Shown here: positions 1 to 64,000 of the stretch, one piece after another | How positions within the stretch are numbered: position 1 is the stretch's first letter | Layout: every line of letters starts with the position of its first letter | Source of the DNA: Oscillospiraceae bacterium | GTDB taxonomy: Bacteria; Bacillota; Clostridia; Oscillospirales; Ruminococcaceae | Direction of reading: 5' to 3' | DNA length: 64,000 bases | NCBI GenBank assembly: GCA_017435045.1 | Contig: JAFSFT010000031.1 | Coordinates: 15,274 to 79,273 of the forward strand | Made by a program: the position numbers and the translations under genes | Notes under the pieces: model-generated | The model's input: the letters and a program-made list of their open reading frames with translations, nothing else | The model's database searches: none | What the model was told of the DNA's origin: nothing

Positions 1-820
1 AAAGGTGTACTGTTGCGATAATTTCGCCCTTGTGTTCCACATCAAAGCTGTAAAAACTCTTGTGTTCCTTTCTTACGTTGCGGCCGATATAGTCGCAGCT
101 GTTTTCAATGCCAAATGTGATAACAGGCACATCAAGGCCTTTTATTGTGCTTGTGGTGTTTTCGTCATCACCGTTGATGATAACGCTGTTCTGTGCCAGC
201 TTTGTAAAACGGTAAAAGCTGTTTTTTAAGTTTTCAAAGGTCTTGAAAAATTCAAGATGGTCGTGGTCGATGTTCAGTACCACTGCCATATATGGCAGCA
301 GTTCAAGGAAGGTGTAGCTGTATTCGCAGGCTTCAATAACAATATTCTCGCCGTTGCCGTCCTTGCCGTAGCCGTTAATCAGCGGCAGCTTGCCGCCTAT
401 AACGCAGGCAGGGTCTTTGTCTGCCATAATGAGAATCTGGCTGATAAGGCTGGTTGTGGTGGTCTTGCCGTGTGTACCGCTTACGCAGATACTTTTTGGG
501 AAAAGACGGCATACTTCGCCCAGCATAATGCTGCGTTCAATGCATGGAATGCCCAGTTCCTTTGCTCTTGCCAGTTCGCAGTTGTCCTTGAATATAGCTG
601 CGGAATAAACCACAAGGTCAGCACCCTCAACCGCATCTGCGGCGTGTGGCAATGTAACCTTTATGCCCATGTTGCGTTCGTAGTTTATAATGTCACCCTC
701 GTTTACGTCACTGCCCGTAATGGTGTATCCTTTGCCGTGCAGTATCTGAATAATAGGGAACATACCGCTGCCGCCGCAGCCGATAAAATGTATAACCTTT
801 TTGCCCTCTAAAATACTCAT
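1..820 (-). CDS. murC: UDP-N-acetylmuramate--L-alanine ligase MurC, N-terminal ~273 codons; the 3' end lies beyond the window
   Basis: Reverse translation from the ATG at 820-818 reads MSILEGKKVIHFIGCGGSGMFPIIQILHGKGYTITGSD...CVSGTHGKTTTTSLISQIL...NIDHDHLEFF. This gives the Mur ligase Rossmann N-domain, the GTHGKTTT P-loop and the DHDH motif. It is missing from the ORF track because no stop codon falls inside the window. The + strand ORFs 257-811 and 390-608 are its antisense. Confidence 0.85.
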   Translation of the reverse strand, partial: MSILEGKKVIHFIGCGGSGMFPIIQILHGKGYTITGSDVNEGDIINYERNMGIKVTLPHAADAVEGADLVVYSAAIFKDNCELARAKELGIPCIERSIMLGEVCRLFPKSICVSGTHGKTTTTSLISQILIMADKDPACVIGGKLPLINGYGKDGNGENIVIEACEYSYTFLELLPYMAVVLNIDHDHLEFFKTFENLKNSFYRFTKLAQNSVIINGDDENTTSTIKGLDVPVITFGIENSCDYIGRNVRKEHKSFYSFDVEHKGEIIATVHL

Positions 821-990
821 ATCAAAATCCTCTTTGGGTAATTATTTTTATACTTTTCTAACATTATATTATACGACATTTTGCAGAAGAAATAAACTGA
901 TTTTTTAAAATTACCGCAAAGGAAATAAAAAACACCCGACTTTTTGGGAAGGCCAGGTGTTCTGTGTTTGGTTATATGACGGGATAAGGG

Positions 991-2490
991 CTACTTTACC
1001 ATTGCATTTTTCAGGTTGACAATATTGCCGAAAGGATTGATGTCAACTCCCGTAAAGTAATCCTTGTATATGTATCTTGCACTGTCGGTGCACATAGGCA
1101 CCATCAGTGCCTGTTCAAGAATTATATTCTGTGCCTTTTCCACATACTGTGCAGCGTTGTCTGTACCTGCATAGGCGGAGATCTTTTCGGCACACTCACC
1201 AATTTCGCTGTTATATTTTGCAAATGGTCCGATAATGTTCAGGATGTTGTTTTCAGCAGGAGTAAAATTTGCAAAGGCAATGTCAAAGCTGCCTTCTGCC
1301 ACACGTTTTTCCAGCTGTGCCATAGGCAGGAATTCCAATGTAAGAAAAGCCCCAAGGTTTTTCTGCCAAAGCTGGTTTATGTTTTCTGCAATTACCGAGT
1401 AAGATACATCGGATGGAATAAGTACGGTAAGACTGCCTGTGGACATCTGTCCAAGTTCTGCAAGCCCCTGCTGCAGCATATTTCTTGCATCTTTATCCAT
1501 ATAGGATGGCCTTGCAGGGGAGATAATTTCGTTTACAGCACTATGGCCAATGGTCATGGACCCTGTAAATACAGAATACTGCTGGGTTACTGCTTCAAGG
1601 TTGGCACCGCTGTTTTCCATAGCATAGCTGTAATAGGCAAAGGCACGGCGTACATCTGCGTTCTGCAGTATTGGAGTTTCGGGGTTGAAAACCATATTGA
1701 AAGTGGAGTTTTCGTAGCTGTACACATTGCCCGATGGTACAGCTTTATCGCCGCTGTCGGCAAAAAAGCCGCTTATCTTGTCGTTTTCGTACAGTTCCTT
1801 GTCAGAGGTTTTTCCGTCCGACAGGGAAATTCGGATGCGGTCAATGCCTTTTTCGTTTTCGTCAACACGCACAAGTGTTGCGTAGCTGCCGTCGTCGGCA
1901 AGGTAGTTTATGGTGAAAGGTCCGTTGGAAAGGATATCATTTACCCTCAGCCCATAGGCCCCGTTTGTCTTTTCAAAAAAGTCCTTGTTACAGGGGAAAG
2001 CAGCAGGCATACACAGCTTTGCGAGAAATTCGTTGTCACTTCTGGACAGCTTTATCTCAAGGGTAAGGTCATCAACTGCTTTTATGCTTTCGATATGGCT
2101 GAAACTGTCGTAGTAAGGGGAATGGGTTTTAGGATTAAGCACCCTTTCCAGTCCAAAGGCAAAATCAGCGGCGGTAACAGGTATCTGTTCCTTTTTGTTC
2201 AGATAAAAGCTGCTGTCTTCGTTCAGATAAAAGGTATATGTCAGCCCGTCAGCAGAGATAGTGTAATCTTTGCATACATTGGGCACAATCTGGCCGCCCT
2301 GATATTCAAACAGACCGTCATAGATGTTTGTCAGAACCAGCAGTTCGTTGTCTTCGTCGGCAACCTGCGGGTCAAAGTTTTTTGGCATCTCCGCCATGGA
2401 TATGGTATATGTGGAGATTGTACCTGCACTGCTGCAGCCGCCCAAAAGGGTGCAGATGCCCAGCAGAACAGCTAAAATTCGTTTTTTCAT
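991..2490 (-). CDS. ABC transporter substrate-binding lipoprotein, family 5 (peptide/nickel type); orphan, with no adjacent permease or ATPase
   Basis: The ORF 991-2562 has an internal start MKKRILAVLLGICTLLGGCSS, which is a lipobox. The family-5 SBP signature is present: NFDPQVADEDNELLVLTNIYDGLFEY...YTISADGLTYTFYLNEDSSF. Start moved to 2490. Confidence 0.8.
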   Translation of the reverse strand: MKKRILAVLLGICTLLGGCSSAGTISTYTISMAEMPKNFDPQVADEDNELLVLTNIYDGLFEYQGGQIVPNVCKDYTISADGLTYTFYLNEDSSFYLNKKEQIPVTAADFAFGLERVLNPKTHSPYYDSFSHIESIKAVDDLTLEIKLSRSDNEFLAKLCMPAAFPCNKDFFEKTNGAYGLRVNDILSNGPFTINYLADDGSYATLVRVDENEKGIDRIRISLSDGKTSDKELYENDKISGFFADSGDKAVPSGNVYSYENSTFNMVFNPETPILQNADVRRAFAYYSYAMENSGANLEAVTQQYSVFTGSMTIGHSAVNEIISPARPSYMDKDARNMLQQGLAELGQMSTGSLTVLIPSDVSYSVIAENINQLWQKNLGAFLTLEFLPMAQLEKRVAEGSFDIAFANFTPAENNILNIIGPFAKYNSEIGECAEKISAYAGTDNAAQYVEKAQNIILEQALMVPMCTDSARYIYKDYFTGVDINPFGNIVNLKNAMVK

Positions 2491-2629
2491 GGAATAAGCT
2501 CCGATATATATAAATTTGCATTGGATAATCGTATATAAAGGCTGAAAATCAGCTTTAAACAATTTATATTACCATACAAACGGAAAAATCACAATATTTA
2601 CATAAGATATTACACATTTTTGTAATATC

Positions 2630-2684
2630 GGCAAACAAAAAGGCTTATCTGCAAAACTGCGGATAAGCCTTGTTTTTTCTGTTT
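2630..2684 (-). terminator. Rho-independent terminator, bidirectional in shape, downstream of the aldo/keto reductase gene
   Basis: 13-bp stem AAGGCTTATCTGC / GCGGATAAGCCTT (2640-2652 / 2659-2671), loop AAAACT. T/A runs on both sides: caaacaaaa on the left and gttttttctgtttt on the right. Confidence 0.65.
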
Positions 2685-2734
2685 TGGGCATTGTATGCCG
2701 CCCATAATTATATGTTCTGCTGAATTATGCGGTT

Positions 2735-3841
2735 TTATGCTTTGGTAAGCTCCTCTGCAATACCGTTGAACTTTGCAATTTCATCAGGAATTGCAATTGC
2801 CTGCGGACATTTTGCAGCACATACACCACAGCCGATACATTCGGTTGGCTGCACCTCAACCTCTTTAAGGTAATCCTTAACAATCCACTGGTTTTTAAAG
2901 GTTTCGTACTTGTTGTAGGTTTCAAAAACCTTTGGAATGTTGATGTTCATAGGACAAGGCATGCAGTATTCGCATTTTGTGCAGTCCACAACCTTGAATG
3001 CGTTGATTTCCTTAAGCACATCAGCGATAACCTTTTCTGCCTTTTCGTCCATTGCAACAGGATTGTTGAAGGTGTTGATGTTGTCTTTAACATGTTCCAT
3101 ATTGCTCATACCGCTGAGAACCATAAACACGCCGTCAAGGCTGTTTGCGTAGCTCAGAGCGAGAGCAGCGGATTTGTTTTCGCCGTAGTTTTCCTCGATT
3201 ATTTTCTGTGCATTCGGCACTGTTTTTGCAAGGAAGCCGCCGCGCACAGGCTCCATAATAACAACAGGGATACCCTTGCTCTTTACAAGCTCATACTCTG
3301 CCTTGTAGTCTTCTCTTTCCATATCGTAGTAGTTGAGCTGCAGCTGGATAAATTCCCAGTCGTAATCGCCGATAAAGTCCTGCAAAGTTGCAAGGTCATC
3401 GTGATAGGAAAAACCTATTTTGCCGATTTTGCCAGCCTCTTTCATACGCTTTACAAAGTCGACAGCACCAAATTCACGCACTTTTTTGATTGTGTCCTTG
3501 TTGAGAGCATGGAGCAGATAGTAGTCAAAATAGCCTGCACCTGTTCTTTCAAGCTGAATGTTGAACAGTTTTTCAAGGTCTTCTTCGCTTTCAACCTTCC
3601 ACATAGGCATCTTGTCTGCAAGTATAAAGCTTTCACGCGGGTAGCGGTCAACAAGTGCAATTTTCATTGCACCTTCGCTCTTTTCGCTGTGATAACCAAA
3701 AGCGGTGTCAAAATAGTTAACCTTGTTTTCAATGGCAAGGTCCACCATAGCTTTAACCTGTTCTATATCAATTTCGTTATTTTCCAGCACAGGCAGTCGC
3801 ATACAGCCAAAGCCAAGGCGGTTTGTAATCTGTTTTTCCAT
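2735..3841 (-). CDS. Aldo/keto reductase with a C-terminal 2x[4Fe-4S] ferredoxin-like domain
   Basis: 368 aa. N-terminus MEKQITNRLGFGCMRLP...YFDTAFGYH is typical AKR. C-terminus carries two Cys clusters: CTKCEYCMPCP and CIGCGVCAAKCP. Confidence 0.85.
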   Translation of the reverse strand: MEKQITNRLGFGCMRLPVLENNEIDIEQVKAMVDLAIENKVNYFDTAFGYHSEKSEGAMKIALVDRYPRESFILADKMPMWKVESEEDLEKLFNIQLERTGAGYFDYYLLHALNKDTIKKVREFGAVDFVKRMKEAGKIGKIGFSYHDDLATLQDFIGDYDWEFIQLQLNYYDMEREDYKAEYELVKSKGIPVVIMEPVRGGFLAKTVPNAQKIIEENYGENKSAALALSYANSLDGVFMVLSGMSNMEHVKDNINTFNNPVAMDEKAEKVIADVLKEINAFKVVDCTKCEYCMPCPMNINIPKVFETYNKYETFKNQWIVKDYLKEVEVQPTECIGCGVCAAKCPQAIAIPDEIAKFNGIAEELTKA

Positions 3842-3968
3842 AATCTGCTCCTTTTATGTAAATCTGATTGTATAAAATCTATTATGAAATATATTTTATC
3901 ACATCAACATCACAATTGCCATAGAATATAACAGAATATATGCAGATATTTTGAGAGAGGGGATTTTT

Positions 3969-4529
3969 ATGGTTATAAAAATATTCATCGACCAGGGACA
4001 CAACCCTTCGGGTTTCAATACAGGGGCCGAGGGCAACGGCCTGCGGGAGCAGGACATAACCTATAACGTGGGTATACAGCTGGCACAGCTGCTGCGGCAG
4101 GACGAAAGGTTTGAGGTGCTTACAAGCCGCACCTGTATATCGCAGATTGTGGGATACTCCAACTCCACCAGTCTTGAGGAGAGGGCATGGCGTGCAAACT
4201 GGTGGGGTGCAGATTATTTTCTCAGCATACACTGCAATTCCTCCACAAACCCCACAGCGACGGGCAGTGAGATTTTTGTATACCGCAGCCAGACCCGTGC
4301 CTATTTTATGGCACAGGATATCCTGCAGCAGATAAGCGAGCAGCTGCAGATGAGAAAACGCGGAGTTAAAATCAATCCTGCATATTATGTGCTGCGCAAC
4401 ACAAATATGCCTGCACTGCTTATTGAACTGGCATTTATCACAAATCCGTCCGATGCACAGAAGCTGGAAAACGACCAGGCACTTTTTGCACAGGCTATAT
4501 ACGACGGGCTGGTAGAATATCTGTTCTGA
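3969..4529 (+). CDS. N-acetylmuramoyl-L-alanine amidase (Amidase_3 family)
   Basis: MVIKIFIDQGHNPSGFNTGAEGNGLREQDITYNV...YFLSIHCNS...PALLIELAFITNPSD. ATG at 3969 follows the purine-rich gagagagggga. The track ORF begins at a TTG at 3951. Confidence 0.8.
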   Translation: MVIKIFIDQGHNPSGFNTGAEGNGLREQDITYNVGIQLAQLLRQDERFEVLTSRTCISQIVGYSNSTSLEERAWRANWWGADYFLSIHCNSSTNPTATGSEIFVYRSQTRAYFMAQDILQQISEQLQMRKRGVKINPAYYVLRNTNMPALLIELAFITNPSDAQKLENDQALFAQAIYDGLVEYLF

Positions 4530-4540
4530 TATATGCGTTA

Positions 4541-4588
4541 CAGGGAATGCCGTTCCGCATACAGTGAGGAATGGCATCCTGTTTTTTG
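4541..4588 (+). terminator. Probable Rho-independent terminator after the amidase gene
   Basis: Imperfect ~14-bp stem, cagggaatgccgttcc / ggaatggcatcctg with two bulges, followed by TTTTTT (4582-4587). Confidence 0.5.
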
Positions 4589-4726
4589 GCAAAAATACTG
4601 TAGAAAAGGCAGAGTTTATGGGATAAAAAAGCCTTGATAACTGTCTGCTTTTAGTGTATAGTATTTATGGGAAAAAATAACCCATTATAATGGAATAAAT
4701 ATTTATATATATTTTGGAGAAATCAG

Positions 4727-5443
4727 ATGTTAGAACTTAAAAATATTTGCTACTCCGTTGACACAAAGGACGGCGTAAAAAATATACTCAAAGACGTAAG
4801 TCTCAAAATTGACGACAGATTTGTTGTTATCACAGGCCCTAACGGCTCGGGCAAATCCACCCTTGCAAAGATAATTGCAGGCATTATCCAGCCTACAAGC
4901 GGCCAGATTTTGCTGGATGGTGTGGATATCACAGAAAAGTCCATCACAGAGCGTGCACATCTCGGCGTAAGCTTTGCTTTTCAGCAGCCTGTACGCTTTA
5001 AAGGCATTACAGTGCATGATCTTATCAGCCTTGCAGCAGGCGAAGAACTCAACATCGGCAAGGCATGCGAATATCTGTCCGAAGTTGGTCTGTGTGCAAG
5101 AGACTATATCCACCGCGAAGTTAATGCTTCCCTTTCAGGCGGCGAGCTCAAGCGTATTGAAATTGCAATGATTCTTGCACGCGGCACAAAGCTCTCTCTC
5201 TTTGACGAGCCTGAAGCAGGTATTGACCTGTGGAGCTTCCAGAGTCTTATCAAGGTGTTTGAAAATATGCACCGCACCATCAAGGGAAACATCCTCATAA
5301 TCTCCCATCAGGAAAGAATTCTCAACTTTGCAGACCAGATTGTTCTCCTCTCTGACGGCGAAATCAAGAAAATAGGTACAAAGGACGAGGTTATGCCTCT
5401 TATCCTCAACCCAAATCCTGTCTGCGAACAGATTAAAGTTTAA
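4727..5443 (+). CDS. sufC: SufC-like Fe-S cluster assembly ABC ATPase
   Basis: Walker A GPNGSGKST, signature LSGGELKR, Walker B LSLFDEPEAGIDL, H-loop ISHQ. Followed 18 nt later by a SufB/D-like gene. Confidence 0.75.
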   Translation: MLELKNICYSVDTKDGVKNILKDVSLKIDDRFVVITGPNGSGKSTLAKIIAGIIQPTSGQILLDGVDITEKSITERAHLGVSFAFQQPVRFKGITVHDLISLAAGEELNIGKACEYLSEVGLCARDYIHREVNASLSGGELKRIEIAMILARGTKLSLFDEPEAGIDLWSFQSLIKVFENMHRTIKGNILIISHQERILNFADQIVLLSDGEIKKIGTKDEVMPLILNPNPVCEQIKV

Positions 5444-5461
5444 ACCAAGGAGGAATGTAAA

Positions 5462-6385
5462 ATGGCTATTGATGCAATTCAGAAGGACCTTTTGGAAAAG
5501 ATTGCAGACCTGCATGATGTTCCTCAGGGCGCATACAACATCCGCGCAAACGGCGAAGCTGCAGCACGCAGCACAACAGCAAATATCGATATCGTAACAA
5601 AAACAGATAAACCGGGCATTGATATCATAATCAAGGCAGGCACAAAGAATGAAAGCGTGCACATCCCTGTAGTTATCAGCCAGACAGGCCACACAGAGAT
5701 GGTTTACAACGACTTTTTCATCGGCGAAGATGCTGACGTTACCATCGTTGCAGGCTGCGGCATCCACAACACAGGTGACAGCGAATCCCGTCACGACGGT
5801 ATCCACACATTCTATGTGGGCAAAAATGCAAAAATCCGTTATGTTGAAAAACACTACGGTGCAGGGGACGGAAACGGCCAGAACGTTATGAACCCTACAA
5901 CAGTTATCAATATGGAGGAAGGCAGCTATGTTGAAATGGATACAGTTCAGATCAAAGGTGTTGACTCCACAGACCGTGTAACAAAAGCTGTGCTTGCAAA
6001 GGGCGCAACCCTTATCGTAAGCGAAAAGCTTATGACACACGGCAAACAGAACGCAACAACAAAGTTCGAGGTTGACCTTGACGGCGAAAACAGTGCAACA
6101 CACGTTATCAGCCGTTCTGTTGCAAGGGATAACTCCACACAGCTTTTCCTCTCCAATGTAAACGGCAACAATGCCTGCAACGGCCACACAGAATGTGACG
6201 CTATCGTTATGGACAATGCTGTTGTAAGTGCAATTCCGCAGATTAAGGCAAACCACACAGACGCAAGCCTTATCCACGAAGCTGCAATCGGCAAAATTGC
6301 AGGCGAACAGCTTATCAAGCTGATGACTCTCGGTCTCAGCGAAAAGGAAGCAGAAGAACAGATTATCAACGGCTTCCTCAAATAA
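5462..6385 (+). CDS. SufB/SufD family protein (short form)
   Basis: 307 aa. C-terminal SLIHEAAIGKIAGEQLIKLMTLGLSEKEAEEQIINGFL matches the conserved SufB/D C-terminus. Paired with the SufC-like ATPase. Confidence 0.75.
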   Translation: MAIDAIQKDLLEKIADLHDVPQGAYNIRANGEAAARSTTANIDIVTKTDKPGIDIIIKAGTKNESVHIPVVISQTGHTEMVYNDFFIGEDADVTIVAGCGIHNTGDSESRHDGIHTFYVGKNAKIRYVEKHYGAGDGNGQNVMNPTTVINMEEGSYVEMDTVQIKGVDSTDRVTKAVLAKGATLIVSEKLMTHGKQNATTKFEVDLDGENSATHVISRSVARDNSTQLFLSNVNGNNACNGHTECDAIVMDNAVVSAIPQIKANHTDASLIHEAAIGKIAGEQLIKLMTLGLSEKEAEEQIINGFLK

Positions 6386-6409
6386 GCGGCGTATATAACA
6401 AACTGAAAA

Positions 6410-6431
6410 GGGAGAGATATCTCCCTTTTTT
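6410..6431 (+). terminator. Rho-independent terminator after the suf-like pair
   Basis: GGGAGA-GATA-TCTCCC followed by TTTTTT. Confidence 0.7.
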
Positions 6432-6493
6432 GATACTGTTTTCCTTGTTGCAAAGGTGTATCAGCATTTCTGTTTTGAGTAAAGGAGTACATT

Positions 6494-6862
6494 ATGTACG
6501 GCATAGGTGTGGATATTGTGTCCATTGACAGAATAGAAAAAAGTCTCGGTCGGGAAAGCTTTCTTACAAAGGTGTACGGAGCAAGGGAAATTGCTCTTTT
6601 TGCCGCAGAAGACAGAACAAAGACAAATTCCCTTGCGGCAAACTTTGCGGCAAAAGAGGCCTTTTCCAAGGCGTTGGGTACAGGTGTGCGGGGCTTTGAA
6701 CTGACCGAGGTGGAAATACTCCGTGACGATATGGGAAAACCCTATTTTTACCTTTCGGGAAAGGCAAAGGAAATTGCCGAAAGCAGAAACCTTGTTTTTG
6801 CAGTCTCGCTCTCCCACGAAAAGGACAAGGCTATTGCGTTTGTTGTTGCAGAACAGAAATAG
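6494..6862 (+). CDS. acpS: Holo-[acyl-carrier-protein] synthase
   Basis: 122 aa. MYGIGVDIVSIDRIEKS...FAAKEAFSKALGTG...SLSHEKDKAIAFVV is the canonical AcpS pattern. Confidence 0.9.
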   Translation: MYGIGVDIVSIDRIEKSLGRESFLTKVYGAREIALFAAEDRTKTNSLAANFAAKEAFSKALGTGVRGFELTEVEILRDDMGKPYFYLSGKAKEIAESRNLVFAVSLSHEKDKAIAFVVAEQK

Positions 6863-6932
6863 ATACGCAAAATCCCAAAAATATACCAATGCAGATTTTA
6901 CTGCAGAATTCTACATATCGGAGACAATTAGA

Positions 6933-7595
6933 ATGAAACAACAGATTATCCGTTTTTTCGAGATGCTGCTGGGTATAACCGCAGTATGTGCAGGTGCGGC
7001 ACTGGGTATTATTGCTGCCCTCGGCCAGACAACCTCCACAGGCACAAGCTGGTCCATTGCAGGGGCACTTGGCATCAAGGTGGGGTATGGCCTTATAATT
7101 CTCTACGGCTTCTTTATGCTGCTGCAGATGATTGCCCTTGGCAGAAACTTTAAAATCACAGCGTTTATACAGATAGTTCCTGTGGTGCTTCACGGCTGGA
7201 TTCTCAACTTTTTCAAATACGATTTTCCGCCTTTCCTTGCACTCAACCCACAGACCTACGGCGAAAGATTTTTAATCTATGCCATCGGCGTTGTGCTTAT
7301 AAGCTTTGGCTTTACCTGTACAAAAAACTCCCGTTTTGCCAACTATCCGCCCGAAACCTTCTGTGCACTTATGAGCGAGAGGGCGGGTATACGCTTTGGC
7401 ACAGGCAAGATTATAATGGACTTTTTCTATGTGGCAACAAGCCTTGCACTGTGCTTCCTTTTTAAAATGGATTATGGTGTTGTCCGTGAAGGCACACTGA
7501 TTTTTGCGGTGGCAAACGGCACACTGATAAACCTTTTCCAGCCTTATGTGGAAAAGCTGTTCTGTGCAGTGGAAAAACACTGTGATATAAACTGA
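6933..7595 (+). CDS. Polytopic membrane protein (YczE/YitT-like), function unknown
   Basis: ATG at 6933 (MKQQIIRFFEMLLGITAVCAGAALGII...), in frame within the track ORF 6723-7595, whose 5' part overlaps acpS. Several hydrophobic segments. Confidence 0.6.
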   Translation: MKQQIIRFFEMLLGITAVCAGAALGIIAALGQTTSTGTSWSIAGALGIKVGYGLIILYGFFMLLQMIALGRNFKITAFIQIVPVVLHGWILNFFKYDFPPFLALNPQTYGERFLIYAIGVVLISFGFTCTKNSRFANYPPETFCALMSERAGIRFGTGKIIMDFFYVATSLALCFLFKMDYGVVREGTLIFAVANGTLINLFQPYVEKLFCAVEKHCDIN

Positions 7596-7604
7596 ATATA
7601 AAAC

Positions 7605-7650
7605 AAATGTCATTCTGCTGGAATAATCCCCGTGGAATGACATTTTTGTT
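7605..7650. terminator. Bidirectional terminator between convergent genes
   Basis: 11-bp stem AAATGTCATTC (7605-7615) / GAATGACATTT (7635-7645), followed by ttgtt. Sits between the + gene ending at 7595 and the - gene ending at 7691. Confidence 0.6.
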
Positions 7651-7690
7651 ATATGCATATTGAAGTTTAAGAGTTGTCGGTATCAATACA

Positions 7691-8602
7691 TCAGCATCTG
7701 GCTTTTAAACGAAATTCTTTTGGTGTGCAGCCTTTAATCTTTCTGAAACATCGGGTAAAATAGCTGAAATCCTGAAAACCGCACTTTAAAGCGACTGCAG
7801 ATATCTTTTCGCTGCTTTGTGTCAGCATATCTGCTGCTCTGTGTATGCGGTATTCGATAAGATACTGTATTGGTGTGGTGTTTATGGTGCTGTGGAAGCA
7901 GCGCAGACATTCGCTTTCGCTTACCATTGCTGCTGTGGCAATATCCCTGATAGAGATATCCTCGGCAAAATTGGAGTGTATAAAGGACAGCATGGTTTTG
8001 GTTCTGTCAGCACGGCGCAGAGGCTTAATGCTGGAACTTTCGCCAAGGGCAGGAAGCTGCCGCCATGTATTGAATATAATGTGCGAAAGTTGTTCTCTTA
8101 TCACAAACTCATATCCTTCATTGGCGTTTTTTAAAGCGGAATATACCTCTGCGATGGATTTTGCTGCATCTTTCTGCCAGCCGATACGTCTGTCCAGCAT
8201 AAAACCCGAAAAACTTTTGTTCTCGGTAAATGCACGCAGATATTTCTGCCAGAATATGCTGTCTGTGCTGCCAAGAAGTCTTGGGTGAAACACAACCGAG
8301 CGGAAAAGGCCTCCGTTGCTTCCATCTCCGACAATGCTGTGCAGGGTGCCACAGTTGATGATAAATCCGTTTCCGGCCGTTACTGTGTGTTTTTCACTGT
8401 CCGTCAGCACGGTGGCAGTGCCCGACTCTACAATCATAAACTCAAAGTCGTCATGCCAATGCCATGGAATATATTCACCGGCAAGGTCAGTTTCGTAGCA
8501 GGCTATGGGAAATATGGCGCTGCCATGTTCGGTAAGTTCTCTGCCGTATTTGTCGGTGGCTATGCAGCTGTGTTCATTATGAGTTGTGTTTTGTTCTGTC
8601 AT
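7691..8602 (-). CDS. AraC family transcriptional regulator with an N-terminal cupin sensor domain
   Basis: 303 aa. Cupin-like HWHDDFEFMIVESGTA. C-terminal double HTH: IRDIATAAMVSESECLRCFH...ISAVALKCGFQDFSYFTRCFRK. Confidence 0.85.
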   Translation of the reverse strand: MTEQNTTHNEHSCIATDKYGRELTEHGSAIFPIACYETDLAGEYIPWHWHDDFEFMIVESGTATVLTDSEKHTVTAGNGFIINCGTLHSIVGDGSNGGLFRSVVFHPRLLGSTDSIFWQKYLRAFTENKSFSGFMLDRRIGWQKDAAKSIAEVYSALKNANEGYEFVIREQLSHIIFNTWRQLPALGESSSIKPLRRADRTKTMLSFIHSNFAEDISIRDIATAAMVSESECLRCFHSTINTTPIQYLIEYRIHRAADMLTQSSEKISAVALKCGFQDFSYFTRCFRKIKGCTPKEFRLKARC

Positions 8603-8733
8603 GGAGATTTTATCCTAAAAAAGTGGGAGTTTTATCCTATAAAATAATAATTTTTGCTGATATAATCATATCAAAAGTAAAAGGGAGTTGCAACACTCAG
8701 ATAAGGAAAAATATTTTATACAGGAGCTGTAAG

Positions 8734-9981
8734 ATGCCACATCTTCTTTTGATAATTATTTATATATCTTTTATAAGTCTTGGCCTGCCGGATGCACTGC
8801 TTGGGTCGGCATGGCCTGTTATACATACGCAGTTCGGGGTGGAGGTTTCCACCGCGGGTATAATAACCGCAACAATTTCAGCCTGCACGGTAATCTCAAG
8901 CCTTTTCAGCGAAAGGATAATCTTCCGTTTCGGCACAGGCAGGGTAACAGCCGTAAGTACAGCCATGACCGCTGTGGCACTGCTTGGCTTTTCTGCCAGC
9001 GGCAGCCTTTGGATGATGTGCCTGTGTGCAATACCTCTGGGTCTGGGTGCAGGCAGCATTGACGCAGGCCTCAACAACTACGTTGCGGTGCACTACGCAA
9101 GCCGCCATATGAGCTGGCTGCACTGTATGTGGGCCGTTGGTGCAGCGGCAGGGCCTTACATTATGGGCTTTGTGCTGGCAAAGGGCAAAGGGTGGAATAT
9201 GGGCTATGTTTCTGTAGGTACAGTGCAGATGTTGCTTGCTTTGCTGCTTTTGGCGGCAGTTCCGCTGTGGAGAAAAGTCGGTACAGGCACACCGGTTAAA
9301 GCAGTGTCCGAAACATCCGAAACATCAAAAACATCTGACAATAGCGGCAAAAAAGGGAAATGTGGCAGAAAAACCGCAGACAGCACAGCAAAAACACGCC
9401 CCCTCAAGCTTAAAGAGGTTGTAGCAATAAAAGGGGCAAAACCTGTAATGCTTACATTTTTCAGCTTCTGTCTGGTGGAACAGACAGCCCTTGTATGGGC
9501 GGCAAGCTATTTTGCCCTTGGCCACGGACTGACTGCCGAAAAAGCGGCAGTGTTCGGCGCAGCCTGCATAACAGGGGAGATGCTGGGCAGATTTCTCTGC
9601 GGTTTTATGACATATAAATTCAGCGATGTACAGATGATTCGTCTCGGGCAGGGACTTATTGTGGCAGGTGTGGTTATAATGATGCTGCCATTTGGCAGTG
9701 CAATTGCCGCAGCAGGCATATTTGTGGCAGGCCTCGGCATAGCACCAATTTACCCCTGTCTTATGCATATGACACCGATAAACTTCGGAGAAGATAAATC
9801 ACAGGCAATTATGGGCGTGCAGACAGCATCCGCCTGCCTTGGCAGCTGCCTTGCACCACCTGTCTTCGGTTTTATTGCACAGCATACGGGTATGCTTGTG
9901 CTGCCGGTATTTATGCTCATAGGCACGGTGGTAATGTACCTTGCACATGAAAAGGTTGTCAAAAAGGACAAAAGCCAATAG
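8734..9981 (+). CDS. MFS transporter with a long Ser/Thr/Lys-rich central loop
   Basis: Start moved to the ATG at 8734 (MPHLLLIIIYISFISLGLPDALLGSAWP). The track ORF start at 8584 would overlap the divergent AraC gene. About 12 hydrophobic segments, with loop VSETSETSKTSDNSGKKGKCGRKTADSTAKTRP between the two halves. Confidence 0.8.
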   Translation: MPHLLLIIIYISFISLGLPDALLGSAWPVIHTQFGVEVSTAGIITATISACTVISSLFSERIIFRFGTGRVTAVSTAMTAVALLGFSASGSLWMMCLCAIPLGLGAGSIDAGLNNYVAVHYASRHMSWLHCMWAVGAAAGPYIMGFVLAKGKGWNMGYVSVGTVQMLLALLLLAAVPLWRKVGTGTPVKAVSETSETSKTSDNSGKKGKCGRKTADSTAKTRPLKLKEVVAIKGAKPVMLTFFSFCLVEQTALVWAASYFALGHGLTAEKAAVFGAACITGEMLGRFLCGFMTYKFSDVQMIRLGQGLIVAGVVIMMLPFGSAIAAAGIFVAGLGIAPIYPCLMHMTPINFGEDKSQAIMGVQTASACLGSCLAPPVFGFIAQHTGMLVLPVFMLIGTVVMYLAHEKVVKKDKSQ

Positions 9982-9994
9982 TTTTTAATATAAA

Positions 9995-10041
9995 AGGACA
10001 GCAGCAGGACACATAATGCGTGTTCGGCTGCTGCCTTTTTG
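9995..10041 (+). terminator. Probable terminator after the MFS gene
   Basis: GGaCAGCAGC ... GCTGCTGCC stem with one bulge, followed by TTTTT (10036-10040). Confidence 0.5.
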
Positions 10042-10127
10042 TCTGTATGTTATTTTGTACAAAAAATACACTTGCTTTTTTATTATATAATATGCTATTA
10101 TATTTCAGTATTAATATAAATTCGCTT

Positions 10128-10396
10128 ATCAGGAAAAGTATCTTGTAGCGTTTCTGAAAAAGAGAGCATTTCCGCGGCTGAAAGAAGTGCAGAAGCATAT
10201 AAGAGAAGTTCCCCTGACAGAAGCTTTGCTGAACAGCATCCGCTAATTAGGCATTGCCGTATTCCTTGCGTTAAAAGGTCTTGAGTGTCCGCATTGCTGT
10301 GCGGAAATTTGGGTGGTACCACGGAGTAAAAGTAAACTTCAAATGGAGTTATCGGTGCTTCGTCCCTTAATTATTTTAAGGGGCGAGGCTTTTTTA
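10128..10396 (+). promoter_or_regulatory. T-box leader (tRNA-Phe-responsive riboswitch) upstream of pheS-pheT
   Basis: Conserved T-box sequence AAATTTGGGTGGTACCACGG at 10304-10323. Terminator hairpin tcgtccctt/aaggggcga followed by CTTTTTT at 10358-10396. AGTA and AGAGA elements in the Stem I region. A UUC triplet at 10209-10211 lies on the 3' side of the putative Stem I internal loop. Located 47 nt upstream of pheS. Confidence 0.85.
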
Positions 10397-10442
10397 TTTA
10401 TACACCTTCGTCCCAATACTAAAAAGAAGGAGAAAACACAAA

Positions 10443-11462
10443 ATGAAACAGCAGCTTGAAAACATTCGCCTTTCATCACTTGAACAGATCGAAAAAGCAG
10501 CTACACCTGCAGAAATTGACGAAATCCGTGTTCGTGTTCTGGGCAAAAAAGGCGAAGTAACAGCCATCCTTAAACAGATGGGCAAACTTTCTGCAGAGGA
10601 AAGACCTGTTATGGGTGCTCTTGCAAACGAAGTAAGAGAAACAGTGGAAAACGCACTGGCAGAAAAACTTGTAAAAATCAAAGCAGAACTTATGGAAAAA
10701 CAGCTGGTAGAGGAAGAAATTGACATCACTCTCCCAGGCAACGAATTTGAAATGGGCAAACGTCACCCAATTCAGCTTGTTCTTGACGAACTCAAGGAAA
10801 TCTTCCTTGGCATGGGCTTCTCCATCGCAGCAGGCCCTGAAGTTGAACTGGACAAATACAACTTCGAAATGCTCAATATGCCAAAATCCCATCCGTCCCG
10901 TGACACACAGGACACATTCTATATCACAGAAAACATCGTTCTGCGCACACAGACTTCCCCTGTGCAGGTAAGAACAATGCTTGATCAGAAACCGCCAATC
11001 CGCATCATTGCACCTGGCCGTGTTTACCGTGCAGACGAAGTTGACGCAACACACAGCCCTCTCTTCCATCAGATTGAAGGTCTTGTTATCGACGAAAACA
11101 TCACAATGGCAGACCTTAAAGGTACACTGGAAGCATTTGTTAAGAATATGTTCGGCCCTGAAACAAAGGTTCGTTTCCGTCCACACCACTTTGCATACAC
11201 AGAACCAAGTGCAGAAATGGATATGACCTGCTTTAAATGCGGCGGCAAGGGCTGCCGTCTGTGCAAAGGCGAAGGCTGGATTGAAATTCTGGGCAGCGGT
11301 ATCGTAAACCCTGTTGTTCTGGAAAGCTGCGGCATCGACAGCACAAAATACTCAGGCTTCGCATTCGGTATGGGTCTTGAAAGACTTACAATGATGCGTT
11401 ACGACATTGACGATATGAGACTCATGTACGAAAACGACATGCGTTTCCTGTCACAGTTCTAA
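10443..11462 (+). CDS. pheS: Phenylalanine--tRNA ligase alpha subunit
   Basis: 339 aa. HPSRDTQDTFYI, RTQTSPVQVRTM, FRPHHFAYTEPSAEMD and GFAFGMGLERLTM are class II motifs typical of PheS. Confidence 0.95.
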   Translation: MKQQLENIRLSSLEQIEKAATPAEIDEIRVRVLGKKGEVTAILKQMGKLSAEERPVMGALANEVRETVENALAEKLVKIKAELMEKQLVEEEIDITLPGNEFEMGKRHPIQLVLDELKEIFLGMGFSIAAGPEVELDKYNFEMLNMPKSHPSRDTQDTFYITENIVLRTQTSPVQVRTMLDQKPPIRIIAPGRVYRADEVDATHSPLFHQIEGLVIDENITMADLKGTLEAFVKNMFGPETKVRFRPHHFAYTEPSAEMDMTCFKCGGKGCRLCKGEGWIEILGSGIVNPVVLESCGIDSTKYSGFAFGMGLERLTMMRYDIDDMRLMYENDMRFLSQF

Positions 11463-11476
11463 GGAGGTAATTTACA

Positions 11477-13864
11477 ATGGATGTATCACTTAACTGGTTA
11501 AAAGAATATGCACCTTTCGACTGCGACATAAAAACTTTTGCCGAAGATATGACAATGTCAGGCTCCAAGGTGGAAGTTTATTCAACAGAAAAAGACAAAA
11601 TCAGAAACGTTGTTGTGGGCAAAGTGGTTTCCCTCGACAAACACCCTAATGCAGACAAGCTTACAGTTTGCGGCATCGACATCGGCAGCGAAGAAATCGT
11701 TATCGTTACAGGTGCAAAAAACCTTACAGTTGGCGACCTTGTTCCTGTTGCTCTTGATAACTCTCTGCTTCCTTGCGGCAAGGAAATCCACGCAGGCGAA
11801 CTCCGCGGCGTAATGAGCAACGGTATGCTCTGTTCCCTTGGCGAACTTGGCCTTACAACACACGACTTCCCAAATGCCATCGAAGACGGCATTATGGTAC
11901 TGGACGAAGAATGGCCTCTTGGCACACCAATCGAAAAGGCACTTGGCATGGAAGACTATATGGTGGAATTTGAAATTACACCAAACCGTCCAGACTGCCT
12001 TTCTGTTCTCGGCCTTGCAAGAGAAGCAAGTGCAACTTTCAGTGTTCCATTCAACGAACCAAAGCCACAGATGCCACAGGGCGAAGATGATATCAACAAC
12101 TATCTCTCCGTAAAAATCAGCGACACAGACCACTGTATGCGTTACGCAGCAGCTATGATTAAAAACGTTAGGGTTAAACCATCCCCACGCTGGCTGCGTG
12201 AAAGACTGCGTGTATGCGGTGTTCGTCCAATCAACAACATCGTTGACATCACAAACTATGTAATGCTGCTTTACGGCCACCCAATGCACGCATTTGACCA
12301 CAAATATGTTAAAGGCAACCTCATTGATGTTCGTCTTGCAAAAACAGGCGAAGAAATCATGACACTTGACGGTGTACAGAGAAAGCTCAACGAAAATATG
12401 CTTGTTATCTCCGACAGCGAAGAACCAATTGCCATCGCGGGTGTAATGGGCGGCGAATATTCCGGCGTTTACGAAGACACAAATATGGTTGTTTTTGAAT
12501 CTGCCTGCTTTGACGGCCCTAAAGTAAGATATGCTTCCCGTCAGCTTGGTCTGCGTACAGAAGCTTCCGGCAAGTTTGAAAAAGGCCTCAACCCTGACAA
12601 CTGCTGGCCGGCTCTGGCAAAAGCTATGGAACTTGTTGTTGAACTTGACGCAGGTGATGTTATCGGCGGCGTAATCGACGTTTATCCATCTCCAAGAAGC
12701 GAAAGAAAAGTACCTCTTAACGCTGACAAAATCAACGAAATCCTCGGCACAGAAATTGCAAAGTCCGATATGGAAAAAACACTTGTTTCCCTCGGCTTCA
12801 AGGTGGAAGATGACACAGTTATCGTGCCGACACACCGCTACGATATTGCAAAAGATGCTGTTACACAGTACAACGACCTTGCAGAAGAAATTGCAAGAAT
12901 GTACGGCTACAACAAGTTGCCTTCCACAATTATGAAAGGCACAGCAACAGCACGCCTTACAGAACGTCAGAAATTTACAAAAGATGTTATCGGCTACCTT
13001 CTCGGCCTCGGTTTCTACGAAATCGAAACATTTTCCTTCTACTCTCCAAAGAACTTTGACCTGCTCAACGTTCCTGCAGATTCTTCCCTCAGAAACCCTG
13101 TTGTTATCTCCAACCCTCTTGGCGAAGATACATCTGTTATGAGAACAACAGCAGTTGCTTCCATGATGAACGTTGTACAGAGAAACTACAACAGCCGTAT
13201 CGAAGCTGTTTCCCTCTTTGAAAATGCAACAGAATACCATGTTGTAGAGGGCGAAGAACTTCCAAAGGAAGTTGAAAAATTCATTATGGCAGTTTACGGA
13301 CAGAACAAGGACTTCTTCTTCCTCAAAGGTGCAGTGGAAAAAATCCTCTGGGCACTCAATATAGAAGATGTTAAGTTTGTACGCAACAGGCAGAACACAA
13401 CATATCATTCGGGCCGCTGTGCAGACGTTGTTGTAAACGGTGCTGTTGTGGCTACAATAGGCGAACTTCACCCTGTAGTGCTTAACAACTACGGCATCAA
13501 GACAAAGGTTTGCGTTTGCGACCTCAACGGCGAAGAACTGTTCAAATATGTTGGCGGTGCAAGACAGTACAAACAGCTGGCAAGATTCCCTGCAGTAACA
13601 CGTGACCTTGCATTTGTATGCGACAAAGCTGTTGCAAACGGCGATATCATCGATATCATCAGGGAAAGCTGCGGCGAATACCTTGAAAGCGTAAAACTCT
13701 TTGACGTTTACACAGGCGACAGACTGGAAGCAGGCAAGAAATCCCTTGCATACAGCCTTGTGCTCCGTGACAAAAACGCAACACTTACAGATGCAGTTGC
13801 AGAACAGTGCACAGGTGCAATTTTGGATAATTTGAGAAAAATTGGTGTATTTTTGAGAACATAG
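11477..13864 (+). CDS. pheT: Phenylalanine--tRNA ligase beta subunit
   Basis: 795 aa. N-terminal tRNA-binding domain (VVGKVVSLDKHPNADKLTVCGIDIG), B3/B4, B5 and FDX-ACB C-terminus (FPAVTRDLAFVCDK...LFDVYTG). Follows pheS by 14 nt. Confidence 0.95.
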   Translation: MDVSLNWLKEYAPFDCDIKTFAEDMTMSGSKVEVYSTEKDKIRNVVVGKVVSLDKHPNADKLTVCGIDIGSEEIVIVTGAKNLTVGDLVPVALDNSLLPCGKEIHAGELRGVMSNGMLCSLGELGLTTHDFPNAIEDGIMVLDEEWPLGTPIEKALGMEDYMVEFEITPNRPDCLSVLGLAREASATFSVPFNEPKPQMPQGEDDINNYLSVKISDTDHCMRYAAAMIKNVRVKPSPRWLRERLRVCGVRPINNIVDITNYVMLLYGHPMHAFDHKYVKGNLIDVRLAKTGEEIMTLDGVQRKLNENMLVISDSEEPIAIAGVMGGEYSGVYEDTNMVVFESACFDGPKVRYASRQLGLRTEASGKFEKGLNPDNCWPALAKAMELVVELDAGDVIGGVIDVYPSPRSERKVPLNADKINEILGTEIAKSDMEKTLVSLGFKVEDDTVIVPTHRYDIAKDAVTQYNDLAEEIARMYGYNKLPSTIMKGTATARLTERQKFTKDVIGYLLGLGFYEIETFSFYSPKNFDLLNVPADSSLRNPVVISNPLGEDTSVMRTTAVASMMNVVQRNYNSRIEAVSLFENATEYHVVEGEELPKEVEKFIMAVYGQNKDFFFLKGAVEKILWALNIEDVKFVRNRQNTTYHSGRCADVVVNGAVVATIGELHPVVLNNYGIKTKVCVCDLNGEELFKYVGGARQYKQLARFPAVTRDLAFVCDKAVANGDIIDIIRESCGEYLESVKLFDVYTGDRLEAGKKSLAYSLVLRDKNATLTDAVAEQCTGAILDNLRKIGVFLRT

Positions 13865-13933
13865 GATATTTCTATTGAATTAAAATCCAAAATAATGTAC
13901 AATATAATATAGCAAATAAAGGAGGGATGTAGG

Positions 13934-14176
13934 ATGAACGACGCAACAGCTGTTTTTTCTGTACACAACGAAAAAGAACTTGAAATCAGACAAATTTTAA
14001 AAGAAGTGTATGAGGCTTTGAAGGAAAAAGGCTATAATCCTATCAATCAGATTGTTGGATATATCCTCTCCGAAGATCCAACCTACATCACTACACACCA
14101 GGGTGCAAGAAACAAAATCAGAAAACTTGACCGTGATGATATTCTTCAGTGCGTACTTAAATATTATCTGGCATAA
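13934..14176 (+). CDS. ireB: IreB/UPF0297 family regulatory protein (YrzL-like)
   Basis: 80 aa. EVYEALKEKGYNPINQIVGYILSEDPTYITTHQGARNKIRKLDRDDIL matches the YrzL/IreB core as I recall it. Strong RBS aaaggaggg. Confidence 0.8.
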   Translation: MNDATAVFSVHNEKELEIRQILKEVYEALKEKGYNPINQIVGYILSEDPTYITTHQGARNKIRKLDRDDILQCVLKYYLA

Positions 14177-14218
14177 ATTCTGAATTTTGCGGCACCAGAA
14201 TAAAAGGAGGTAATCCCG

Positions 14219-14497
14219 ATGGACACAAAAGTGACCTATAAAGGACTGCCACTTGTAAGAAACAACAATGAAATTTATTACGGTGACCCGTCAAAAGAAT
14301 ACATTGTGTATCTTAATGTTGTAAGCACTAAACAAGTGGATGGGCAAGAAATTGCCGACAAGGTGCAGGTAGCTCTCATCTCCACCGACACAAGCCTTGA
14401 TTTTATGCAGAGAATTAAAAAACAGGGCGTAAAAAGCGGTTTGTATGACGCACTTGATGTAGGCGGCGTATGGCTCAAAAGCACTTTGAACAATTAA
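14219..14497 (+). CDS. Small hypothetical protein (92 aa)
   Basis: Strong RBS aaaaggagg 7 nt upstream of the ATG. Followed by a clean terminator. I recognise no family. Confidence 0.6.
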   Translation: MDTKVTYKGLPLVRNNNEIYYGDPSKEYIVYLNVVSTKQVDGQEIADKVQVALISTDTSLDFMQRIKKQGVKSGLYDALDVGGVWLKSTLNN

Positions 14498-14507
14498 ACA
14501 AATGCAA

Positions 14508-14540
14508 AAAGGCTGTTCAGACGGACAGCCTTTTTTGTTT
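14508..14540 (+). terminator. Rho-independent terminator
   Basis: GGCTGT (14511-14516) / ACAGCC (14525-14530) followed by TTTTTT. Confidence 0.65.
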
Positions 14541-14561
14541 GCAGTTTCAGACAATTGCACA

Positions 14562-14600
14562 CAAAAGCAAAAAGACAGGGACGGCATTGCCGTCCCTGTC
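14562..14600 (-). terminator. Rho-independent terminator of the malQ operon (minus strand)
   Basis: On the minus strand: GACAGGGACGG-caatg-CCGTCCCTGTC followed by TTTTTGCTTTTG. Confidence 0.7.
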
Positions 14601-14642
14601 TTTCGGTTTAACCCCACAAAAGTAAATTTATGGAGAGGTTTT

Positions 14643-16127
14643 TTATTTTGCCCTGCCGTAAAGCTGGGTTTTGTGCAGCAGTTTCTGTGCCAGAGCACTG
14701 TCAAAGCTGCCTTTCTTTGCACGCCACAGCCAGTTTGTGCCAACGGAAGATGGTGTATTCATCCTTGCCTCGCTGCCCAGTCCCAGCAAATCCTGGAACT
14801 GAATAATGCTTGTATCGGCATTGCTGGTCATAAGTGCACGTATCATGCCCCAGTTATAGCCTTCGGTTTCGTTGAGACCAAGGAACTCTTTTGCAAAAGC
14901 AATATCTTCAGGATAAGCACTTTCAATCCAGCCGCAGGCTGTATCGTTGTCGTGCGTGCCTATGTAGGCAATACTGTTTGCAGGATGCTTCCATGGCAGA
15001 TATTCGTGGCTGTTTTCATCCCTTGTATCAAATGCAAACTGCAATACCTTCATTCCCGGAAAACCGCTGTCGGACAGCAGTTGTTTTACAGTATCTGTCA
15101 GATAGCCAAGGTCTTCGGCAATGATAGGCTGGCGGCCGATGGATTTTTCCACTGCATTGAACAGCTTCATACCCGGGCCCTGCTTCCACACGCCGTTTTT
15201 GGCGGTGGTATCGCCGTAAGGGATTGCATAATAGGTATCAAAGCCACGGAAATGGTCAATTCGCAGCACATCATAAACGCTGCACAGATATTCAATGCGT
15301 TTAATCCACCATTTATAACCTGTCTTTTCGTGATAATCCCAGTCATACAATGGGTTGCCCCAAAGCTGACCGTCGGCAGAAAAGCCGTCAGGCGGACAAC
15401 CCGCAACCTCTTTAGGTGTACGGGTTTCGTCCAGCTGGAACAGTTCAGGATTGCTCCACACGTCAACGCCGTCAAGGGAAACGTAGATTGGCAGGTCGCC
15501 TATAACCTTGATGCCCTTGCTGTTGATGTATCCAAGCAGGCTGTGCCACTGTTTAAAGAAGATGTACTGTACTGTTTTCCAGAAATTTACTTCTTCTGCA
15601 TAGGTTTCGCGGGCGGCATTGAGCGCAGCTTCCTCGCGGTTGCGGATGGCAGGCTGCCAGTTGTACCACGGTGCACCGCCAAGGTTCTTTTTCAAAGCCA
15701 TAAACAGTGCGTAGTCATCCAGCCAGAATGCGTTTTTCCCGCAGAAAGCGTCAAATTCTTTGTCGGGATTCTGCCAGAAGCGTGCTGCCGCTTTTTTAAG
15801 TATAGGATAACGGTTCTGATACAAAGCACCGTAATCCACTTTTTCGGGGTCACTGCCCCAGAACATCTCATCAATCTCTGCCTTTGTCAGCAGACCTTCC
15901 TCGCACAGAGTGTCAAGGTCGATAAAATAAGGGTTACCTGCGTTGGTAGAGTAGGACTGATAAGGGCTGTCGCCATAGCCGGTAGGGCAGATTGGCAGCA
16001 GCTGCCAGTAGCTCTGTCCTGCCAGAGCGAGAAAATCGGCAAATTCACGGGCAGTTTTGCCCATGCTGCCTATTCCGTAAGGAGAAGGTAAAGAGGATAT
16101 GTGCATTAAAATACCATTGCTCCTCAT
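14643..16127 (-). CDS. malQ: 4-alpha-glucanotransferase (amylomaltase, GH77)
   Basis: 494 aa. MRSNGILMHISSLPSPYGIGSMGK..., LRIDHFRGF, IIAEDLG, GTHDNDT are GH77 catalytic blocks. Confidence 0.95.
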   Translation of the reverse strand: MRSNGILMHISSLPSPYGIGSMGKTAREFADFLALAGQSYWQLLPICPTGYGDSPYQSYSTNAGNPYFIDLDTLCEEGLLTKAEIDEMFWGSDPEKVDYGALYQNRYPILKKAAARFWQNPDKEFDAFCGKNAFWLDDYALFMALKKNLGGAPWYNWQPAIRNREEAALNAARETYAEEVNFWKTVQYIFFKQWHSLLGYINSKGIKVIGDLPIYVSLDGVDVWSNPELFQLDETRTPKEVAGCPPDGFSADGQLWGNPLYDWDYHEKTGYKWWIKRIEYLCSVYDVLRIDHFRGFDTYYAIPYGDTTAKNGVWKQGPGMKLFNAVEKSIGRQPIIAEDLGYLTDTVKQLLSDSGFPGMKVLQFAFDTRDENSHEYLPWKHPANSIAYIGTHDNDTACGWIESAYPEDIAFAKEFLGLNETEGYNWGMIRALMTSNADTSIIQFQDLLGLGSEARMNTPSSVGTNWLWRAKKGSFDSALAQKLLHKTQLYGRAK

Positions 16128-16157
16128 AAGATATCACATCCTTTTGATTTGAGATTA

Positions 16158-17252
16158 TTAGTGACAGATAATATTTGTTGTCTCTTTGTCGAACACGTGG
16201 ATTTTGCCTGTGTCGATAGCAAGAGTTACTGTTGTATCTTCGCTGAATTCGTAGCGTGCAGGAATTCTTGCAAGCATTTTCTGACCATAAGCGTCAAGAT
16301 AGAGGTAGTTTTCGCTGCCCATCATTTCCATATGGTTGATAAATGCTGTGTATTCTGCAGGTTCGCCAACGTGTGCAGCACTGTTTGCGTGGATGTCTTC
16401 AGGACGTACGCCCATAACAACTTCCTTGCCGATGTAAGCTTCCAGCTCAGGTTTGTTTACGCTGATGCGGCTGTCGCCGAATACCAGAACCTGACCTTCA
16501 GCAGCTTTTTCCACTGTAACGTTCAAAAAGTTCATCTGTGGAGAGCCGATAAAGCCTGCAACAAACATATTGCATGGGTAGTTGTAAAGGTTCTGTGGTG
16601 TGTCAAACTGCTGTACAAAACCGTCTTTCATAACAACGATTCTGTCGCCCATTGTCATAGCTTCAGTCTGGTCGTGTGTTACGTATACAAATGTTGTTTC
16701 AAGACGTTTGTGCAGTGCAGCAATCTGACTGCGCATTTCTGTTCTCAGTTTTGCGTCAAGGTTGGAAAGTGGTTCGTCCAAAAGGAAAACTGCAGGTTTT
16801 CTAACCATTGCACGGCCCAGAGCAACACGCTGACGCTGACCGCCGGAGAGAGCCTTTGGTTTTCTGTCAAGGTATTTTTCAAGCTCAAGGATTTTTGCAG
16901 CTTCGTTAACCTTTTTGTCAATTTCTTCCTGTGGTTCTTTACGCAGTTTAAGTGCGAAAGCCATGTTGTCGCGAACTGTCATATGTGGATACAAAGCATA
17001 GCTCTGGAAAACCATTGCAATGTCTCTGTCCTTTGGTGGAACAGTGTTAACCACTTTGTCACCGATGATAAGTTCGCCGCTTGATACGTCTTCCAGACCT
17101 GCAATCATACGCAGTGTTGTGGATTTACCACAGCCGGAAGGACCAACAAGCACGATGAATTCCTTGTCCTTGATTTCAAGGTTCAAGTCTGGTACAACGG
17201 TTACGCCGTTGTCATATGTTTTTACCACGTTTTTAAATGTGATACTTGCCAT
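16158..17252 (-). CDS. Sugar ABC transporter ATP-binding protein (MsmX/MalK type)
   Basis: Start moved to [13 protein letters not shown] (cat at 17250-17252, RBS aggagga upstream). [35 protein letters not shown], plus a C-terminal TOBE-like domain. Confidence 0.9.
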
Positions 17253-17268
17253 TTGAATTATCCTCCTG

Positions 17269-18279
17269 TTAGAGTTGTTTTGTACTTTCACCGACAATTA
17301 TACTGAAAGGCACTGTCTCATACACAACGCCTGCACCGTTGTCGATGGTGTCCAGCAGAATTTCTACGCTTCGCTGGGCAATTTTTTCCCTGTTCTGTTT
17401 TATTGTGGTAAGCTTTGGAGAGATAAATTCTCCAAGCTCCAGTCCGTCAAAGCCAACAACCGATATATCTTCCGGCACTTTTCTGCCACTGTCCTTTATG
17501 GCACGTATAGCACCCACTGCCATCACGTCAGACATTGCAAAAACCGCTGTAATCTGCGGCATCTTCTGCAAAAGCTGCTGCATTGCACTGTAGCCGTCTG
17601 ACATTCCGAATAAGGATTCGATATACTGCTTTTCGCTGCTGAAAGGAACATTGTGGCTTTCAAAGGCTTCTTTGCAGCCGATGTATCGTGTATAGGCAAC
17701 CTTGGAGTTTTCTATGTGACCGCCCAGAATGCCGATTTCTCTGTGACCATTTTCAATAAGATGGCTTACAGCGGCTTTTGCGGCCTCGGTGTCGTCTATA
17801 GACACACTGGAAAGATTGGTATACTCCAGGCTCCGTGCGGAGTTGGTTACAAGCACACAGGGAATATGTATAGCCTGAAACCTTTTCTGGAAATAGCTGA
17901 GGTTGCAGCCCAGGAACATAATGCCCACAGGTCTGCGTTCGGTGCATACACGCACAGCAGTTTCAACCTCGTTTTCCATTTCGTTGATATAGTAAATAAG
18001 ACAGGCAAGACCTTTTTCTCTCAGCATACCCTGCATCTGTTCCACAATAGGTGCAAAAAGCATATTCTGGGAACCTTTTACGATGATGGCAATACCGTTT
18101 GAGACCTGCTGTTTTAAGTGTTTTGCATTGCTGTTGAGTTTGAAGTGATGTTTTTCCACCACTTCCATAATCTTTGCACGGGCGGTGTCGGACACATCGG
18201 GATGATTGTTGAGTACGCGGGAGACAGTTCCCACCGCATATCCCGATTCCCGTGCGATATCCTTTATGGTTATTGCCAT
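17269..18279 (-). CDS. LacI family transcriptional regulator
   Basis: [37 protein letters not shown] is a LacI-type HTH, followed by a periplasmic-binding-protein-like sensor fold. Confidence 0.9.
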
Positions 18280-18282
18280 GGA

Positions 18283-19128
18283 TTAGCCTTTAACAGCACC
18301 TGCTGCAACACCCTTGATGATATGTTTCTGACCTGCAAGGTAAACGATAACAATCGGAATAACTGTAAGCATAATACATGCCATCATAGGACCCATTTCA
18401 ACACGGCCGTAACTGCCACGGAAGTACTGAATGAGCATTGGAATTGTTCTGTATTTTTTGATGTCCAGAACAAGTGTAGGAAGCAGGTAGTCGTTCCATA
18501 CCCACATTGCTTCAAGGATACCAACAGAAACCATTGTAGGCTTGAGCATAGGCATAACAATCATAAAGAATGTCTGGATTGGGTTACAGCCATCAATCAT
18601 GGAAGCTTCTTCAACTTCCAGAGGAATAGACTTCATAAAGCCTGCAAACATAAATACTGCAAGGCCTGCACCGAAGCCGAGATAGATAACCCAGATGTTC
18701 CAAGGTGTGTTCAGGTCAAGCATATCAGCTGTCTGGGACAGTGTAAACATAACCATCTGGAAAGGAACAACCATGGAGAATGCAAACAGGAAGTAAAGGC
18801 CCTGTGCAAATTTTGTTTTAACTCTTGTTATGTACCAGGAGCACATTGCGCAGAAGAGAAGAATTGCAGCAACGGAAGTAACTGTGATAAACAAGCTGTA
18901 GCCAAGGCTCTTGAGGAAGCCCTGTGCATTGATAGCGTTTACATAGTTTGCAAGACCTGCAAATGTTTCTGCTGTAGGAAGCTGGAATGCTGTGTTTGTG
19001 CTGATTGCACGTTCATCTTTAAGGGAGTTGAACAGAATCATTACAATTGGGTACATATAAAGGATAGACAAAATACCAAGGATAACAGACCATATAGCAT
19101 TTGATCTTTTTTCTTTTGCTTTTTTCAT
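18283..19128 (-). CDS. Carbohydrate ABC transporter permease (MalG-like)
   Basis: 281 aa, 6 TM. EAA-type loop EEASMIDGCNPIQTFFMIVMPMLKP. Its start overlaps the upstream permease stop by 1 nt. Confidence 0.9.
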   Translation of the reverse strand: MKKAKEKRSNAIWSVILGILSILYMYPIVMILFNSLKDERAISTNTAFQLPTAETFAGLANYVNAINAQGFLKSLGYSLFITVTSVAAILLFCAMCSWYITRVKTKFAQGLYFLFAFSMVVPFQMVMFTLSQTADMLDLNTPWNIWVIYLGFGAGLAVFMFAGFMKSIPLEVEEASMIDGCNPIQTFFMIVMPMLKPTMVSVGILEAMWVWNDYLLPTLVLDIKKYRTIPMLIQYFRGSYGRVEMGPMMACIMLTVIPIVIVYLAGQKHIIKGVAAGAVKG

Positions 19129-19979
19129 TACTGCTGAACCTCCTTGGATCTTGTTGCTTTAAGCTGTGCAAAGCTGATTACAACAACCAGCAGACAGAAC
19201 AGAACAGCTTTTGCCTGACCAAGACCTTTCCACTGCAGGCCTGCGCGTGCGTAGAATGTCTGGTAGATGTTGAGGGCAAGCATTTCTGTAAGGTGGTTTG
19301 GTTCACCGCCTGTAAGAGCAAGGTTCTGGTCGAACAGCTTAAAGGAGTTTGTAAGTGTAAGGAATACACATACTGTGATGGAGGACATAATCATAGGCAA
19401 TTTAACCTTCCAGAATGTCTCCCACTGTGTAGCACCGTCAATCTGTGCTGCTTCAATAAGGTCTTCAGGTACGTTCTGTAAACCTGCGATGTAGATGATC
19501 ATCATATAACCAATCTGCTGCCAGGCTGTGAGGATGATGATGCCCCAGTAGCCTGCCTGACTGTTGAGAGCCAGCAGAGGCTGTCCAACAAGCGCGAGCA
19601 CGCAGTTGATAAGAATCTGCCAGATATAACCCAATACGATGCCGCCGATCAGGTTTGGCATAAAGAATACTGTACGGAAAATGTTTGTGCCTTTGATATT
19701 GCGTGTAAGCAGCAGAGCAAGGCCAAGAGCAATAACGTTGATAAGCACAATTGCCACAACAGCATATTTAACAGTAAAGCCAAAGCTGTGCAGAAAAGCT
19801 TCGTCAGCGAAAACTCTTGTGTAGTTGCTTATGCCCACCCATTTGGCATTTTTAACCGTTGTAAACTGACAGAAGGAAAGATACAATCCTTCAAAGAACG
19901 GAACAATAAAGCCAATTGTAAATGCAAGCAATGTTGGGAGCACAAATATCGGAGAATATTTCTTTACCGCTTTTTCCAT
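19128..19979 (-). CDS. Carbohydrate ABC transporter permease (MalF-like)
   Basis: Start moved to MEKAVKKYSPIFVLP. EAA loop LIEAAQIDGATQWETFWKVKLPM. Confidence 0.9.
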   Translation of the reverse strand: MEKAVKKYSPIFVLPTLLAFTIGFIVPFFEGLYLSFCQFTTVKNAKWVGISNYTRVFADEAFLHSFGFTVKYAVVAIVLINVIALGLALLLTRNIKGTNIFRTVFFMPNLIGGIVLGYIWQILINCVLALVGQPLLALNSQAGYWGIIILTAWQQIGYMMIIYIAGLQNVPEDLIEAAQIDGATQWETFWKVKLPMIMSSITVCVFLTLTNSFKLFDQNLALTGGEPNHLTEMLALNIYQTFYARAGLQWKGLGQAKAVLFCLLVVVISFAQLKATRSKEVQQ

Positions 19980-20009
19980 AAAAACGCTCCTCTCAATGAA
20001 ATTTACTTT

Positions 20010-20051
20010 TATAAAAACAAACAGAGACAGCAAGGTGTCTTGCCGTCTCTG
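20010..20051 (-). terminator. Intra-operon hairpin/attenuating terminator after the SBP gene
   Basis: On the minus strand: CAGAGACGGCAA-gacacc-TTGCTGTCTCTG followed by TTTGTTTTT. Lies between the SBP stop (20113) and the permease start (19979). Confidence 0.6.
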
Positions 20052-20112
20052 CGATTTTTAAATTATTAATTTATTAGTAATTAAATTTGCCAGTAATAAC
20101 TTAATATTTTAA

Positions 20113-21393
20113 TTAGCCGTTAGCAAGTGCATATTCAGCTGCCCAACCGTCAACAAAGTTTTTAACTACTGCTGCCCAGTTGTCATCTGTCTGGTCTGCT
20201 GCGTAAGCTGTCAAAGCAGAACCAACCATGTTTTTCCATTCTTCGGATGGCATTGTTGGGAAGTTCCAGCCAACTGGAGTTTTGCCTGCAGCGATCATTG
20301 CGTTAGCTTCCTGAACAAATTTGTTGTCAGCTTCAAGAGCTTTTGCGAATGGGATTACAAAGCCCATTTCTTTACACATGCCGTTGAGACCTGTTTCGCT
20401 TGTTACGCACCAGTTAAGGAATGCAAGTGTTGCATCGATATCAGCCTGGGAAGCCTGGCTGTTTACGCACCAGTAGTTTTCAGAACCTGTGCAGAGACCC
20501 TGGTTAGCTTCGTCGCCAACGCCGATGTACAATGGGATCATTGTAAGGTCGTCGATGATAGCTGCGAGGTCGCCAGCTGCCCATGTACCGTTCTGGTAGA
20601 ATACAGCTTTGCCTTCAACCATTTCTGTTACAGCATCGTTACCTGTTTTTGCGGAAAGTTCTGCTGGGTCGCATGTGGAGTTGTTGATGTAGAGATCCCA
20701 GATAGCTCTGTAGTTGTCAAGGTATGTGCCTTTAACTGTACCTGGTGTGATACCTTCTGTCTGGTATTCAAATGTAAGTGGAAGGTTTGCAAGGTGTGTT
20801 TTGAATCTCCAGTCGGAAGAACCGTCCATACCTGCGGAAGAGAATGCTGCAAAGCCGAGTTCTGCGCTGCGAGCTGTGATATCTTCTGCAACTGCTTTAA
20901 GATCTGCGAAGGAAGCAATGTCAGCTGTTGTGTAGCCTGCTGCTTCGAGAAGTTTTGTGTTAGCAATGATACCGTATGTTTCTACAACGTAAGCGATACC
21001 GTAAACTTTGCCGTCTTCGATAAGTGCAAAGCTGTCGCCGCTGAGTTCGTTGTAAACATCAGAACCTGCGAAATCGTAGCAGTAGTCTTTCCAGTTAGCA
21101 AGACCTACAGGACCGTTAACCTGGAAGAGTGTTGGAGCTTCATCTTTGCTCATTTCTGCCATAAGTGTTGTTTCGTATTCACCGGAAGCTGCTGTAACAA
21201 CTGTTACAGGAACACCTGTTTCTGTTGTGTATGCTTCAGCAAGTGCCTGCCACTGAGCATCCTGTTCCGGTTTAAAGTTGAGGTAGTAAACAGAACCTGT
21301 TTCTGCTTCTGGAGCTGCTGGTTCGCTGCCGCCGCAAGCTACCATGGAAAGAGCCATTGCGCCAGCAAGAAGCAAAGCCAATAATTTTTTCAT
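20113..21393 (-). CDS. Carbohydrate (maltodextrin-type, inferred from operon context) ABC transporter substrate-binding lipoprotein
   Basis: MKKLLALLLAGAMALSMVACGGS is a lipobox. 426 aa family-1 SBP. Strongly biased codon usage. First gene of the SBP-permease-permease-LacI-ATPase-malQ string. Confidence 0.85.
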   Translation of the reverse strand: MKKLLALLLAGAMALSMVACGGSEPAAPEAETGSVYYLNFKPEQDAQWQALAEAYTTETGVPVTVVTAASGEYETTLMAEMSKDEAPTLFQVNGPVGLANWKDYCYDFAGSDVYNELSGDSFALIEDGKVYGIAYVVETYGIIANTKLLEAAGYTTADIASFADLKAVAEDITARSAELGFAAFSSAGMDGSSDWRFKTHLANLPLTFEYQTEGITPGTVKGTYLDNYRAIWDLYINNSTCDPAELSAKTGNDAVTEMVEGKAVFYQNGTWAAGDLAAIIDDLTMIPLYIGVGDEANQGLCTGSENYWCVNSQASQADIDATLAFLNWCVTSETGLNGMCKEMGFVIPFAKALEADNKFVQEANAMIAAGKTPVGWNFPTMPSEEWKNMVGSALTAYAADQTDDNWAAVVKNFVDGWAAEYALANG

Positions 21394-21433
21394 AATTTTT
21401 CCTCCATATTGGATTTTTTTTGTTTCGGAAACT

Positions 21434-21461
21434 TATATAAAAACGCTGGAAACGTTTCCAA
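21434..21461 (-). promoter_or_regulatory. Putative sigma-A promoter of the sugar operon
   Basis: Minus strand reads TTGGAA - 16 nt - TATATA(AG). The -10 element lies ~40 nt upstream of the SBP start codon. Confidence 0.5.
21447..21460. promoter_or_regulatory. LacI/CcpA-family operator (cre-like perfect palindrome)
   Basis: TGGAAACGTTTCCA is a perfect 14-bp palindrome fitting TGnAAnCGnTTnCA. It overlaps the -35/spacer of the putative promoter. Confidence 0.7.
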
Positions 21462-21732
21462 TTTCCTGTACCTAACATTTTATACTTTTTCGGGCGAATT
21501 TTCAAGCCAATTTTGTGATTTCCTACAAAAATGTGAGAGTTGCTACAACATTTGTCTAATTTTTGTGCAACATTACAACATATGTTACAAAAAAGTTACA
21601 GACGTAAAAGAAAAAGTTGTAATTGAGATGTAAAATGTATCCATAAAACGGCTATTTTACTTGAAAAAAGCACGATGTTTCTTTATACTTTACTTATCAA
21701 TTTAAGTGCTTATTACAAGGAGGTTTACAGCC

Positions 21733-22419
21733 TTGAACAATATTCCCGTAGATATGGAAAAGGCAAAAAAATATGCCTTTACAATGCGTCTGAGAGAGGT
21801 TTTTACCGACGGGTTGCTGACAAATCTTAAATGGAACCTGCTTTTTATATTCACCAGCCTGCCGGTTGTTACCATCGGTGCATCAATGGCGGCTTTGTCC
21901 CATTGTACAAATCTGTTGGTAAAGGATGATATGGTGCAGCATCATGCTGCGAAGATTTATTTTGCTGCATTTAAAGCATCTTTCAAAAGGGCTTTTCCTG
22001 TGGGGCTGGCAATTCTTGTGCTGAATGTTATTTTTGGCACAGGCATCAGCTATTATGTACAGCTTATGGGACAGAATGTTATGTTTGTGCCGCTGGCATC
22101 GGCATCACTGCTTGCAGTTATCGCAGTGTGGGCGGTTATCATTCACCTTATGCCGTCGTTTTTTGAATCAACCGATTTTGACAGCAACACAGTTACTGTA
22201 AGCACAGCATCCACAAGAGAGCTGATTTCTCTGGCAGCACGCACAGTTCTTGTTACAATGAAAAAGACGATTATCACCCTTCTTATCTCCACTTTTATCC
22301 TTGCTGTGCTGGCATTGTATATGCCGGTTACAATTCCAATTGTGCTTACACTCGGCTTTTCCATTCCTGCACAGATATGTGCGTTCAGCCATACCGAGCC
22401 GGAGATACTGGATTATTAA
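21733..22419 (+). CDS. YesL-like (DUF624) membrane protein
   Basis: Start uncertain: TTG at 21733 lies 9 nt after RBS aaggagg, and ATG at 21754 is also in frame. FTDGLLTNLKWNLLFIFTSLPVVTIGASMAAL is typical of DUF624 proteins, which accompany sugar ABC loci. Confidence 0.6.
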   Translation: MNNIPVDMEKAKKYAFTMRLREVFTDGLLTNLKWNLLFIFTSLPVVTIGASMAALSHCTNLLVKDDMVQHHAAKIYFAAFKASFKRAFPVGLAILVLNVIFGTGISYYVQLMGQNVMFVPLASASLLAVIAVWAVIIHLMPSFFESTDFDSNTVTVSTASTRELISLAARTVLVTMKKTIITLLISTFILAVLALYMPVTIPIVLTLGFSIPAQICAFSHTEPEILDY

Positions 22420-22446
22420 ATGTATTGATATAAAGGCGGCAACAGT

Positions 22447-22959
22447 ATGAGAGATGCAATTGTTATTCTTTTTGTAATGTTTGTTCTGCTGTCGGTGCTT
22501 TTTGTTGTAGAGGGGAATTTTTCGAAACTGTTTTTTACTCTCATAACATCCGTTGCGGCGATTTATCAGGTTATAAGCGGGACATACAGTTATATGGGTT
22601 TTCCTGCAAAGGCGGCAGATGCCATTGTAGACTATTCACCGCCCGTGGAGGTGTGGCTGCAGCGGTACAACAGTTTTGTGTTTGCGGCACTGGCGGTGGC
22701 ACTGCTGTTTTTTGTGCTGCACTTTATACTTGTACTGCTGGAGAGAGAAAAGATAATAAAATACAGTGTGTATCTTACAGCAGCACTTGCGGTAGTCCTG
22801 TCACTGGTAATTGCAGCGGGGGCAATTGCGGTCGGACTTGCCAACATGAACAAATATTTTGATTTTGCGTCTCAGGTGCTTGCCATAGCGGTAAGTATAA
22901 GTTCGGTTATCATTCTGTATACGGTAACCTACATCAAATGGCAGCAGGAAAAACTATAG
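22447..22959 (+). CDS. Hypothetical polytopic membrane protein (170 aa)
   Basis: About five hydrophobic segments. I recognise no family. Followed by a strong terminator. Confidence 0.6.
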   Translation: MRDAIVILFVMFVLLSVLFVVEGNFSKLFFTLITSVAAIYQVISGTYSYMGFPAKAADAIVDYSPPVEVWLQRYNSFVFAALAVALLFFVLHFILVLLEREKIIKYSVYLTAALAVVLSLVIAAGAIAVGLANMNKYFDFASQVLAIAVSISSVIILYTVTYIKWQQEKL

Positions 22960-22977
22960 CTTTTACAGATATAATAT

Positions 22978-23025
22978 GACAGATATCCATAAGGGGGTTC
23001 CTTATGGATTATCTGTCTTTTTCTT
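22978..23025 (+). terminator. Rho-independent terminator
   Basis: GACAGATATCCATAAGG-gggtt-CCTTATGGATTATCTGTC followed by TTTTT. Confidence 0.75.
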
Positions 23026-23135
23026 TTGCTGTCAGCCGCCTTGATTTACCCGCCGTAAAATGCTAATATAAATGTATTATAATGGATAATTATGACCATA
23101 TATCAGCATGCTTTGTATGCAGAGGGGATTAATAT

Positions 23136-25316
23136 ATGAAGATAAAAAGTATTTTTCAAAGGTTCAGACACCTGTTTATACTGACGGCAATTGTTATTGC
23201 TGCTGCAGTGTGTATGGCATGGGTGGGATATGATACGGTAAGAGAATCAGTTGGTCTCGGTTATCGGCAGATTGTCAACGATGAATACTCTGTTATCAGC
23301 GATGATATCAGCAACGGCATCGTCCAGCCAATCACCGTCAAGGCAAATACAAATTTCTATGGTGTAAACATCAATCTGCACACCTACAACCGCGTTGTAT
23401 TCGGCAAAATTTTTGTTGAACTCTGGGATGCCGACGGCAATGTTCTTGCTGTGGTACAGGATGATATGACCAACATAAAGGACAACACCTTTATGTGCTT
23501 TGATTTTGACGGTCGGAATTTTAAAAGCGAAGAGGACAAAGAGTATCAGCTGGTTGTGTATACAAGGCCAGAAACACAGGAAGACAAGGTTGCTGTATGG
23601 CAGAGCGCCGAAACTGTGGAAGGATACAAGCCTATGACCTATGGCGGTGAGGAAACAGCAGGAACACTGGCGCTGCAGTACATCGTAAAGTATGTTACAA
23701 AAGCAATCTGGAACTACTACTTTGTTCTCTGTGCACTTATGCTGATTCTTCTTGTGGGGGCATATCTGCTTATATTTGTAAAAAAGGTGAAAGTGTCCAC
23801 GGCATTTGTATTTATAGCAGCGGTACTTGGGATAATCTTCAGCCTTTACACACCTGTAAAGGGTGCACCTGACGAATATATCCATATTACAACTGCATAC
23901 AGCAGAGCAAACAGCTGGCTTGGCTATGATTACGGCGGGTATTACGAAGGCACACTGCTTATGAGGGAAAGTGATGCAATAGACTGGATGAATCCTGTAA
24001 ACTACAATGCTTTTGAACTTCATGACCTGTACGAAAATTTTGAAAAAACGGAAAAAACAGACAATCTGGTTTTTATAAAAGCAGGTAAAGCCAATATGTT
24101 TCCGCCGCTTTACTGGGCACAGGCGGCAGGCATATGTATTGCTAAAATGCTGGGCGTAAGCTTTTCAATGCTTATTGTTATGGGCAGGCTTGCAAACCTT
24201 GCACTTTATATCGGTATGGTATATCTTGCCATAAGAAGAATGCCGTTTTTTAAAACCACAATGGCGGTAATAGCACTTACCCCTGTTCCGCTTCAGCTTG
24301 CGGCATCCTTCAGCTACGATACATTTGTTACAGGGCTGTGTTTCCTTTTTATAGCTTCGGTACTGCAGCTTGTATACAGCAGCGAAAAGGTAACTGTAAA
24401 GGATACGGCAACTCTGGCTTTGCTTGCAGCACTTATTGCTCCTGGCAAAACCATATATATCCTTGTTGTTGCTCTGGTGCTTGCTATTCCTGTAACTAAA
24501 TTCGGCGGGATGAAAAAAGCCGTTATCAACATCTCGGTTATTGCAGTGGCAGCGGTTGTTATGTGGCTCTGCTACAACCAGAATGTAATCGGTTTTGTCA
24601 GGGATAATCTATCTCCGTGGCTTGGTGAGACTCAAAAGGTTGTCGACATTGAGGAAGAGGAAAGAAAACAGCTTATAAAGGACCAGTGGTATCAGACTAT
24701 AGATGCCGATGTTATTGAAATTGAAAGTGAAAGTGATGCTGTGGACAGTGCAGCACAAGAAGAAATCGGCGAAACAGGTATAACAGCAGCCGGCGACAGC
24801 CTGACCTATTACAGCATAGGATATATACTGAACAATATCCCTAAAACTGTAAAGCTGTTTGTGAATACGCTGCAGGAAAATACAGAATTGTATATCCGTC
24901 AGATATTCGGCGGCATATTCGGCGAGGCGATAGTTTCACCTGTCAAGATAAACTGGCTGTATGTATTTGCGGTTATTGCCATAGTATTTATGAGTACGCT
25001 GCTGCCTCAGGGAGAACATCTTGTGTACAGAGGAAAAGAAAAATGGTGGTGCTTTGCTGTTGCGGTAGCAATTGCGGCATTGGTAATAGTGGCGGGAATT
25101 ATGTGGACACCTGTAAATTACACCACAATATTCGGTATTCAGGGCAGATATATAATCCCTGTACTGCCGCTTATAGTTATGTTTTTTGCTAATGAGAATA
25201 TAACCCTTAAAAAGAAAATTGACGATGTACTGCTCTTTGCAATCTGTGCCGTAAACGTGCTTATGCTCCTTGACGGGCTTACAATTATGCTGGCAAACAC
25301 AATCGTATATTATTAA
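23136..25316 (+). CDS. Large polytopic membrane protein, DUF2142/GT-C-like (putative glycosyltransferase)
   Basis: 726 aa. N-terminal TM, then a ~170-aa extracytoplasmic domain, then >10 TM segments. The first loop carries GAPDEYIHITTAY, which matches the PDE..H motif I associate with DUF2142. An acidic insert EEEERKQLIKDQ...ESESDAVDSAAQEE is also present. Confidence 0.55.
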   Translation: MKIKSIFQRFRHLFILTAIVIAAAVCMAWVGYDTVRESVGLGYRQIVNDEYSVISDDISNGIVQPITVKANTNFYGVNINLHTYNRVVFGKIFVELWDADGNVLAVVQDDMTNIKDNTFMCFDFDGRNFKSEEDKEYQLVVYTRPETQEDKVAVWQSAETVEGYKPMTYGGEETAGTLALQYIVKYVTKAIWNYYFVLCALMLILLVGAYLLIFVKKVKVSTAFVFIAAVLGIIFSLYTPVKGAPDEYIHITTAYSRANSWLGYDYGGYYEGTLLMRESDAIDWMNPVNYNAFELHDLYENFEKTEKTDNLVFIKAGKANMFPPLYWAQAAGICIAKMLGVSFSMLIVMGRLANLALYIGMVYLAIRRMPFFKTTMAVIALTPVPLQLAASFSYDTFVTGLCFLFIASVLQLVYSSEKVTVKDTATLALLAALIAPGKTIYILVVALVLAIPVTKFGGMKKAVINISVIAVAAVVMWLCYNQNVIGFVRDNLSPWLGETQKVVDIEEEERKQLIKDQWYQTIDADVIEIESESDAVDSAAQEEIGETGITAAGDSLTYYSIGYILNNIPKTVKLFVNTLQENTELYIRQIFGGIFGEAIVSPVKINWLYVFAVIAIVFMSTLLPQGEHLVYRGKEKWWCFAVAVAIAALVIVAGIMWTPVNYTTIFGIQGRYIIPVLPLIVMFFANENITLKKKIDDVLLFAICAVNVLMLLDGLTIMLANTIVYY

Positions 25317-25324
25317 AAGTTTTT

Positions 25325-25361
25325 ATCCTCTCTGCAGCGACGTTGCGGAGAGGATTTTTTT
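25325..25361 (+). terminator. Rho-independent terminator
   Basis: ATCCTCTCTGC-agcgacgtt-GCGGAGAGGAT followed by TTTTTTT. Confidence 0.75.
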
Positions 25362-25449
25362 GATTGTATTAAATCTGTTGTTTTGTTGACAATACAATTG
25401 CAAAAAGAGTATGATAAATTTATAAATAAAAGCTCAGAGGCGGTGTGTT

Positions 25450-26757
25450 ATGGAAAAGAAGGTTTCAAAGGGACTTACAGAGTTTTTAAACAGCAGTTAT
25501 ACGGCGTTTCATGCTGTTGAAAATATAAAATCAAGGCTGTTGAGCGAGGGCTTTATTCCTCTCTCAGAAGGCGAAAAATGGAAGATTGAAAAGGGCGGCA
25601 GGTATTTTGTCACCCGCAATGACACATCTGTTATAGCCTTTAAAGTGCCGGACAATGACTATATCGGATTTAACATTGTGGCCAGCCACAGCGATTCTCC
25701 CTGCTTTAAAATCAAGGAGAACGCCGAGATAACCCAGGCAGGAAATTATATATGTCTCAATACGGAAAAATATGGCGGTATGATTATGTCCACCTGGTTT
25801 GACCGTCCGCTGTCCGTTGCAGGCAGAATTATAGTTAAAACACAGAAAGGGCTGGAAAGCCGCCTTGTAAATGTGGACAAAGACCTGCTTATAATTCCTA
25901 ACCTTGCAATCCATATGGACCGCACGGTAAATGACGGCAAGGCCATCAATCCGCAGAACGATATGCTGCCGCTTTTTGGCGATTTAAGCAGAAAAGATAT
26001 GTTTATGCAGGTTGTGGCAGAGGCTGCGGATGTGGTGAAAGAGGATATAGTCGCAAAGGATCTGTATCTCTATGTACGCCAGAAGGCAGGCTTTGTCGGT
26101 CTGGATGAAGAATTTGTCACAGGACCAAAGCTGGACGATCTGCAGTGTGCCTATACTTCTATGGAGGGCTTTATTGCCGCAGAAAAATCCGGTTCTGTTG
26201 CGGTGCTTGCAGTGTTTGACAACGAGGAAGCAGGCAGCGGCACAAAGCAGGGGGCACTCTCCACAATGCTTTACGATACCCTTACAAGACTTAACAGGGC
26301 ACTGGGATATGACGAGGAATACTATCTGTGTGCATTGACAAATTCCTTTATGATTTCCGCAGATAATGCACATTCCCTCCATCCGAACTACTCTGCAAAG
26401 GCAGACCCTACCAACCGCCCTGTTATAAATAAAGGTGTGGTTATAAAGCACCACGCAAACCAGCAGTACACTACAGACGCAGTAAGCTGTGCGGTGTTCA
26501 CACAGCTGGCAGAGGCTGTCGGTGCAGAGGTACAGCACTTTGCAAACCGCTCGGATATGGTGGGTGGCTCAACCCTTGGCAACCTGTCCAACCGGCACGT
26601 TTCGCTCAACGCAGTGGATATCGGTCTGCCGCAGTTTGCAATGCATTCCTGTATCGAAACCGCAGGGGTAAAGGATACCGAGGACTTTGCAGCCATCTGT
26701 AAAAAGTTCTACAGCACATCGGTTGTTAAAAAGGACAACTGTTATACACTTGAATAA
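25450..26757 (+). CDS. M18 family aminopeptidase
   Basis: 435 aa. FLNSSYTAFHAVENI...GGRYFVTRNDTSVIAF...ASHSDSPCFKIK...DNEEAGSGTKQGA...ISADNAHSLHPNY are M18 blocks. Confidence 0.85.
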   Translation: MEKKVSKGLTEFLNSSYTAFHAVENIKSRLLSEGFIPLSEGEKWKIEKGGRYFVTRNDTSVIAFKVPDNDYIGFNIVASHSDSPCFKIKENAEITQAGNYICLNTEKYGGMIMSTWFDRPLSVAGRIIVKTQKGLESRLVNVDKDLLIIPNLAIHMDRTVNDGKAINPQNDMLPLFGDLSRKDMFMQVVAEAADVVKEDIVAKDLYLYVRQKAGFVGLDEEFVTGPKLDDLQCAYTSMEGFIAAEKSGSVAVLAVFDNEEAGSGTKQGALSTMLYDTLTRLNRALGYDEEYYLCALTNSFMISADNAHSLHPNYSAKADPTNRPVINKGVVIKHHANQQYTTDAVSCAVFTQLAEAVGAEVQHFANRSDMVGGSTLGNLSNRHVSLNAVDIGLPQFAMHSCIETAGVKDTEDFAAICKKFYSTSVVKKDNCYTLE

Positions 26758-26782
26758 ATAACCTAAAGACAGGAGATATATT

Positions 26783-27559
26783 ATGAAAATAGGTGTTATC
26801 GGCACAGGTGTTATCGCTTCAGCAATGGTTACAGGCTTCTGCGACTGGGAATGCGAGCACGAATTTATCCTCTCTCCAAGAAATGCGGAAAAATCCGCTG
26901 CTCTTGCAGCAAAATATCCAAACTGTACTGTGGCAAAGGACAATCAGGATGTTCTGGACAATTGCGAGGCTGTAATCCTTGCCGTTGTTCCACAGAAAGC
27001 GGAAGAAATCCTTTCTCCGCTCAACTTCCGCAAAGAGCTTAAGGTTATCAGCCTTATTCCTGTTCTCGGCCTTGAGAAAATTGCACAGATTATCGGCGAA
27101 ACAGAAATTCTTGTGGATGTTCTGCCACTGCCTTTTATCCGTCAGCGTATAGGTCCTGTGGTTATCAATCCTCCTTGTCAGGAGATTGAAGACCTTATCA
27201 GACCGCTGGGTACACTTATTGCAGTTGAGGACAAAACCGAGATGGCAGCAATGAGAACCATCACTGCTCTTATGAGTCCGTTCTATGAACTGTGCTATGC
27301 TGTTACTGAATGGGGCATGGAAAACTCCCTCTCCGAGCCTGCCTCCAAAGCATACACCACAAGTTTTTTCGGTGCACTGGCAACAATGGCAAGCCAGACC
27401 GACGAGGGCAAGCTGAAGGAACTGGCCGAAGAAATGACACCGGGCGGCCTTAACTGGCAGGCAACAAACTACCTTAAGGACAACGAGGCTTTCCGCCACT
27501 GGCAGATTGCTCTTGACGCTATTATGGAACGTGTTACAGGGGTTAAAAAACAGAAATAA
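26783..27559 (+). CDS. NAD(P)-binding oxidoreductase, pyrroline-5-carboxylate reductase-like
   Basis: MKIGVIGTGVIASAMVTGF is a Rossmann fingerprint. 258 aa, with ProC-like length and layout. Function not certain. Confidence 0.6.
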   Translation: MKIGVIGTGVIASAMVTGFCDWECEHEFILSPRNAEKSAALAAKYPNCTVAKDNQDVLDNCEAVILAVVPQKAEEILSPLNFRKELKVISLIPVLGLEKIAQIIGETEILVDVLPLPFIRQRIGPVVINPPCQEIEDLIRPLGTLIAVEDKTEMAAMRTITALMSPFYELCYAVTEWGMENSLSEPASKAYTTSFFGALATMASQTDEGKLKELAEEMTPGGLNWQATNYLKDNEAFRHWQIALDAIMERVTGVKKQK

Positions 27560-27678
27560 TTCCAAAAACAAAAATCCTCATCGGTTGATGGGGGTTTTAT
27601 CTCTTGCCGCACACATTTGTGCTGTATAATCATAGGGTTAAAAAAGGCGGATAAATCAATTAAAAGGCAGGCTGTTTT

Positions 27679-28629
27679 ATGTTGAAAACACTTCTTATAG
27701 CTGCGGTGCTGGCTTTTATTGCCGCGGTGATAATTTCGTACATATGCTTTCGCATAGTTTTCTATGTTCCGCAGAAAAACAAGGGTAAAACTATGGCGAT
27801 AAAGGGGGCAGCTTACGACCCGTACCGAGAAACCATGAAAAAAATGGTGCAGGACAGCCGGAAGATACCATATGAGGATTTTTATATAAAATCCTTTGAC
27901 GGACTTACCCTCCACGCAAAGTATTACGAGTGCCGTAAGGGTGCGGACACCGAGATTATGTTTCACGGATATCGCGGCAGTGCCGAAAGGGATTTAAGCG
28001 GAGGCATACAGCGCTGCTTTGCCATAGGCAGAAATGCCCTTGTCGTTGACCAGCGCACAAGCTGCGGCAGCGGGGGCAATGTTATAACTTTTGGTATAAA
28101 TGAACATCGTGACTGCATTGCATGGGCAGAGTTTGCCGCACAGCATTTCGGAAGCGGGGTAAACCTTATCCTCTGCGGCATCTCGATGGGGGCCTCCACC
28201 GTGCTTATGGCAGCGGGCAAGCCGCTTCCGCCAAATGTAAAGGGTGTCCTTGCCGACTGCGGCTTTTCCACCGCCGAGGCAATTATCAAAAAGTGCAGCA
28301 GGGATATGCACCTGCCGACACAGCTTGTTTATCCGTTTATAAAGCTGGGAGCAAGGCTTTATGGTAAATTTGACCTTGAGGAATACTCTGCACTGGAATC
28401 GGTAAAAAACTGCAGACTGCCAGTTATCTTCTTTCACGGTGAAAGCGACGATTTTGTCCCCTGTGATATGAGCAGACAGCTGGCTGAAGCCTGCGCATCG
28501 CCAAACCGCCTTGTTACAATTGCAGGTGCCGGCCACGGAATAGCTTATCTTGTGGACCCCGAAAGATATTTAAAGGAACTTTCACAGTTTTTTACAGAAA
28601 ACGGACTGGAAACAAAGGTAATAAACTAA
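27679..28629 (+). CDS. Alpha/beta hydrolase with an N-terminal membrane anchor
   Basis: N-terminal TM LLIAAVLAFIAAVIISYICF. Nucleophile elbow GISMGAS. HG-type FHGYRGS. C-terminal GAGHG. Confidence 0.8.
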   Translation: MLKTLLIAAVLAFIAAVIISYICFRIVFYVPQKNKGKTMAIKGAAYDPYRETMKKMVQDSRKIPYEDFYIKSFDGLTLHAKYYECRKGADTEIMFHGYRGSAERDLSGGIQRCFAIGRNALVVDQRTSCGSGGNVITFGINEHRDCIAWAEFAAQHFGSGVNLILCGISMGASTVLMAAGKPLPPNVKGVLADCGFSTAEAIIKKCSRDMHLPTQLVYPFIKLGARLYGKFDLEEYSALESVKNCRLPVIFFHGESDDFVPCDMSRQLAEACASPNRLVTIAGAGHGIAYLVDPERYLKELSQFFTENGLETKVIN

Positions 28630-28637
28630 AATACAAC

Positions 28638-28677
28638 AAAACACCGCTGTCAGAAAATTTTCTGACAGCGGTGTTTT
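28638..28677. terminator. Bidirectional Rho-independent terminator
   Basis: Perfect palindrome AAAACACCGCTGTCAGAAAA/TTTTCTGACAGCGGTGTTTT between convergent genes. Confidence 0.8.
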
Positions 28678-28700
28678 GCTTTATAATAAATTGTTCAGGG

Positions 28701-29699
28701 CTATTTTTTCATAACAACACTTTTTGCAATGGCCTCAACAACAGCATAGAATACACCTGCTACAGGCCAGATAATCCAGGTGCGGTGCCATTCCATTGTG
28801 GCAAAACTCCACAGCAGATAAACAGAGATTATGCTGCACCAGTAAACTGTGCTTACAGTTTCAAGTCTGCGTTTTGCCTTTTTTTCGCTTTCGGTATATT
28901 CGCCCTCCTCCAGCAGCTTCTGGTAGCAGCCGTTTATGACACCGCTTCTCACCATAAGAAATACGCCGCAGGCAATAAATATAAGCAGCATTGCCACAAA
29001 ATATACCATTTCAAGGTCACTGGCGGTAAAGGCAGCACCAATCATAATTGGTATAACACCTATTATGCACAGCACTACGCCGCAGGCAATGGAGAATATG
29101 TGTGTTTTGGCATACTGTTCCTTTTTCTTTTCCACAATGCCTTTTATGCCGTATTCAAGGGTGATATCCTTTTTTTCAAGAAATTCCCACCTGTTTGTTT
29201 GCATACCGCACACAATAAGTATTGCCACGCCTATTGCCACAATCAGCAGCAGTATGGCAACACCTATGCCGCCTGCGGCATCCTCGGTCAGAGGGAATGT
29301 GGAGGAAATATCGCTTAAACCGCCAAGCAGAATAAGTGGCACAGGGCAGAGTATACACAGCGTTACGCCAAGGGCTATAAATTTTGCCAGCTTTTCGCAC
29401 AGACTCATATATGTATTTGCATCCTCCACCGTCACAAGAACACTGTCGTCAAAATCGTAGCTTGTGGCAGTGTCGGCAGTTGCGGTTTTTGGCAGCTGTT
29501 CAATATCATCCTTCAAAAGATAATCGGTCGGCACACCGAAAATGTCGCTGAGTTTTAGTATTTTATCAAGGTCTGGTATAGAGGTGCCGCTTTCCCATTT
29601 GGATACGGACTGTCGGCTTACGCCAAGCTGTTCTGCCAGCTGTTCCTGACTCCATCCCTGCTGTTTTCGCATAAGTATAATTTTATCGGCAAGTATCAT
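28701..29699 (-). CDS. XRE-family HTH protein fused to a polytopic membrane domain
   Basis: Start moved to [56 protein letters not shown] (Cro/C1 HTH). About 6 TM segments follow. Confidence 0.8.
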
Positions 29700-29959
29700 A
29701 AGTAGTTCCTTTCGCTGCATAATACAGGTGCAGAATGCTGTTCTGCACAGGCTGTTTTCTATGGTTACAGTATAGCCTTTTGCACCCCGCAAAGCCACCA
29801 ACTGCACTTGGAAATCTGTCAACTTACAGTTGCAGCACCCTTATTATACACTTTACATCGCAAAAAAACAGCTGAAATTCAGATTTGTTTCACAAATTGA
29901 ATATATTTATATGATAAAGTTAATACAAATAAAATAACCGACTTATAAGGAGGATATCA

Positions 29960-30625
29960 ATGGAAAAGAAAAAAATCCCCCAGATTGAAAGCCGATTAAG
30001 ACACAATATCCTTGAGATGCCCAAATCTGCCTACAAGGCATCGGGTATTCTCATCTACGGCAAACGCATAAAAACTCTGGTTTTCACCACCGACATCGCT
30101 ATCATACGCAACTGCGATGCCGATGCCGTACTGGCAGTATACCCGTTTACACCCCAGCAGATTATAGCGGACAGCATAATCAAAGCGGCAGATATGCCTG
30201 TTTTCTGTGGTGTGGGCGGCGGCATAACCAACGGTATGAGAACAGTTAACCTTGCCAAGGATGCCGAGCATTCGGGTGCTATGGGTGTTGTTATGAACGC
30301 ACCGATTTCCAACGATAATATCAAGATGGTTTTTGACGAAATCGACGCACCTATCGTTGTTACCGTTACAAGCGAAAACACCGATATTGCAGCCCGTCTG
30401 GAGGCAGGCGTATCCATCCTCAATGTTGCCTGCGGCAAGGATACCCCAAAGGTTGTACGCAAAATCCGCCAGCAGTTCCCCGATGTGCCGATTATGGCGT
30501 CGGGCGGAAACACCGAGGAGCTTATAGCCGAAACTGTAGAGGCAGGTGCAAACGCCATTACCTACACACCGCCATCAACCTATGACCTGTTCAAAAAGAT
30601 AATGGTCAAATACCGTGACGGCTGA
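29960..30625 (+). CDS. Hypothetical protein, probably a phosphate-binding (beta/alpha)8-barrel
   Basis: 221 aa. Alternating beta/alpha pattern with VFCGVGGG and IMASGGNTEELIAETVEAGANAI. The family is not confidently recognised. Confidence 0.5.
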   Translation: MEKKKIPQIESRLRHNILEMPKSAYKASGILIYGKRIKTLVFTTDIAIIRNCDADAVLAVYPFTPQQIIADSIIKAADMPVFCGVGGGITNGMRTVNLAKDAEHSGAMGVVMNAPISNDNIKMVFDEIDAPIVVTVTSENTDIAARLEAGVSILNVACGKDTPKVVRKIRQQFPDVPIMASGGNTEELIAETVEAGANAITYTPPSTYDLFKKIMVKYRDG

Positions 30626-30653
30626 TACAGTATTGAATGTAATATAATAAAAA

Positions 30654-30688
30654 GACTCTGAAGCACTGTGGTGTTTCAGAGTTTTTTC
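30654..30688. terminator. Terminator between convergent genes
   Basis: GACTCTGAA ... TTCAGAGT followed by TTTTT. Confidence 0.6.
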
Positions 30689-30700
30689 ATATATGCATAT

Positions 30701-32188
30701 TTAAGTAAAGTTCAGTATAAATCTGCTGTGCTTGCCTGTTTCGGCATTCAGAGCCTCAAAGCCCATACTTTCCGCAAGGGTGGGCACATCGGAGAACAGA
30801 TTGGTGCCGAGGGCAAGTCTGTCGCCCTCAATTTCATACCCCATAGCGGCAAGGGTAGTAGGGAATATATCCAGCTGTGTATAGGTACGCATAACAGCTT
30901 TGTCCTGCTTTACGGCACTGTTTACAAAGGTCAGATATGTGGTGCGTTCGTAAGCTGTCATCTCCGCGGGGAAAACTTTGTCCATTCTCGGATGGTCGCC
31001 TGCAACGACGATGGTGGTGTCTTCATAAAAATCCTGCTCTCTGCACCAGCTGATAAATTCAGCAGCCTGACAGTCGGCGCATTTTATAACATTGGCAGAC
31101 GGATTTTCGTATTCATCGCTGCACAGCTGACACAGATATCCTTTTGGAAAATGAGTGTCAACCGTAAGCACCGTAAAGCTGAAAGGCTCATTCTCTGCTG
31201 CCGCAGCGGAAATTTTGTCCTTTGCAATTTCGTACAGCTTTGCGTCCTCAATGCCCCACCACACACGGTAATCCTCTGCAACATAACCTTCGCTTCTTGC
31301 AGTGGAAAGGTCGTAGATTGTCATATCGCCGTGGGATTTGTAATAGTCGCTGCGTCCGCCAAAATAAGCATCCGAGCCGCACAGATAATACTGGCTGTAC
31401 CCATTTTTGTCCAGCACGTCATAAAGGGTGGTTATGTCAGAGGCAAACTCTCCGTCGGCCTGCTTTAAACGGGTGTAATATGGTATGCCTGCAGTAGAGG
31501 AGAACAGTGCACCAGAGGTCCAGCTGCTGCCTGCAGTACTGTGGAATCCTCCAAGCAGTCCGTTTTCGGAAAAGTTGGTTTCTTCCACTGCAAGCTGTGT
31601 AAGATGTGGGATATAGTTATGTTCCTGCTTGCCGCCCGCTTCAATGGAAGCATAGGTGGTTTCCATACTCTCAATGTAAAGGTAGATAAGGTTTCGTTTT
31701 TCGCCTGTTGGGGTTATATCTACGCTGTCGGGGTCAACGTACTGTTCCTCAAAGATAGAGGTTGTCTGTGCCTTGAGGAAAATGTAGTCGGTGGCATGGA
31801 ATATGCTGTCTGCATATACAAGGCCCGCAGCCAAAAGAGCAATCCCGATGCACAGAAAGGTATTGTCAAAAAATCTTTTTGCATTAAAGTTTTTGCCTTT
31901 TGCAGAAAAACGGCGGGAAACTCTGTCAGCAATTTTAAGTCTGGAGTACAGCACTGCAGCGGCAACAAACAGTGCGGAAAGTGAGAATACCGGCACAAAA
32001 CAGGCCCTAAAGCCGTTCTGCACAGCGGTGGTGTCGGTACCCTGCAAAGGAGAGGTAACGGTTATAAAAACCTCCTCAAACTGAGAATAAAAGTTTTCTG
32101 CGTACCAGCCGCACACCACAAGAATAAGTATGCCGCACACCGCAAGTATGCAGGCGGCGTGCAGTTTTGTAAATCTGTGTTTTTTCAT
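30701..32188 (-). CDS. LTA synthase family (LtaS-like) sulfatase/phosphoglycerol transferase
   Basis: Start moved to MKKHRFTKLHAACILAV. Five N-terminal TM segments, then an extracellular sulfatase-type domain (IYLYIESMETTY, HSTAGSSWTSGALFS, VAGDHPRMD). Confidence 0.8.
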   Translation of the reverse strand: MKKHRFTKLHAACILAVCGILILVVCGWYAENFYSQFEEVFITVTSPLQGTDTTAVQNGFRACFVPVFSLSALFVAAAVLYSRLKIADRVSRRFSAKGKNFNAKRFFDNTFLCIGIALLAAGLVYADSIFHATDYIFLKAQTTSIFEEQYVDPDSVDITPTGEKRNLIYLYIESMETTYASIEAGGKQEHNYIPHLTQLAVEETNFSENGLLGGFHSTAGSSWTSGALFSSTAGIPYYTRLKQADGEFASDITTLYDVLDKNGYSQYYLCGSDAYFGGRSDYYKSHGDMTIYDLSTARSEGYVAEDYRVWWGIEDAKLYEIAKDKISAAAAENEPFSFTVLTVDTHFPKGYLCQLCSDEYENPSANVIKCADCQAAEFISWCREQDFYEDTTIVVAGDHPRMDKVFPAEMTAYERTTYLTFVNSAVKQDKAVMRTYTQLDIFPTTLAAMGYEIEGDRLALGTNLFSDVPTLAESMGFEALNAETGKHSRFILNFT

Positions 32189-32392
32189 AGATAAAATATT
32201 GGACGGTATAAAGTCCCGATATGTGTTTAATGTGGTTTTTGAATTTGTAATTATATATTTTATCTTCAAATGTGACAAAAGCAAGTAAATACTGTGAAAT
32301 GTCACCTGAAAATCAGAAAATTGTCCCCAAAGCATAAACGGCCTCTCTGCAAGGCAGAAAAGCCGTGGAAAATATAAAATTACTGTATACTG

Positions 32393-33052
32393 TCAGATAA
32401 TTCTGCAGCTTATCTCTGCATCGGGGCAAAGCACCTTTGCATATCTTTCAATGGTGGACATAACATTGGTGATTTCTTCGTGGGGCATATCTGGCGTGCC
32501 GAAAACGGGATACAGCACACAGCGGCTGTCGGGCTTTGCACTGGTACGCAGGTCGGTACCTGCAATAAGGCTGAAAACTATACCTTTGTCATCTCTGCCG
32601 CACAAATCGTTCGGATAGGTATGCAGTGTTTCCCGCAGTCCGTCAAAATCCTCACGGCAGTCGGAAATATAAAGCATCACATCACCTGCAATGCAACCGG
32701 CATCGTGTGTACCGGACAGGGCAAAGGTGGTAAGTTCTGCAAGGAAAGCAACCTCGGATACGGGATTAAAAGCAGGAAACGGACGTCCTTTCAGCACCGC
32801 AGATTCAAACTGCAGCATTACGGGATAAGTTTTCTTGAATTTTTTAAAATATCGGTAATACGGATTGTCACCCCACATTGCCTTTCGGTCATAGCTTTCG
32901 GCAGGGTATTTTTCTTTAAGTGCGGCAATCTCGCTTTCGGCAAGCCTGCGGAAATCATCCACACAGAGTTTATCGGCAGAAAAACGCACAAGCACAGCAC
33001 CAAAGGGGATGGATTTATTATTCAGTGATGAATGTTTTGAAAACGACAGCAT
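32393..33052 (-). CDS. Stand-alone B3/B4 domain protein (PheT B3/B4-like)
   Basis: 219 aa. YRYFKKFKKTYPVMLQFESAVLKGRPFPAFNPVSEVAFLAELTTFALSGTHD resembles the B3_4 tRNA-binding domain. Confidence 0.65.
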   Translation of the reverse strand: MLSFSKHSSLNNKSIPFGAVLVRFSADKLCVDDFRRLAESEIAALKEKYPAESYDRKAMWGDNPYYRYFKKFKKTYPVMLQFESAVLKGRPFPAFNPVSEVAFLAELTTFALSGTHDAGCIAGDVMLYISDCREDFDGLRETLHTYPNDLCGRDDKGIVFSLIAGTDLRTSAKPDSRCVLYPVFGTPDMPHEEITNVMSTIERYAKVLCPDAEISCRII

Positions 33053-33338
33053 ATCCTGCTCCTTATCTGCAATTACATCGTAAGGCCTATAAATAATGTA
33101 TTATAAATTATACAAATATAATAAATTGATTGCTTTATAAAATCAAGAACAATATAAAAATGCAGGTAAAGGACACCCGCAATCGTATTGTGTCCAATAA
33201 ATTAAAACACATAAAATAACGGGAATATGTTATTTTATTAACAGGAAAATGTATAAAAACTGGCATATTATGGACTTTTTGTGTAAAATATTAACAAAAT
33301 TATTCCCAAAATCTTAACAATATTATATGTCATAGGTG

Positions 33339-33367
33339 TTGAAAAAAATAAAGAAATGGAATATAAT
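33339..33367 (+). promoter_or_regulatory. Near-consensus sigma-A promoter upstream of the giant gene
   Basis: TTGAAA (33339-33344), a 17-nt spacer, then TATAAT (33362-33367). It sits ~185 nt upstream of the ATG at 33551, inside a 498-bp AT-rich intergenic region. Confidence 0.6.
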
Positions 33368-33550
33368 GAAACATATATTGGATAACTGTAAGTTGGGGCA
33401 GTATCGGAACAGGTTGTGAAAGATTTGTGAAAAGCAGTGCTGACCATATATACAGTTTAATGGCCTTGTATATTCTTCATAAATCGATGATTAAAGTTGA
33501 TTTATGTTTAATATAAATATCATATAATAATTTTAAAGAAAGGAAATGTA

Positions 33551-36500
33551 ATGTTTTTGAAAAAGAGAAGATTACTGGCGGCAGTTGTTGCCCTGGCAAT
33601 GGTTGTAAATGCATACACACCTGTATTTGCAGCAATTCCGGACAAAGCAGTAACTGACCCCTACAGCATGACAGAAGGCGAACTTGTTGCACACGCATAC
33701 GACGAACTTTCTGAAGCTGAAAAAAACCTGCTTAAAGACGGCGAAGTAACAGTTGGTAAAACATACCCTATTACAAGACCGGCAAGCAGCGATAATCTGG
33801 TAGCAATCAACCAGGAAGCAAAGACAATCAAAGCAGACAGCTTTGAAAATGGCGAGCTTACATGGGTACCGGTATCTGCAGTTCTCACAGAGGACGGCAG
33901 TGCAACAGAAAATGTTGCTCTTGATGCAGAAGGCAACGGCACATTTGCTTCTACAGCAGACAACTATTCTGTAACTGTAAAGTACGCACTGTCTGTTGAT
34001 GTTGACGAAGCTTTGCAGACATCTATGGTTAAAACACCTGGATATCTTAAAGACGCTGTTGACAACCTTAAAGCTGTTGAAGCTAAAGAAACTGTAATCA
34101 AAGAATTCCAGGAAGAAATTCCAACTTTGTACAGTCTCGCAACAGAAGGCGTTCAGACTCCGCTTTCAAAGGTTAAATTCTTCCAGAAGAACAAACAGCC
34201 AATGCAGGAAATTCTGGACCTTAAAGCAGAATACGATGCAAACGGCGGCAAGCTTGATGTATTTAAAATGCTCCAGGATTACAAAGCTATCGGCACAGAC
34301 ACATCTGCAAAACTGGAATACCTTCTGGCAGGCAACAGAGTTGACAACGCAATGGTTTCACTTTATGAAAAAGTGACTGCATTGCAGGAAAACTTTGATG
34401 GTCTTTATGACCTTATCAAAGATCAGGACCTGATTGAAGATGCAACTGACATGGCTACACTTACAACAGCTCACGATGCATTTGCACTTCTTGTTGAAGC
34501 TCTCAGCCCTGTTGCAACAAAAGGCGAATGGGCAATCTTTACAGAAGACCTTGCTCTTGTTGACAATGTTGACACAGACAAACTTGCTGTTTATGTTGAT
34601 GCACTCGATGCACCTACAGGCGGCAGCGTAACAGTTGCAAAAACAATTGAAGTTGAAACAGTTGATGTTGAAGCTGCAGTTAACCTTGTAAATGTTACAA
34701 TCAAAGTTACAGGTAAAAAAGCAAACGGCGTTGCAGGCAGCAAAGACTTCGCAGCTATGCCTGAATACACAGCTGTTGTAAAAGTTTCCAAAGGCACAGC
34801 AAAAGCTGAATACATTGCAAAAGCTGTAGCAACAGGTAAAGAAGCAGAAGCTGTTGCAGCTTGGGGCATTGATGCAGCACACTTTAACGTTGTAACAAAT
34901 GAAGCTGAACTTCCAGCAGCTACTGTTGAAGGCGAAGACCTCGTTTATACAATCGAATATTCACCAAAAGAATATAAAATCACAGAAGATTGGTCCGGCG
35001 GTAAAGAAGTTGACGTACATTACGGTTACATCTACGAATTCCCAGACCACACAAATCCGGAACAGGCTTACATCTATACAGTAAGCGGTAACAAATACGA
35101 ACAGCACGAAACATACACTGTTGAAGGCGATGTAACTGTTACAAGAGTTGCAGACAAAGCTAAATTGCCATTCGCATGGAACAAAATTGTTTCTGACAGC
35201 GTAAGCAGCCTGTCTGCAAAAGAAAAAGCAATCCTTGCAAGTGATGCTATCGACCACGGCTCTATCAGAGTTAAGGTTCCTGCAGCAGATGCTAACAACC
35301 CACTTGCAACTGCTAATATTACAGAAAAAACTGTAACAGCAAAAACATACGATGCAGGCTACGAAAACAGAGTATGGGTACCGGAAACAGTATATGTTGA
35401 CGGTGTAAAAGCAGGCACATTTGCTGAAGATGGCGATGCTTACAAAGCAACATACACAGGCGATGGTACAAAGATTGAAGTTGGCTATGTTCTCGTAGTT
35501 GAAAATGCTGAAGGCGAAGCTATTGCAAACCTTCCACACACACTTTCTGAAGAAGCAAAAGATCAGAAAGAAGCCCTTGATGACCTTTACGGTTACAAAG
35601 GCACAATCGAAAGCAACGTAACATACCTCTCTATCGTTGACCTTGTTATCAACGGCACAAGCTACAACTTTACACAGTCTGTTAAAGATGCTTATGCAAA
35701 CCTTACAAAATATGGTATGACAGGCAGTGGCGACACAGCTAAGATGAACCTTGCAACAGAACTTGGTTACTACCATGACCAGGGTCTTGCATACTACTAC
35801 ACAGGCGGCGATGAAAAAATCGCATACCAGGTAGAACTTCTTGAAGACTTCTGTGTAGAACTTATTGATGACGGCGCTAACGAAGCTGAACTGGTAAAAG
35901 CTCTTGGCAACTACAGCGGTCTGCTTGATGCACAGGGCATGACAGTTGACGAAGTTGTTGGCAAGTTCGACAGCATCCTCGGCTTCCTTGCAGCTTACAA
36001 CCCACCTGCACCAAATGCAGCAATCGACGCAGACGCTAACGTTGCAGGCCTTGCAGCAGCACTTGTAGCAGAAGGCACAACAAGCAGCGGTCACAATGTA
36101 GAAAGACTCTATCTCTCTGCAAAAGTTGCAGCAGAAGTTGCAGGTAAAGCAACAGTAACATTTATCGAATACACAAATGGTGCAGAAACAGGCAGAGAAA
36201 CATATGTAATCGAAGATGCAACAGTTGCTCTTACACAGGATGATTACAATAAAGCAATGGCTAAATGGAATGTGCTTGAAGCAGACAACGACCCCAAACA
36301 TTACACAATGACTGGCGAAGAAGTTGAAGGCACAGCACTTAAAGTTGGCGAAATCCCAGCAAGCTTTGTTACATATATCAGAAACTGGACACCTGTTTCC
36401 TATACAGTAAAAATTGAAGGCGAAACAGACAAAACATTTGTATTCAACGGCAGCAAATATACAATCAATCTTCCTGGGGCACCAGAAGGCAGTGGATTAC

Positions 36501-39500
36501 AGTACATCTATAATGTACCTGGTAAAGGCGAAATCACAGTTAATGAAGGCGATAGTTCTCCTGTGACATATACTGTTGATGAAATGGATGCAGTTTGTGA
36601 TGCTAACCGTGTGGTTACAATCACAAGAACAGCAAAAGATGTTTCCGTAATAGTATTTGATTCTCTTATCAGCACAATGAACAGCAATATGGCTGCAGCA
36701 GCAAATGGCGGCGAACTTGGTTTTGCATTTATGCCATTTGAAAAAGACGGCGACAATGCTGTTGTAATGCGTGTTGCTTACAAAGACGGCCTTGACGTAA
36801 TGGGCATTATGCAGGCACTTGGTACAGCGTTGGCTACTGGCTACTCCAATGCTGAAATAGGCGGTCACACAGTTTGGGATGGTGAGTTAAGCATTCAGGG
36901 CATGACAAATGCATTTATCGACGCAGGCTTTGGTATGGACAGCGTTGATAAAATCATTGATGACAACGGTAATATCATCAACCTCAAGCTTGATAATTAC
37001 ACATACCTCCTCAATGACGTAGAAAACTACGGCGGTGCTACACTTACAAAGGGCGCTCTTGGCGGCGAACTTATCAAAACAACTCTTACATATACAGATA
37101 AGGGTTATGGTGTAACAGATACAGTTGATTTCTACATCACACTTGCAACAGACAAAAACCTTGCAAAAGTTGACAAGGCACTTAACTGGGCAGCTAACTA
37201 TGCAAATATCAACTCTGTTGACGGTAAAGTTCAGATTGACATGAACATTCCGGAAGAAATCTATGCACTCTATATGACATACATGCTTGCAGAACAGGAA
37301 ATCACACTTGACACATTCAATGATGTTGAGCTGGAAACACTCCTCGGCTATGCAAAAGATGTTGCAGAACCTCTTATTGCAGACCTTGCAGCAGGCGAAA
37401 AATATGATGCAGACAGATTCTTTACAGAACTTGTTATTGAAAATACACTCAAACAGTATATGCCAGGCAACACAACAGACCTGTCCAGCTACGGCTCTGT
37501 TATGAAAAAAGGCGTTAAACTTGTTGACAAAGTTCTCACAGAAGTTAAACGTGACAGCGTAACTTACAATGGCGACTCCTGCTCCGTAACACTTACAGTT
37601 GAAGGTGTTAGAGATATGGTGGCAGGCTATGTTGGTGGAAATGGTGAATTTGTAAAAGACTTTATCGTTGATGAACCACTTACAGTTGACGTTAAACTTA
37701 CACTTGCCAACGTAAACACAGTTTACGAAGCATACGTAGTTGAAATCCCTGCAGATATGAAATCCGCAGAAGATATCAAAAACATTACAAAAGAAGATAT
37801 TAAAGGTCTCCTTAAACTTACAAGCGACCTTGAAGCAACCCTTAAAGCAGCTAAAGGTCCTGCACTTGTAGTATTGCTCGAAGATGCAAAACTTGACGAA
37901 GCTGTAACTCTTAACAGCGAATATATCGTTATCGACCTTAACGGTCACACAATCACAGGCGATATGACAGCAGCAGGCACAGCAATTGTTGTTGATGATA
38001 CACTCTCCACAGCAAATGCAGGCGGCGTTAAAGGCACACTCAGCGGCAACTTCAAACTCTTTGCAGGTAACTACACAAGTGTTGAAGATGCAATGATTCC
38101 GGAAGAGTATGAATTTGAAGACGGTTACGTTTCCAACAAATACTACTACCTCAAATCCACAGAAAACGAAGGTAAACTTGAAGAAGTTACAATCGTTCTC
38201 AAAGACGGCGTATTTGACCTTACAAAAGACGACCTCAAGAAAGGTCTTGTAGACACACTTGTTAGCTGTTCTGTTAACGCAGTTGTAAATGTAGCAGCTA
38301 ACCTTTACGGCTACAACACAGCAGAAGTTAACGGCACATGGCTCTACTCCTTCGGTGACAAGAATGTTATCGATATGGTAAATGTTGCTAAGGGCGGCAA
38401 AAATGCAATTATCAACGAAATTCTCGGTTATGTAAACCCAACAGCAGTTGAAGAAATTGCAAACAGCGTTCTTGCTGCATTTGTTGGCGAAAACGCTATC
38501 GTAAACGCTGCAGCAGCAGATACACTCTACTCCTGCAACCTTACACTCTCTCCTTGGGATATCCTCTACTCCATCGAAGGCGGCACATCTGATGATGCAT
38601 ACTTCAATGTAGCATACGCAGGCGACAAGGATAATCAGGTAAATGTAAAACTCTCCTTTGCTATGGAAGAACAGCTCGATGCTCTCCTTACAGCAATCGG
38701 CGAAGTTGTTACAATCAACGCAGCAAAAGTTGACCTCCCTGATGAACTCACATACAGCGGCGGCAAGTCCCTCTCATCCTTCGGCATCAGCCGTGATGAC
38801 TTCGGCGGCGAAATTGATGTAGTTGTTGACTTTACAAAAGATACAAACTACGCAATCATCCTTGCAGCAGTTCTTGCTAATGCAGGCGACAAAGCAGCAT
38901 ACTCCAGTGCTGTAAACAACCTTATCGACAACGGCTCACAGGCAGAACTTAAGAGCCTTATCGACAAAACAACAGTTGCAGGTCTTATCGATGCTCTCGA
39001 AAAAGCAAACGGCAAGTCCTTCGCAGCAATGCTTGGTGCACTCAACATCAATGATGCAGCAAGAGTTGAAGAAATCAAAACTCTTGAAGCTAAATACTCC
39101 GACATTCTCAAAGCAATCTACCTTGTATTTGATTATGTAGACCTTACAGGTCCTGCTACAAAACTTGGCAGCGTTGAAACAGAATTTGGTGTATACTACA
39201 AAGAAGCTAAGAAATACAACATTGATGGTAAAGCAACAGTTAAACTGTTTACAAACAAAGCAGAAATCGTTTCCGTAACACCTGTTATCGATATGGCAGG
39301 CGATGCATTCTACGGCTTCCAGTTTGACGAAAAAGAAAATCTCCTTATCGTTGACACAGTTGTTGAAGGCATTACAGAAGCAGACCTTAAAGCTCTTGTA
39401 CAGTACACAGTAAACGAAGCAACAACAGACCACAGTCTCACAGTTGCAGCAGAAGACCTCAAAGACGGCAAAGTTATCAACGGTGCTAAACTTACAATCA

Positions 39501-39805
39501 GAGCTTGGAACGACATCAGCGAAGATGAAAGAGAATACACAGTTATTGTTCTTGGCGATACAAACTCCAGCGGTAAGATTGAAGTAGGCGACGCAACAAG
39601 AATTGCAAGACACAAACTTGGCCAGCTTACAACACCAATGACAGACGTTCAGCTTCTTGCAGCTGATACAAACATGGACGGCGACATCAACGTTGGCGAC
39701 CCAGTTAAGATCAGTGTAAAATGGATGTGCGCAACAAGTGATGAATACCTTGTAACATATCCTGACGGTTACAACACAGCACTGACAAACAAAATCATTA
39801 AATAA
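33551..39805 (+). CDS. Giant secreted protein (2084 aa) with a C-terminal dockerin
   Basis: Signal peptide MFLKKRRLLAAVVALAMVVNAYTPVFA. Very strongly biased codon usage. Internal IVIDLNGHTITGD module (~37930-37965). Dockerin at the C-terminus. No LPXTG. Confidence 0.9.
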   Translation: MFLKKRRLLAAVVALAMVVNAYTPVFAAIPDKAVTDPYSMTEGELVAHAYDELSEAEKNLLKDGEVTVGKTYPITRPASSDNLVAINQEAKTIKADSFENGELTWVPVSAVLTEDGSATENVALDAEGNGTFASTADNYSVTVKYALSVDVDEALQTSMVKTPGYLKDAVDNLKAVEAKETVIKEFQEEIPTLYSLATEGVQTPLSKVKFFQKNKQPMQEILDLKAEYDANGGKLDVFKMLQDYKAIGTDTSAKLEYLLAGNRVDNAMVSLYEKVTALQENFDGLYDLIKDQDLIEDATDMATLTTAHDAFALLVEALSPVATKGEWAIFTEDLALVDNVDTDKLAVYVDALDAPTGGSVTVAKTIEVETVDVEAAVNLVNVTIKVTGKKANGVAGSKDFAAMPEYTAVVKVSKGTAKAEYIAKAVATGKEAEAVAAWGIDAAHFNVVTNEAELPAATVEGEDLVYTIEYSPKEYKITEDWSGGKEVDVHYGYIYEFPDHTNPEQAYIYTVSGNKYEQHETYTVEGDVTVTRVADKAKLPFAWNKIVSDSVSSLSAKEKAILASDAIDHGSIRVKVPAADANNPLATANITEKTVTAKTYDAGYENRVWVPETVYVDGVKAGTFAEDGDAYKATYTGDGTKIEVGYVLVVENAEGEAIANLPHTLSEEAKDQKEALDDLYGYKGTIESNVTYLSIVDLVINGTSYNFTQSVKDAYANLTKYGMTGSGDTAKMNLATELGYYHDQGLAYYYTGGDEKIAYQVELLEDFCVELIDDGANEAELVKALGNYSGLLDAQGMTVDEVVGKFDSILGFLAAYNPPAPNAAIDADANVAGLAAALVAEGTTSSGHNVERLYLSAKVAAEVAGKATVTFIEYTNGAETGRETYVIEDATVALTQDDYNKAMAKWNVLEADNDPKHYTMTGEEVEGTALKVGEIPASFVTYIRNWTPVSYTVKIEGETDKTFVFNGSKYTINLPGAPEGSGLQYIYNVPGKGEITVNEGDSSPVTYTVDEMDAVCDANRVVTITRTAKDVSVIVFDSLISTMNSNMAAAANGGELGFAFMPFEKDGDNAVVMRVAYKDGLDVMGIMQALGTALATGYSNAEIGGHTVWDGELSIQGMTNAFIDAGFGMDSVDKIIDDNGNIINLKLDNYTYLLNDVENYGGATLTKGALGGELIKTTLTYTDKGYGVTDTVDFYITLATDKNLAKVDKALNWAANYANINSVDGKVQIDMNIPEEIYALYMTYMLAEQEITLDTFNDVELETLLGYAKDVAEPLIADLAAGEKYDADRFFTELVIENTLKQYMPGNTTDLSSYGSVMKKGVKLVDKVLTEVKRDSVTYNGDSCSVTLTVEGVRDMVAGYVGGNGEFVKDFIVDEPLTVDVKLTLANVNTVYEAYVVEIPADMKSAEDIKNITKEDIKGLLKLTSDLEATLKAAKGPALVVLLEDAKLDEAVTLNSEYIVIDLNGHTITGDMTAAGTAIVVDDTLSTANAGGVKGTLSGNFKLFAGNYTSVEDAMIPEEYEFEDGYVSNKYYYLKSTENEGKLEEVTIVLKDGVFDLTKDDLKKGLVDTLVSCSVNAVVNVAANLYGYNTAEVNGTWLYSFGDKNVIDMVNVAKGGKNAIINEILGYVNPTAVEEIANSVLAAFVGENAIVNAAAADTLYSCNLTLSPWDILYSIEGGTSDDAYFNVAYAGDKDNQVNVKLSFAMEEQLDALLTAIGEVVTINAAKVDLPDELTYSGGKSLSSFGISRDDFGGEIDVVVDFTKDTNYAIILAAVLANAGDKAAYSSAVNNLIDNGSQAELKSLIDKTTVAGLIDALEKANGKSFAAMLGALNINDAARVEEIKTLEAKYSDILKAIYLVFDYVDLTGPATKLGSVETEFGVYYKEAKKYNIDGKATVKLFTNKAEIVSVTPVIDMAGDAFYGFQFDEKENLLIVDTVVEGITEADLKALVQYTVNEATTDHSLTVAAEDLKDGKVINGAKLTIRAWNDISEDEREYTVIVLGDTNSSGKIEVGDATRIARHKLGQLTTPMTDVQLLAADTNMDGDINVGDPVKISVKWMCATSDEYLVTYPDGYNTALTNKIIK
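39554..39728 (+). other. Dockerin module (two EF-hand-like Ca-binding repeats) within the giant protein
   Basis: GDTNSSGKIEVGDATRIARHKLG ... ADTNMDGDINVGDPVKISVKWM. Both loops fit D-x-N-x-[DS]-G-x-[IV]-x-x-x-D followed by a helix. Confidence 0.8.
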
Positions 39806-39823
39806 TTAACAGGCAAAGGAAAA

Positions 39824-39848
39824 GCGCCTTAAAGCTTTTTTAAGGCGC
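39824..39848 (+). other. Stem-loop between the giant gene and the cohesin-like gene (no 3' U-tract)
   Basis: GCGCCTTAA-agctttt-TTAAGGCGC. The downstream sequence is ggctcctgcc, so it is not a canonical terminator. Confidence 0.4.
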
Positions 39849-39890
39849 GGCTCCTGCCAAAACAGTTTTATAGTTTTTGAAAGGATAAGT

Positions 39891-41012
39891 ATGTTTAACA
39901 AATTTAAGAAACTTGCAGCAGTTTGTGCAGCACTTACACTTACATTTGTGTTTGCTGCTACACCTGTTTCTGCTGCTACATCTGAAGTAACTGCTAAACC
40001 TGGCGAAACAGTAACAGTTAAACTGTTCAATGCAAAAGGCGAATTTGGCGTTGAAGGCGAAATCAGCTACGACAACAAAGGTCTTTTCTCCGACGTTTCT
40101 GTAGACTCCAAAGGCGGTCTCGGCGGCGAAATGACATCTGATGCTGTTTTCCTTTACAGCGGCGAAGAAGGCACAGGTAGCGTAAAACTTAAAGTTACAG
40201 TAAAATCCGATGCTCAGGCTGGCGACAAATGTGTTATCACATTCCCATACGAAACAGCAGACAGAGACGGTAACATGGTTGATAGCGGTGTAAACACTAT
40301 CACAGTTAAAGTTGAAAAGAAATCCAGCTCCGACGACAAAGATGATGACGATGACAAAACACCATCCACACCATCAGCAACACCAGCTCCTGTAGTAAAA
40401 TCTGACCTTACAGAAGCTAACCGCCTTATCGCAATGGTAGGCGAACTCAACAAAGCTGACTACACAAGCGACAGCTGGAATGCTCTTATCGCAGCATTGA
40501 ACAAAGTTAAAGCTCTTACAGTTTACACACCACAGGCAGAAGTTGACGCAGCAGTTGCAGCATTGCAGGCAGCTATCGACGGCCTTGTAAAAATTGACTA
40601 CACAGCACTTCGTGCAGCAATCGATGCAGCAGAAGCTCTCAAATCCGACTCCGAATTTGCAGCTCTCTGGAACGAATTGCTCGCAGCACTTGCAAACGCA
40701 ATGGCTAACCTCGAAGGCACATCTCAGGAAGAAGTTGACGCTAGCGCAGCAGCACTTGCTGATATCGTAGCTAGAATCCAGGCTTATCTTGCAGGCCTTA
40801 CAGAAGCTCCAGTAGTTCAGGAACCAACAGAAGAACCAGTTGAAGGTTGTGGCGTTCCATTCCACAAACTCCTCCTCATCCTTCTCGTTATCAGTGCAGC
40901 TCTCAACGTAGTTCTTGGCGGCGTTCTCTACAAAAATATGCAGAACAAAAACAAGAAACTTAAAGACGGCACACCAATGGTGAACTACAAAGCATCAGAA
41001 GACGATAAATAA
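39891..41012 (+). CDS. Membrane-anchored cohesin-like protein with helical FIVAR-like repeats
   Basis: Signal peptide ...FVFAATPVSA. Cohesin-like beta-sandwich AKPGETVTVKLFNAKGEFGVEGEISYDNKGLFSDVSV...AVFLYSGEEGTGSVKLKVTVKSDAQAGDKCVITFPYE. Asp/Pro/Thr linker. Helical repeats DYTSDSWNALIAALNKVKAL. C-terminal TM LLLILLVISAALNVVLGGVLY followed by a basic tail. Confidence 0.7.
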   Translation: MFNKFKKLAAVCAALTLTFVFAATPVSAATSEVTAKPGETVTVKLFNAKGEFGVEGEISYDNKGLFSDVSVDSKGGLGGEMTSDAVFLYSGEEGTGSVKLKVTVKSDAQAGDKCVITFPYETADRDGNMVDSGVNTITVKVEKKSSSDDKDDDDDKTPSTPSATPAPVVKSDLTEANRLIAMVGELNKADYTSDSWNALIAALNKVKALTVYTPQAEVDAAVAALQAAIDGLVKIDYTALRAAIDAAEALKSDSEFAALWNELLAALANAMANLEGTSQEEVDASAAALADIVARIQAYLAGLTEAPVVQEPTEEPVEGCGVPFHKLLLILLVISAALNVVLGGVLYKNMQNKNKKLKDGTPMVNYKASEDDK

Positions 41013-41027
41013 TAAGGAGCTTATTAA

Positions 41028-42485
41028 GTGTCTGAAAAATTTTCAAGAAAAATAAGCTATAACACCTGGGACGAGGCCTTCAGAGGCCTCGCCCCGAAGG
41101 TGCGTCAGGAATCAGTGCGTGTTGCTGAGTATGCACAGGTGTTATATCTGCAGGCAGTAAAAAGTGATTTTTACTCAGAAAATGAACGGTGGCAGAACAG
41201 AATGCAGTCCCAGTATGGCGAGCTTGCCTTTAAATGCGGATTGTATCATCAGTTCGGCAAGGCATTTATGCCAACAGAGCTTCAGCTGTGGAGCAACAAC
41301 AAAACAGAGGAGCAGCAATCTGCGTACAAGCAGTACACAGTTGATGGTCCTGTGCTTGTTGAGCACCTTCACAGAAAAACTGCAAGAGTAAGAACATGGG
41401 GCAGACAGCAGCCAATCGAGGACAAGATAGAAAATATTCCAACCCTTATGATTATGGAAAGCTGTGCCATGCATATGGAGCGTTTTGACGGTACAGGTTA
41501 TCCTGAAGGCCTTTCTCTGTATGATGTAAGCCCTATCGGCTACATAGTTGGTCTTGCAAAGGAGTTTGACCGCCTTGTGTGCAGCACAAAGTCCGAAACT
41601 CCGTTTGAAGATACCTTTGAAACTCTTACAGGCACATTAAATCAGTTTCCGCCAGAGCTTATTGATTGTCTTAAAAAAGTTAAATCCCAATATGAGGAGA
41701 TTTACAAAAAATACATTCAGTATTCCCGCACTTTGCCTGCAACAATTCCGCTTGTAGACAAAAGGGAAGACAGACCAATGGGGCTTACACTTACCCCAAT
41801 GTTAAGCACAAAAACACAGAAACCTGTATATTATATGGCAGATATATGGTTTGGCACCGAAATTATGAAAGTTCAGGAAGACCTGCCAAGCAACAATCTG
41901 GCATCTGTGTTTAAAAGAACAGGCATCTACCCTCAGCTTTGCACATATTTTATGTACGAAGCCTGCGACACAGTGCTCCGCATGGAGAACTGCCAGCTCA
42001 GTACAGAGGGTGTAATTCTCAACATTCTTCCTGAATTTTACTCACTGACCAACCAGATGGAATTGTTCGACAAGCTTTTTGCCGACCAACCGATTGACAA
42101 AAAGCACTTTATGCTTACAGTTCCGGAAAATGCGGTTATAAACGCAACAAAATCCACATTGGAAAACATCAGACGATATATGCGCCACGGCGTAAATATT
42201 GTGCTTAAAGATTATAACCCTGAAAGATTTTCAGTAGAAAAGCTTACCGAAATCGGCTTTAAATATGTAATTCCGTCAAAGGATCTGTACGGCACAGAAT
42301 ATCTTGCCAGAACAATTCCTATGCTGGAACGCCACAACATTAAGCTTATAGCTGCAGGTGTGGACGAAGCCGACAAGGTTGAATGGTTAAAAGAACACAA
42401 CTTTATCTGTTACGGCGGCCCTGCAGCAGGTGTTGCGGTAACAGAAGACAGCTTAATCCGTGAATGTCTTCTCAGCGAAGACTAA
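41028..42485 (+). CDS. Cytoplasmic protein with degenerate HD-GYP and degenerate EAL-like domains (putative c-di-GMP sensor)
   Basis: GTG start 7 nt after aaggag. LYHQFGK occupies the HD position (HQ at 41247-41252). AMHMERFDGTGYPEGL is the HHExxDGxGYP block with the first H changed to M. The C-terminal ~240 aa has EAL-fold spacing but reads KDYNPERFS instead of DDFGTGYS and IAAGVDEAD instead of AEGVE. Confidence 0.65.
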   Translation: MSEKFSRKISYNTWDEAFRGLAPKVRQESVRVAEYAQVLYLQAVKSDFYSENERWQNRMQSQYGELAFKCGLYHQFGKAFMPTELQLWSNNKTEEQQSAYKQYTVDGPVLVEHLHRKTARVRTWGRQQPIEDKIENIPTLMIMESCAMHMERFDGTGYPEGLSLYDVSPIGYIVGLAKEFDRLVCSTKSETPFEDTFETLTGTLNQFPPELIDCLKKVKSQYEEIYKKYIQYSRTLPATIPLVDKREDRPMGLTLTPMLSTKTQKPVYYMADIWFGTEIMKVQEDLPSNNLASVFKRTGIYPQLCTYFMYEACDTVLRMENCQLSTEGVILNILPEFYSLTNQMELFDKLFADQPIDKKHFMLTVPENAVINATKSTLENIRRYMRHGVNIVLKDYNPERFSVEKLTEIGFKYVIPSKDLYGTEYLARTIPMLERHNIKLIAAGVDEADKVEWLKEHNFICYGGPAAGVAVTEDSLIRECLLSED

Positions 42486-42495
42486 ATGAGAAAAG

Positions 42496-43620
42496 ATGAA
42501 AAAGAACAGCGAACCAAACAACACAAAACCCGAAGACAAGCTTAAACAGCAGCGGACACCTTTAAAGAAAAAACGTGCCGGTGTTGTTCTGTCACGCCAT
42601 CAGGTAAAGGAAATTAAAGCGGGGCGTAAAAAGCTTCGTAAAGAGCTTAAGAAGGCGGGCATAAAAAGCAAAAAGGACTTTGAGGTTACAGCGGCAAGCC
42701 TTGGTCTGTATTTTGACAAGCCAAAGGGCAGCCTGTTCTGGCTGCTGCTCAAGGGCAAAGCCCTGTGGGCACTGCTTGGTGCTGCGGCACTGTTTCTGTC
42801 GGTTCTGTTCCTTTTCTCTCTCCTCGAACAGATGAGAGGTCACTTTACCATCAACCTCAGTGAAGAGATGCTTAACAAAGGTTTTATCTTAAGCGAAACC
42901 GAGGATTTCTCAAACCCTGTAACGGTGCTTTACTGCGAGCCAAAAACCAACGTGGCGGCAACCTCCATATCCCATATCCCTACAGATGTTATGGATCATC
43001 AGGGTATGTATGATGACGACACAGTCTTTGCCTACAGCTTCTTTATGAAGTACGAGGGCGAGGAAACAGGCCATTACCGATATGATATAAAGGTTAACTC
43101 TGAATATCTTGACGTAAGCAAGGCCTGCTGGGTAATGGTTTTTGCAGACGGCGAAATGTCCTTCTATGCCGAAGAAGGCGCAGACGGCCTGCCGGAAAGC
43201 ATACCTGCACAGGACGATAACAGCCGCGGTTATCCGGAAGCATATTTTATGGATTATGCAAAAAATCCGGCCGACCAGTATGAAATTATCAAAGAAATCG
43301 GCAACGCAAAATATTATCGTCTTATACCAAAGCCTTTCAATGACGAAAGACGCGTTACAAGACAGGACGGTATGGCCCTTAACGACCAGGAATATCACAA
43401 ATACACAGTGGTAATCTGGCTGGAGGGTGACGACCCTGAATGTGTAAACGATATTATCGGCGGACATCTCGGTTTACAGATGAACTTTGCACTCCTCGGC
43501 GAAGAGGAAGAAGAGGACTTCGGCCTCAGCAACGAGGGCCTGCTTGATAACCTTGGTCAGTACTGGGTTAAATTTATAGAAGACCTTGAAAGTCTGTTTG
43601 GCGGATTGAAATACGACTAA
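42496..43620 (+). CDS. Family member A: type-II-anchored TasA-like-motif protein with a Lys-rich cytoplasmic tail
   Basis: 374 aa. Tail KKKRAGVV..KAGRKKLRKELKKAGIKSKK. TM ALWALLGAAALFLSVLFLFSLL. The ectodomain ends YTVVIWLEGDDPECVNDIIGGHLGLQMNFALLG, followed by EEEEEDFG. Starts 10 nt after the preceding stop. Confidence 0.6.
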   Translation: MKKNSEPNNTKPEDKLKQQRTPLKKKRAGVVLSRHQVKEIKAGRKKLRKELKKAGIKSKKDFEVTAASLGLYFDKPKGSLFWLLLKGKALWALLGAAALFLSVLFLFSLLEQMRGHFTINLSEEMLNKGFILSETEDFSNPVTVLYCEPKTNVAATSISHIPTDVMDHQGMYDDDTVFAYSFFMKYEGEETGHYRYDIKVNSEYLDVSKACWVMVFADGEMSFYAEEGADGLPESIPAQDDNSRGYPEAYFMDYAKNPADQYEIIKEIGNAKYYRLIPKPFNDERRVTRQDGMALNDQEYHKYTVVIWLEGDDPECVNDIIGGHLGLQMNFALLGEEEEEDFGLSNEGLLDNLGQYWVKFIEDLESLFGGLKYD

Positions 43621-43733
43621 ACTTAAACTTGGCATAAATTGTGCTTTGTTACAGCACTCACAGGGAGGGCTGGCACTGCACATTTATAAATAAATTTTTT
43701 AATCTTTAAAAAATAAGAAAGAAGGAGATTGCA

Positions 43734-45806
43734 ATGAACAACAGAAAAAAGCAGCTTAATTCTATTAAGAAAAAGATGATGGCTGCAACATCTATGTTAT
43801 TGGTAGCATCTATTATGATGGTTTCATCCACATACGCTTGGTTTACACTGTCAACTGCACCAGAAGTTACAGGTATTTCCACAACAGTAGGCGCTAACGG
43901 TAACCTTGAAATCGCATTGGCTAACCCACTTGGTGACCCATCCACAGTTACATCAGGCGTTGGCGATTCCACAGCAAGCGGTAAAGTAGTTACAGCTTCC
44001 AACCTTACTTGGGGTAACCTTGTAGACCTTGGCGATGCAAGCTACGGTCTTAAAGACATCGTTCTCCAGCCTGCAGCACTCAGCGCAGAAGAGGATGCAT
44101 TTACACATGCTATGGTAGTTAAATCCAACATCCTTTCCACACCTGAATACGGTGCAGACGGCAGAGTATCCGCTCTTGTAGACAAATCCACAACAGCGTC
44201 CTTTGATGCTCTGACAGGCAAATGGGTAACAGGTACAACAGAAAACCCAGGTTACGGTGTAAGAGCAGTTGGTCTGCTTTCCGGCCAGAGCGAAACAACT
44301 GTTGCATTCCGTGAAGCACGTGCACAGCTTTCTCAGCAGGCACAGAGTGCTAAAAACTCTGCAAGTGCTGCTTTGGTTGCAAACGGCGACACACTTGGTA
44401 ACGTTATCATCAAAAAAGCTCTCGACGGCGACGCAGCAAGCTTTACAGAAGAAGAACTTGATGCTCTTGGCGAAATGATCGGTGGTCTTGAACACACAAT
44501 GACATACATCGACAAAGCTATCCAGTACGGTGCTCTTGGCCGTGCAGCAAGTGCTGAATTTACAGATACTGTAAAATACGAAGCAATCAAAGCTGCAATT
44601 GCATCCACAGAAACACCTGCAACAGCAGAAAGCATCCTCAAAATCTTCTACGGCACAGTAGCTAATGATGCAGTTACACCTGCAGCTTCTGTTCCAACAG
44701 ATAAAACAGGCGATGTACTTATCGACACATACAACAAATACCTTGCAACAGTAGCTGCTATTGACGTAGCTAACGGTAAATACGAAACAGCTTCAGAAGC
44801 AGGCAACTACTCCTGGGAAGCTATTTCCCCAGTTCTCAACGCACTTGTTGTTTACAACAATGTAACAGTTAACGGCCTTACAGTTGACGATGTTAAAGCT
44901 AACATCAGCGCACTTGTAAACTCTGCTCTTAAAGGCGGTATCAAAGTTACAATGCCAACAGGCTCCGGTGTTATCGCTGACGTTGCTGACCTTGCAGGCG
45001 ACTACTCTGCAGGTATCACACTCAGAAACATCGAATATGCAGGTGCAACTGTAGAAGAACTTCCAGCTACAATGAACACAGCATCCACAGTTGACCCAGA
45101 ACACATCGAAAAAGTTTCTCAGTTCATCCTTTCCAAAGGTGCTATGACTTCCGGTACAGAAGGCGGCGACACATCTACATTTACAGATGCTTACGCTTAC
45201 ATCATCGACCTGTTCTTCAGAACAAACGTTGCAGGCTCTAACCTCCTGCTCCAGACAGAAGCTGTAGACCGTGTATACTCTGACCAGACAGAAGGTGCAA
45301 CACAGGGTAAAGGCAGCTCCATGATTTTCACAACAGAAAATACAGAAGCATTCTCTGTTCCACAGATGAAACAGCTTATGAACTGCATCAAACTTGTATT
45401 TGTTGACGAAGACAATGCAATCCTTGCAAAAGGTATGCTCGACGTTGCTTCCGCAACAGACACAGTTGAAGGCACAACAGGTACTGTTGAAGCAAAAATC
45501 AACCTTTACACAGAAACAACAGTTGACAATGTAACAACTGTAACAAAACTTGAAGGTACAGATGCTAAACTTGCAGCTCTTACACAGAACGAAGCTAAGA
45601 TGGTTTCTGTAATTGTTTACCTCGACGGTGCAAACGTTGACAACTCCATGGTTGCTAACGCTGCAACATCCATGACAGGTATGCTCAACCTCCAGTTTGC
45701 AAGCGATGCACAGCTTGTTCCAATGGAAAACAGCCAGATCAGAGACCTTCCTACAGGTGAAGAAGCAGGCGACAACACAACAGAAGGCGAAGGCGCAGGT
45801 GCATAA
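43734..45806 (+). CDS. Family member B (690 aa): candidate major fibre subunit with a TasA/SipW-type signal motif
   Basis: N-terminus KKKMMAATSMLLVASIMMVSSTYAWFTLSTAPEVTGISTTVGANGNLEIAL (TYAWF at 43830-43844). C-terminal VIVYLDGANVDNSMVANAATSMTGMLNLQFASDAQ. Codon usage is as biased as pheST and the SBP gene. RBS aaggag. Confidence 0.7.
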   Translation: MNNRKKQLNSIKKKMMAATSMLLVASIMMVSSTYAWFTLSTAPEVTGISTTVGANGNLEIALANPLGDPSTVTSGVGDSTASGKVVTASNLTWGNLVDLGDASYGLKDIVLQPAALSAEEDAFTHAMVVKSNILSTPEYGADGRVSALVDKSTTASFDALTGKWVTGTTENPGYGVRAVGLLSGQSETTVAFREARAQLSQQAQSAKNSASAALVANGDTLGNVIIKKALDGDAASFTEEELDALGEMIGGLEHTMTYIDKAIQYGALGRAASAEFTDTVKYEAIKAAIASTETPATAESILKIFYGTVANDAVTPAASVPTDKTGDVLIDTYNKYLATVAAIDVANGKYETASEAGNYSWEAISPVLNALVVYNNVTVNGLTVDDVKANISALVNSALKGGIKVTMPTGSGVIADVADLAGDYSAGITLRNIEYAGATVEELPATMNTASTVDPEHIEKVSQFILSKGAMTSGTEGGDTSTFTDAYAYIIDLFFRTNVAGSNLLLQTEAVDRVYSDQTEGATQGKGSSMIFTTENTEAFSVPQMKQLMNCIKLVFVDEDNAILAKGMLDVASATDTVEGTTGTVEAKINLYTETTVDNVTTVTKLEGTDAKLAALTQNEAKMVSVIVYLDGANVDNSMVANAATSMTGMLNLQFASDAQLVPMENSQIRDLPTGEEAGDNTTEGEGAGA

Positions 45807-45864
45807 TCGTCTAACTGTTTAAGTGCGATTTTGTTATCAATAACAAAAACTTACATATCTTATA

Positions 45865-45888
45865 TCGGGGCAGTGCCAACTGCCCCGA
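45865..45888 (+). other. GC-rich stem-loop after member B (no U-tract)
   Basis: TCGGGGCAG-tgccaa-CTGCCCCGA followed by ctaagataaaaaaa. Confidence 0.45.
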
Positions 45889-45928
45889 CTAAGATAAAAA
45901 AATTTAATAACGGGAGGAAATGTAAACA

Positions 45929-46915
45929 TTGAAAGTTTCACAGTATAAAAACAAAAAACGCTTTCAGATTGTTAAAGTTTTATATGTGACAATTGTCCTT
46001 CTTGCATTGACTACCGTTGCAACTTATACCTGGTTCAATTTAAGTACAAGACCATCCATCAACGATATGTCCATCTATATCAACAGCGGTGTCGGTCTGG
46101 AACTTTCCCTCGATAAAAACAGCGAGGAATGGTCATCCCAGATAGATTTCCGCGAACTGGAGATGGAAAACACCCCACTCGTACCAATCACTTATTCCCA
46201 GGCAGACAACAGCTTTTACACAGTTGTCCACGGTGCAGACGGCAGAATTGCAAGTGTAGACTATAAAATTCAGCCATCGCCAATACCAAAAAGTCTGGAA
46301 AATAACGGTTATTACCTCAAGGTTTCCTTTTTTGGCAGAACAGACGAGGATATAAAGGTTTATCTCTCTCCTGCAGTGGAACTGGAAAGAGGCACAGTTG
46401 GGGCGGGCACATGGCTTATCGGTGCACCTACATGGGATGGCGAAACTGTCAGCCACAAAAACGGCGGCGGCGGTGCCGAATACGCAATGCGTGTTGGCAT
46501 CAACATTACCTATCTTAACGAACTGGGCAACAGTACAGGCAATTCTGTCTTTTATATGTACGAGCCTAACTACGACGGACATCTTGACGGCTCCACAGGC
46601 TATGTTGAGACAAAGTCTGTAAACGGAGACCCGCTTATAAACGAGCAGTTTCTTATAAAACAGACCAAATCCACCTGGCGTGATGCCGACCTTGTGCAGA
46701 AAAATGTTATTATCAGCGACCTTGGCACCTTTGACAAGGAACCGTTGCTCTTTGAAATTGACGAGGGCGAAATGGTGCAGATAGAGCTTTATTTCTGGCT
46801 GGAAGGTCAGGATATCGACTGCGGCAACCTGCTTAACGAACAGTGTATGATTATGTCAAACATTCAGTTCCGTGCAGAAACAGAGGGCAGCAGCGAACTG
46901 CGTCCTATCTATTGA
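45929..46915 (+). CDS. Family member C (328 aa), TasA/SipW-type signal motif
   Basis: TTG start after gggagg. VLYVTIVLLALTTVATYTWFNLSTRPSINDMSIYINSGVGLELSL. HGADGRIASV parallels YGADGRVSAL of member B. C-terminal IELYFWLEGQDIDCGNLLNEQCMIMSNIQFRAE. Confidence 0.65.
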   Translation: MKVSQYKNKKRFQIVKVLYVTIVLLALTTVATYTWFNLSTRPSINDMSIYINSGVGLELSLDKNSEEWSSQIDFRELEMENTPLVPITYSQADNSFYTVVHGADGRIASVDYKIQPSPIPKSLENNGYYLKVSFFGRTDEDIKVYLSPAVELERGTVGAGTWLIGAPTWDGETVSHKNGGGGAEYAMRVGINITYLNELGNSTGNSVFYMYEPNYDGHLDGSTGYVETKSVNGDPLINEQFLIKQTKSTWRDADLVQKNVIISDLGTFDKEPLLFEIDEGEMVQIELYFWLEGQDIDCGNLLNEQCMIMSNIQFRAETEGSSELRPIY

Positions 46916-46965
46916 TGTTGCTGCTTTTACAGCAGACAGATTGTTATGTAATTTTTATAAATTGC

Positions 46966-47011
46966 ATACCAATCAAAGAACATAAAGCTTTTTGTGTTCT
47001 TTGATTGGTAT
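46966..47011 (+). other. Strong 17-bp stem-loop upstream of the first SipW gene
   Basis: ATACCAATCAAAGAACA (46966-46982) / TGTTCTTTGATTGGTAT (46995-47011). The T-run lies in the loop, not 3' of the stem. TATAAT follows immediately at 47011-47016. Confidence 0.5.
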
Positions 47012-47047
47012 ATAATGACCAAAAATATGTTTTCTTAGGAGGCGCTA

Positions 47048-47935
47048 ATGAAACTGAATAAATTTAACAAAAAAGAAAAACAACAGTTGCGGCAGGCTGC
47101 AGCGGGCGGCAATGTTGCAGAAAATGCCAACGGCGAAGTTATTGTTGTTGAAGAAGAAAAAGGAAGTATCTTAAACACAATTGTTAACGTCTTCCTTGTA
47201 GTTGCTATTGTAATAGCAGTTGTATGTACATATGTGTCATTTGTATCTACATCGGGCAGTGGTGTGCCAAGTATCCTTGGTATAAGACCATTCTCCATCC
47301 AGACAGAATCCATGTATCCTACATTCCTGCCTGGCGACCTTATCATCGATACAGCAGTTGACGACACAAGCGAGCTTGAGGTTGGCGATATCATCACATA
47401 CTGGACAATCATCAACGGCGAACGTGTACTCAACACCCATAGAATTTCAGCTATATATGACGGCGGCGGATACCTCATCTTTGCCACACAGGGTGATAAC
47501 AACCAGTCTGCCGACGCACTTACCGTTCACGAATCGGAGGTTGTAGGTAAGTATAAATTCAGGATACAGGGGTTAGGTAAAGTCTTTGACTATCTGCAGA
47601 CAAGCACAGGCTTCCTTATCGTTGTAGTTGTTCCTGTATTTATCTTCTTTATCTTCCACCTTATCAAGTTCTTCCAGGTGCTCTTTGAATATCAGAACAT
47701 CAAGAACAGAATCGTTTACGAACAGGAAAGAGGCAATGCAGAGGAACTTATTGCTGAACAGAAACGTCAGCAGGAAGAACTTAACCGTCTGCGTGAAGAA
47801 CAGAAAAACAAAGAAAAACAGGAGCTGGAAGAAAAACTGCGTGCTCAGCTTAAAGCTGAAATCCTCGCAGATATGCTCAAGGAAAAAGAAGCTGCTGCAC
47901 CTGCAGAAGCTGCACAAAACGTTGAGGAAGTATAA
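47048..47935 (+). CDS. Signal peptidase I, archaeal/ER (SipW) type, copy 1, with a C-terminal TM and coiled-coil tail
   Basis: 295 aa. Catalytic blocks FSIQTESMYPTFLPGDLII, NTHRISAI and ATQGDNN; compare B. subtilis SipW SGSMEP / THRI / TKGDNN (from memory). Second TM FLIVVVVPVFIFFIFHLIKFF, then EQKRQQEELNRLREEQKNKEKQELEEKLRAQLKAE. Confidence 0.8.
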   Translation: MKLNKFNKKEKQQLRQAAAGGNVAENANGEVIVVEEEKGSILNTIVNVFLVVAIVIAVVCTYVSFVSTSGSGVPSILGIRPFSIQTESMYPTFLPGDLIIDTAVDDTSELEVGDIITYWTIINGERVLNTHRISAIYDGGGYLIFATQGDNNQSADALTVHESEVVGKYKFRIQGLGKVFDYLQTSTGFLIVVVVPVFIFFIFHLIKFFQVLFEYQNIKNRIVYEQERGNAEELIAEQKRQQEELNRLREEQKNKEKQELEEKLRAQLKAEILADMLKEKEAAAPAEAAQNVEEV

Positions 47936-49557
47936 TGGAAGGGTTTTTCAGATATTTCTATCAGGATATTGGCAGAGTGTTCAAGGCATTTCTGGATATG
48001 ATAATGTCCTTTTTCACATTCCTTAACTATCTGCTCAATTTCCCTATGCGAATGGAGATAATCGAAAGCTACTCCGAAGACTTTTCCACAAAAGAATGGA
48101 TAATGCTTTTGATTGCCAACATTCTTTTGGTAGTAATCATCGTAGGCGTGCTTATTCTTATAGGAAAAATCTTTAAAAAGATTTTCCGTTTCCGTGTTCC
48201 GGTTAAAAAATACGACGAGCTTGTAAAGCAGGTTAAGGTGCTGCAGACAGACCTTATCCGTGCCAACTACGAAAAGGATAAGCTGCTTGCCATGAAGGTT
48301 GCCGAGCTGGGTCTTGACCCTGACAAGGAAACAACCGACAAGCTGCTTGAAAGCCTTTACGGTCAGGACGGCAATCTTGCCGAAGGCGTAGAAGAAAACG
48401 GAGAAGAAAAGACAGAGGAAAATCAGGTTTTCGAAACAAACCGCAACACCTTCAATTCTCCTGTTGTTGATCCGTCTACAAGCCGTTTCTTCCGTCTTAC
48501 CGAGGTTGACAACTACTACAAAACACAGTATGTTGCACCGGAATACGAGGAGATGGATCTGGAAGAATTCTGTAACCGCTTCCGTCTCTTTGCAGCAAGC
48601 AAGCTTAAGCTTTACTACGATATTTCTATCATCAGATTCTTTGTTGCATCCATGGGTGCAGCAAGAATTATCATCCTGCAGGGTATTTCCGGTACAGGTA
48701 AAACAAGTTTGCCTTACGCATTCGGTAAATTTGTACAGAAGGACACAACAGTTGTTTCCGTACAGCCTGCATGGAGAGAAAGAACCGAGCTTTACGGTTA
48801 TTTCAACGAATTTACAAAAAGATATACAGAAACAGACTTTTTGAAAGCAGTTTACGAAAGTAACTTCTACAAGGATCCGCATATTATAATCCTGGACGAA
48901 ATGAACATCGCCCGTGTTGAATACTACTTTGCGGAAATGCTTTCAATTCTGGAAATGCCGCTTCAGTCCGAATGGAATATCGACATTGTTACAGCGGTAT
49001 GGGATAACGACCCATGTCTTATCGACCAGGGTAAGGTACGCATCAACAACAACCTCTGGTTTGTTGGTACAATCAACAACGACGACTCCACATTTGCTGT
49101 AGCCGACAAAGTTTACGACCGTGCTATCCCTATCGACCTTGACAGCCGTGCCGAAGCATTTGAGTGCGAAGAATGTGACCCTGTACACGTTAACGTGGAG
49201 ATGCTCAACCGCCTCTTTGACGAAGCAAAGGCAAAATATCCTGTAAGTCAGGATATTCTTGACAAGCTGGACGAAGTTAACGCCTATCTTATCAGCGTAT
49301 TCCGTCTTGCTTTCGGTAACCGTATTATGAAACAGATACGCGACTATGTGCCTTGCTACATTGCCTGCGGCGGCACAGAAATTGAAGCTGTCGACTTTAT
49401 CGTTGCCAAAAAGGTTTTGCGTAAGTTTGAATCCTTAAGCCTTGGCTTTATGAAGGATGACCTTACAAAATTCTCTGCATACCTTGACAAGGTATTCGGC
49501 AAAAACCAGATGAAAATCTGTAAAGAATATATAGAATTACTCAAGAAAAATAACTAA
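47935..49557 (+). CDS. Membrane-anchored McrB-family (AAA_5) AAA+ NTPase
   Basis: The ATG overlaps the SipW stop (TAATG, 47933-47937). TM WIMLLIANILLVVIIVGVLILIG. Walker A GISGTGKTS. Walker B/McrB block IIILDEMNIARVEYYFAEMLSILE. FVGTINNDDSTFAVADKVYDRAIPIDL parallels the McrB GTMNTADRS...D.ALRRRF block. Confidence 0.7.
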   Translation: MEGFFRYFYQDIGRVFKAFLDMIMSFFTFLNYLLNFPMRMEIIESYSEDFSTKEWIMLLIANILLVVIIVGVLILIGKIFKKIFRFRVPVKKYDELVKQVKVLQTDLIRANYEKDKLLAMKVAELGLDPDKETTDKLLESLYGQDGNLAEGVEENGEEKTEENQVFETNRNTFNSPVVDPSTSRFFRLTEVDNYYKTQYVAPEYEEMDLEEFCNRFRLFAASKLKLYYDISIIRFFVASMGAARIIILQGISGTGKTSLPYAFGKFVQKDTTVVSVQPAWRERTELYGYFNEFTKRYTETDFLKAVYESNFYKDPHIIILDEMNIARVEYYFAEMLSILEMPLQSEWNIDIVTAVWDNDPCLIDQGKVRINNNLWFVGTINNDDSTFAVADKVYDRAIPIDLDSRAEAFECEECDPVHVNVEMLNRLFDEAKAKYPVSQDILDKLDEVNAYLISVFRLAFGNRIMKQIRDYVPCYIACGGTEIEAVDFIVAKKVLRKFESLSLGFMKDDLTKFSAYLDKVFGKNQMKICKEYIELLKKNN

Positions 49558-49571
49558 GGTGTAAAAGGACT

Positions 49572-51323
49572 ATGGCAGAAAAGCAGATAAAAAAGAATAC
49601 TACTAAAAAAAGTAGAAAAAACCTTTCTACCATAGACCCTATATACCGTAAATTTTCTAAAAATGTTGTGCGCACACTTATGAGCACAGATTTTTACGAA
49701 TATTTTATGGATGCCATCGCTTCCAGCAAAAGGCAGATGCAGTTTTCCAACAAAAAGGTGGAAAAAATCATCGACCTGCGCTGGATAGAGGCTCTGGAAG
49801 CCTCGCTGGATCCTTTCCAGAACATCATCACCAACCCTCGTAATATTATCCGCGAAGAAGAAATTATCGTTAACGTTGCGCACGCAAAAAAAGGCGGCTC
49901 CGACGTTGTAAGACACCTGGCACAGCATTCCTCCTATGTAGAGGATTTCAACTACGAAACAGGGGATGTAAGGCCATCCAAGCTTATGCAGAAAATCCGA
50001 GACGACAGCTCGGTTCTGTACGAAAACAGAATTGTTTACACAACTCTGGAGGCTGCATACCACTTTGTAACCATCCGATATGACGCTCTTATGGCAAATA
50101 TGAGCGAGGAGATGGGTGCAAAGCTCAAGATGGAAACCGACATACAGTTTGCCAAGGAAAATGTTCATTTTGATATGTTTATGCATATCAAAGAAAATGA
50201 CGACCCGCTTACAACAGACGCAAAAAACAGGGAAACCTTTGAGAGAATTGCAAGAATTCAGCGTCTGCTGGCATACTATATGTCCATGCCTGCGGCACAG
50301 ATGTGGTCCCGCGAACAGCGTGTAAGAGGTGTAATCAACAAGACAAACGTCCTTAAAAAACACCCGGACTACAAAAAAATTGTTGCTTTGTACGAATTTC
50401 TGCGTCTGTATGACGAGGTTGGCTATGTAATCAAAATCAAGGAACAGAACCCTGAAATCAACGAAACCTTCGAGAATGATATCTATCACAATTTAATGTT
50501 CAACTACATTATTCTGAAAGGCTATCTCGAAGACGAGGAAGACAGGGAAATTCCTGTAAAAGGCAAAAACAGAAAAAGAACCCTCAAGCCAAAGTTTATT
50601 CACCAAATTATCGAGGAGATTGTGGAAGACTACAATCTTCCTGATGTGGAAGTGCGTAAAATCCTTATAGAAGAGCTTACAAAAGAACAGCTTAAATATG
50701 AGGAGGAACAGGAAAGACAGCACATTATAGAAGAAACTGAACGGGCACGCAAAAAAGCCGAAGAAGAGCTTATGTTGGAAAAAGCCCGTAAAAAGGCAGA
50801 GGCAAAACGTCAGCGTGAAGCAGAACTTAAACGCAGACGTGAAGAAAAAGAAGCCTTTGAAACAAAGAAAAAGCAGGAAAAACTGCTCCAGATGGCAGAG
50901 GACAGAAGAAGAACAAAGCCAATTCTGGACGAATACGAAAATTTTATGTCCAATCTGCTTGAAAAAACTGTTCTCAGAAGACAGATTCAGGAAGAGATAG
51001 ACAAACGTCAGCCTCAGCAGGATTACGAAGACTTTGTAAGACTTATTGAGGAAGAAGAACAGAGAAAGTTTGAAGAACAGGAAAGACTGGCAAGAGAGCG
51101 TTACGAGGCAAAGCAGCGAAAGGCAGAAGAAAAAAGACTTCAGCTTCAGCAGCAGCGTCTTGAAGAAAAACGCAGACAGATGGAGGCAGATGCACTTGTT
51201 GTGGCACCTATCAGAGAGGAACTTGCCGCCTTTATGCAGTTCTGTAAGCTTCAGATAGAAAAAAGAGGATATGGTGTTCCTGCGGAAGACCAATCCGAGG
51301 GAGACAACTCTCCACAGCAGTAA
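49572..51323 (+). CDS. Partner of the AAA+ NTPase: ~330-aa globular domain followed by ~250 aa of highly charged coiled coil
   Basis: 583 aa. Starts 14 nt after the ATPase stop. C-terminal half reads EELTKEQLKYEEEQERQHIIEETERARKKAEEELMLEKARKKAEAKRQREAELKRRREEKEAFETKKKQEK...ERLARERYEAKQRKAEEKRLQLQQQRLEEKRRQ. No TM, no signal peptide, and no nuclease motif that I can see. Confidence 0.6.
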   Translation: MAEKQIKKNTTKKSRKNLSTIDPIYRKFSKNVVRTLMSTDFYEYFMDAIASSKRQMQFSNKKVEKIIDLRWIEALEASLDPFQNIITNPRNIIREEEIIVNVAHAKKGGSDVVRHLAQHSSYVEDFNYETGDVRPSKLMQKIRDDSSVLYENRIVYTTLEAAYHFVTIRYDALMANMSEEMGAKLKMETDIQFAKENVHFDMFMHIKENDDPLTTDAKNRETFERIARIQRLLAYYMSMPAAQMWSREQRVRGVINKTNVLKKHPDYKKIVALYEFLRLYDEVGYVIKIKEQNPEINETFENDIYHNLMFNYIILKGYLEDEEDREIPVKGKNRKRTLKPKFIHQIIEEIVEDYNLPDVEVRKILIEELTKEQLKYEEEQERQHIIEETERARKKAEEELMLEKARKKAEAKRQREAELKRRREEKEAFETKKKQEKLLQMAEDRRRTKPILDEYENFMSNLLEKTVLRRQIQEEIDKRQPQQDYEDFVRLIEEEEQRKFEEQERLARERYEAKQRKAEEKRLQLQQQRLEEKRRQMEADALVVAPIREELAAFMQFCKLQIEKRGYGVPAEDQSEGDNSPQQ

Positions 51324-51385
51324 AAGCAGTGTGCAGCAAATGCAGAGGCACTGTTTAAAAGAGATTTTTAAGGAGATATTCAACT

Positions 51386-52771
51386 ATGACAGGACCAGCG
51401 GCAAAGCTCATATCCATAGGGATAATGTTGGTTGTTTCACTGTGTCTTGTTACAGTAACCTCCTACGCATGGCTGACAATGTCAGACAACCCTGTGGCAA
51501 CAGGCATTCAGGTTTCGGTTGGCGGCAGTAACACAATAAAGCTGGCGGCTGACATATCAACTGTTACTGAAGACGGCCAGGTGCTGCACTATCCTGCATT
51601 TTTCAGCGAAACACTCACCCTTAATGAAGAAGCAGACTATCTTCCTTTAAGCCCTGTATCTACAGCAGACGGCGTAAACTGGTATTTTCCAAAGGAAATA
51701 AAAAAGGAAAATGCAGCATATACCCCGGGTATTGAAATCCGCGAAGAAAGCTCTCTCCAGAAAGACGAATTCGTGCACGATGACAAGCTGGAATATGCAA
51801 ATATAGATGCCGGTCAGGACACTGAAGTTAAAGGAAGCTATATGTATTTTGATTTCTGGGTGGTTTCACCGCAGGAAAACTGCGAGCTCAGGGTAAGTGT
51901 TGGTCAGGACGGCAGCGGCAGCTATGTGATAAATCTTCCTACTGTAGTAAAAACAGAAGATTCCTATCAGCTGGACATCTCAAACAACGAACCATCCACA
52001 TATGCAAGGGTTGGTTTCCTTGTAAACTCTGATGTGCAGACAAATGACTCAATGAACGAATATGTACAGCAGCCTCAGTATATGGATATATACAAAAAGC
52101 TGCGTGGCATATATCAGGAAAAAGGCGAAAGTGCCTCACAGTACAACCGCCTTACAAGCTATACAATATACGAACCTAACGGCGACAGCCATCCGTCAGC
52201 CGCAAGCTCTGATGTATATACAAACATCGGGCTTAAAAATATGGCTCTTAAAGATGGCGAATATGTTATCACCAGCCCTATTTCCAAGGTTAACGGTGCT
52301 CATATAGCAACAGAGGCACAAAGCTACCTTGCTGTGCAGAAAACAAGCCGCTGGGCAATGAGCGACGAAAGCGAAAGCTTTTTGCAGCAGCACTTTGAAG
52401 CATTTTTGCTTCAGCTTGGGGATAAAGCTGACAAGTACACAGAAGAAGAACTTATGAACCGTTTTTACGAAAACTGGATTCAGCAGAACTGTGCATACTA
52501 CCTTAATCTTGGTCAGTTTATACCTAATTCTTCACTGCTTTACAGTCAGGCAAAGGGAGATCTGGGTATTTACAGATATGTAAAGGAAGAATCTCTTGCA
52601 AAGCTTGGCACAAGCGGTGCAACAGACGATGCGGTGATAGCATATCTTGAAAAAAACGTTCCTCAGAGAATAAGAATGTATGTTTACCTTGAGGGACAGG
52701 ATGTGGATTGCATAAGCAATGCAGATGTTAACAGTCTTATTGTTCATCTGGAACTTGCGGGGAGCAACTAA
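51386..52771 (+). CDS. Family member D (461 aa), TasA/SipW-type signal motif
   Basis: KLISIGIMLVVSLCLVTVTSYAWLTMSDNPVATGIQVSVGGSNTIKLA. YTIYEPNGDSH parallels FYMYEPNYDGH of member C. C-terminal IRMYVYLEGQDVDCISNADVNSLIVHLELAGSN. Confidence 0.65.
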   Translation: MTGPAAKLISIGIMLVVSLCLVTVTSYAWLTMSDNPVATGIQVSVGGSNTIKLAADISTVTEDGQVLHYPAFFSETLTLNEEADYLPLSPVSTADGVNWYFPKEIKKENAAYTPGIEIREESSLQKDEFVHDDKLEYANIDAGQDTEVKGSYMYFDFWVVSPQENCELRVSVGQDGSGSYVINLPTVVKTEDSYQLDISNNEPSTYARVGFLVNSDVQTNDSMNEYVQQPQYMDIYKKLRGIYQEKGESASQYNRLTSYTIYEPNGDSHPSAASSDVYTNIGLKNMALKDGEYVITSPISKVNGAHIATEAQSYLAVQKTSRWAMSDESESFLQQHFEAFLLQLGDKADKYTEEELMNRFYENWIQQNCAYYLNLGQFIPNSSLLYSQAKGDLGIYRYVKEESLAKLGTSGATDDAVIAYLEKNVPQRIRMYVYLEGQDVDCISNADVNSLIVHLELAGSN

Positions 52772-52776
52772 AAACA

Positions 52777-53487
52777 ATGACAAAGAAAAAAAACACAAAT
52801 AAATCAATTTCCGGCAAAGCGGTTTCGGTAATGTTTGTTGTTTCTTTTCTGCTTTGTATAACCATAGTGGTGCAGGTACTGTTTAAAGGTTATGCCAGCT
52901 TGGGCGGTTACAGCCTGTTCAGAGTTGTAACCGGCTCTATGGAACCGACAATACCTACAGGCGCATTGCTGTTGTGTGACTCTATGGATATAGAGGATAT
53001 AGTTGAAGGTGACATTGTGTGCTTCCGTTCACCGGAAAGATATATGAAAGGAAGCGTAATTACACACCGTGTATACGATGTGAAAAAGGAAAGCAACGGC
53101 GATATACACCTTTACACCAAGGGAGATGCCAATATTTCCATAGATGGTTATATAGTAAAAGAAGAACACTTTATCGGCAGAGTAAGCTGGTATACAAGAA
53201 AAGACGGATTTTTTATCAACTTTATAGGTCTGCTTTCAAGCAGATACGGCTTTTTGTCCTGTATAGTATTTCCTGTACTTATTGTCAGCAGTATCATTAT
53301 AAGGGATTGCACAAAGAGTATTATGAAGGACCTTGAGCAAGCAAATGCAGAGCTTGATGAAAGAGAAAAGGAATATGTTCCGCAGCAGGATATTTCTGCA
53401 GAGGAATATAAGGAAATGTATGACAGAATCAAAGCCGAATTGTTAGGAGAATTGGCAAGTGAACACAATAGCAAGCTGGAAAAATAG
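52777..53487 (+). CDS. Signal peptidase I, archaeal/ER (SipW) type, copy 2
   Basis: 236 aa. FRVVTGSMEPTIPTGALLL, ITHRVYDV, YTKGDANISIDG. Second TM FLSCIVFPVLIVSSIIIRD, then the charged tail EQANAELDEREKEYVPQQDISAEEYKEMYDRIKAEL. Confidence 0.85.
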   Translation: MTKKKNTNKSISGKAVSVMFVVSFLLCITIVVQVLFKGYASLGGYSLFRVVTGSMEPTIPTGALLLCDSMDIEDIVEGDIVCFRSPERYMKGSVITHRVYDVKKESNGDIHLYTKGDANISIDGYIVKEEHFIGRVSWYTRKDGFFINFIGLLSSRYGFLSCIVFPVLIVSSIIIRDCTKSIMKDLEQANAELDEREKEYVPQQDISAEEYKEMYDRIKAELLGELASEHNSKLEK

Positions 53488-55024
53488 AATAACAGACCGA
53501 TTCAATGGCCTTTCCGATATACAGAAAAAGCTGTATGTCAAAGGTCTCTTTGTGCTGTTTGTGTTTTTCCTTACAATTGTGCTGATTTTTGCTGCAACTG
53601 CTGCATGGTACAACAATATAGCACAGGTTGAAGAACTTGCTTTTGAAATTGATGCCTGGGGTGTAGACAGCACAATAACAATTGAAGACCAGTCTGTTGA
53701 AAAGGCTGCTCCGGGGGATATCGGTACAATTCCGTACAAAATTGACAACGAGGCAGACAGTCTTGTAAATGTTCAGATAAAAGCTGCCAAAAAATATCTG
53801 CCTGAATTTATGCAGAAAAGAATATATTTTTATGTTGACAAAAAGGTAGAAGTTAACGGCGAAACCCTTGAAAAGGCATACATACACGATGACAATGCAT
53901 ACTCCCACGTGCTTCTGGGCGGCCAGAATGTAGATAACACAGGCGATGTTGCATCGGACGGCAAAATCAAGTGGGAATGGGTATATGACCTGCTGGGCTA
54001 TTATGTTGTTATCGAAACAGACGATGATGACATCAGTAAGGAAACAGCATATATCCGACCTGTGCAGTACACCTACGAAGATGCTAAATATGACAACGAC
54101 ACAGGTGCACTTACAAGCATAAAAATAGACGGCAAAGAGGTTACAGCAGAGGACTATATCAAAAACCTGCTTGATACCGACGGCTTTGAAACAGAAGAGT
54201 TCAAAGAGCTGGAAGAAATCAAAACAATACTCAAATTCAAGGATATTTCCGAAGAAATAACAGAAAAGACATACTACGAGGTTTATACCGAAGATGATTA
54301 CGGTGTATACCTGTACATCTGCGATTTCCAGGAAATTGCCGTGAACAATCGTGTTGATACAGACATAGGCAACAAGGAGGAAGCATACCTCCTCGGTGAC
54401 GAAAACTATACAGTTATCCAGATAAGCTGCGGTCAGGCACATGAATATGTGGTTGAAATGGCAGATGCTGCCCAGCTTTATTCAATTATGTCTGATAAAG
54501 AGGCGTATACAAAGTTCCTCACAGACAATGAGCTGGAAGATGTAAAAAGCAATGTTATTTTCCAGCTTACACAGGATATGAATCTGAACACAGTTACAAT
54601 GTTTGACGGTGCAGACTTCATAATCGACCTTAATGGATTTACCCTTTCCTGTGCAGGCCCTGCAAGTGCAGAGCAGGCACAGCACGCAATGTTTACATTG
54701 AAGGAAAAATCCTCACTCAGAATTTACAACGGTAACATTCATCCGGGCAATTACACCCCGTTTGCGGTTACAAACAGCACACTGGTGGCAAAGGAAATCA
54801 CCTTTGACCACAAGACATCAACAGTAAGGGCAGACAATACTGACCAGAAACGCGGCAGCAACATACAGCTTGTGCGCTGTGTATGGGCAGAAGATATGCC
54901 ACAGGATGTTGTGACAATAGAGGAAATAAATGACGAGGGCGAAACAGTCCAGTCCTTTATATGTATAAAAGAAGCAGAATCACAGACAGAAACACAGGCA
55001 GATGAGGATACATCTGCAGAATAG
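53459..55024 (+). CDS. Family member E (521 aa), TasA-like motif AAWYNN; contains an IDLNGxT module
   Basis: GTG start 8 nt after aggagaa, overlapping the SipW-2 3' end by 29 nt. LFVLFVFFLTIVLIFAATAAWYNNIAQVEELAFEIDAWGVD. IIDLNGFTLSCAG...LRIYNGNIHPGNY parallels the giant protein. KRGSNIQLVRCVWAED, then an acidic tail. Confidence 0.6.
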   Translation: MNTIASWKNRITDRFNGLSDIQKKLYVKGLFVLFVFFLTIVLIFAATAAWYNNIAQVEELAFEIDAWGVDSTITIEDQSVEKAAPGDIGTIPYKIDNEADSLVNVQIKAAKKYLPEFMQKRIYFYVDKKVEVNGETLEKAYIHDDNAYSHVLLGGQNVDNTGDVASDGKIKWEWVYDLLGYYVVIETDDDDISKETAYIRPVQYTYEDAKYDNDTGALTSIKIDGKEVTAEDYIKNLLDTDGFETEEFKELEEIKTILKFKDISEEITEKTYYEVYTEDDYGVYLYICDFQEIAVNNRVDTDIGNKEEAYLLGDENYTVIQISCGQAHEYVVEMADAAQLYSIMSDKEAYTKFLTDNELEDVKSNVIFQLTQDMNLNTVTMFDGADFIIDLNGFTLSCAGPASAEQAQHAMFTLKEKSSLRIYNGNIHPGNYTPFAVTNSTLVAKEITFDHKTSTVRADNTDQKRGSNIQLVRCVWAEDMPQDVVTIEEINDEGETVQSFICIKEAESQTETQADEDTSAE

Positions 55025-55032
55025 TAGAAAAG

Positions 55033-55779
55033 ATGAAAAATAGCAGGATAATCAGAAGAAACTTGTTATCTTTGATTGGTGTTTTCATTATGGTTCTCAC
55101 AATGCTCGCCGTTATGGGCGTTGCATGGGCAAGATTCAGCGAAGAAGACAAAAAGATAATGAGAATAGAGACATACCACGACAGACAGTGGTATATCTAC
55201 GGCGGCGACTACAGTGCAGGCGACGCCGATGAAATTCTGCCCGAAACGGTAATTGCCAACGAGGTATTACCGGGCGTTATCGAATGGAACGACAACGAAA
55301 GAAGAATTCGTTTCCATGTTACCAATGGCAAAAAGGCAGACAGCTACGGTAAAGAAGATTTCAGCTACTCAATTTGGGTGCTGGTTACAAATACATTAAA
55401 GCCTACCGACCTTACACTGATGCTGCAGTACTATGAGGGCGACACGGTCAAATCCATCACAGCGGAGCCGGAAAGGATAACCGAGGACAGCCAGCTGTAC
55501 AAGAGCATCGGGGATGGCTGGATTTACAAGTTCTATGTTGATGCCACAGTTACAGACACAACACAGAACAACACCCAAACCCAGACAGAGGTTACAGAGG
55601 GTACAGGCGACACAGGCACAGGCGATACTGCTCAGGGTACAACAACACCGGCAAGAGCAGAGTTTGTGGACACACTCAAGGGCGGACAGCTCTCTATGAA
55701 CACATACGATTTAAGTATCATCGGTCAGGCAGAGGCAGGCTTGCTTGAAATTGAAATTATAGAATATACACAGGAGTAA
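55033..55779 (+). CDS. Family member F (248 aa), TasA-like motif AWARF
   Basis: LLSLIGVFIMVLTMLAVMGVAWARFSEEDKK. Thr/Gly/Asp-rich stretch TQTQTEVTEGTGDTGTGDTAQGTTTP. C-terminal KGGQLSMNTYDLSIIGQAE. Confidence 0.6.
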   Translation: MKNSRIIRRNLLSLIGVFIMVLTMLAVMGVAWARFSEEDKKIMRIETYHDRQWYIYGGDYSAGDADEILPETVIANEVLPGVIEWNDNERRIRFHVTNGKKADSYGKEDFSYSIWVLVTNTLKPTDLTLMLQYYEGDTVKSITAEPERITEDSQLYKSIGDGWIYKFYVDATVTDTTQNNTQTQTEVTEGTGDTGTGDTAQGTTTPARAEFVDTLKGGQLSMNTYDLSIIGQAEAGLLEIEIIEYTQE

Positions 55780-55794
55780 AAGGGGGGAAAAGAA

Positions 55795-57801
55795 GTGCAT
55801 AAAAGAAAAATACATAGTATATATCTGTGCGTACTGTCTTTGGTTACAGCATTTATGATGTGTTATTTTTCTGTAGGCACTTCATACGCCCACTATACAT
55901 ATACAAGAGAAAAACAGATTATCATAAACGGCGACGGAAAGCTGGAATCCAATATCTTTTTTGAGGAAGGCTGTCAGGTTATCCTTAAGGACTGGGACCT
56001 TTCAAAGACCATTCCGCCGCAAAAGGTTACAGCACAGTTTACAGGCAGTGCAAAGGGCAGGCTTGAATATACCGTGCAGGGTGAATATGCACAGTATTTT
56101 ACAGTTTCCGTTAAATATGCAGAAAGCGGAAGTGCTGTGGGCACAAATATAATTGATATCTCTGCAGAAACACCAATCAATATTGAAATTGCACCTGTTA
56201 CACCTGCACTAAGCACACTTGCGGACGATATTTCTCCTGTGGTTGAGTTTAAACTGACAACCTACAATCAGGACGGTACAGCAGGCCGTGTGCTGCAGGG
56301 CAGCTTTGTGTGGAATATCCTTGCTGCCGATGCAGGCAGTTATGCAATAAATGCTGCAAATATGCTTGTGGCATCACGTGCAGTGCCTGTACGGCCAAAA
56401 ATAATGCAGCTTACCCTTGTACAGCAGGACGAACAGAATACTGATGCACCTGCAGAGGGCGGCGCTGAAGGCGACACAAACCCTGACGGTACAGAGGGCG
56501 ATACAGGCTCGGACAACACTACAGGTTCCGAGGGCAATACGGGTACAGGCGATACCACGGGTTCTGATGGTAATACCGGCACAGGTGATACCACAGGCTC
56601 TGACAATACAGGCGACAATACAACTTCGGGTGACGCAGGCACAGACGACACCACAGGCGGCAATACCGATGGTTCCGGCGATACTACAGGCGGCACCACC
56701 GAAACTCCTGAAGGCTCTGATGGCACAGGCGATTCTTCCGGCGAAGGTACAGAAGGCGAAGACGACAAGGATGACGAGGAAGAAGAGGAAACAGGCGATA
56801 ACGTTATAGAGGTTATTCCTGCACAGACAGACGTAGACATTATCCTTTGCAATGTGGAGGATGTGTTTGGCGTTGACGGTAAAATTACCTACACAAACAA
56901 AGGCCTTTTCTCCCGGATTACAGCGGACAACGGTGCAGGCTTCGGCGGCGGCTCCATTACAGAGGATATAGTTTTTATCTACGACAGCAAGGCCAGAAGC
57001 GGCGAAGCAGGCTTAAATGTTGATATTTCACCGGAAGCACAGATGGGGGACGAATGTATAATCACATTCCGTTACCAGACATCTGATATGCAGGGTGTTA
57101 TGTCTGAATATATTGAAGAAAAGATTACCGTAAGGGTAATCACCTCTGAACTTCCAACACTTGAAAATGTTGTGGTTACAGATGGCGAAAAGGTTACAAT
57201 CTACGCCACAGTAAACTATGTTCAGGGCACAAAAAACGGCAAAATCAGCGTAACAGGCGGCCTTGAACCTTATACAAAGGTTGTTACAGGCGACAAGATA
57301 TACATTCTGCCGTACGGCGGCAGCTTCCTGCATCCGCTGCCAACAAGGGATGCACAGACCGTTACATATATGGTGGAATATCCAAAGGATACAATTCCAT
57401 CGGAAGTAACAGTAGAAGCAACAAGCTGCTTCTCGGGCAGCTCGGGCGTAAAGGGCAAACAGACAACAGAGGTTAAGGATATGTCCAACACCACCTTTGC
57501 AGGCACCCAGCCACACACGATTATATTGTCATCCGACAATGCAATAGATTTTGATATTATACCAACCATAACAGAAGCAGGCCCTGTGGTTTCCTACACA
57601 GTGGAATACTACAATGGCGAAAGCTATGTTCCTGTTGATGCAGCAGCATTTAAAGGTGTGATATCACAGGACACAACAAAGCTCAGCCTGTCTACAGGCA
57701 CAAAATACCCAAGAGCGGGTGTTTACAGAATGTGTCTGCAGATGCAGCAGGGCAACAATTTATCAATCGCATACAAAACATTTTTCGTAAACTATAGATA
57801 G
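55795..57801 (+). CDS. Family member G (668 aa): TasA-like termini flanking a G/T/D-rich linker and a cohesin-like module
   Basis: GTG start. LCVLSLVTAFMMCYFSVGTSYAHYTYTREKQ. Low-complexity segment at 56440-56800. The module VFGVDGKITYTNKGLFSRITADNGAGFGGGSITEDIVFIYDSKARSGEAGLNVDISPEAQMGDECIITFRYQ is paralogous to the 39891 protein. C-terminal QQGNNLSIAYKTFFVNYR. Confidence 0.65.
   Translation: MHKRKIHSIYLCVLSLVTAFMMCYFSVGTSYAHYTYTREKQIIINGDGKLESNIFFEEGCQVILKDWDLSKTIPPQKVTAQFTGSAKGRLEYTVQGEYAQYFTVSVKYAESGSAVGTNIIDISAETPINIEIAPVTPALSTLADDISPVVEFKLTTYNQDGTAGRVLQGSFVWNILAADAGSYAINAANMLVASRAVPVRPKIMQLTLVQQDEQNTDAPAEGGAEGDTNPDGTEGDTGSDNTTGSEGNTGTGDTTGSDGNTGTGDTTGSDNTGDNTTSGDAGTDDTTGGNTDGSGDTTGGTTETPEGSDGTGDSSGEGTEGEDDKDDEEEEETGDNVIEVIPAQTDVDIILCNVEDVFGVDGKITYTNKGLFSRITADNGAGFGGGSITEDIVFIYDSKARSGEAGLNVDISPEAQMGDECIITFRYQTSDMQGVMSEYIEEKITVRVITSELPTLENVVVTDGEKVTIYATVNYVQGTKNGKISVTGGLEPYTKVVTGDKIYILPYGGSFLHPLPTRDAQTVTYMVEYPKDTIPSEVTVEATSCFSGSSGVKGKQTTEVKDMSNTTFAGTQPHTIILSSDNAIDFDIIPTITEAGPVVSYTVEYYNGESYVPVDAAAFKGVISQDTTKLSLSTGTKYPRAGVYRMCLQMQQGNNLSIAYKTFFVNYR
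56440..56800 (+). repeat. Low-complexity Gly/Thr/Asp/Glu-coding segment with imperfect tandem repeats
   Basis: Encodes DAPAEGGAEGDTNPDGTEGDTGSDNTTGSEGNTGTGDTTGSDGNTGTGDTTGSDNTGDNTTSGDAGTDDTTGGNTDGSGDTTGG...EGEDDKDDEEEEETGD. The unit GNTGTGDTTGSD appears twice in tandem. Confidence 0.8.
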
Positions 57802-57819
57802 GAGGCTTTCAGCAGAATC

Positions 57820-60800
57820 ATGACTGATACACAAAAGTATATTCAGGCGTATAAAGCTGCTCTGCCACGGCTCAGAGAAAAGGTCGCGGCAGCGGTTATG
57901 ATGCTTGTAATATCGGCAATTATGGCAACTTCTGCAACATTTGCGTGGGTTTCCCTCTCTGTTAACCCTGAGGTTTCAAACATTCAGACAACAGTAACAG
58001 CAAACGGCAACCTTGAAATTGCCCTTTCGGATGTTGATGGCCTCGAGCCAGAAAAATCCCAGGTAGGGGACAGCGGCAAAGACCTTGTGGTAAAGAACGT
58101 TACATGGGGTAACCTTGTAAACCTTTCCGACCCTCTTTACGGTCTTGGCAAGCTTACACTACGCCCTGCAGAACTTAACACAACAGGCGACCTGCTTACA
58201 GCACCGCTTAAGGTTGTTACATACGGCAAGGACGGCCGTGTTGACAAGTTCTCCAGCAGCCTGCTTTACACAAAATATGACGAGGCATCAGGCGAATATC
58301 TTGTGCCTGACGACGACGGATTTGGTGTAAAGATTATTTCGGCTGTTGAATACAAAAACGTAACAGGTGCAAACGATTACCAGAATATGCTTGCAGAAGC
58401 CGAAACCAACTGGTCAGCAGCAAACAGCATCTATCAGGGGCTTATCTCAAACCAGAACAACCTTGATGCACTTTCCGGTCTTATCGGTGCTTTCGTTGAC
58501 AACAAGCTCAACGGCGGTTCTCCGGACGTTTCTGTATATGTTCCAAAGCTGTACAGTATGATGCTGGAATTCCAGGATTTTGTGGATGCAACAGACGGTG
58601 TTCTCTGCAACCTGGCTGTTATACACCAGTATCCTCATATGGCAGAAGAAGAAATTATCTACCACGATATTGAAGAGCTTCTGGCAGCAACAGATGCAGA
58701 GCGTGAGGCACGTCACGTAAAAATTGACGGTCTTGCAACCTATAAGAGTGACAGAACAAAGCTTAAACAGTACATTGCAGAACTTAAATCTTTTAGCGAT
58801 AAGGTTACAGTTAACGGCGGTACAGTTACATGGCAGGAAATCTCCCATATTATGAACTTTATGGTTGATATTCCGTCCACAACAATCAACGGCATTGCAG
58901 CAAAAGACGTTGGCATGAGCGAAGCTGCAGGTATGATTTTTGGCACACAGAAGGCAGTTATCCATAAGGGTGCCATCTACAACATGGAAAAAATGTCCGG
59001 TTCCCGTATGTATGTGCCAAAAGTTTCAATCAGTGCAACAGTTAAAGGTATGTCTGCTTCTGTTAAAGCTTCTGTAGAAACAAGCGTAACAGAGCCTTAC
59101 TACATCAAAGAGGCTGTTAACGACGCCCGCAGCTACGGCGGCGAATTTGCAGGCGGCGACGCAGTTGCAACAGACACATACGGCCTTGCAATGGACCTGT
59201 GGCTGCGTACCAACGCAACAAATGCATATCTCGTGCTGGAAGGCAGCCCGATTATCGAACAGGTTGAACAGGTTGACGAAGACGGCAACGTTGTAACAGA
59301 CGAAAACGACGAGCCGATTATGATTGACGCTGTTACAGGCTACGACGGTGCAAACAGAATCTGGAACGATGGTGCATCAGGCCCTAACAGTACAACACAG
59401 GGCAACGGCAGCTGCTATATCTTCTATGCAGACGACCCTATCATCCAGCAGAAAGCACTGGAAGTTATGGGTGCAATGAAGGTTGCATTTGTGGATGCAG
59501 CAGGCAGAGCAATTGCCTATGCAGACATGGACGTTGCACACGCATATCAGGAAACAGGTAAAATCACCATTCCTCTGGTACTCAACGGCAGAAGCACAGA
59601 AATTCTCGATGCCGAAGGCAATCCTGTAAAGGACCTTGTAACAGGCGAAAGCTACTATGCGGTTAAAAAGCTGGAAAAGAACACAGCAGAACGCATAACA
59701 GCAATTCTTTATATTGACGGTACACAGGTAACAAATACCGATGTTCTGGCAGATGCTGACATTCAGGGTCAGCTTAACCTGCAGTTCGGCATCAATGAAC
59801 AGATGGCACCTGCAGACGACGAAGACCTCAAGTTTGAGGAAGTTCTTATTACAGGTGAACTTTCCAAAGACGAGTTCGACTTTGATACAGAAACAGACTT
59901 CTCAACCCTTGTAACACTTACAGTTGACGGCATTGAACCTGAAAGGGTAACAGCAAACTTTATCCGTGCAATCAACGAAACACAGGGTACAAGAGAAAAA
60001 GAAATTACATTTGAAATGCAGAGCAACAACATCAAGTGGACCTCCACAATGGACTTTGACGCTCCTGGTAACTACATCCTCAGAAGTGTATTCCTCGATG
60101 GTGTTGAATACGACCTTGAAGAACCACTTGTAGCAACAGTTAAGGGCTACGGCATCAAGTCCCTGTCCTGTGACAAGGTATTTGGCGGTTCATCCGCAAC
60201 ATATATGACAGCGGACAACTACCTTGATGCAAGCTACACACTGGTAATGGCTTCCTCTGCACGCAAACCTGCAAAAATCCAGGGTGTTCTCTCCAACGAA
60301 CACGGCCAGCAGATTATCACCGACTTTAAGGCAGGCACAGACTTCTACAAAGCCAACGTAAGGTTTGAAACTTCCGGTACTTACAAGATGACACATCTTA
60401 TCATCGACGGCGAATGGTACGAAGTTCCTGCTGCAGTAACAAAAGTGCTGCATCTCTACCTTGGTATGACCACAAAGGTTATGCTGTCTGAAACAGACTT
60501 TATCCTCGAAGAACCACGCACAGTTGAGGTTTACGCCGAGGTTTATAACGACAAGGACGAAGAGATGGAAGGTCTTACAGACACAAAAATCCGCTTCAGC
60601 CACAAGACAAACGGCCTTACTGTTCTTGACAGCGATATGACATGGAACGAAGATACAGGCAGATACGAGGGTAACTTCCTTGTACAGCGTGCAGGTGTTT
60701 ACAACTTTGCATTCTTCCGTGCAGGCGAAAGCACAATCAGACAGGGTGAGTCTCCATCCATCAGAGCAAGCTCGCCTGAACCACCAAAATATGTAGGTCT

Positions 60801-62136
60801 TGCAGTGGAAGAATTCCAGTTCAGACCAGACAACGATGCTGCATTTGGCGTACAGATAAGCAACTCTGAAACACTGGCAGAGGCAGTTTACAATGCCGAA
60901 ACAGGCGAACTGGTAACACCTGGCGACCTTGTTGCAACAATCCGCTACCGCGGTGTTGACAACACAGTTACAAACGGTACTGAAATTCAGGTTTATGGCG
61001 AAGCAGTTTCCACTGTTGGCGATGTTACAACATGGCACTTTACACCATACGGCACAGCAGCCGACGGCACAAAGATTACACCGGACGGCACACAGCAGGG
61101 CTACTGGGAACTTGTTGATGTAACAATGACCTACCTTGGTATAAATGAAAACTTTGAAGAAGAACAGATTACTGAAAAATACATTATTGCAGAGGTAATC
61201 AAGGACGGCGAAACTGCAGTTACACAGGTATCTACAGATATCTCCAAAAACGTTCAGGCTACCATTACAGGTGCAAGCAGGAACTTTACAGACCCAATGC
61301 TTACAGACCACTATGTAACTGACCTTGTTGTAACCATCACAGATATCAAGGGCAACCCTGTAGAAGGCATTACAGATGTTAAGTTTACATATAACTATAC
61401 ACCTGACAGAAGTGTGTTCAACACAGGCAGCAGCTTGCCGGGCGAAGGTGACCCAAGAGCAATTGATGCAGAAAAAGTTGTAACAGGTACAGCAGAGGAT
61501 GGCACAGATATCTTAAGCGAAACACAGTATAAGATGGTAGATTATGAGGACGATACTAAGGATATGAACCTTGTATACTGTGGTACCTACATAACAGGCA
61601 TTCAGTTTACAATGAATGGTGTAACATACACAGGTACAACAGGCACACCAACAGCATCCCAGATTCAGCTTAAAGGCACAGTGCCAACATATACTGTAAA
61701 ATGGAATCAGCCATCTGTAACAGTTGTTTCCACAAACCCTGCTGCAGGCACATCATTTACTGGTGTAGCATCTTCAAGTAACTATGGTGCATCTGTTAAA
61801 AATGCTGTAGACACAGAAAATAATAAGATGACAGCTTACTTTAAATCCAGCAAGAGACTGTGGTATTACAATTTGTCTGTATCTACAGGTACATTCAGAC
61901 TCAGCGGTGCAGGCGATAACTTTACATCAGCTACACTGAGAATTGGCGAGGTAGACTTTACATTTAAATCCAACACAACAGCTTCCGGTAATATCGGTAA
62001 GGTTACATCCAAGACATTGGCAACTGACGAAAGAACATCGGCAAGCGGTACATACAGTACAATCAGTATTACAGGCAAGGATGGCATTACATATACAGTA
62101 ACAATCACAAAACCTGTAGTTATTGTAAACCCATAA
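57820..62136 (+). CDS. Family member H (1438 aa): TasA-like module (~650 aa, paralogous to member B) plus a ~780-aa C-terminal extension of repeated beta-sandwich-like modules; candidate adhesin
   Basis: AAAVMMLVISAIMATSATFAWVSLSVNPEVSNIQTTVTANGNLEIAL. Colinear with member B: TWGNLVNLSDPLYGL/TWGNLVDLGDASYGL, YGKDGRVDKF/YGADGRVSAL and ILYIDGTQVTNTDVLADADIQGQLNLQFGI/VIVYLDGANVDNSMVANAATSMTGMLNLQFAS. The extension carries recurring G-x-Y-x4-6 strand motifs. Confidence 0.7.
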   Translation: MTDTQKYIQAYKAALPRLREKVAAAVMMLVISAIMATSATFAWVSLSVNPEVSNIQTTVTANGNLEIALSDVDGLEPEKSQVGDSGKDLVVKNVTWGNLVNLSDPLYGLGKLTLRPAELNTTGDLLTAPLKVVTYGKDGRVDKFSSSLLYTKYDEASGEYLVPDDDGFGVKIISAVEYKNVTGANDYQNMLAEAETNWSAANSIYQGLISNQNNLDALSGLIGAFVDNKLNGGSPDVSVYVPKLYSMMLEFQDFVDATDGVLCNLAVIHQYPHMAEEEIIYHDIEELLAATDAEREARHVKIDGLATYKSDRTKLKQYIAELKSFSDKVTVNGGTVTWQEISHIMNFMVDIPSTTINGIAAKDVGMSEAAGMIFGTQKAVIHKGAIYNMEKMSGSRMYVPKVSISATVKGMSASVKASVETSVTEPYYIKEAVNDARSYGGEFAGGDAVATDTYGLAMDLWLRTNATNAYLVLEGSPIIEQVEQVDEDGNVVTDENDEPIMIDAVTGYDGANRIWNDGASGPNSTTQGNGSCYIFYADDPIIQQKALEVMGAMKVAFVDAAGRAIAYADMDVAHAYQETGKITIPLVLNGRSTEILDAEGNPVKDLVTGESYYAVKKLEKNTAERITAILYIDGTQVTNTDVLADADIQGQLNLQFGINEQMAPADDEDLKFEEVLITGELSKDEFDFDTETDFSTLVTLTVDGIEPERVTANFIRAINETQGTREKEITFEMQSNNIKWTSTMDFDAPGNYILRSVFLDGVEYDLEEPLVATVKGYGIKSLSCDKVFGGSSATYMTADNYLDASYTLVMASSARKPAKIQGVLSNEHGQQIITDFKAGTDFYKANVRFETSGTYKMTHLIIDGEWYEVPAAVTKVLHLYLGMTTKVMLSETDFILEEPRTVEVYAEVYNDKDEEMEGLTDTKIRFSHKTNGLTVLDSDMTWNEDTGRYEGNFLVQRAGVYNFAFFRAGESTIRQGESPSIRASSPEPPKYVGLAVEEFQFRPDNDAAFGVQISNSETLAEAVYNAETGELVTPGDLVATIRYRGVDNTVTNGTEIQVYGEAVSTVGDVTTWHFTPYGTAADGTKITPDGTQQGYWELVDVTMTYLGINENFEEEQITEKYIIAEVIKDGETAVTQVSTDISKNVQATITGASRNFTDPMLTDHYVTDLVVTITDIKGNPVEGITDVKFTYNYTPDRSVFNTGSSLPGEGDPRAIDAEKVVTGTAEDGTDILSETQYKMVDYEDDTKDMNLVYCGTYITGIQFTMNGVTYTGTTGTPTASQIQLKGTVPTYTVKWNQPSVTVVSTNPAAGTSFTGVASSSNYGASVKNAVDTENNKMTAYFKSSKRLWYYNLSVSTGTFRLSGAGDNFTSATLRIGEVDFTFKSNTTASGNIGKVTSKTLATDERTSASGTYSTISITGKDGITYTVTITKPVVIVNP

Positions 62137-62148
62137 TTCAAGCAATAT

Positions 62149-62178
62149 GGCATAAGCCCTCACAGCAGGGCTTATGCC
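62149..62178 (+). other. Stem-loop after member H (no U-tract)
   Basis: GGCATAAGCCCT-cacagc-AGGGCTTATGCC followed by aagccttaaaacc. Confidence 0.5.
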
Positions 62179-62215
62179 AAGCCTTAAAACCAATTGATGA
62201 CAAAAGGGAAACATT

Positions 62216-63916
62216 ATGAAAAAGATTTTTAACGTTAAAAAGTTAATAAAAATGCTGTCCCTTACAGCACTTCTGTTTGCTTTTGTCTGTCAGGGAAATG
62301 TTGTGTACGCCGCAGATAATTCCTGCGGTGACAACGCAACCTATATTCTGGAAAACAACACCCTAACAATCGAGGGCAGCGGCAAAATGACCGACTTTGG
62401 GGATACATTGGATATCCCGTGGTTTGACAGCCGTGACCTTATCGAAAAGGTGGTAATTTCCGACGGCATAACAAATGTGGGCGGTGCGGCATTTTACGGC
62501 TGCAGCAACCTGCTTACAGTGCAGATTCCGTCCTCGGTAAAGGAAATTGGCGACTACGCATTTTCAAACTGCGAAAAGCTCACAGCGGTTGTGCTTCCGC
62601 AAAAGCTGGAAACCATCGGTGCAAACGCATTTGAAAACTGCACAGCACTTTCTTCCATTACAATTCCGGACAAAACAAAATCCATCGGCTCCTCTGCGTT
62701 CTATCGCTGCGAAAACATCACAGCGGTTACAATCCCAAAATCCGTAAAGAGCATGGGCCCGTCAATGTTTGCATACTGCTACAATCTTTTAAAGGTGGAT
62801 TTTAAATGCAGTATAGACAAACTGCCTGTATGGACTTTTTACGGCTGTACCTCCCTTAAAGAGGTTACCTTTGCAAACAATGTGGACACTGTGGGCGAAT
62901 ATGCATACTTTGGCTGTAACAATCTCAGCACAGTAAGCTACAAAGGCAAGGACCAGGACGTTGACGATATCAAGGAAAACTCAAAATCCGAGGGCACACT
63001 GGAAACTGCCCCATCCACAGGTACTCCGTCAACGGGCACTCCATCCACAGGCACACCGTCTGCAACGGATAAAAATGTAGAAACCAACAAGGGTTCCATA
63101 ACAACCACAACCCAAAGCGGCGGCAACACCACAGTTGACATTGTCATCAACAACGACAAAGGCAACAAGGAAACTGCCGACAGGCTGGAGGATATCACAG
63201 GCGGCGACACAACTGTAAACATTCAGCTTAAGGGCGAAAATGTTGTGGATAAGGACATTCTGGAAAGTGTGGCAGGCAAGGACATAGACTTTAACGTAAC
63301 CTCCACAAACGGCAGCAGATGGAACATCAACTGCGACACAATAGGCGAAACACAGGTTGTTGATATGAACCTGTCCTTTACAATTGTGCCAAAAACCCAG
63401 TTTACAGAGGCAGAAACAGCCTTCTTTGGCGATGTAAAATGCTATGACCTCACCTTTGAAAGCCCATTCTATTACGACGCAGCGGTAAAACTGCCTTTAA
63501 GCATGCAGTACGCAAGAGAATATGCAACACTGTATATTCTTGTAAACGGCGAATATAAAAATCTGGGCAGCGTGCTTATCGACAACGACGGCAGGGCAGA
63601 CTTTGCCTTTGGTGCAGGCAGCGTGGCAGAAGGATATGTTATCGCAGTAAACGTGCCAAACCAGAACGTTGTTCAGGACGCATACATCCCGGAAAATATG
63701 ATGGGTGAATACACAGGTCTTATGGACGAATACGGCACAAGATATGTGGTTACAGGCACCAAATCCTCGCTGGGCATCGGCATAGGCGAATTTACAAGAT
63801 ACGTTGTAGTTGGCATGATTGCAATAGTTATCGTTGTGGGTGCTGTTGTGGCAGTAATTTCCCGACAGAAGTTTATAAAAGAAACCTATAAAAACAACAC
63901 TCCAAAACAGCAGTAA
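62216..63916 (+). CDS. BspA-type leucine-rich-repeat surface protein with a C-terminal TM anchor
   Basis: Signal peptide. LRR_5-type repeats: ISDGITNVGGAAFYGCSNLLTVQIPSSVKEIGDYAFSNCEKLTAVVLPQKLETIGANAFENCTALSSITIP. PSTGTPSTGTPSTGTPS linker. C-terminal TM VVVGMIAIVIVVGAVVAVI. Confidence 0.8.
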   Translation: MKKIFNVKKLIKMLSLTALLFAFVCQGNVVYAADNSCGDNATYILENNTLTIEGSGKMTDFGDTLDIPWFDSRDLIEKVVISDGITNVGGAAFYGCSNLLTVQIPSSVKEIGDYAFSNCEKLTAVVLPQKLETIGANAFENCTALSSITIPDKTKSIGSSAFYRCENITAVTIPKSVKSMGPSMFAYCYNLLKVDFKCSIDKLPVWTFYGCTSLKEVTFANNVDTVGEYAYFGCNNLSTVSYKGKDQDVDDIKENSKSEGTLETAPSTGTPSTGTPSTGTPSATDKNVETNKGSITTTTQSGGNTTVDIVINNDKGNKETADRLEDITGGDTTVNIQLKGENVVDKDILESVAGKDIDFNVTSTNGSRWNINCDTIGETQVVDMNLSFTIVPKTQFTEAETAFFGDVKCYDLTFESPFYYDAAVKLPLSMQYAREYATLYILVNGEYKNLGSVLIDNDGRADFAFGAGSVAEGYVIAVNVPNQNVVQDAYIPENMMGEYTGLMDEYGTRYVVTGTKSSLGIGIGEFTRYVVVGMIAIVIVVGAVVAVISRQKFIKETYKNNTPKQQ

Positions 63917-64000
63917 AAAAGCTTAAAGACAGGGATTGTGCATAGCAACCTTTGATTATGGAAAGCTTTTAATCTGCAGATATAAATAAACACAATACAG

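Follow-up and report, generated by a model that had tools for sequence, protein, structure and literature searches.

The closest described systems are the tapA-sipW-tasA operon of B. subtilis and the sipW-bsaA-bsaB-bsaC operon of C. perfringens. The former (PF12389, Peptidase_M73/camelysin) encodes a dedicated signal peptidase of the archaeal/ER type together with its substrates. [quoted passage not shown] For the clostridial operon, with its several paralogous substrates, assembly of the latter has been proposed to proceed by N-terminal donor-strand exchange, possibly into heteropolymers; heteropolymers have likewise been proposed for the BsaA/TasA paralogues of one operon, and BsaA and BsaB are recognisable as TasA family members by iterative HMM search (bioRxiv 10.1101/2024.11.04.621531). 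BsaA fibres are locked by isopeptide bonds, and BsaC carries a vWA domain. In archaea, the Sulfolobus threads (Saci_0406, 7pnb) and the Pyrobaculum bundling pili (AbpA, 7ueg) consist of signal-peptidase-I-processed β-sandwich subunits that are joined by N-terminal strand donation.

The locus described here lies in a window of 64,000 nucleotides (the whole stretch of DNA that was analysed) from an Oscillospiraceae bacterium. It is a predicted operon of ~29 kb (about 33.4–62.2 kb of the window) with ~15 genes, and it is kept in uncultured gut and rumen Clostridia. The gene for an HD-GYP/EAL protein is followed by A, B, C, the first SipW-type peptidase, a membrane McrB-like AAA+ ATPase, its DUF2357-like partner, D, the second peptidase, and E to H. 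The features are as follows.

33339..33367, + strand: best sigma-70-like promoter match upstream of the first cluster gene (TTGAAA-17-TATAAT, 11/12), a consensus match only
33551..39805, + strand: up1, secreted protein of 2084 aa with an ordinary signal peptide, syntenic with the cluster
39891..41012, + strand: up2, surface protein of 373 aa; it has a signal peptide, a region resembling FIVAR and, at the C-terminus, a TM anchor
41028..42485, + strand: up3, cytoplasmic HD_5 (HD-GYP-type) and EAL protein
42496..43620, + strand: A, bitopic membrane protein with a basic, conserved cytoplasmic N-domain (1–82), a TM helix (83–113), RGHFTIN and an ectodomain
43734..45806, + strand: B, 690-aa SipW-signal protein with a β core (59–183 and 482–657) and a helical insertion (187–470)
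45929..46915, + strand: C, minimal β-sandwich member of 328 aa with invariant YEPNxDxH and WLEGQDxDC
47048..47935, + strand: Sip1, signal peptidase I of the archaeal/ER (SipW-like) type, in which TM2 is followed by a long charged tail
47935..49557, + strand: membrane-anchored (TM 50–86) McrB-like AAA+ ATPase, AAA_5
49572..51323, + strand: X583, cytoplasmic partner with a conserved N-domain (1 to ~370) and a long E/K/R-rich helical tail
51386..52771, + strand: D, full-length paralogue of C with insertions, 461 aa, ending YLEGQDVDC...LIVHLELAGSN
52777..53487, + strand: Sip2, second SipW-like signal peptidase I
53459..55024, + strand: E, SipW-signal protein of 521 aa whose mature domain is unrelated; orthologues are ~650 aa
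55033..55779, + strand: F, SipW-signal protein of 248 aa, of variable occurrence and with no relation to the others
55795..57801, + strand: G, SipW-signal protein of 668 aa; it has a linker rich in T, G and D, and a ~105-aa domain (342–448) in common with up2
57820..62136, + strand: H, 1438 aa; residues 1 to ~684 are paralogous to the whole of B, helical insertion included, and ~700–1438 form an unannotated extension
62148..62179, unstranded (called on the minus strand by the scan; stem palindromic): GC-rich hairpin with a 13-bp stem, 12 nt past the H stop codon, possibly the end of the transcription unit

Synteny extends over the whole cluster in about 80 Clostridia MAGs, and the core is met again around distant members of the family; every carrier found is a MAG. 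Among the 80 loci compared (from Oscillospiraceae, Lachnospiraceae, Ruminococcaceae and Acutalibacteraceae), C and Sip1 are present in all 80, the ATPase in 78, B in 76, X583 and H in 71 each, Sip2 in 69, D in 65, E in 60, A in 59 and up3 in 56. Up2 was found in 52 and up1 in 45, the latter count being limited by flank length. F is present in 16/80 by tblastn (28 ORFs by blastp), and G is rarely conserved (7/80). A distant version of the cluster (L081) keeps an HD_5 gene, an A-like gene (27.5% identity, E 6e-29), a C-like gene (25% identity), the ATPase (48.5% identity), a DUF2357 protein, a SipW-like peptidase and more signal-bearing proteins. The set of HD-GYP/EAL protein, A, C/B-like subunit(s), SipW, ATPase and DUF2357-like partner recurs in at least one distant version. 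An HD_5 gene also heads two other distant contexts (L082 and L083), where it is followed by family members; that of L083 has EAL as well.

The cluster resembles the TasA system in encoding a dedicated peptidase of the same class with several substrates, among them A, a candidate anchor or nucleator and in this the counterpart of TapA. The TasA operon is without a membrane AAA+ ATPase, a DUF2357-like protein and an HD-GYP/EAL protein, whereas this much longer cluster has all three. It also has two peptidases, both with long charged tails. Their scores against TIGR02228 are 88.8 bits (Sip1) and 86.5 bits (Sip2), for a cut-off of 51.85 bits. Both look active and are predicted to be catalytically intact: Ser88 and His131 of Sip1, and Ser54 and His97 of Sip2, are invariant in 46/46 orthologues.

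An N-terminal export motif had been assigned to all eight proteins A to H in the initial annotation. It is confirmed, and specific, in seven of them (B to H); A deviates. In the seven, a hydrophobic segment ends in T-x-A|W/H/R-F/Y-T/S/N, a predicted cleavage context with a small residue, an aromatic residue and Ala at the left of the cut. A scan of the 117 window ORFs that reach 100 aa, for a hydrophobic stretch and then [TSAGVR]-x-[AGTS]-[WHRA]-[FYLV]-[TSN], matched these seven and just two others, one of them antisense. The motif is in the same register as the TasA cleavage site TWA|AFN by hhalign, the signal peptides in both systems ending in T-aromatic-A | x-F-x; PDB 8AUR confirms AFND as the N-terminus of mature TasA. 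TIGR04088, which we take to be the curated SipW-cognate signal model, gave no match at E≤1. In A, a conserved cytoplasmic N-domain of 80 residues and the TM helix are followed by RGHFTIN, and the usual small residues at −1 and −3 are absent.

Profile comparisons and predicted structures place A, B, C, D and H in one large, unannotated β-sandwich superfamily. C is its minimal form, to which D adds insertions; a helical insertion of ~285 residues is found in B and H, and A is the membrane-anchored version. The colinearity of B and H noted at the outset is confirmed (BLASTP 27.5% identity over 748 columns, E 1e-48; hhalign 100% over 595 columns), with their shared blocks at residues 486 and 548 of B and 453 and 549 of H. 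An orthologue of H in a further locus (L080) has 31% identity over residues 3–1437. C and D form the second clear pair (hhalign 99.5–99.8%, E 2e-27), and the two pairs are linked at 86–98%: B to C at 97.5% (92% without the signal) and B to D at 98% (86% without the signal). The five had all been described as clear paralogues, but A joins C and D only by the C-terminal half of its ectodomain, which ends WLEGDDPEC...GGHLGLQMNF (about 90% to C and 63% to D; range to C/D 57–91%). The C profile matches 2,907 clusters at 50% identity (E≤1e-3), and B has more than 2,216 relatives; no Pfam or NCBIfam family or name was found for the superfamily members searched. In a comparison of 65 diverse members, residues R188, E212, P213, E292, D295 and C298 show no variation or almost none.

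The AlphaFold model of C is all-β (pLDDT 78, pTM 0.77), and that of B has a β core with helices at 187–470 (pLDDT 81). The first 27 residues of mature B are nearly invariant (column identity 0.89 versus 0.48 overall) and are disordered in the AlphaFold monomer (pLDDT <50). The mature parts of E, F and G gave hhalign probabilities below 5% against every other member. They are unrelated cargo, with the signal type alone in common. The C-terminal half of E has repeats that, by eye, resemble β-helix rungs.

A C-terminal signature, QG-x-L-x-L-x-F, had also been attributed to all eight proteins, and the translations contain each motif string quoted for it where it was expected. In A, B, C, D and H an acidic block precedes the strand in the order described, at a gap of 12–18 residues instead of ~20 (block/strand starts at 308/320 in A, 629/647 in B, 290/303 in C, 434/448 in D and 631/648 in H); H carries it within its B-like part, as YIDGTQVT...IQGQLNLQF. 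The mean column identity of the block is 0.69–0.74, compared to 0.48–0.63 for the whole protein in these five families. In the models it is a strand, a short helix and a strand (E622–631/E648–657 in B; E282–292/E307–318 in C). The signature of the five is the conserved terminal strand-loop-strand of the core; its loop, which is acidic and often has a Cys, reads [YW]-L-[ED]-G-x-D-x-[DN]-[CN]. Chance resemblance of β-strand-like sequence has been considered for the motif in all eight proteins, and for E, F and G this reading is very probably correct. A regular expression loose enough to include them is found in the last 60 residues of 12–24% of shuffled copies per protein, they have no profile similarity to the other members, and in the E orthologues, which are ~130 aa longer, the motif is for that reason not terminal. 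For A, B, C, D and H chance is opposed by the family conservation of the block and its alignment by hhalign; in its strict form the motif is found in B, D and H and in 0/396 control ORFs. The signature therefore stands as family-conserved in five proteins, not eight.

The five proteins are exported like TasA, yet their mature domains have no relation to it that could be detected in sequence or predicted fold. A 'large-format TasA-like family' had been proposed, with the lack of a profile-profile hit named beforehand as refuting; no such hit was obtained, and the proposal is not supported. Profiles of the B family, the C family and the 65-member C/D superfamily gave hhalign probabilities of 0.3%, 0.65% and 30% against a 36-sequence PF12389 TasA alignment, with only the signal peptide aligned, and the mature domains gave <1%. 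This negative is not exhaustive, because the alignment holds only Bacillaceae-type members (≥37% identity). The TasA HMM touched only residues 2–30 (up to 73) of the fetched family members. None of the 8 window proteins and none of 39 B-family members matched PF12389; of 65 superfamily members one did (E 0.0098, region of the match unspecified). BsaA and BsaB differ in this respect, as the proteins here are not recognisable as TasA family with the profiles built; nor does this cluster have a vWA domain. Neither of the TasA structures, 5OF1 and 8AUR, is among the top 50 Foldseek matches of the C model or among those of the B model. The core had also been described as expanded relative to TasA; B has instead a C-like β core with the helical insertion. 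The subunits are larger here (328–1438 aa).

It is still conceivable, if unlikely, that the five are true, very remote homologues of TasA, camelysin and BsaA with the same jelly-roll enlarged, QG-x-L-x-L-x-F being the homologous last strand. The peptidase class and the cleavage-site register are the same, and both groups are β-sandwiches. The TasA C-terminus quoted in the initial annotation, YQGNSIKLQFSFEATQ, is exact (PDB 8AUR); it comprises a strand, an acidic loop with N..QG and a strand ending QF..EA.Q, the B block reads VYLDG..V.N...TG.LNLQFAS.A, and by eye the Y-L-D to G spacing is 21 residues in both. In the Foldseek list of the C model the TasA-like archaeal pilus 7ueg stands at rank 11, and an alignment to positions 5–73 of the TasA HMM is obtained for one distant member, P0484 (E 0.004, small database). 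Against this reading stand the profile-profile, HMM, Pfam and Foldseek results for the mature domain. In addition, 'LQF' is not conserved in the TasA family (consensus QNKYQGDSxxxxFxxEATQW), so the resemblance in these residues holds for the B. subtilis protein only.

No Foldseek match of the C model reaches E≤1e-3. The best is concanavalin A (E 0.01), which suits a lectin or an enzyme as well as a pilin. Weak matches include donor-strand filaments: 7pnb (rank 5, E 0.047, probability 0.57), 7ueg (E 0.12) and FaeG (4we2). For 7pnb and 7ueg, neither significant, the TM-scores are 0.13–0.34 and the comparison covers structure only; these filaments also differ in having archaeal hosts. A reading that we regard as rather improbable makes the five paralogues lectin-like or carbohydrate-active β-sandwiches that are secreted, do not polymerise and belong to a cellulosome-like adhesion or glycan-harvesting complex, with WLEGQDxDC and YEPNxDxH as a Ca2+/sugar or catalytic site. 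Concanavalin-type lectins do lead the list (E 0.01–0.02), with several glycoside hydrolase/lyase β-sandwich domains lower, and the near-invariant E212, P213, R188, E292, D295 and C298 would fit such a site. The C-terminal segment of up1 is borderline dockerin-like (Dockerin_1 E 1.2e-4, 22.7 bits versus a cut-off of 22.9), and a BspA-type LRR adhesin adjoins the cluster. However, those matches all lie above E 1e-3 with TM-scores of 0.15–0.23, and no CAZy-type Pfam domain is present. A lectin role also leaves unexplained the near-invariant, unstructured mature N-terminus common to B, C, D and H, the membrane-anchored paralogue A and the dedicated peptidases.

The ATPase is the most conserved gene of the cluster (65–74% identity across families). 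It matches the AAA+ domain of McrB (6hz4, E 8e-4) and the PADLOC candidate PDC-M26A (E 1.4e-41), and has GTINNDDS at what we take to be the site of the McrB signature motif. The X583 homologue in the distant cluster version (29.7% identity, E 6e-61) carries Pfam DUF2357 (E 1.1e-7, 31.8 bits versus a cut-off of 23.3), presumably an McrC-type N-domain. The pair differs from McrBC in that the ATPase is anchored in the membrane, a charged coiled-coil tail takes the place of a detectable nuclease in the partner, and both are fixed inside a secreted-protein operon, not in defence islands. A mosaic, in which on these resemblances the pair is a restriction or defence module amid unrelated secreted-protein genes with no single apparatus, is most improbable, since the pair stands at the same position in 71–78 of 80 loci over several families as the most conserved part of the cluster, is kept where the subunit is just 25% identical, and combines an ATPase bearing an N-terminal TM helix with an X583 in which no nuclease domain or PADLOC match was detected. 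As a point against the reading given below, the known SipW/TasA systems are not known to need an ATPase. We know of no AAA+ module with archaeal donor-strand filaments.

We lean, by a small degree, towards the reading that the cluster builds a SipW-dependent cell-surface structure, an uncharacterised fibre or adhesion apparatus, for which we infer polymerisation. After Sec export, the SipW-type peptidases would cut at Ala|Trp and expose the near-invariant mature N-terminus (WFTLSTAPEVTGI...), which lies at the position of the TasA donor strand. By analogy with TasA, TapA and BsaA, this segment may be the donor strand that joins subunits into a fibre. The donor or acceptor role suggested earlier for the C-terminal strand is without precedent in TasA, as the donor strand there is N-terminal; the acidic loop of the C-terminal block could be a metal site. 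In this scheme A would serve as anchor or nucleator close to the membrane and B as the main subunit, with C and D in minor roles and H as the subunit that bears an adhesin. Up3 is likely a c-di-GMP sensor or phosphodiesterase, its motifs looking degenerate (YHQFGK, MHMERFDGTGYP). The cytoplasmic parts (the A N-domain, the peptidase tails, the AAA+ ATPase, X583 and the HD-GYP/EAL protein) may couple assembly or release of the structure to c-di-GMP and nucleotide hydrolysis.

The window derives from an Oscillospiraceae MAG, and its left half is occupied by ordinary chromosomal genes, including those for PheT, ABC-transporter binding proteins and an M18 aminopeptidase. Between 33.5 and 62.1 kb, 15 genes are arranged head to tail on the + strand, in the order up1-up2-up3-A-B-C-Sip1-ATPase-X583-D-Sip2-E-F-G-H. 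A to H are the eight proteins originally selected for an N-terminal export motif and a C-terminal strand, up1 to up3 are the genes upstream of A, and X583 is the DUF2357-like partner that follows the AAA+ ATPase.

Features of the gene cluster
33339-33367: best promoter-like match
+ strand: up1, 2084 aa, dockerin-like end (borderline dockerin-like segment, residues 2001-2048)
39824-39848: perfect 10-bp GC-rich palindromic hairpin in the up1/up2 intergenic region
39891-41012, + strand: up2, 373 aa, membrane-anchored surface protein
41028-42485, + strand: up3, HD_5 + EAL protein
42496-43620, + strand: A
43734-45806, + strand: B
45929-46915, + strand: C
47048-47935, + strand: Sip1, SipW-like signal peptidase
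47935-49557, + strand: ATPase, 540-aa AAA+ protein
51386-52771, + strand: D
52777-53487, + strand: Sip2, SipW-like signal peptidase
53459-55024, + strand: E
55033-55779, + strand: F
55795-57801, + strand: G
57820-62136, + strand: H
62148-62179: strong hairpin downstream of H

Exact protein matches (MBQ9845263-69, locus tags IJO54_04190-04220) are every one annotated as 'hypothetical protein'. Pfam and NCBIfam searches with all eight proteins A-H found no family, and literature searches turned up no description of this cluster. The start codon of the ATPase overlaps the stop codon of Sip1 at 47935, which suggests translational coupling, and E, which starts with GTG, shares 29 nt with the end of Sip2. 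The hairpin at 39824-39848 may be an internal attenuator or processing site, setting the giant up1 gene apart from the remainder of the operon.

The cluster contains dedicated SipW-type peptidases, and its products carry a matching class of signal peptide, with A being atypical. The signal ends are STYA↓WFT in B, ATYT↓WFN in C, TSYA↓WLT in D, ATAA↓WYN in E, VAWA↓RFS in F, TSYA↓HYT in G and ATFA↓WVS in H (with the arrow indicating the predicted cleavage site). The elements of a SipW-cognate signal, namely a hydrophobic region that ends in T-x-A and is followed by x-F/Y-x, and an adjacent SipW-type peptidase gene, were found. In A the end is MRG↓HFT, and the protein has a conserved basic cytoplasmic domain of ~80 residues and one TM helix, followed by an invariant RGHFTIN. 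Of the window's ORFs of 100 aa or longer, 117 in total, a scan with the signal pattern picked out B, C, D, E, F, G, H and only two more. The secreted neighbors, up1, up2 and the LRR protein adjoining H (62216-63916; LRR_5, E 7.5e-65), have ordinary A-x-A signal ends. A-H were without a match at E≤1 to NCBIfam TIGR04088, the curated HMM for this class of signal peptide and a short model for which HMMER filters may drop weak matches.

Both peptidases score above the cut-off of 51.85 bits for TIGR02228, the archaeal/ER-type signal peptidase I family (88.8 bits for Sip1 and 86.5 for Sip2). They fall below the cut-off of 190 bits for NF046067, the Bacillus SipW equivalog (90.4 and 72.1 bits, respectively), and are therefore SipW-like rather than SipW orthologues. 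Each peptidase keeps its catalytic Ser and His in 46/46 orthologues. After the second TM helix, Sip1 and Sip2 carry charged (E/K/R-rich) tails of ~80 and ~60 residues. A similar charged helical region of ~200 residues forms the end of X583; the weak BLAST similarity between Sip1 and X583 in this region (E 0.025) is probably compositional.

The relationships among the eight proteins were assessed with family alignments of orthologues taken from 80 related loci, compared pairwise by hhalign, whose match probabilities are given here as percentages. The colinearity of B and H noted in the initial annotation is borne out (100% over 595 columns; BLASTP identity 27.5%, E 1e-48). C and D match over their full length (99.8%, E 2e-27). 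The match between B and C is 97.5%, or 92% with the signal removed, with a second alignment on the C-terminal half at 34%; for B and D it is 98%, or 86% end to end with the signal removed. A matches C (89-91%) and D (57-63%) only in its C-terminal half. In the alignments, block AYAYIIDLFFRTN... of B/H corresponds to GYYLKVSFFGRTD in C and GSYMYFDFWVVSP in D, and the terminal block VYLDG...LNLQF of B corresponds to WLEGQDIDC...SNIQF of C. These matches and correspondences place A, B, C, D and H in one superfamily, so the five paralogues proposed earlier hold as a group, although as two clear pairs plus A rather than as five equally clear relatives.

The C-terminal signature consists of an acidic block, [YW]-[LI]-[DE]-G-x-[DQ]..., and an alternating strand 12-18 residues further on; the order is as first described, and the spacing is shorter than the 20 or so residues proposed. 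Conservation among orthologues is seen for A, B, C, D and H alone, and in the AlphaFold models it forms a strand, a short helix and a strand. Of the bipartite signature claimed for all eight proteins, the export signal stands (seven by scan, with A atypical), and the C-terminal part narrows to these five, even though all the quoted peptides are present in the translations. A shared C-terminal strand in E, F and G was rejected: there is no conservation at the terminus, a pattern loose enough to include them is present in 12-24% of shuffles, and their mature domains match all other members at <5% (hhalign). In the orthologues of E the motif is no longer terminal, since these proteins extend ~130 aa further (E has 521 aa in the window, and ~650 aa in orthologues). 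By these sequence comparisons, E, F and G are unrelated cargo.

In a 65-member alignment of the C/D superfamily, P86, R188, E212 and P213 (C numbering) are invariant, and E292, G293, D295 and C298 show little or no variation. The Cys at position 298 is replaced by Asn in B and H. W35, the predicted first mature residue, is also invariant in the 65 diverse members; an invariant N-terminal Trp is unusual for a mature secreted protein. Residues 342-448 of G and 37-141 of up2 form a common domain of ~105 residues (43% identity, E 1e-20), for which Pfam and PDB searches gave no match. The dockerin-like end of up1 raises the idea that it may dock onto up2 or G by a cohesin-dockerin-like contact; the up2/G domain as the cohesin partner found no Pfam or PDB support.

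The initial annotation had described these proteins as a large-format TasA-like family, TasA being the Bacillus subtilis fiber protein processed by SipW. The TasA C-terminus that it quoted is exact: the TasA sequence used here is identical, residue for residue, to PDB entry 8AUR, including the C-terminal YQGNSIKLQFSFEATQ, and the mature N-terminus is AFND. A kinship of the mature proteins with TasA is not supported. Pfam PF12389 (Peptidase_M73, the TasA/camelysin family) is present in all true TasA relatives, and its HMM found 0/8 of the window proteins and 0/39 B-family members at E≤1, and 1/65 C/D-superfamily members (E 0.0098; absent from 64/65). Against an alignment of 36 PF12389-annotated TasA relatives, which are of the Bacillaceae type only, the B-family, C-family and 65-member C/D profiles gave 0.65%, 0.3% and 30% by hhalign, with only the signal peptide aligned. 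The signal ends align in register with TasA GTWA↓AFN, as in the superposition of SSTYAWFT on GGTWAAFN. With the signals trimmed, families A-H all match this Bacillaceae-type alignment at <1%. Matches of a TasA HMM to the fetched members were confined to N-terminal positions 2-30 (up to 73). The 'LQF' of the C-terminal strand is not conserved within the TasA family alignment. The lack of a profile-profile match, which the initial annotation had itself named as a refuting result, speaks against the proposed kinship of the mature domain.

What survives is that A-H carry the same kind of export signal as TasA. A TasA-family reading of the mature proteins is not supported, and the functional analogy to SipW/TasA systems stands. 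A remote common origin with TasA is still allowed by the narrow TasA profile and the full-length models used for the structural searches, and we consider it unlikely.

The AlphaFold model of B (pLDDT 81) has a β core formed by residues 59-183 and 482-657, with a helical domain, residues 187-470, between the two segments. The core that had been described as two- to three-fold expanded relative to TasA is therefore interrupted by an insertion rather than enlarged. The model of C (pLDDT 78, pTM 0.77) is a bare all-β sandwich. With the full-length models of B and C, including the signal helix, Foldseek found nothing in the PDB at E≤1e-3, and TasA (5OF1/5OF2/8AUR) was outside the top 50 matches. 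The C model gave weak jelly-roll matches only: concanavalin A at the top (E 0.01), the filament of the Sulfolobus thread (7pnb; E 0.047, probability 0.57) and, both at E 0.12, a TasA-like pilus of Pyrobaculum (7ueg) and FaeG in its donor-strand-complemented form. The matches of the whole B model (HopQ megabody, MexA/AcrA and flagellar junction proteins; TM ≤0.14) were dismissed as artefacts of a multi-domain model. Searches of PDB sequences with B-family and C/D-superfamily profiles yielded nothing meaningful.

The most conserved part of B is its mature N-terminus, with a column identity of 0.89, compared to 0.48 overall, and 22 invariant positions between residues 34 and 62. The predicted mature B starts at W36, with the N-terminal segment WFTLSTAPEVTGI. 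Residues 31-56 have pLDDT <50 in the AlphaFold monomer.

C-type genes are found in at least 246 GTDB species representatives, and the best 80 of these are all MAGs of gut or rumen Clostridia. The C profile matches 2,907 50%-identity clusters among 1.84 billion representatives. Members of the subunit superfamily are without a Pfam or NCBIfam family and without a functional name. A plasmid collection searched with C by tblastn gave no match. The order up1-up2-up3-A-B-C-Sip1-ATPase-X583-D-Sip2-E-(F)-(G)-H holds with few exceptions across the 80 loci. C and Sip1 are present in all 80, the ATPase in 78, B in 76, X583 and H in 71 each, Sip2 in 69, D in 65, E in 60, A in 59 and up3 in 56, some of these counts being limited by flanks of 10 kb. 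Conservation within the cluster is highest for the ATPase (65-74% identity). Tandem B-type duplicates occur in three loci (L060, L065 and L075), and in another (L080) an H-type gene lies directly after X583. L023 and L077 have B, H, a BspA-type LRR protein and C in succession; together with the position of the LRR gene in the window, this suggests that the LRR protein is loosely associated with the system. The contig of L077 (CAVHCH010000140.1) has the full clostridial cluster and lies in a bin labeled Bacteroidaceae. This is probably a binning error or, less likely, horizontal transfer.

A distant locus, L081, has an HD_5 gene, an A-like gene (27.5% identity), a C-like gene (25%), the ATPase (48.5%) and a DUF2357 protein, and also one SipW-like peptidase, three small proteins with a like signal end and a 2854-aa giant. 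In L082 and L083 the HD_5 gene comes first (with EAL as well in L083), followed by family members. The persistent core of the system is an HD-domain protein, A, a C/B-type subunit, a SipW-type peptidase, a McrB-like ATPase and a DUF2357-like partner.

The 540-aa ATPase has an N-terminal TM helix and invariant Walker A (GISGTGKTS) and Walker B (ILDEMN) motifs. It has a marginal match to AAA_5 (E 1.6e-4, 22.2 bits, cut-off 22), and its family profile is similar to the AAA+ domain of McrB (6hz4, E 8.4e-4); these two matches mark it as a McrB-like AAA+ protein. X583 has no Pfam or PDB match, and its homolog in L081 (29.7% identity, E 6e-61) matches DUF2357 (31.8 bits, cut-off 23.3). A PD-(D/E)xK nuclease domain was not detected in either protein.

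A further, strong match of the ATPase (E 1.4e-41) is to PDC-M26A, a PADLOC family of candidate phage-defence proteins, and here the matching protein is membrane-anchored and fixed within a secreted-protein operon. Either this candidate family holds non-defence members, or the ATPase of the cluster is a co-opted defence motor. The match could also mean that the ATPase/X583 pair is an unrelated defence insertion, which is unlikely: the pair is syntenic with the subunit genes even in the distant L081, and the persistence of the core across distant clusters is a strong argument against it.

The HD-GYP-type domain of up3, for which we presume HD..GK and HHE..DG.GYP motifs to be expected, has by eye YHQFGK and MHMERFDGTGYP, respectively, at these positions, and no obvious EAL signature was seen. 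From these motifs, up3 may act as a degenerate c-di-GMP receptor and not as an enzyme.

In TasA the donor strand consists of mature residues 28-38, and a look-alike N-terminus is found in TapA (PMC9674648). B has a conserved mature N-terminus, unstructured in the monomer model, where TasA has its donor strand, and BsaA likewise matches this combination (bioRxiv 10.1101/2024.11.04.621531). This likeness favors, by analogy, a heteropolymeric fiber or surface assembly. In such an assembly, the proteins would be exported by Sec and then cleaved at Ala↓Trp, exposing the conserved mature N-terminus. A would be the membrane anchor or nucleator, B the main subunit, C and D minor subunits, and H a subunit with a 750-residue distal extension; E, F and G would be accessory proteins processed alongside them. 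The C-terminal block would form a core hairpin, and its acidic, often Cys-containing loop may bind metal. The N-domain of A, the peptidase tails, the AAA+ ATPase, X583 and the HD-GYP/EAL protein could, speculatively, make assembly regulated or energy-coupled.

The most far-reaching version is an energy-coupled Gram-positive surface-filament machine. A platform on the cytoplasmic side of the membrane (SipW-type peptidases with cytoplasmic tails, a membrane-anchored AAA+ ATPase derived from McrB, its DUF2357 partner lacking a nuclease, and an HD-GYP/EAL protein as a degenerate sensor of c-di-GMP) would steer the processing and polymerization of new β-sandwich subunits, with A as anchor and B/C/D/H as fiber. 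We offer it as a long shot. If true, the pathway would differ from those of sortase pili and type IV pili and from the passive TasA route, and a restriction-type motor would have been co-opted for envelope assembly.

The locus encodes a system that is widespread and entirely unannotated. The family definitions (A-like, B/H-like and C/D-like) and the diagnostic signal motif could seed annotation models. If the assembly proposed here is correct, the SipW/donor-strand principle would extend to a new fold family and be linked to a McrB-like AAA+ module and c-di-GMP signaling, a link for which we know of no precedent in TasA-type systems. Among the lineages that dominate the gut are the Oscillospiraceae and Lachnospiraceae, which are largely uncultured and of whose surface structures very little is known. 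If fibers or an adhesion complex are its product, the system would be a major unrecognized determinant of aggregation, biofilm formation or attachment to host and particles in the gut.

Follow-up and report, generated by a model that had tools for sequence, protein, structure and literature searches.

The window (the whole stretch of 64,000 nucleotides that was analyzed) encompasses a gene for a membrane-anchored AAA+ NTPase of the McrB family that is followed by a gene for a McrC-like partner and is located among genes for SipW-like signal peptidases and exported proteins. The two proteins probably represent an McrBC-derived NTPase module that serves as the cytoplasmic-face part of a SipW-dependent system for exported proteins or surface fibers, of the class that has been denoted CoCoPALM. 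The components of the locus discussed here are as follows.

41028..42485, + strand: protein with HD_5 (HD-GYP-type) and EAL domains, immediately upstream of p374
42496..43620, + strand: p374, conserved bitopic membrane protein (alignment; present in 64 of 80 loci)
43734..45806, + strand: exported paralog of 690 aa with a TYAWF-type N-terminus (translation; orthologs in syntenic loci)
45929..46915, + strand: p328, exported protein (alignment)
47048..47935, + strand: SipW-like (archaeal/ER-type) signal peptidase I, copy 1, 295 aa (TIGR02228)
47935..49557, + strand: McrB-like AAA+ NTPase, 540 aa, membrane-anchored (open reading frame; Pfam AAA_5, PDB, hhalign, PADLOC)
49572..51323, + strand: McrC-like partner, 583 aa, with a DUF2357-like stretch, 14 nt downstream of the NTPase
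51386..52771, + strand: exported paralog of 461 aa with a SYAWL N-terminus, between the McrC-like gene and SipW copy 2
52777..53487, + strand: SipW-like signal peptidase I, copy 2, 236 aa (TIGR02228, Peptidase_S26)
53459..62136, + strand: four co-directional genes for proteins of 521, 248, 668 and 1438 aa with hydrophobic N-termini

The CoCoPALM architecture was noticed and named in 2024, in one paragraph and without analysis (Bell et al., eLife 2024), so that the present work contributes detail and tests rather than the first sighting, namely the p374 and p328 families, the SipW tails, the ranking of the genes by conservation and the reverse co-occurrence test. On the basis of sequence comparison, the pair described here appears to be a member of this class, with which it shares an NxD-type McrB-like NTPase containing an N-terminal transmembrane segment (TM) and helix, a McrC (DUF2357) homolog with a long helical extension, adjoining genes of the signal peptidase family and the presence in Bacillota. 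The N-terminal region of the CoCoPALM NTPase has been described as an FtsB-like TM plus coiled-coil (Bell et al. 2024); the FtsB homology was not reproduced with Pfam, which detected no DivIC/FtsB match for residues 1-143 even at E-values up to 1, but nothing that contradicts the membership in this class was found. Given the same publication, the view expressed in a preliminary description of this DNA, that McrB-type motors are known from restriction and defense only and are, as a rule, soluble, is outdated.

The McrB-like NTPase and its McrC-like partner

The NTPase contains the following elements.

48097..48165, + strand: TM, residues 55-77 (WIMLLIANILLVVIIVGVLILIG; Kyte-Doolittle; AF2 helix 52-84)
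48202..48306, + strand: predicted juxtamembrane cytoplasmic helix, residues 90-124 (AF2 helix, right after the TM helix 52-84)
48310..48444, + strand: acidic, predicted disordered linker, residues 126-170 (14 D/E versus 4 K/R; pLDDT <50)
48682..48708, + strand: Walker A motif GISGTGKTS, residues 250-258 (invariant in both alignments)
48883..48906, + strand: Walker B motif IIILDEMN, residues 317-324 (D321 and N324 invariant, L320 and E322 at least 90% conserved)
49075..49089, + strand: N-N-D-D-S signature, residues 381-385 (aligned to NTAD of E. coli McrB)
49120..49122, + strand: R396, candidate arginine finger (invariant; aligned within the RRR of ALRRRF in E. coli McrB)

Homologs of 526-547 aa align across 100% of the query, which indicates that the N-terminus of the NTPase is real. 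The gene is preceded by a Shine-Dalgarno-like GAGGA at 47925-47929, and its ATG has one base in common with the stop codon of the SipW-like gene (TAATG at 47933-47937). The translational coupling that had been deduced from this overlap has to be qualified: the TAATG is present in this locus, but the one-base overlap is lineage-specific, with NTPase-SipW gaps of 12-294 nt in other loci (by our own ORF calls), and it is the adjacency of the two genes that is conserved.

According to the AF2 model and the amino acid composition, residues 1-170 consist of membrane-associated helices, the TM, a further helix and the acidic linker, and Pfam identifies no DNA-binding domain in the NTPase. The TM is strong, with a Kyte-Doolittle 19-residue maximum of 3.39 at residues 58-76. 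The 16 residues that follow it include 7 K/R, in contrast to 5 D/E and 2 K/R in the 21 residues that precede it, and the C-terminal side, with the AAA+ domain, is therefore predicted to be cytoplasmic. Both the membrane anchor and the acidic linker of the preliminary description are thus substantiated. The 'heptad-like helix' that it placed between them is predicted by AF2 as a helix, but the heptad pattern is weak: a crude a/d heptad score singles out one candidate segment, residues 90-119, and its value of 0.66 does not exceed the 95th percentile of shuffled sequences (0.70).

The AAA+ core retains intact motifs, as had been proposed. The Walker A and Walker B motifs, the signature and R396 are invariant across 33 orthologs (with the two Walker B exceptions listed above), and the key residues are invariant also in 34 more distant relatives. 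The family shows no variation at N381 and D383, and N-x-D-[DE]-S is present in 130 of 150 cluster representatives; the Asp at position +2 from the Asn is invariant whereas position +3 is occupied by D in 100 and by E in 30, so that the family signature is N-x-D-(D/E), the 'NxD' variant, rather than the canonical N-x-x-D. The N-x-x-D element suggested previously is compatible with the NNDD of this particular protein, which fits both readings, but does not hold for the family as a whole. In the NxD clade, the NxD is usually followed by E or D (Bell et al. 2024).

Several searches place the core in the McrB family, as the preliminary description had surmised. The only AAA+ protein in PDB that is matched by sequence is E. 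coli McrB (E = 0.0046 with the single sequence and 7e-4 with the profile), and the hhalign comparison of the family profile with this protein extends over 166 columns that begin at Walker A and end at the arginine (96.9% probability, E = 1.6e-10). The Pfam AAA_5 score is 22.2 bits, at a cut-off of 22, and the gene downstream encodes a DUF2357/McrC-type protein. The profile of PADLOC candidate PDC-M26A matches the core as well (E = 1.4e-41; query residues 225-341 to profile positions 314-431 of 724), with an equally strong match, 120-148 bits, for every member of the clade. A fold search retrieved McrB, MCM and RavA together, at low confidence and with no separation among them. AAA+ proteins of the MoxR/RavA clade were rejected as candidates: the core has no MoxR/RavA sequence match in PDB, Pfam or NCBIfam, and no gene of the locus encodes a VWA domain. 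By these sequence criteria, the core is best regarded as McrB-like and not MoxR/RavA-like.

The partner combines an alpha/beta N-terminal region (residues 1-350), with a DUF2357-like stretch at about residues 40-180, and long E/K/R-rich helices of ~210 aa (residues 360-568; AF2 helices 360-460, 462-477 and 485-568). For the protein from the window, the DUF2357 match is below the gathering threshold (17.8 bits, E = 0.002; threshold 23.3), but 11 of the 34 orthologs match this profile, and three of these (P0139, P0140 and P0153) score 26-29 bits, above the threshold. The family profile of the partner does not align with E. coli McrC in hhalign. Neither Pfam nor PADLOC detects a nuclease or another effector, and PADLOC reports no match to PDC-M26B or any other of its profiles; after residue 360, the AF2 model contains only long helices. 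In the region 360-570, E/K/R/D/Q account for 60% of the residues, and the apparent 'coiled coils' of the partner, like the tails of the SipW-like proteins, are charged, E/K/R-rich helices in which a clear heptad core is absent. The two AF2 models, those of the NTPase and the partner, are mediocre (pLDDT 63.5 and 69.1), and a fold search with the partner returned no match. Judging from these profiles and models, the partner appears to be a protein of the McrC type without a detectable nuclease domain; residues 183-350, modeled as alpha/beta with moderate confidence, could be a degenerate or inactivated nuclease-like fold.

With E. coli McrBC (type IV restriction; PDB 6HZ4, 6UT6), the pair thus shares the AAA+ core, the Walker A and B motifs, the Asn-Asp signature, the arginine, and a partner gene immediately downstream that encodes a DUF2357 N-domain. 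It differs in having the TM and helix in place of the DNA-binding N-domain, N-x-D-(D/E) in place of N-x-x-D, the charged helices of ~210 aa in place of the PD-(D/E)xK nuclease, which was not detected in the partner, and SipW and exported-protein genes as neighbors in place of restriction-modification genes. A canonical type IV restriction system of the McrBC type was rejected as an assignment, the N-terminus of the NTPase consisting of a TM, helices and an acidic linker instead of a DNA-binding or specificity domain. The CoCoNuT proteins CnuB/CnuC and the PADLOC candidate PDC-M26 belong to the same NxD clade and show ~40% identity over residues ~180-540, but are soluble, with no predicted TM in the N-terminal ~400 aa, in contrast to the TM anchor and SipW neighbors found here. 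The N-terminal regions of the CoCoNuT proteins are coiled-coil, and nucleases, HEPN among them, accompany these systems (Bell et al. 2024), whereas no nuclease was detected in the present pair. A PDC-M26 system was rejected as well, the core of the NTPase alone matching its A component, with the same score throughout the clade, and nothing matching the partner.

Gene neighborhood and conservation of the locus

A survey of 80 species-level loci (NTPase identity 42-70%) from Oscillospiraceae, Lachnospiraceae, Ruminococcus, Erysipelotrichaceae and Bacilli showed that the McrC-like gene is located directly downstream of the NTPase in 79 and that a SipW-like gene directly adjoins in 77. In the reverse test, where the loci were identified via the p374 family, the NTPase was present in 37 of the 42 informative loci; as far as their sequence is available, the 5 without the NTPase-partner pair are devoid of SipW too. 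Thus, homologs of the pair co-occur with SipW and exported proteins and not with defense islands, as the preliminary description had anticipated, and loci with these exported families nearly always carry the pair. In a sister clade, with 4-5 TM segments, the NTPase is not adjacent to SipW, so that this linkage is a property of the present clade, which is represented in at least 591 species-level genomes.

Among the proteins of the locus, conservation is highest in the NTPase, with median identities of 68% in syntenic and 45% in distant loci compared to 29-46% and about 22-26%, respectively, for the exported proteins, a pattern indicative of core machinery. The GC content is flat across the locus (0.42-0.46), and no convincing + strand terminator was found between its genes. 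No mobile-element or defense-island context was identified in the loci examined, and the neighborhood includes no division genes.

The two SipW-like proteins are readily recognized by the TIGR02228 profile (88.8 bits for copy 1 and 86.5 bits for copy 2, cut-off 51.85; copy 2 also matches Peptidase_S26 with 25.1 bits). Copy 1 contains two TM segments and a charged cytoplasmic tail of 89 aa, and copy 2 has a charged tail of 66 aa. Across the loci, the second TM of the SipW-like proteins is followed by a long charged tail; its median length is 70 aa, and 99 of the 129 proteins have a tail of 40 aa or longer.

Of the proteins that surround the peptidases, p374 spans the membrane once, its basic N-terminus being cytoplasmic and its exported domain ending with W-x-E-G-x-D-P-x-C. 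In p328, a Y-x-W-F motif (the W and the F are invariant, and the Y is at least 90% conserved) comes after the hydrophobic N-terminus, and the C-terminal motif is W-x-E-G-x-D-x-x-C. The two families are homologous (hhalign probability 99%, E = 5.9e-18). The exported proteins match no family in Pfam, NCBIfam or PDB: p328 has no sequence match in PDB, p374 has only spurious ones to low-complexity or TM regions, and the 521-, 248-, 668- and 1438-aa proteins, the genes for which are partially conserved in syntenic loci, belong to no Pfam family. TasA/camelysin subunits were considered and rejected, with no match to Peptidase_M73/TasA or TIGR04088 and no sequence match to TasA in PDB. The terms 'fiber' and 'TasA-like' are tentative for these proteins, being suggested by the adjacency to SipW and a resemblance in motifs. 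The protein encoded upstream of p374 (Pfam EAL, 1.2e-13; HD_5, 6.8e-11), which 10 of 15 syntenic loci contain, is likely a c-di-GMP phosphodiesterase. A variant locus contains HD_5 and PilZ genes upstream.

A tentative model and its alternatives

Based on the domain architectures, predicted topologies and gene linkage, we propose a tentative model of this system. In it, the McrBC-derived module would no longer have a DNA-binding domain nor, to the extent that this can be detected, a nuclease. By analogy with McrB, the NTPase is expected to form a nucleotide-dependent hexameric ring, held beneath the membrane by the N-terminal TM and the juxtamembrane helix. The DUF2357 domain of the partner would plug this ring, as in McrC, and stimulate hydrolysis, with the charged helical arm of ~210 aa pointing outward. 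The ring and the arm might contact the charged cytoplasmic tails of both SipW-like peptidases and the basic N-terminus of p374, and hydrolysis would then organize, gate or mechanically drive the cleavage of signal anchors; the direction of this effect is conjectural. The subunits that carry the W-F motif (p328, the 690-, 461- and 1438-aa proteins and others) would be handed over into a putative surface polymer. The NTPase would thereby function in assembly, extraction, retraction or gating of a putative fiber, and the adjoining HD-GYP/EAL protein suggests that the system could be controlled by c-di-GMP. A more specific version, in which the McrBC-derived ring and the McrC-like shaft form the energizing platform of an uncharacterized class of Gram-positive surface-fiber assembly machines, with the membrane-tethered hexamer coupled mechanically, via charged helical arms, to the SipW-like peptidases and a base subunit anchored in the membrane, is a possibility to which we give somewhat less than even weight.

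The pair might act as a regulatory switch instead of a motor, that is, as a nucleotide-dependent timer or checkpoint for SipW, or as an envelope or c-di-GMP relay that performs no mechanical work; we regard this as rather unlikely. The strict dependence of McrB hydrolysis on McrC, which is well established for McrBC, the retention of the HD-GYP/EAL gene upstream, along with the upstream HD_5 and PilZ genes of the variant locus, and the cytoplasmic tails of SipW, which suit regulation, are all compatible with a switch. So is the assembly of the SipW/TasA systems of Bacillus, which is not known to require an NTPase or other energy source, such that a need for energy in the present system is not obvious. 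However, the near-invariant catalytic residues and the extreme conservation of the core fit a turnover enzyme at least equally well, and searches of the NTPase and the partner revealed no domain for sensing or c-di-GMP binding; the present data do not separate a switch from a motor.

A function in biological conflict, with the pair acting as a CoCoNuT-like immune module that, for example, guards a fiber used as a phage receptor or mediates abortive infection at the membrane, appears improbable. The nearest relatives outside the clade are indeed NxD-clade McrB GTPases of predicted conflict systems (CoCoNuT and PDC-M26, as reflected in the PDC-M26A match), and McrBC itself is a restriction system, but that match is confined to the NTPase core, is equally strong clade-wide and does not extend to the partner; furthermore, the searches revealed no domain of a nuclease or another effector, and the pair is fixed beside SipW in several families. 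The pair does not look like a defense module nested in the locus: unlike the patchy, fast-evolving genes of such systems, the NTPase gene is the best conserved one, the GC content is flat, and a defense context was not found. Involvement of the NTPase in envelope biogenesis or division, with an FtsB-like anchor that places it at the septum and an adjacency to SipW that reflects shared regulation only, is highly improbable. The FtsB-like designation of the N-terminal region (Bell et al. 2024) and the TM-then-helix architecture, which is the same in FtsB/DivIC, speak for such a role, to be set against the negative Pfam search, the tight conservation of the gene order with SipW, p374 and p328, and the neighborhood devoid of division genes.

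The preferred reading, a module at the cytoplasmic face of a SipW-dependent export system, finds partial parallels in known systems. Type IV pili and type II secretion systems (PilB/GspE, PilC) are functionally analogous in that they combine a hexameric cytoplasmic membrane NTPase (the hexamer being presumptive in our case) with a signal or leader peptidase of its own and multiple subunit paralogs that contain conserved N-terminal motifs. The analogy goes no further: the NTPase folds are unrelated (AAA+ of the McrB clade versus the PilB/GspE secretion ATPase), the peptidase is a SipW-type signal peptidase I acting outside the membrane as opposed to the aspartic protease PilD, and there is no PilC-like platform in the present locus. 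The tapA-sipW-tasA operon of Bacillus and the sipW-bsa operon of Clostridium perfringens similarly encode a SipW-type peptidase amid its presumed substrates, in which an aromatic motif comes after a hydrophobic N-terminus, but they lack the McrBC-like pair, and the exported proteins described here are unlike TasA/camelysin in Pfam or TasA in PDB by sequence. A precedent exists in C. perfringens, in which the genes for a type IV pilus-like system driven by an NTPase are required for the secretion of proteins encoded in a sipW operon (PMC11580942).

If the preferred reading is correct, many Firmicutes that are abundant in gut and rumen have put a DNA-restriction motor to new use at their membrane, in the service of SipW-dependent surface proteins that match no known family; this would amount to a new principle of assembly or secretion for Gram-positive surface structures and would point to adhesion or matrix genes in Ruminococcus, Lachnospiraceae and Oscillospiraceae. 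Should the pair turn out to be an energizing platform, it would add a further kind of fiber-assembly motor to the ATPases of type IV pili and type II secretion systems and provide a clear case of a restriction-enzyme motor turned to protein export or assembly. Direct testing is possible because the carriers include cultured strains, namely R. flavefaciens MC2020, Ruminococcus sp. FC2018, Eubacterium ruminantium FB3002 and Lachnospiraceae bacterium 10-1.

The membrane-anchored NTPase and its McrC-like partner

In the window, which belongs to an Oscillospiraceae MAG, the genes between 33551 and 62136 are all co-directional, and those considered here are the following.

33551-39805, +: 2084-aa protein heading the cluster
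41028-42485, +: protein with HD_5 (HD-GYP-type) and EAL domains, immediately 5' of p374
42496-43620, +: p374, bitopic exported-protein candidate
43734-45806, +: p690, exported-protein candidate
45929-46915, +: p328, exported-protein candidate
47048-47935, +: SipW-1, SipW-like signal peptidase I, 295 aa (tail 47660-47932, 89 aa)
47935-49557, +: McrB-like AAA+ NTPase, 540 aa
49572-51323, +: McrC-like partner, 583 aa, starting 14 nt 3' of the NTPase
51386-52771, +: p461, exported-protein candidate
52777-53487, +: SipW-2, SipW-like signal peptidase I, 236 aa (tail 53287-53484, 66 aa)

As noted in the preliminary description, the ATG of the NTPase shares one base with the stop codon of the ORF at 47048-47935 (TAATG, 47933-47937); GAGGA is found a few bases 5' of it, and the start codon is correct because more than 100 database homologs of 526-547 aa align with the NTPase end to end. 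The N-terminal TM segment and the acidic linker reported earlier are both recovered, the former at residues 55-77 (Kyte-Doolittle maximum 3.39) and the latter at residues 126-170 (14 D/E vs 4 K/R), a stretch that is disordered in the AlphaFold2 model. An acidic stretch precedes the TM and 7 K/R residues fall within the 16 positions that follow it, so that the C-terminal domain is predicted to be cytoplasmic. AlphaFold2 places helices at residues 2-34, 36-45, 52-84 (the TM) and 90-124. The last of these had been described as heptad-like; we retain the helix but accept the heptad only weakly because a crude heptad score for residues 90-119 was not above that of shuffled sequences, and a classical coiled coil is not claimed. 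The Walker A (GISGTGKTS, residues 250-258) and Walker B (IIILDEMN, residues 317-324) motifs, the signature N381-N-D-D-S385 and the arginine R396 are all conserved.

The Pfam AAA_5 model matches the NTPase at threshold (22.2 vs 22 bits). E. coli McrB was the sole match in PDB searches with either the single sequence (E 0.0046) or a 33-sequence profile (E 7e-4), neither MoxR, RavA nor any further AAA+ protein being among these matches, and a profile of 34 diverse relatives aligned with E. coli McrB from Walker A as far as the arginine (166 columns; hhalign probability 96.9%, E 1.6e-10). The clade was assigned from sequences and profiles because the fold search (model pLDDT 63.5) returned MCM, RavA, McrB, dynein and BchI with similar weak scores and did not discriminate among clades. 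The canonical N-x-x-D element proposed earlier has to be modified: among 150 representatives (one per 50%-identity cluster), D is invariant at position +2 after the signature N, with D (100) or E (30) at +3, such that 130 of the 150 contain N-x-D-[D/E]-S. The NNDD of the window's protein fits both readings. The NxD variant is a feature defining a major McrB branch (Bell et al., eLife 2024), and the assignment of the NTPase to the McrB family, as an NxD variant, is supported by these sequence comparisons.

The partner, which is 100% identical to IJO54_04215, had no Pfam match as a full-length query, but DUF2357, the N-terminal domain of McrC, was recognized at residues 40-180 (E 0.002). This domain was matched by 11 of 34 orthologs, those of 51-56% identity scoring 26-29 bits against a gathering score of 23.3. 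In the AlphaFold2 model (pLDDT 69), a mixed alpha/beta region extends to about residue 350 and is followed by helices at residues 360-460, 462-477 and 485-568, of which 60% is E/K/R/D/Q. Searches of Pfam, PADLOC and PDB detected no nuclease family, and residues 183-350 could be a degenerate nuclease-like fold. PDB searches with the single sequence and a profile gave coiled-coil noise only (SMC1A, Vipp1), the partner profile yielded no hhalign alignment with E. coli McrC, and the fold search, with long helices dominating the model, returned nothing at E <0.1. The predicted pair consists of a membrane-anchored McrB-type NTPase, with intact catalytic residues and the catalytic domain inside the cell, and a McrC-type protein that has a long, charged arm of helices and in which no nuclease was detected.

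Linkage to SipW-like peptidases and exported proteins

When one genome was scanned for each species, at least 591 genomes proved to contain a relative, and the best 80 loci (42-70% identical) were analyzed. These best 80 come from Oscillospiraceae, Lachnospiraceae, Ruminococcus, Erysipelotrichaceae, Bacilli and one Acholeplasmatales MAG, and include R. flavefaciens MC2020, Ruminococcus sp. FC2018, Eubacterium ruminantium FB3002 and Lachnospiraceae bacterium 10-1. A McrC-like gene lies directly 3' of the NTPase in 79 of these 80 loci, the exception being truncated by a contig end. A SipW-like gene directly adjoins in 77; one lies 5' of the NTPase in 61 loci and 3' of the partner in 31, and homologs of p374 and p328 were detected in 64 and 44 loci, respectively. 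The coupling to SipW suggested earlier therefore holds as adjacency, whereas the one-base overlap is not general (gaps of 12-294 nt elsewhere, by our own ORF calls).

The converse, namely the occurrence of the same fiber locus without the pair, had been named in the preliminary description as evidence against the link. It was examined in a metagenome scan seeded on the p374 family (pattern W[LIV]EGxDP[DE]C), in which 37 of the 42 loci with sufficient flanking sequence contain the NTPase; in the other five, SipW was likewise not seen in the available sequence. The visible flank is taken up by large paralogs in two of these (L092, L094), and the remaining three (L111, L120, L146) represent a variant cluster type with p374/p328-family genes. 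No SipW-like or McrBC-like gene was found within about 10 kb on either side in L146 (cluster, e.g., L146:9635-20639), nor in L111 and L120, where the available sequence is mainly that downstream, over about 10 kb. Thus, the pair and SipW come and go together, and the pair is linked tightly, conservedly and in both directions with peptidases of SipW type and with two exported-protein families.

In one metagenomic locus (L099:14847-18796), SipW and the NTPase are followed by a 792-aa p328-family protein in the place of the McrC-like partner, with no McrC-like ORF detected in about 4.7 kb downstream. Three loci (L047, L069, L070) come from MAGs labeled Bacteroidales, Muribaculaceae or Acholeplasmatales. 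Since the locus is found elsewhere in Firmicutes only, the labels Bacteroidales and Muribaculaceae probably reflect errors of binning; should the Acholeplasmatales label be correct, a wall-less lineage also has the module.

SipW-1 and SipW-2 score 88.8 and 86.5 bits against TIGR02228, the archaeal/ER-type signal peptidase I (cut-off 51.85), but neither reaches the cut-off of the equivalog model that is strict for Bacillus SipW. The SipW-like proteins encoded in L001-L084 carry unusually long, charged, E/K/R-rich tails after the second TM (median 70 aa; at least 40 aa in 99 of 129). In p374, about 85 basic, cytoplasmic N-terminal residues are followed by a single TM and an exported domain. The p374 and p328 families are homologous (hhalign probability 99%, E 5.9e-18) and have in common a C-terminal W-x-E-G-x-D-x-x-C motif (W-x-E-G-x-D-(P)-x-C). 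The p328 family additionally contains, directly after the hydrophobic N-terminus, a Y-x-W-F motif (W and F invariant, Y in at least 90%) that p374 lacks. The exported proteins matched no Pfam, NCBIfam or PDB sequence family, their N-termini did not match the NCBIfam model of SipW-cognate signal peptides, and a profile search of PDB for TasA likeness of p328 returned nothing; the term TasA-like fiber thus denotes a putative resemblance. PDB matches of p374 to designed helical repeat proteins, located on its N-terminal low-complexity and TM region, were rejected as spurious.

Residues 2001-2048 of the 2084-aa protein match type I dockerins at the borderline (22.7 bits vs cut-off 22.9), which hints at cellulosome-type attachment. 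A 373-aa protein, with a Sec-type signal peptide, a FIVAR domain and a C-terminal TM anchor, shares a module of about 105 aa with a 668-aa protein (39999-40313 and 56818-57138; 43% identical, E 1e-22; no Pfam match).

Possible roles of the pair

Conservation was compared as median identity to the window's proteins in 15 syntenic loci and in distant loci.

Median identity to the window's proteins
Protein; syntenic loci; distant loci
NTPase; 68%; 45%
SipW-1; 62%; 34%
McrC-like partner; 53%; 28%
p374; 46%; 26%
Other exported proteins; 27-42%; ~22-26% or undetected

The representatives of the NTPase fall into three architectures: group 1, that of the window, with 1-2 TMs and a short helix (450-540 aa); group 2, a sister clade with 4-5 predicted N-terminal TM helices and an N-x-D-(D/E)-S core (550-740 aa); and group 3, soluble and CoCoNuT-like, in which about 400 aa of a total of 700-870 aa make up the N-terminal region.

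We consider it rather probable that the pair is a cytoplasmic-face component of a SipW-dependent system for exported proteins; support was obtained both for the family to which the NTPase was assigned and for its functional linkage. Within this reading, it is a tentative proposal that the pair acts as a true motor or platform. A nucleotide-dependent NTPase hexamer would assemble beneath the membrane, where the DUF2357 domain of the partner, as it does in McrBC, would plug the ring and stimulate hydrolysis; the tails that SipW and p374 extend into the cytoplasm might be touched by the partner's helical arm and by the juxtamembrane helices; and hydrolysis would organize, gate or drive cleavage of subunits and their hand-over into a surface polymer. 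There is a precedent for such NTPase-aided export in C. perfringens, where NTPase-driven machinery helps sipW-operon proteins across the Gram-positive wall (PMC11580942). The export system is probably under c-di-GMP control because an HD-GYP/EAL gene lies upstream, where 10 of 15 syntenic loci also have it, its product being a likely c-di-GMP phosphodiesterase regulating the cluster; and because, in L146, an HD_5 gene (6696-8897) and a PilZ gene (8955-9638) immediately 5' of the cluster point to c-di-GMP control of the p374/p328 protein family. That the pair is purely a regulatory switch seems unlikely.

The alternative raised earlier, a defense module nested in the operon, we regard as improbable. 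The NTPase matches the PADLOC model PDC-M26A, but does so equally in all three architecture groups (120-148 bits), a generic match to the core that leaves the partner unmatched and was discarded as evidence of defense; a literature search for PDC-M26 gave nothing. The identities show a strongly constrained cytoplasmic core enzyme beside fast-evolving surface proteins, a pattern of machinery rather than of a defense gene. Recent nested insertion of the pair was rejected given the conserved synteny and a GC content that is flat across the locus (0.40-0.48; 0.42 for the pair); no convincing + strand terminator was found between genes in the 39000-58900 region scanned.

The role had been presented as new. 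This claim is not supported because the class has already been named: the pair belongs to the known but uncharacterized CoCoPALM class of Bell et al., described as a GTPase fused to an FtsB-like TM and coiled-coil domain, with coiled coils on McrB and McrC homologs alike. These authors leave the analysis to a later paper, which we did not find in the literature to mid-2026. The pair fits every descriptor checked, except that the FtsB homology was not reproduced with Pfam, in which the N-terminus of the NTPase had no FtsB/DivIC match; a division-related role appears very improbable.

In the polytopic sister clade, the NTPase gene is paired with one for a partner of 519-837 aa that belongs to no known family, giving modules of two genes (e.g., L085:10001-14359, L086:10001-14158, L088:10001-13397). 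Neither SipW nor a defense context is found near these three modules; the neighbors are housekeeping genes (tRNA synthetases, rplI, thyA/folA, hydrogenase), and the C-terminus of the L085 partner shows a weak match to PADLOC PDC-S18.

Follow-up and report, generated by a model that had tools for sequence, protein, structure and literature searches.

A candidate cohesin-type module in a secreted protein of an Oscillospiraceae operon with two SipW-type peptidase genes

The closest described counterparts of the module reported here are the single-cohesin anchoring scaffoldins, ScaE of R. flavefaciens (4IU2/4IU3, 8AJY, 2ZF9) and OlpA of A. thermocellus (3UL4). As at our locus, they have a small beta-sandwich beside a cell anchor and the gene of a dockerin-bearing partner alongside, and they also give the best profile and fold matches of the module. 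Nevertheless, their cohesins have around 140-190 aa, whereas the module has around 110 aa and stays below the Pfam Cohesin threshold, and their cargo consists of glycoside hydrolases, whereas here we find one giant, non-enzymatic-looking protein. The anchor protein of our locus differs from them in ending in a C-terminal transmembrane helix, with no LPXTG motif visible upstream of the helix and no SLH domain in Pfam. Moreover, a second copy of the module is internal to a protein with a SipW-type motif, here called G, unlike in the scaffoldins.

Regarding the neighbouring genes, the operon resembles that of the TasA/TapA/SipW fibres of Bacillus subtilis (8AUR, 5OF1; PMC9674648, PMC10151520), as both contain an archaeal-type signal peptidase and several secreted proteins with a conserved cleavage-site motif. 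The donor strand of TasA sits in the N-terminal segment of the mature protein (PMC9674648, PMC10151520), and a conserved N-terminal segment of the presumed mature G is found at that position. However, neither G nor the B and C proteins of our operon have sequence homology to TasA, and there is no Peptidase_M73. Our proteins are also far larger (248-1438 aa), the operon includes an AAA_5 ATPase, a coiled-coil protein and HD/EAL, and it is known from its genes alone, unlike the Bacillus fibres.

In concept, G would also be like the donor-strand pilus tip adhesins (FimH, CfaE) and the tip pilins, which combine a polymer-joining end with a displayed binding domain. Nevertheless, with a TM of 0.16 the fold match is a generic one, G is built from four sandwiches and a disordered spacer of 120 aa, chaperone-usher machinery is absent from the operon, and the displayed domain of G would bind a protein tag (dockerin), whereas FimH and CfaE bind host glycan. 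Two further systems are similar in single parts, although both of them assemble enzymes, unlike ours. The dockerin of the giant protein is closest to the Amy16 dockerin of the Ruminococcus bromii amylosome (9QF9, E 2.7e-9), and a cohesin-type module occurs together with FIVAR, as in the Clostridium perfringens glycosidases with their cohesin/FIVAR toxin-complex modules (2W1N, which is also among the Foldseek matches of the module). A literature search found no case of a cohesin carried by a filament subunit or a SipW-dependent one. Among the non-cellulosomal cohesin-dockerin systems, too, we know of none with a cohesin on such a subunit.

The giant protein, its anchor and the operon

The window is the whole stretch of DNA analysed, 64,000 nucleotides from an Oscillospiraceae bacterium, and all positions refer to it. 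The operon has the gene order giant dockerin protein, membrane anchor, HD/EAL, A, B, SipW, AAA, C, SipW, D, E, G, H. The following features of it lie outside G:

39551..39730, + strand: dockerin at the C-terminus of the 2084-aa giant protein (gene 33551-39805), from Pfam, Ca-loop repeats and profile against the PDB
39891..41012, + strand: membrane-anchor protein with Sec signal, cohesin-like module (nt 39999-40313), acidic/Pro-Thr linker, FIVAR region and C-terminal transmembrane helix
47048..47935, + strand: SipW/archaeal-type signal peptidase I, copy 1 (TIGR02228, 88.8 bits vs 51.85 cut-off)
52777..53487, + strand: SipW/archaeal-type signal peptidase I, copy 2 (TIGR02228, 86.5 bits, above the cut-off)

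A preliminary description of this DNA, made from the sequence alone, had proposed a dockerin in the giant protein, and it is genuine. Pfam Dockerin_1 scores 22.7 bits vs a cut-off of 22.9, and there are two tandem Ca2+-binding loop-helix repeats of the type I dockerin kind, DTNSSGKIEVGD and DTNMDGDINVGD, placed 36 aa apart and conserved in the orthologues. Furthermore, when a profile of the orthologous C-termini was compared with the PDB, 30 of the 33 matches were solved dockerin sequences (best E 2.7e-9), including 8ajy_B, the partner chain of the best PDB match of the module. Within the window, the dockerin motif pair is found in the giant protein only. The genes of the giant protein and the anchor lie side by side in at least four diverged loci (L001, L002/L003, L005, L006), the anchor gene being directly downstream of the dockerin-bearing giant gene every time, and the anchors are only 35-50% identical.

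Domain layout of G

55795..57801, + strand: gene G, 668 aa, multi-domain secreted protein (ORF list, RBS, tight operon spacing, orthologues)
55795..55890, + strand: N-terminal hydrophobic helix and sorting/cleavage motif GTSYAHY, with the putative cut after GTSYA (aa 1-32; helix 2-26 in the model)
55891..55983, + strand: N-terminal extension of the presumed mature protein (aa 33-63; HYTYTREKQIIING...ESNIFFEEG)
55984..56328, + strand: N-terminal beta-sandwich domain (aa 64-178; AF2 strands 76-172, pLDDT 65-80)
56440..56799, + strand: disordered G/T/D/E spacer (aa 216-335, 120 residues)
56800..57144, + strand: cohesin-like beta-sandwich module (aa 336-450; paralogy, model, fold and profile matches)
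57157..57798, + strand: two C-terminal beta-sandwich domains (aa 455-565 and 575-668; AF2 pLDDT 55-80; end ...FFVNYR)

The reading frame listed earlier is present, with a GTG start and the ribosome-binding site AAGGGGGG 7-8 nt upstream. Two orthologues were found, P0017 (97% identical) and P0018 (542 aa, 39% identical). The GTSYAHYTYT-class motif behind the helix occurs in exactly seven of the 100 ORFs of the window, all of them in the operon (A, B, C, D, E, G and H). As this motif was derived post hoc from this same locus, only its specificity is informative. The NCBIfam signal-peptide models gave zero matches to G at E<=0.1. Other types of signal were considered: a type IV pilin-like class III signal is ruled out by the position of the motif, C-terminal to the hydrophobic helix, and a lipoprotein signal by the invariant Cys23, which lies outside any lipobox. 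The residues that follow the motif (aa 33-63) contain the best-conserved stretches of G with respect to P0018 and were picked as patterns by the locus finder. In the monomer model these residues lie unpacked (pLDDT 28-39), and this extension might play the role of a donor strand.

The rest of the protein is predicted to be a string of separate beta-sandwiches, namely the N-terminal domain, then the spacer, the module and the two C-terminal domains. Therefore, the module is not inserted within a single TasA-type fold, and the earlier picture of inserts within one TasA-like subunit gives way to a string of domains. Only three orthologues cover the regions outside the module, so the N- and C-terminal domains have moderate confidence (pLDDT 55-80), with no more than generic fold matches. 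In fact, what Foldseek returned for full-length G were generic strings of tandem Ig domains (TM 0.1-0.2), headed by CfaE-CfaB (3f83, TM 0.16) and including SafDAA (5y9h). The N-terminal domain matched neither family models nor PDB sequences, and full-length G matched nothing in Pfam, Peptidase_M73 included, and gave no TasA match in NCBIfam. The last 100 aa or so are homologous to the positional orthologue in L007 (E 5e-5), a MAG locus syntenic for D, E, G and H.

The preliminary description had also regarded G as TasA-like and as a member of the family formed by A, B, C and H, and neither assignment was borne out. Hhalign of G against verified TasA gave a probability of 0.05%, and TasA is missing from the 50 best fold matches of the G model; G has in common with that system no more than the sorting motif at its N-terminus and two SipW-type peptidases encoded in the same operon. 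Within the cluster, an all-against-all BLAST linked A, B, C and H, and left G, E and D unlinked, and when G was compared with A/H and with B/C by hhalign, the probability was 0.2% and only the motif aligned, so that the signal-peptide cleavage motif is all that G shares with this family. As for the family itself, the A/H and B/C profiles matched no solved structure in the PDB, and hhalign of B/C against TasA gave no match. G does have its two end motifs, GTSYAHYTYT and the C-terminal ...KTFFVNYR, and its orthologues conserve both of them; the second one had been taken as a feature of the family, but it is conserved among G orthologues only and is absent from the other SipW-motif proteins of the cluster.

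The spacer agrees with the low-complexity Gly/Thr/Asp/Glu insert of around 120 residues reported before: it has 26% Gly, 24% Thr, 18% Asp and 12% Glu, holds a 36-bp x 2.3 tandem repeat and is modelled as disordered (pLDDT around 30). Its dN/dS between G and P0017 is 0.66, compared with 0.21 in the module and 0.1-0.3 in the domains. In P0018 the spacer has around 25 aa, and it is absent from the G-like protein of L007. Gene E acquired a similar spacer in the lineage of the window.

Origin and possible function of the module

The module of G (aa 342-448) aligns with aa 37-141 of the anchor protein (39891-41012) with 43% identity over 107 aa (BLASTP E 5e-22). On sequence grounds the two modules are true paralogues, as the preliminary description had suggested from shared blocks, and the similarity is far above chance; an origin by chance or low complexity was rejected at this E value. 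When the window was searched with a profile of the module, no copy other than these two came up. Relatives of G were scarce. A word-indexed search gave no relatives for the module alone and only P0017 for G without the spacer; alignments of G against GTDB genomes, JGI metagenomes and IMG/VR, of H against JGI, and tblastn of G and H against PLSDB plasmids were all empty. The alignment of H against GTDB gave one locus, L007, the only one from these scans. Searches of the PDB with the single sequences of G and the anchor returned low-complexity or FIVAR noise only.

The positional orthologue of G in L007 has 401 aa and neither spacer nor module, and no match to the module was found in it even at E<=10. 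MAFFT repeatedly forced this protein into the module columns, and it was dropped from the alignment used for structure prediction. Relative to this module-less orthologue, the module and spacer are an insert, as had been proposed. P0018 carries the module behind its short spacer, in a syntenic locus whose H orthologue is 45% identical. In a neighbour-joining tree the two G modules are sisters nested among anchor modules, which points to a single origin of the G modules. The modules of G and P0018 are 44% identical and the whole proteins 39%, supporting the view that the module has been kept under constraint at this divergence. The G module is nominally closest to the anchor of its own genome (42%), but when we compared whether it tracks that anchor, its excess over the sister module was not significant (20 vs 11 sites, p=0.15). 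Among 1.84 billion representative proteins the module family has 120 representatives, most commonly with the layout of the anchor, and the G-type architecture appears in two lineages only; therefore, the arrangement of G could be a tolerated domain shuffle.

Is the module a cohesin? The name cohesin-like is plausible but not proven. Profile, Pfam and fold each point weakly and independently to a cohesin-type fold. The module is modelled with high confidence (pLDDT 92-98, around nine strands), and its top Foldseek match in the PDB is the type I cohesin of OlpA (3ul4_A, TM 0.63, E 3.4e-4, rmsd 3.8 over 139 columns), with at least eight more cohesin entries among the top 50, although chaperone-usher chaperones and pilins come near (TM 0.45-0.55). 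In the PDB, the module profile matches ScaE cohesins best, namely 8ajy_A and 4iu2_A (E 0.004, marginal, in two collinear segments) and 2zf9. The family that most module members match is Pfam Cohesin (PF00963), weakly and in five of 55 (best E 0.0033); no module sequence reaches the gathering score, and G and the anchor have no Cohesin match. Hhalign of the module profile, a narrow one, against three CipA type I cohesins was not significant (probability 4.5%). Classical cohesins have around 140-150 aa, vs around 110 aa in the module. A cohesin would also be expected to have a cognate dockerin, and the same organism encodes the dockerin-bearing giant protein.

The best explanation, to which we give a probability of roughly 0.4, is that G is a secreted accessory protein whose cohesin-type module, derived from the anchor, offers a site for a dockerin. 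G would be a multi-domain beta-sandwich component of a conserved Oscillospiraceae/Eubacteriales surface-structure operon. In the lineage of the window, and before its split from the lineage of P0018, it would have gained a copy of the N-terminal module of the anchor, of around 110 residues, and this copy would have been placed behind the disordered acidic Gly/Thr/Asp spacer. The module would be compact and divergent, a sandwich of the cohesin type. The anchor most likely uses it to bind the dockerin of the neighbouring 2084-aa giant protein and thereby keep that protein at the membrane, and G would most likely use its copy as another, more distal site at which this dockerin or a related one can dock.

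A rather unlikely alternative is that the module is only an Ig-like adhesive or spacer domain spread by generic shuffling of beta-sandwiches, the nearby dockerin binding a cohesin encoded elsewhere. The missed Pfam threshold, the non-significant comparison with CipA, the near-equal scores of chaperone-usher and other Ig folds, the uncharacterised sandwiches in the rest of G and the non-significant co-evolution of module and anchor would all fit with this. Nevertheless, three independent weak signals favour cohesins over any other family, the module-bearing anchor gene always follows the giant gene in spite of the divergence of the anchors, and the anchor is laid out as an anchoring scaffoldin, with signal peptide, module, linker and cell anchor. 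We consider it unlikely, too, that G is part of a fibre, as the preliminary description proposed, with SipW cutting G after SYA, the N-terminal strand inserting into or capping a TasA-type fibre made of the other SipW-motif proteins, and the module recruiting the giant protein. The two SipW-type peptidase genes, the motif common to exactly seven proteins of the operon, the conserved and unpacked 30 residues or so past the predicted cleavage site, and the donor-strand pilin strings 3f83 and 5y9h, at very low TM, among the fold matches are in line with it, and the cohesin and dockerin evidence applies equally to this reading and to the best explanation. However, G has no detectable homology to TasA, Peptidase_M73 or the A/B/C/H family, the members of this family could not be linked by sequence to TasA or a solved structure, the NCBIfam SipW-cognate signal is not matched, the fold matches of full-length G are generic tandem Ig at TM 0.1-0.2, and polymerisation of the operon proteins is a prediction. 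We are doubtful about the most specific version, a Gram-positive, SipW-processed, donor-strand-type filament subunit that carries a miniature cohesin on a flexible tether and recruits the 2084-residue dockerin protein.

It seems improbable that G remains cell-bound, through its N-terminal domain or through an N-terminal helix left uncleaved, with the spacer carrying the module and the C-terminal domains across the wall as a second cell-bound dockerin anchor. The long hydrophobic helix (aa 2-26), a spacer whose length and composition match those of wall-spanning linkers, the membrane-bound nature of the paralogous anchor and the spacer gained by E agree with such an adaptor. Against it, a conserved small-x-Ala cleavage-type motif directly follows the helix, the operon has two dedicated SipW-type peptidases, and the spacer of P0018 has only around 25 aa.

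If the module binds dockerin, as the best explanation supposes, it would represent a compact cohesin-type family of around 110 residues and around 120 representative clusters, unannotated in Pfam, which gut/rumen-type Clostridia would use to display giant surface proteins, and the cohesin-dockerin logic would reach further past polysaccharide degradation. G would then show a socket moved by domain duplication from a membrane anchor to another extracellular part of the same machine, and, if the docking site were really borne on a fibre, cellulosome-style plug-and-socket and TasA-style fibre assembly would be merged. We know of no characterised member of this 30-kb operon family, which is arguably a larger question than G, and G offers a concrete handle on it, with a defined domain pair. 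The operon, with its two SipW-type peptidases, seven motif-bearing proteins without family match, AAA ATPase and HD/EAL, is conserved across diverged MAGs.

Gene G, its layout and the TasA question

G is a protein of 668 aa encoded on the forward strand at 55795-57801, with a GTG start preceded by the ribosome-binding site AAGGGGGG and with gaps of 15 nt to the upstream and 18 nt to the downstream gene. Ahead of its cohesin-like domain, hereafter the module, lies a spacer (aa 216-335, nt 56440-56799) made of 26% Gly, 24% Thr, 18% Asp and 12% Glu, which includes a 36-bp tandem repeat. The coordinates and sequence blocks of the preliminary description were right, and ORF, spacer composition and module were all recovered. 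The full-length AF2 model has a mean pLDDT of 64, and outside the module its alignment contained only 3 orthologues.

Segments of G in the full-length AF2 model (gene on the forward strand)
aa 2-26: hydrophobic helix
aa 27-63: unpacked segment, pLDDT below 40
aa 64-178: N-terminal beta-sandwich, pLDDT 65-80
aa 182-332: disorder
aa 336-450: module, pLDDT 91-98
aa 455-565: beta-sandwich, pLDDT 55-80
aa 575-668: beta-sandwich, pLDDT 55-80

Since there are separate sandwiches on either side of the module, it is one bead among beads and does not lie inside a single TasA-type fold. The fold matches of full-length G were generic tandem-Ig strings (CfaE-CfaB, PrgB and the S-layer protein SbsB) with TM of 0.1-0.2, and TasA was not among the top 50. 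Neither G nor the other motif-bearing proteins of the operon (A, B, C, D, E and H) had any match in Pfam, NCBIfam or PDB sequence searches, and hhalign of G with TasA (a sequence 100% identical to 8AUR_A) gave a probability of 0.05%. The initial premise that G is TasA-like found support in none of these searches.

The operon encodes two signal peptidase I genes of the archaeal/SipW type. The N-terminal helix is followed directly by a motif, small-x-aromatic-Ala plus W/R/H plus an aromatic or aliphatic residue, that is present in 7 of the 100 ORFs of the window and in no others: A, B, C, D, E, G and H. The paralogue family of this cluster is made up of A, B, C and H, with no sequence link of A/H or B/C to TasA or any solved structure; no relationship to this family was detected for D, E or G. 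G shares the N-terminal motif of the proposed family, with no homology detected beyond it: against both A/H and B/C the hhalign probability was 0.2%, and only the cleavage-motif region was aligned.

The module and its insertion in G

The proposed paralogy of the two modules was clearly confirmed. In BLASTP, G 342-448 aligned with residues 37-141 of the 373-aa anchor (the protein of 39891-41012) at 43% identity and E 5e-22, far beyond chance, and in a profile-HMM scan of the window these were the only two copies. Among 1.84 billion representative proteins, searched exhaustively with a profile, 120 matched the module at E<=1e-3; in almost all of these it occupies residues ~25-145, the whole protein having ~370-400 aa. 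The commonest layout is that of the anchor: Sec signal, module, Pro/Thr/acidic linker, FIVAR region and C-terminal transmembrane helix. Leaving aside P0128 (1379 aa), which has a partial weak match at residues 250-344 (E 1.6e-4), a single internal copy was found in this set only in P0017, from G's own cluster, and P0018.

Modelled from a 55-sequence alignment, the module is an all-beta domain (pLDDT 92, pTM 0.82). Its top Foldseek match in the PDB was the type I cohesin OlpA (3ul4_A, E 3.4e-4, TM 0.63), and at least eight more cohesin entries were within the top 50 (5nrm, 5nrk, 5lxv, 2w1n, 2zf9, 4uyp, 4n2o and 3kcp). The module profile, searched against PDB sequences, had the Ruminococcus flavefaciens ScaE cohesin at the top (8ajy_A and 4iu2_A, E about 0.004, two collinear segments) and also matched 2zf9 (E 0.28). 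The module is probably a compact, divergent cohesin-type sandwich.

Comparison of sequences gives good support to an insertion of module and spacer in G. P0018 (542 aa) is an orthologue of G with 39% identity and the same N-terminal motif and C-terminus; its module is at 203-322, its spacer has only about 25 residues, and on its syntenic contig the next gene downstream encodes a protein with 45% identity to H. The GTDB MAG contig L007 ("Eubacteriales bacterium") keeps the order SipW, AAA, coiled-coil, C, SipW, D, E, G, H (D 29% identical, E 5e-46; E matched at E 1e-6; H 33% identical). Its protein at the position of G has 401 aa, the motif GAYARY and the last ~100 residues in common with G (E 5e-5; ...KVFFIDYR), and the module HMM had no match to it even at E<=10. 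In the NJ tree the modules of G and P0018 are sisters nested among anchor modules, in agreement with a single copying event from an anchor-type gene and subsequent retention. The G module is nominally closest to the anchor of its own genome (42%), although its margin over the sister module falls short of significance (p=0.15). From the small counts between G and P0017 (97% identical), dN/dS was 0.10 for aa 1-215 (signal and N-domain), 0.21 for the module, 0.30 for the C-domains and 0.66 for the spacer.

The dockerin of the giant protein and the proposed role of G

The giant (2084 aa, gene 33551-39805) had been proposed as a dockerin protein, and this was borne out. Its last ~90 residues hold two Ca-loop-like repeats, DTNSSGKIEVGD and DTNMDGDINVGD, which are kept in orthologues and which no other protein of the window has as a pair. 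The C-terminus scored 22.7 bits on Pfam Dockerin_1 (cut-off 22.9), and of the 33 PDB matches of its five-sequence profile 30 were solved dockerins, the best being R. bromii Amy16 (E 2.7e-9). Also matched were 1OHZ_B and 8ajy_B, the latter being the partner chain of 8ajy_A, the best sequence match of the module.

We suggest, with a probability of around 40%, that G is an accessory surface protein and SipW substrate, which carries a second copy of the operon's putative dockerin socket on a flexible tether. Such a socket would let the giant, or another dockerin protein, sit away from the membrane anchor, as a variant of non-cellulosomal cohesin-dockerin display. In the literature searched we came across neither this operon type nor a cohesin borne by a SipW-dependent subunit or by a filament subunit.

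A serious rival, possible though rather doubtful, is a purely structural or adhesive sandwich without dockerin binding. In the Foldseek search of the module, chaperone-usher chaperones and pilins nearly equalled the cohesins (TM 0.45-0.55). Pfam Cohesin was the family matched by most module members, yet these were 5 of 55, all below threshold, and hhalign with three CipA cohesins (sequences checked against 1ANU, 1AOH and 3KCP) was not significant with this narrow three-sequence profile. The strongest contextual argument for the module as the dockerin's putative socket is the conserved linkage of giant and anchor, whose genes adjoin in L001, L002/L003, L005 and L006, with anchors 35-50% identical. 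It is unlikely that G is part of a polymer; the residues just past the predicted cleavage site are its most conserved part and would, by analogy, suit an N-terminal donor strand of the TasA kind. Less probable still is a cell-bound adaptor.

Other observations on the operon

The gene order of the ~30-kb operon (33551-63916, forward strand) is kept across diverged MAG contigs (L001, L002, L005, L006, L007 and L008): giant, anchor, HD/EAL, p374, A, B, SipW, AAA_5, coiled-coil protein, C, SipW, D, E, G, H and a BspA-type LRR protein. It looks like an uncharacterised surface-structure system. In L001 plasmid-type genes (Rep3, ParB and ParA, 1-3035) precede the giant gene, and the flank of the window at 8584-33052 holds chromosomal genes (pheT, M18 aminopeptidase, ABC solute-binding protein and sulfatase); in some relatives the locus may sit on a plasmid or be mobile.

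Regarding the seven motif proteins, whose N-termini are at 43734, 45929, 51386, 53459, 55033, 55795 and 57820, the residues after the predicted cleavage site (Ala, but Thr in B) are W and then F/L/V/Y in A, B, C, D and H, and R/H and then F/Y in E and G, likewise in L007. With two SipW paralogues, there could perhaps be two substrate classes. E (55033-55779) also has a low-complexity Thr/Gly/Asp/Gln insert, TVTDTTQNNTQTQTEVTEGTGDTGTGDTAQGTTTPA, at aa about 172-207, which is missing from the 171-aa E-like protein of L007; within this lineage, such spacers have apparently spread to several proteins of the operon.

In the giant, position five of the dockerin's first Ca-binding loop (39563-39598, aa 2005-2016) is Ser (DTNSSG) in place of the customary Asp/Asn; this Ser is present in L002 and absent from L001, L005 and L006, and may bear on Ca2+ dependence or binding mode. 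In the anchor segment 40821-40925 (aa 311-345), the residues E311, P312, C320 and H325, just upstream of the C-terminal transmembrane helix, are invariant in 9 homologues; they may mark a C-terminal sorting or processing signal that has so far escaped recognition, not a plain tail anchor. D (aa 330-433, 54446-54757) and the giant (aa 1395-1509, 37733-38077) are weakly similar around 'IDLNGxT...' (BLAST E 0.2) and may have a common domain. The D-like protein of L007 runs into repeated Gly/Asn/Ile/Ser-rich segments, by eye possibly beta-helix-like. Just past the end of the window, the near-identical contig L008 of the same species encodes a second giant protein (10332-13713, ORF >3585 aa) after the LRR gene.
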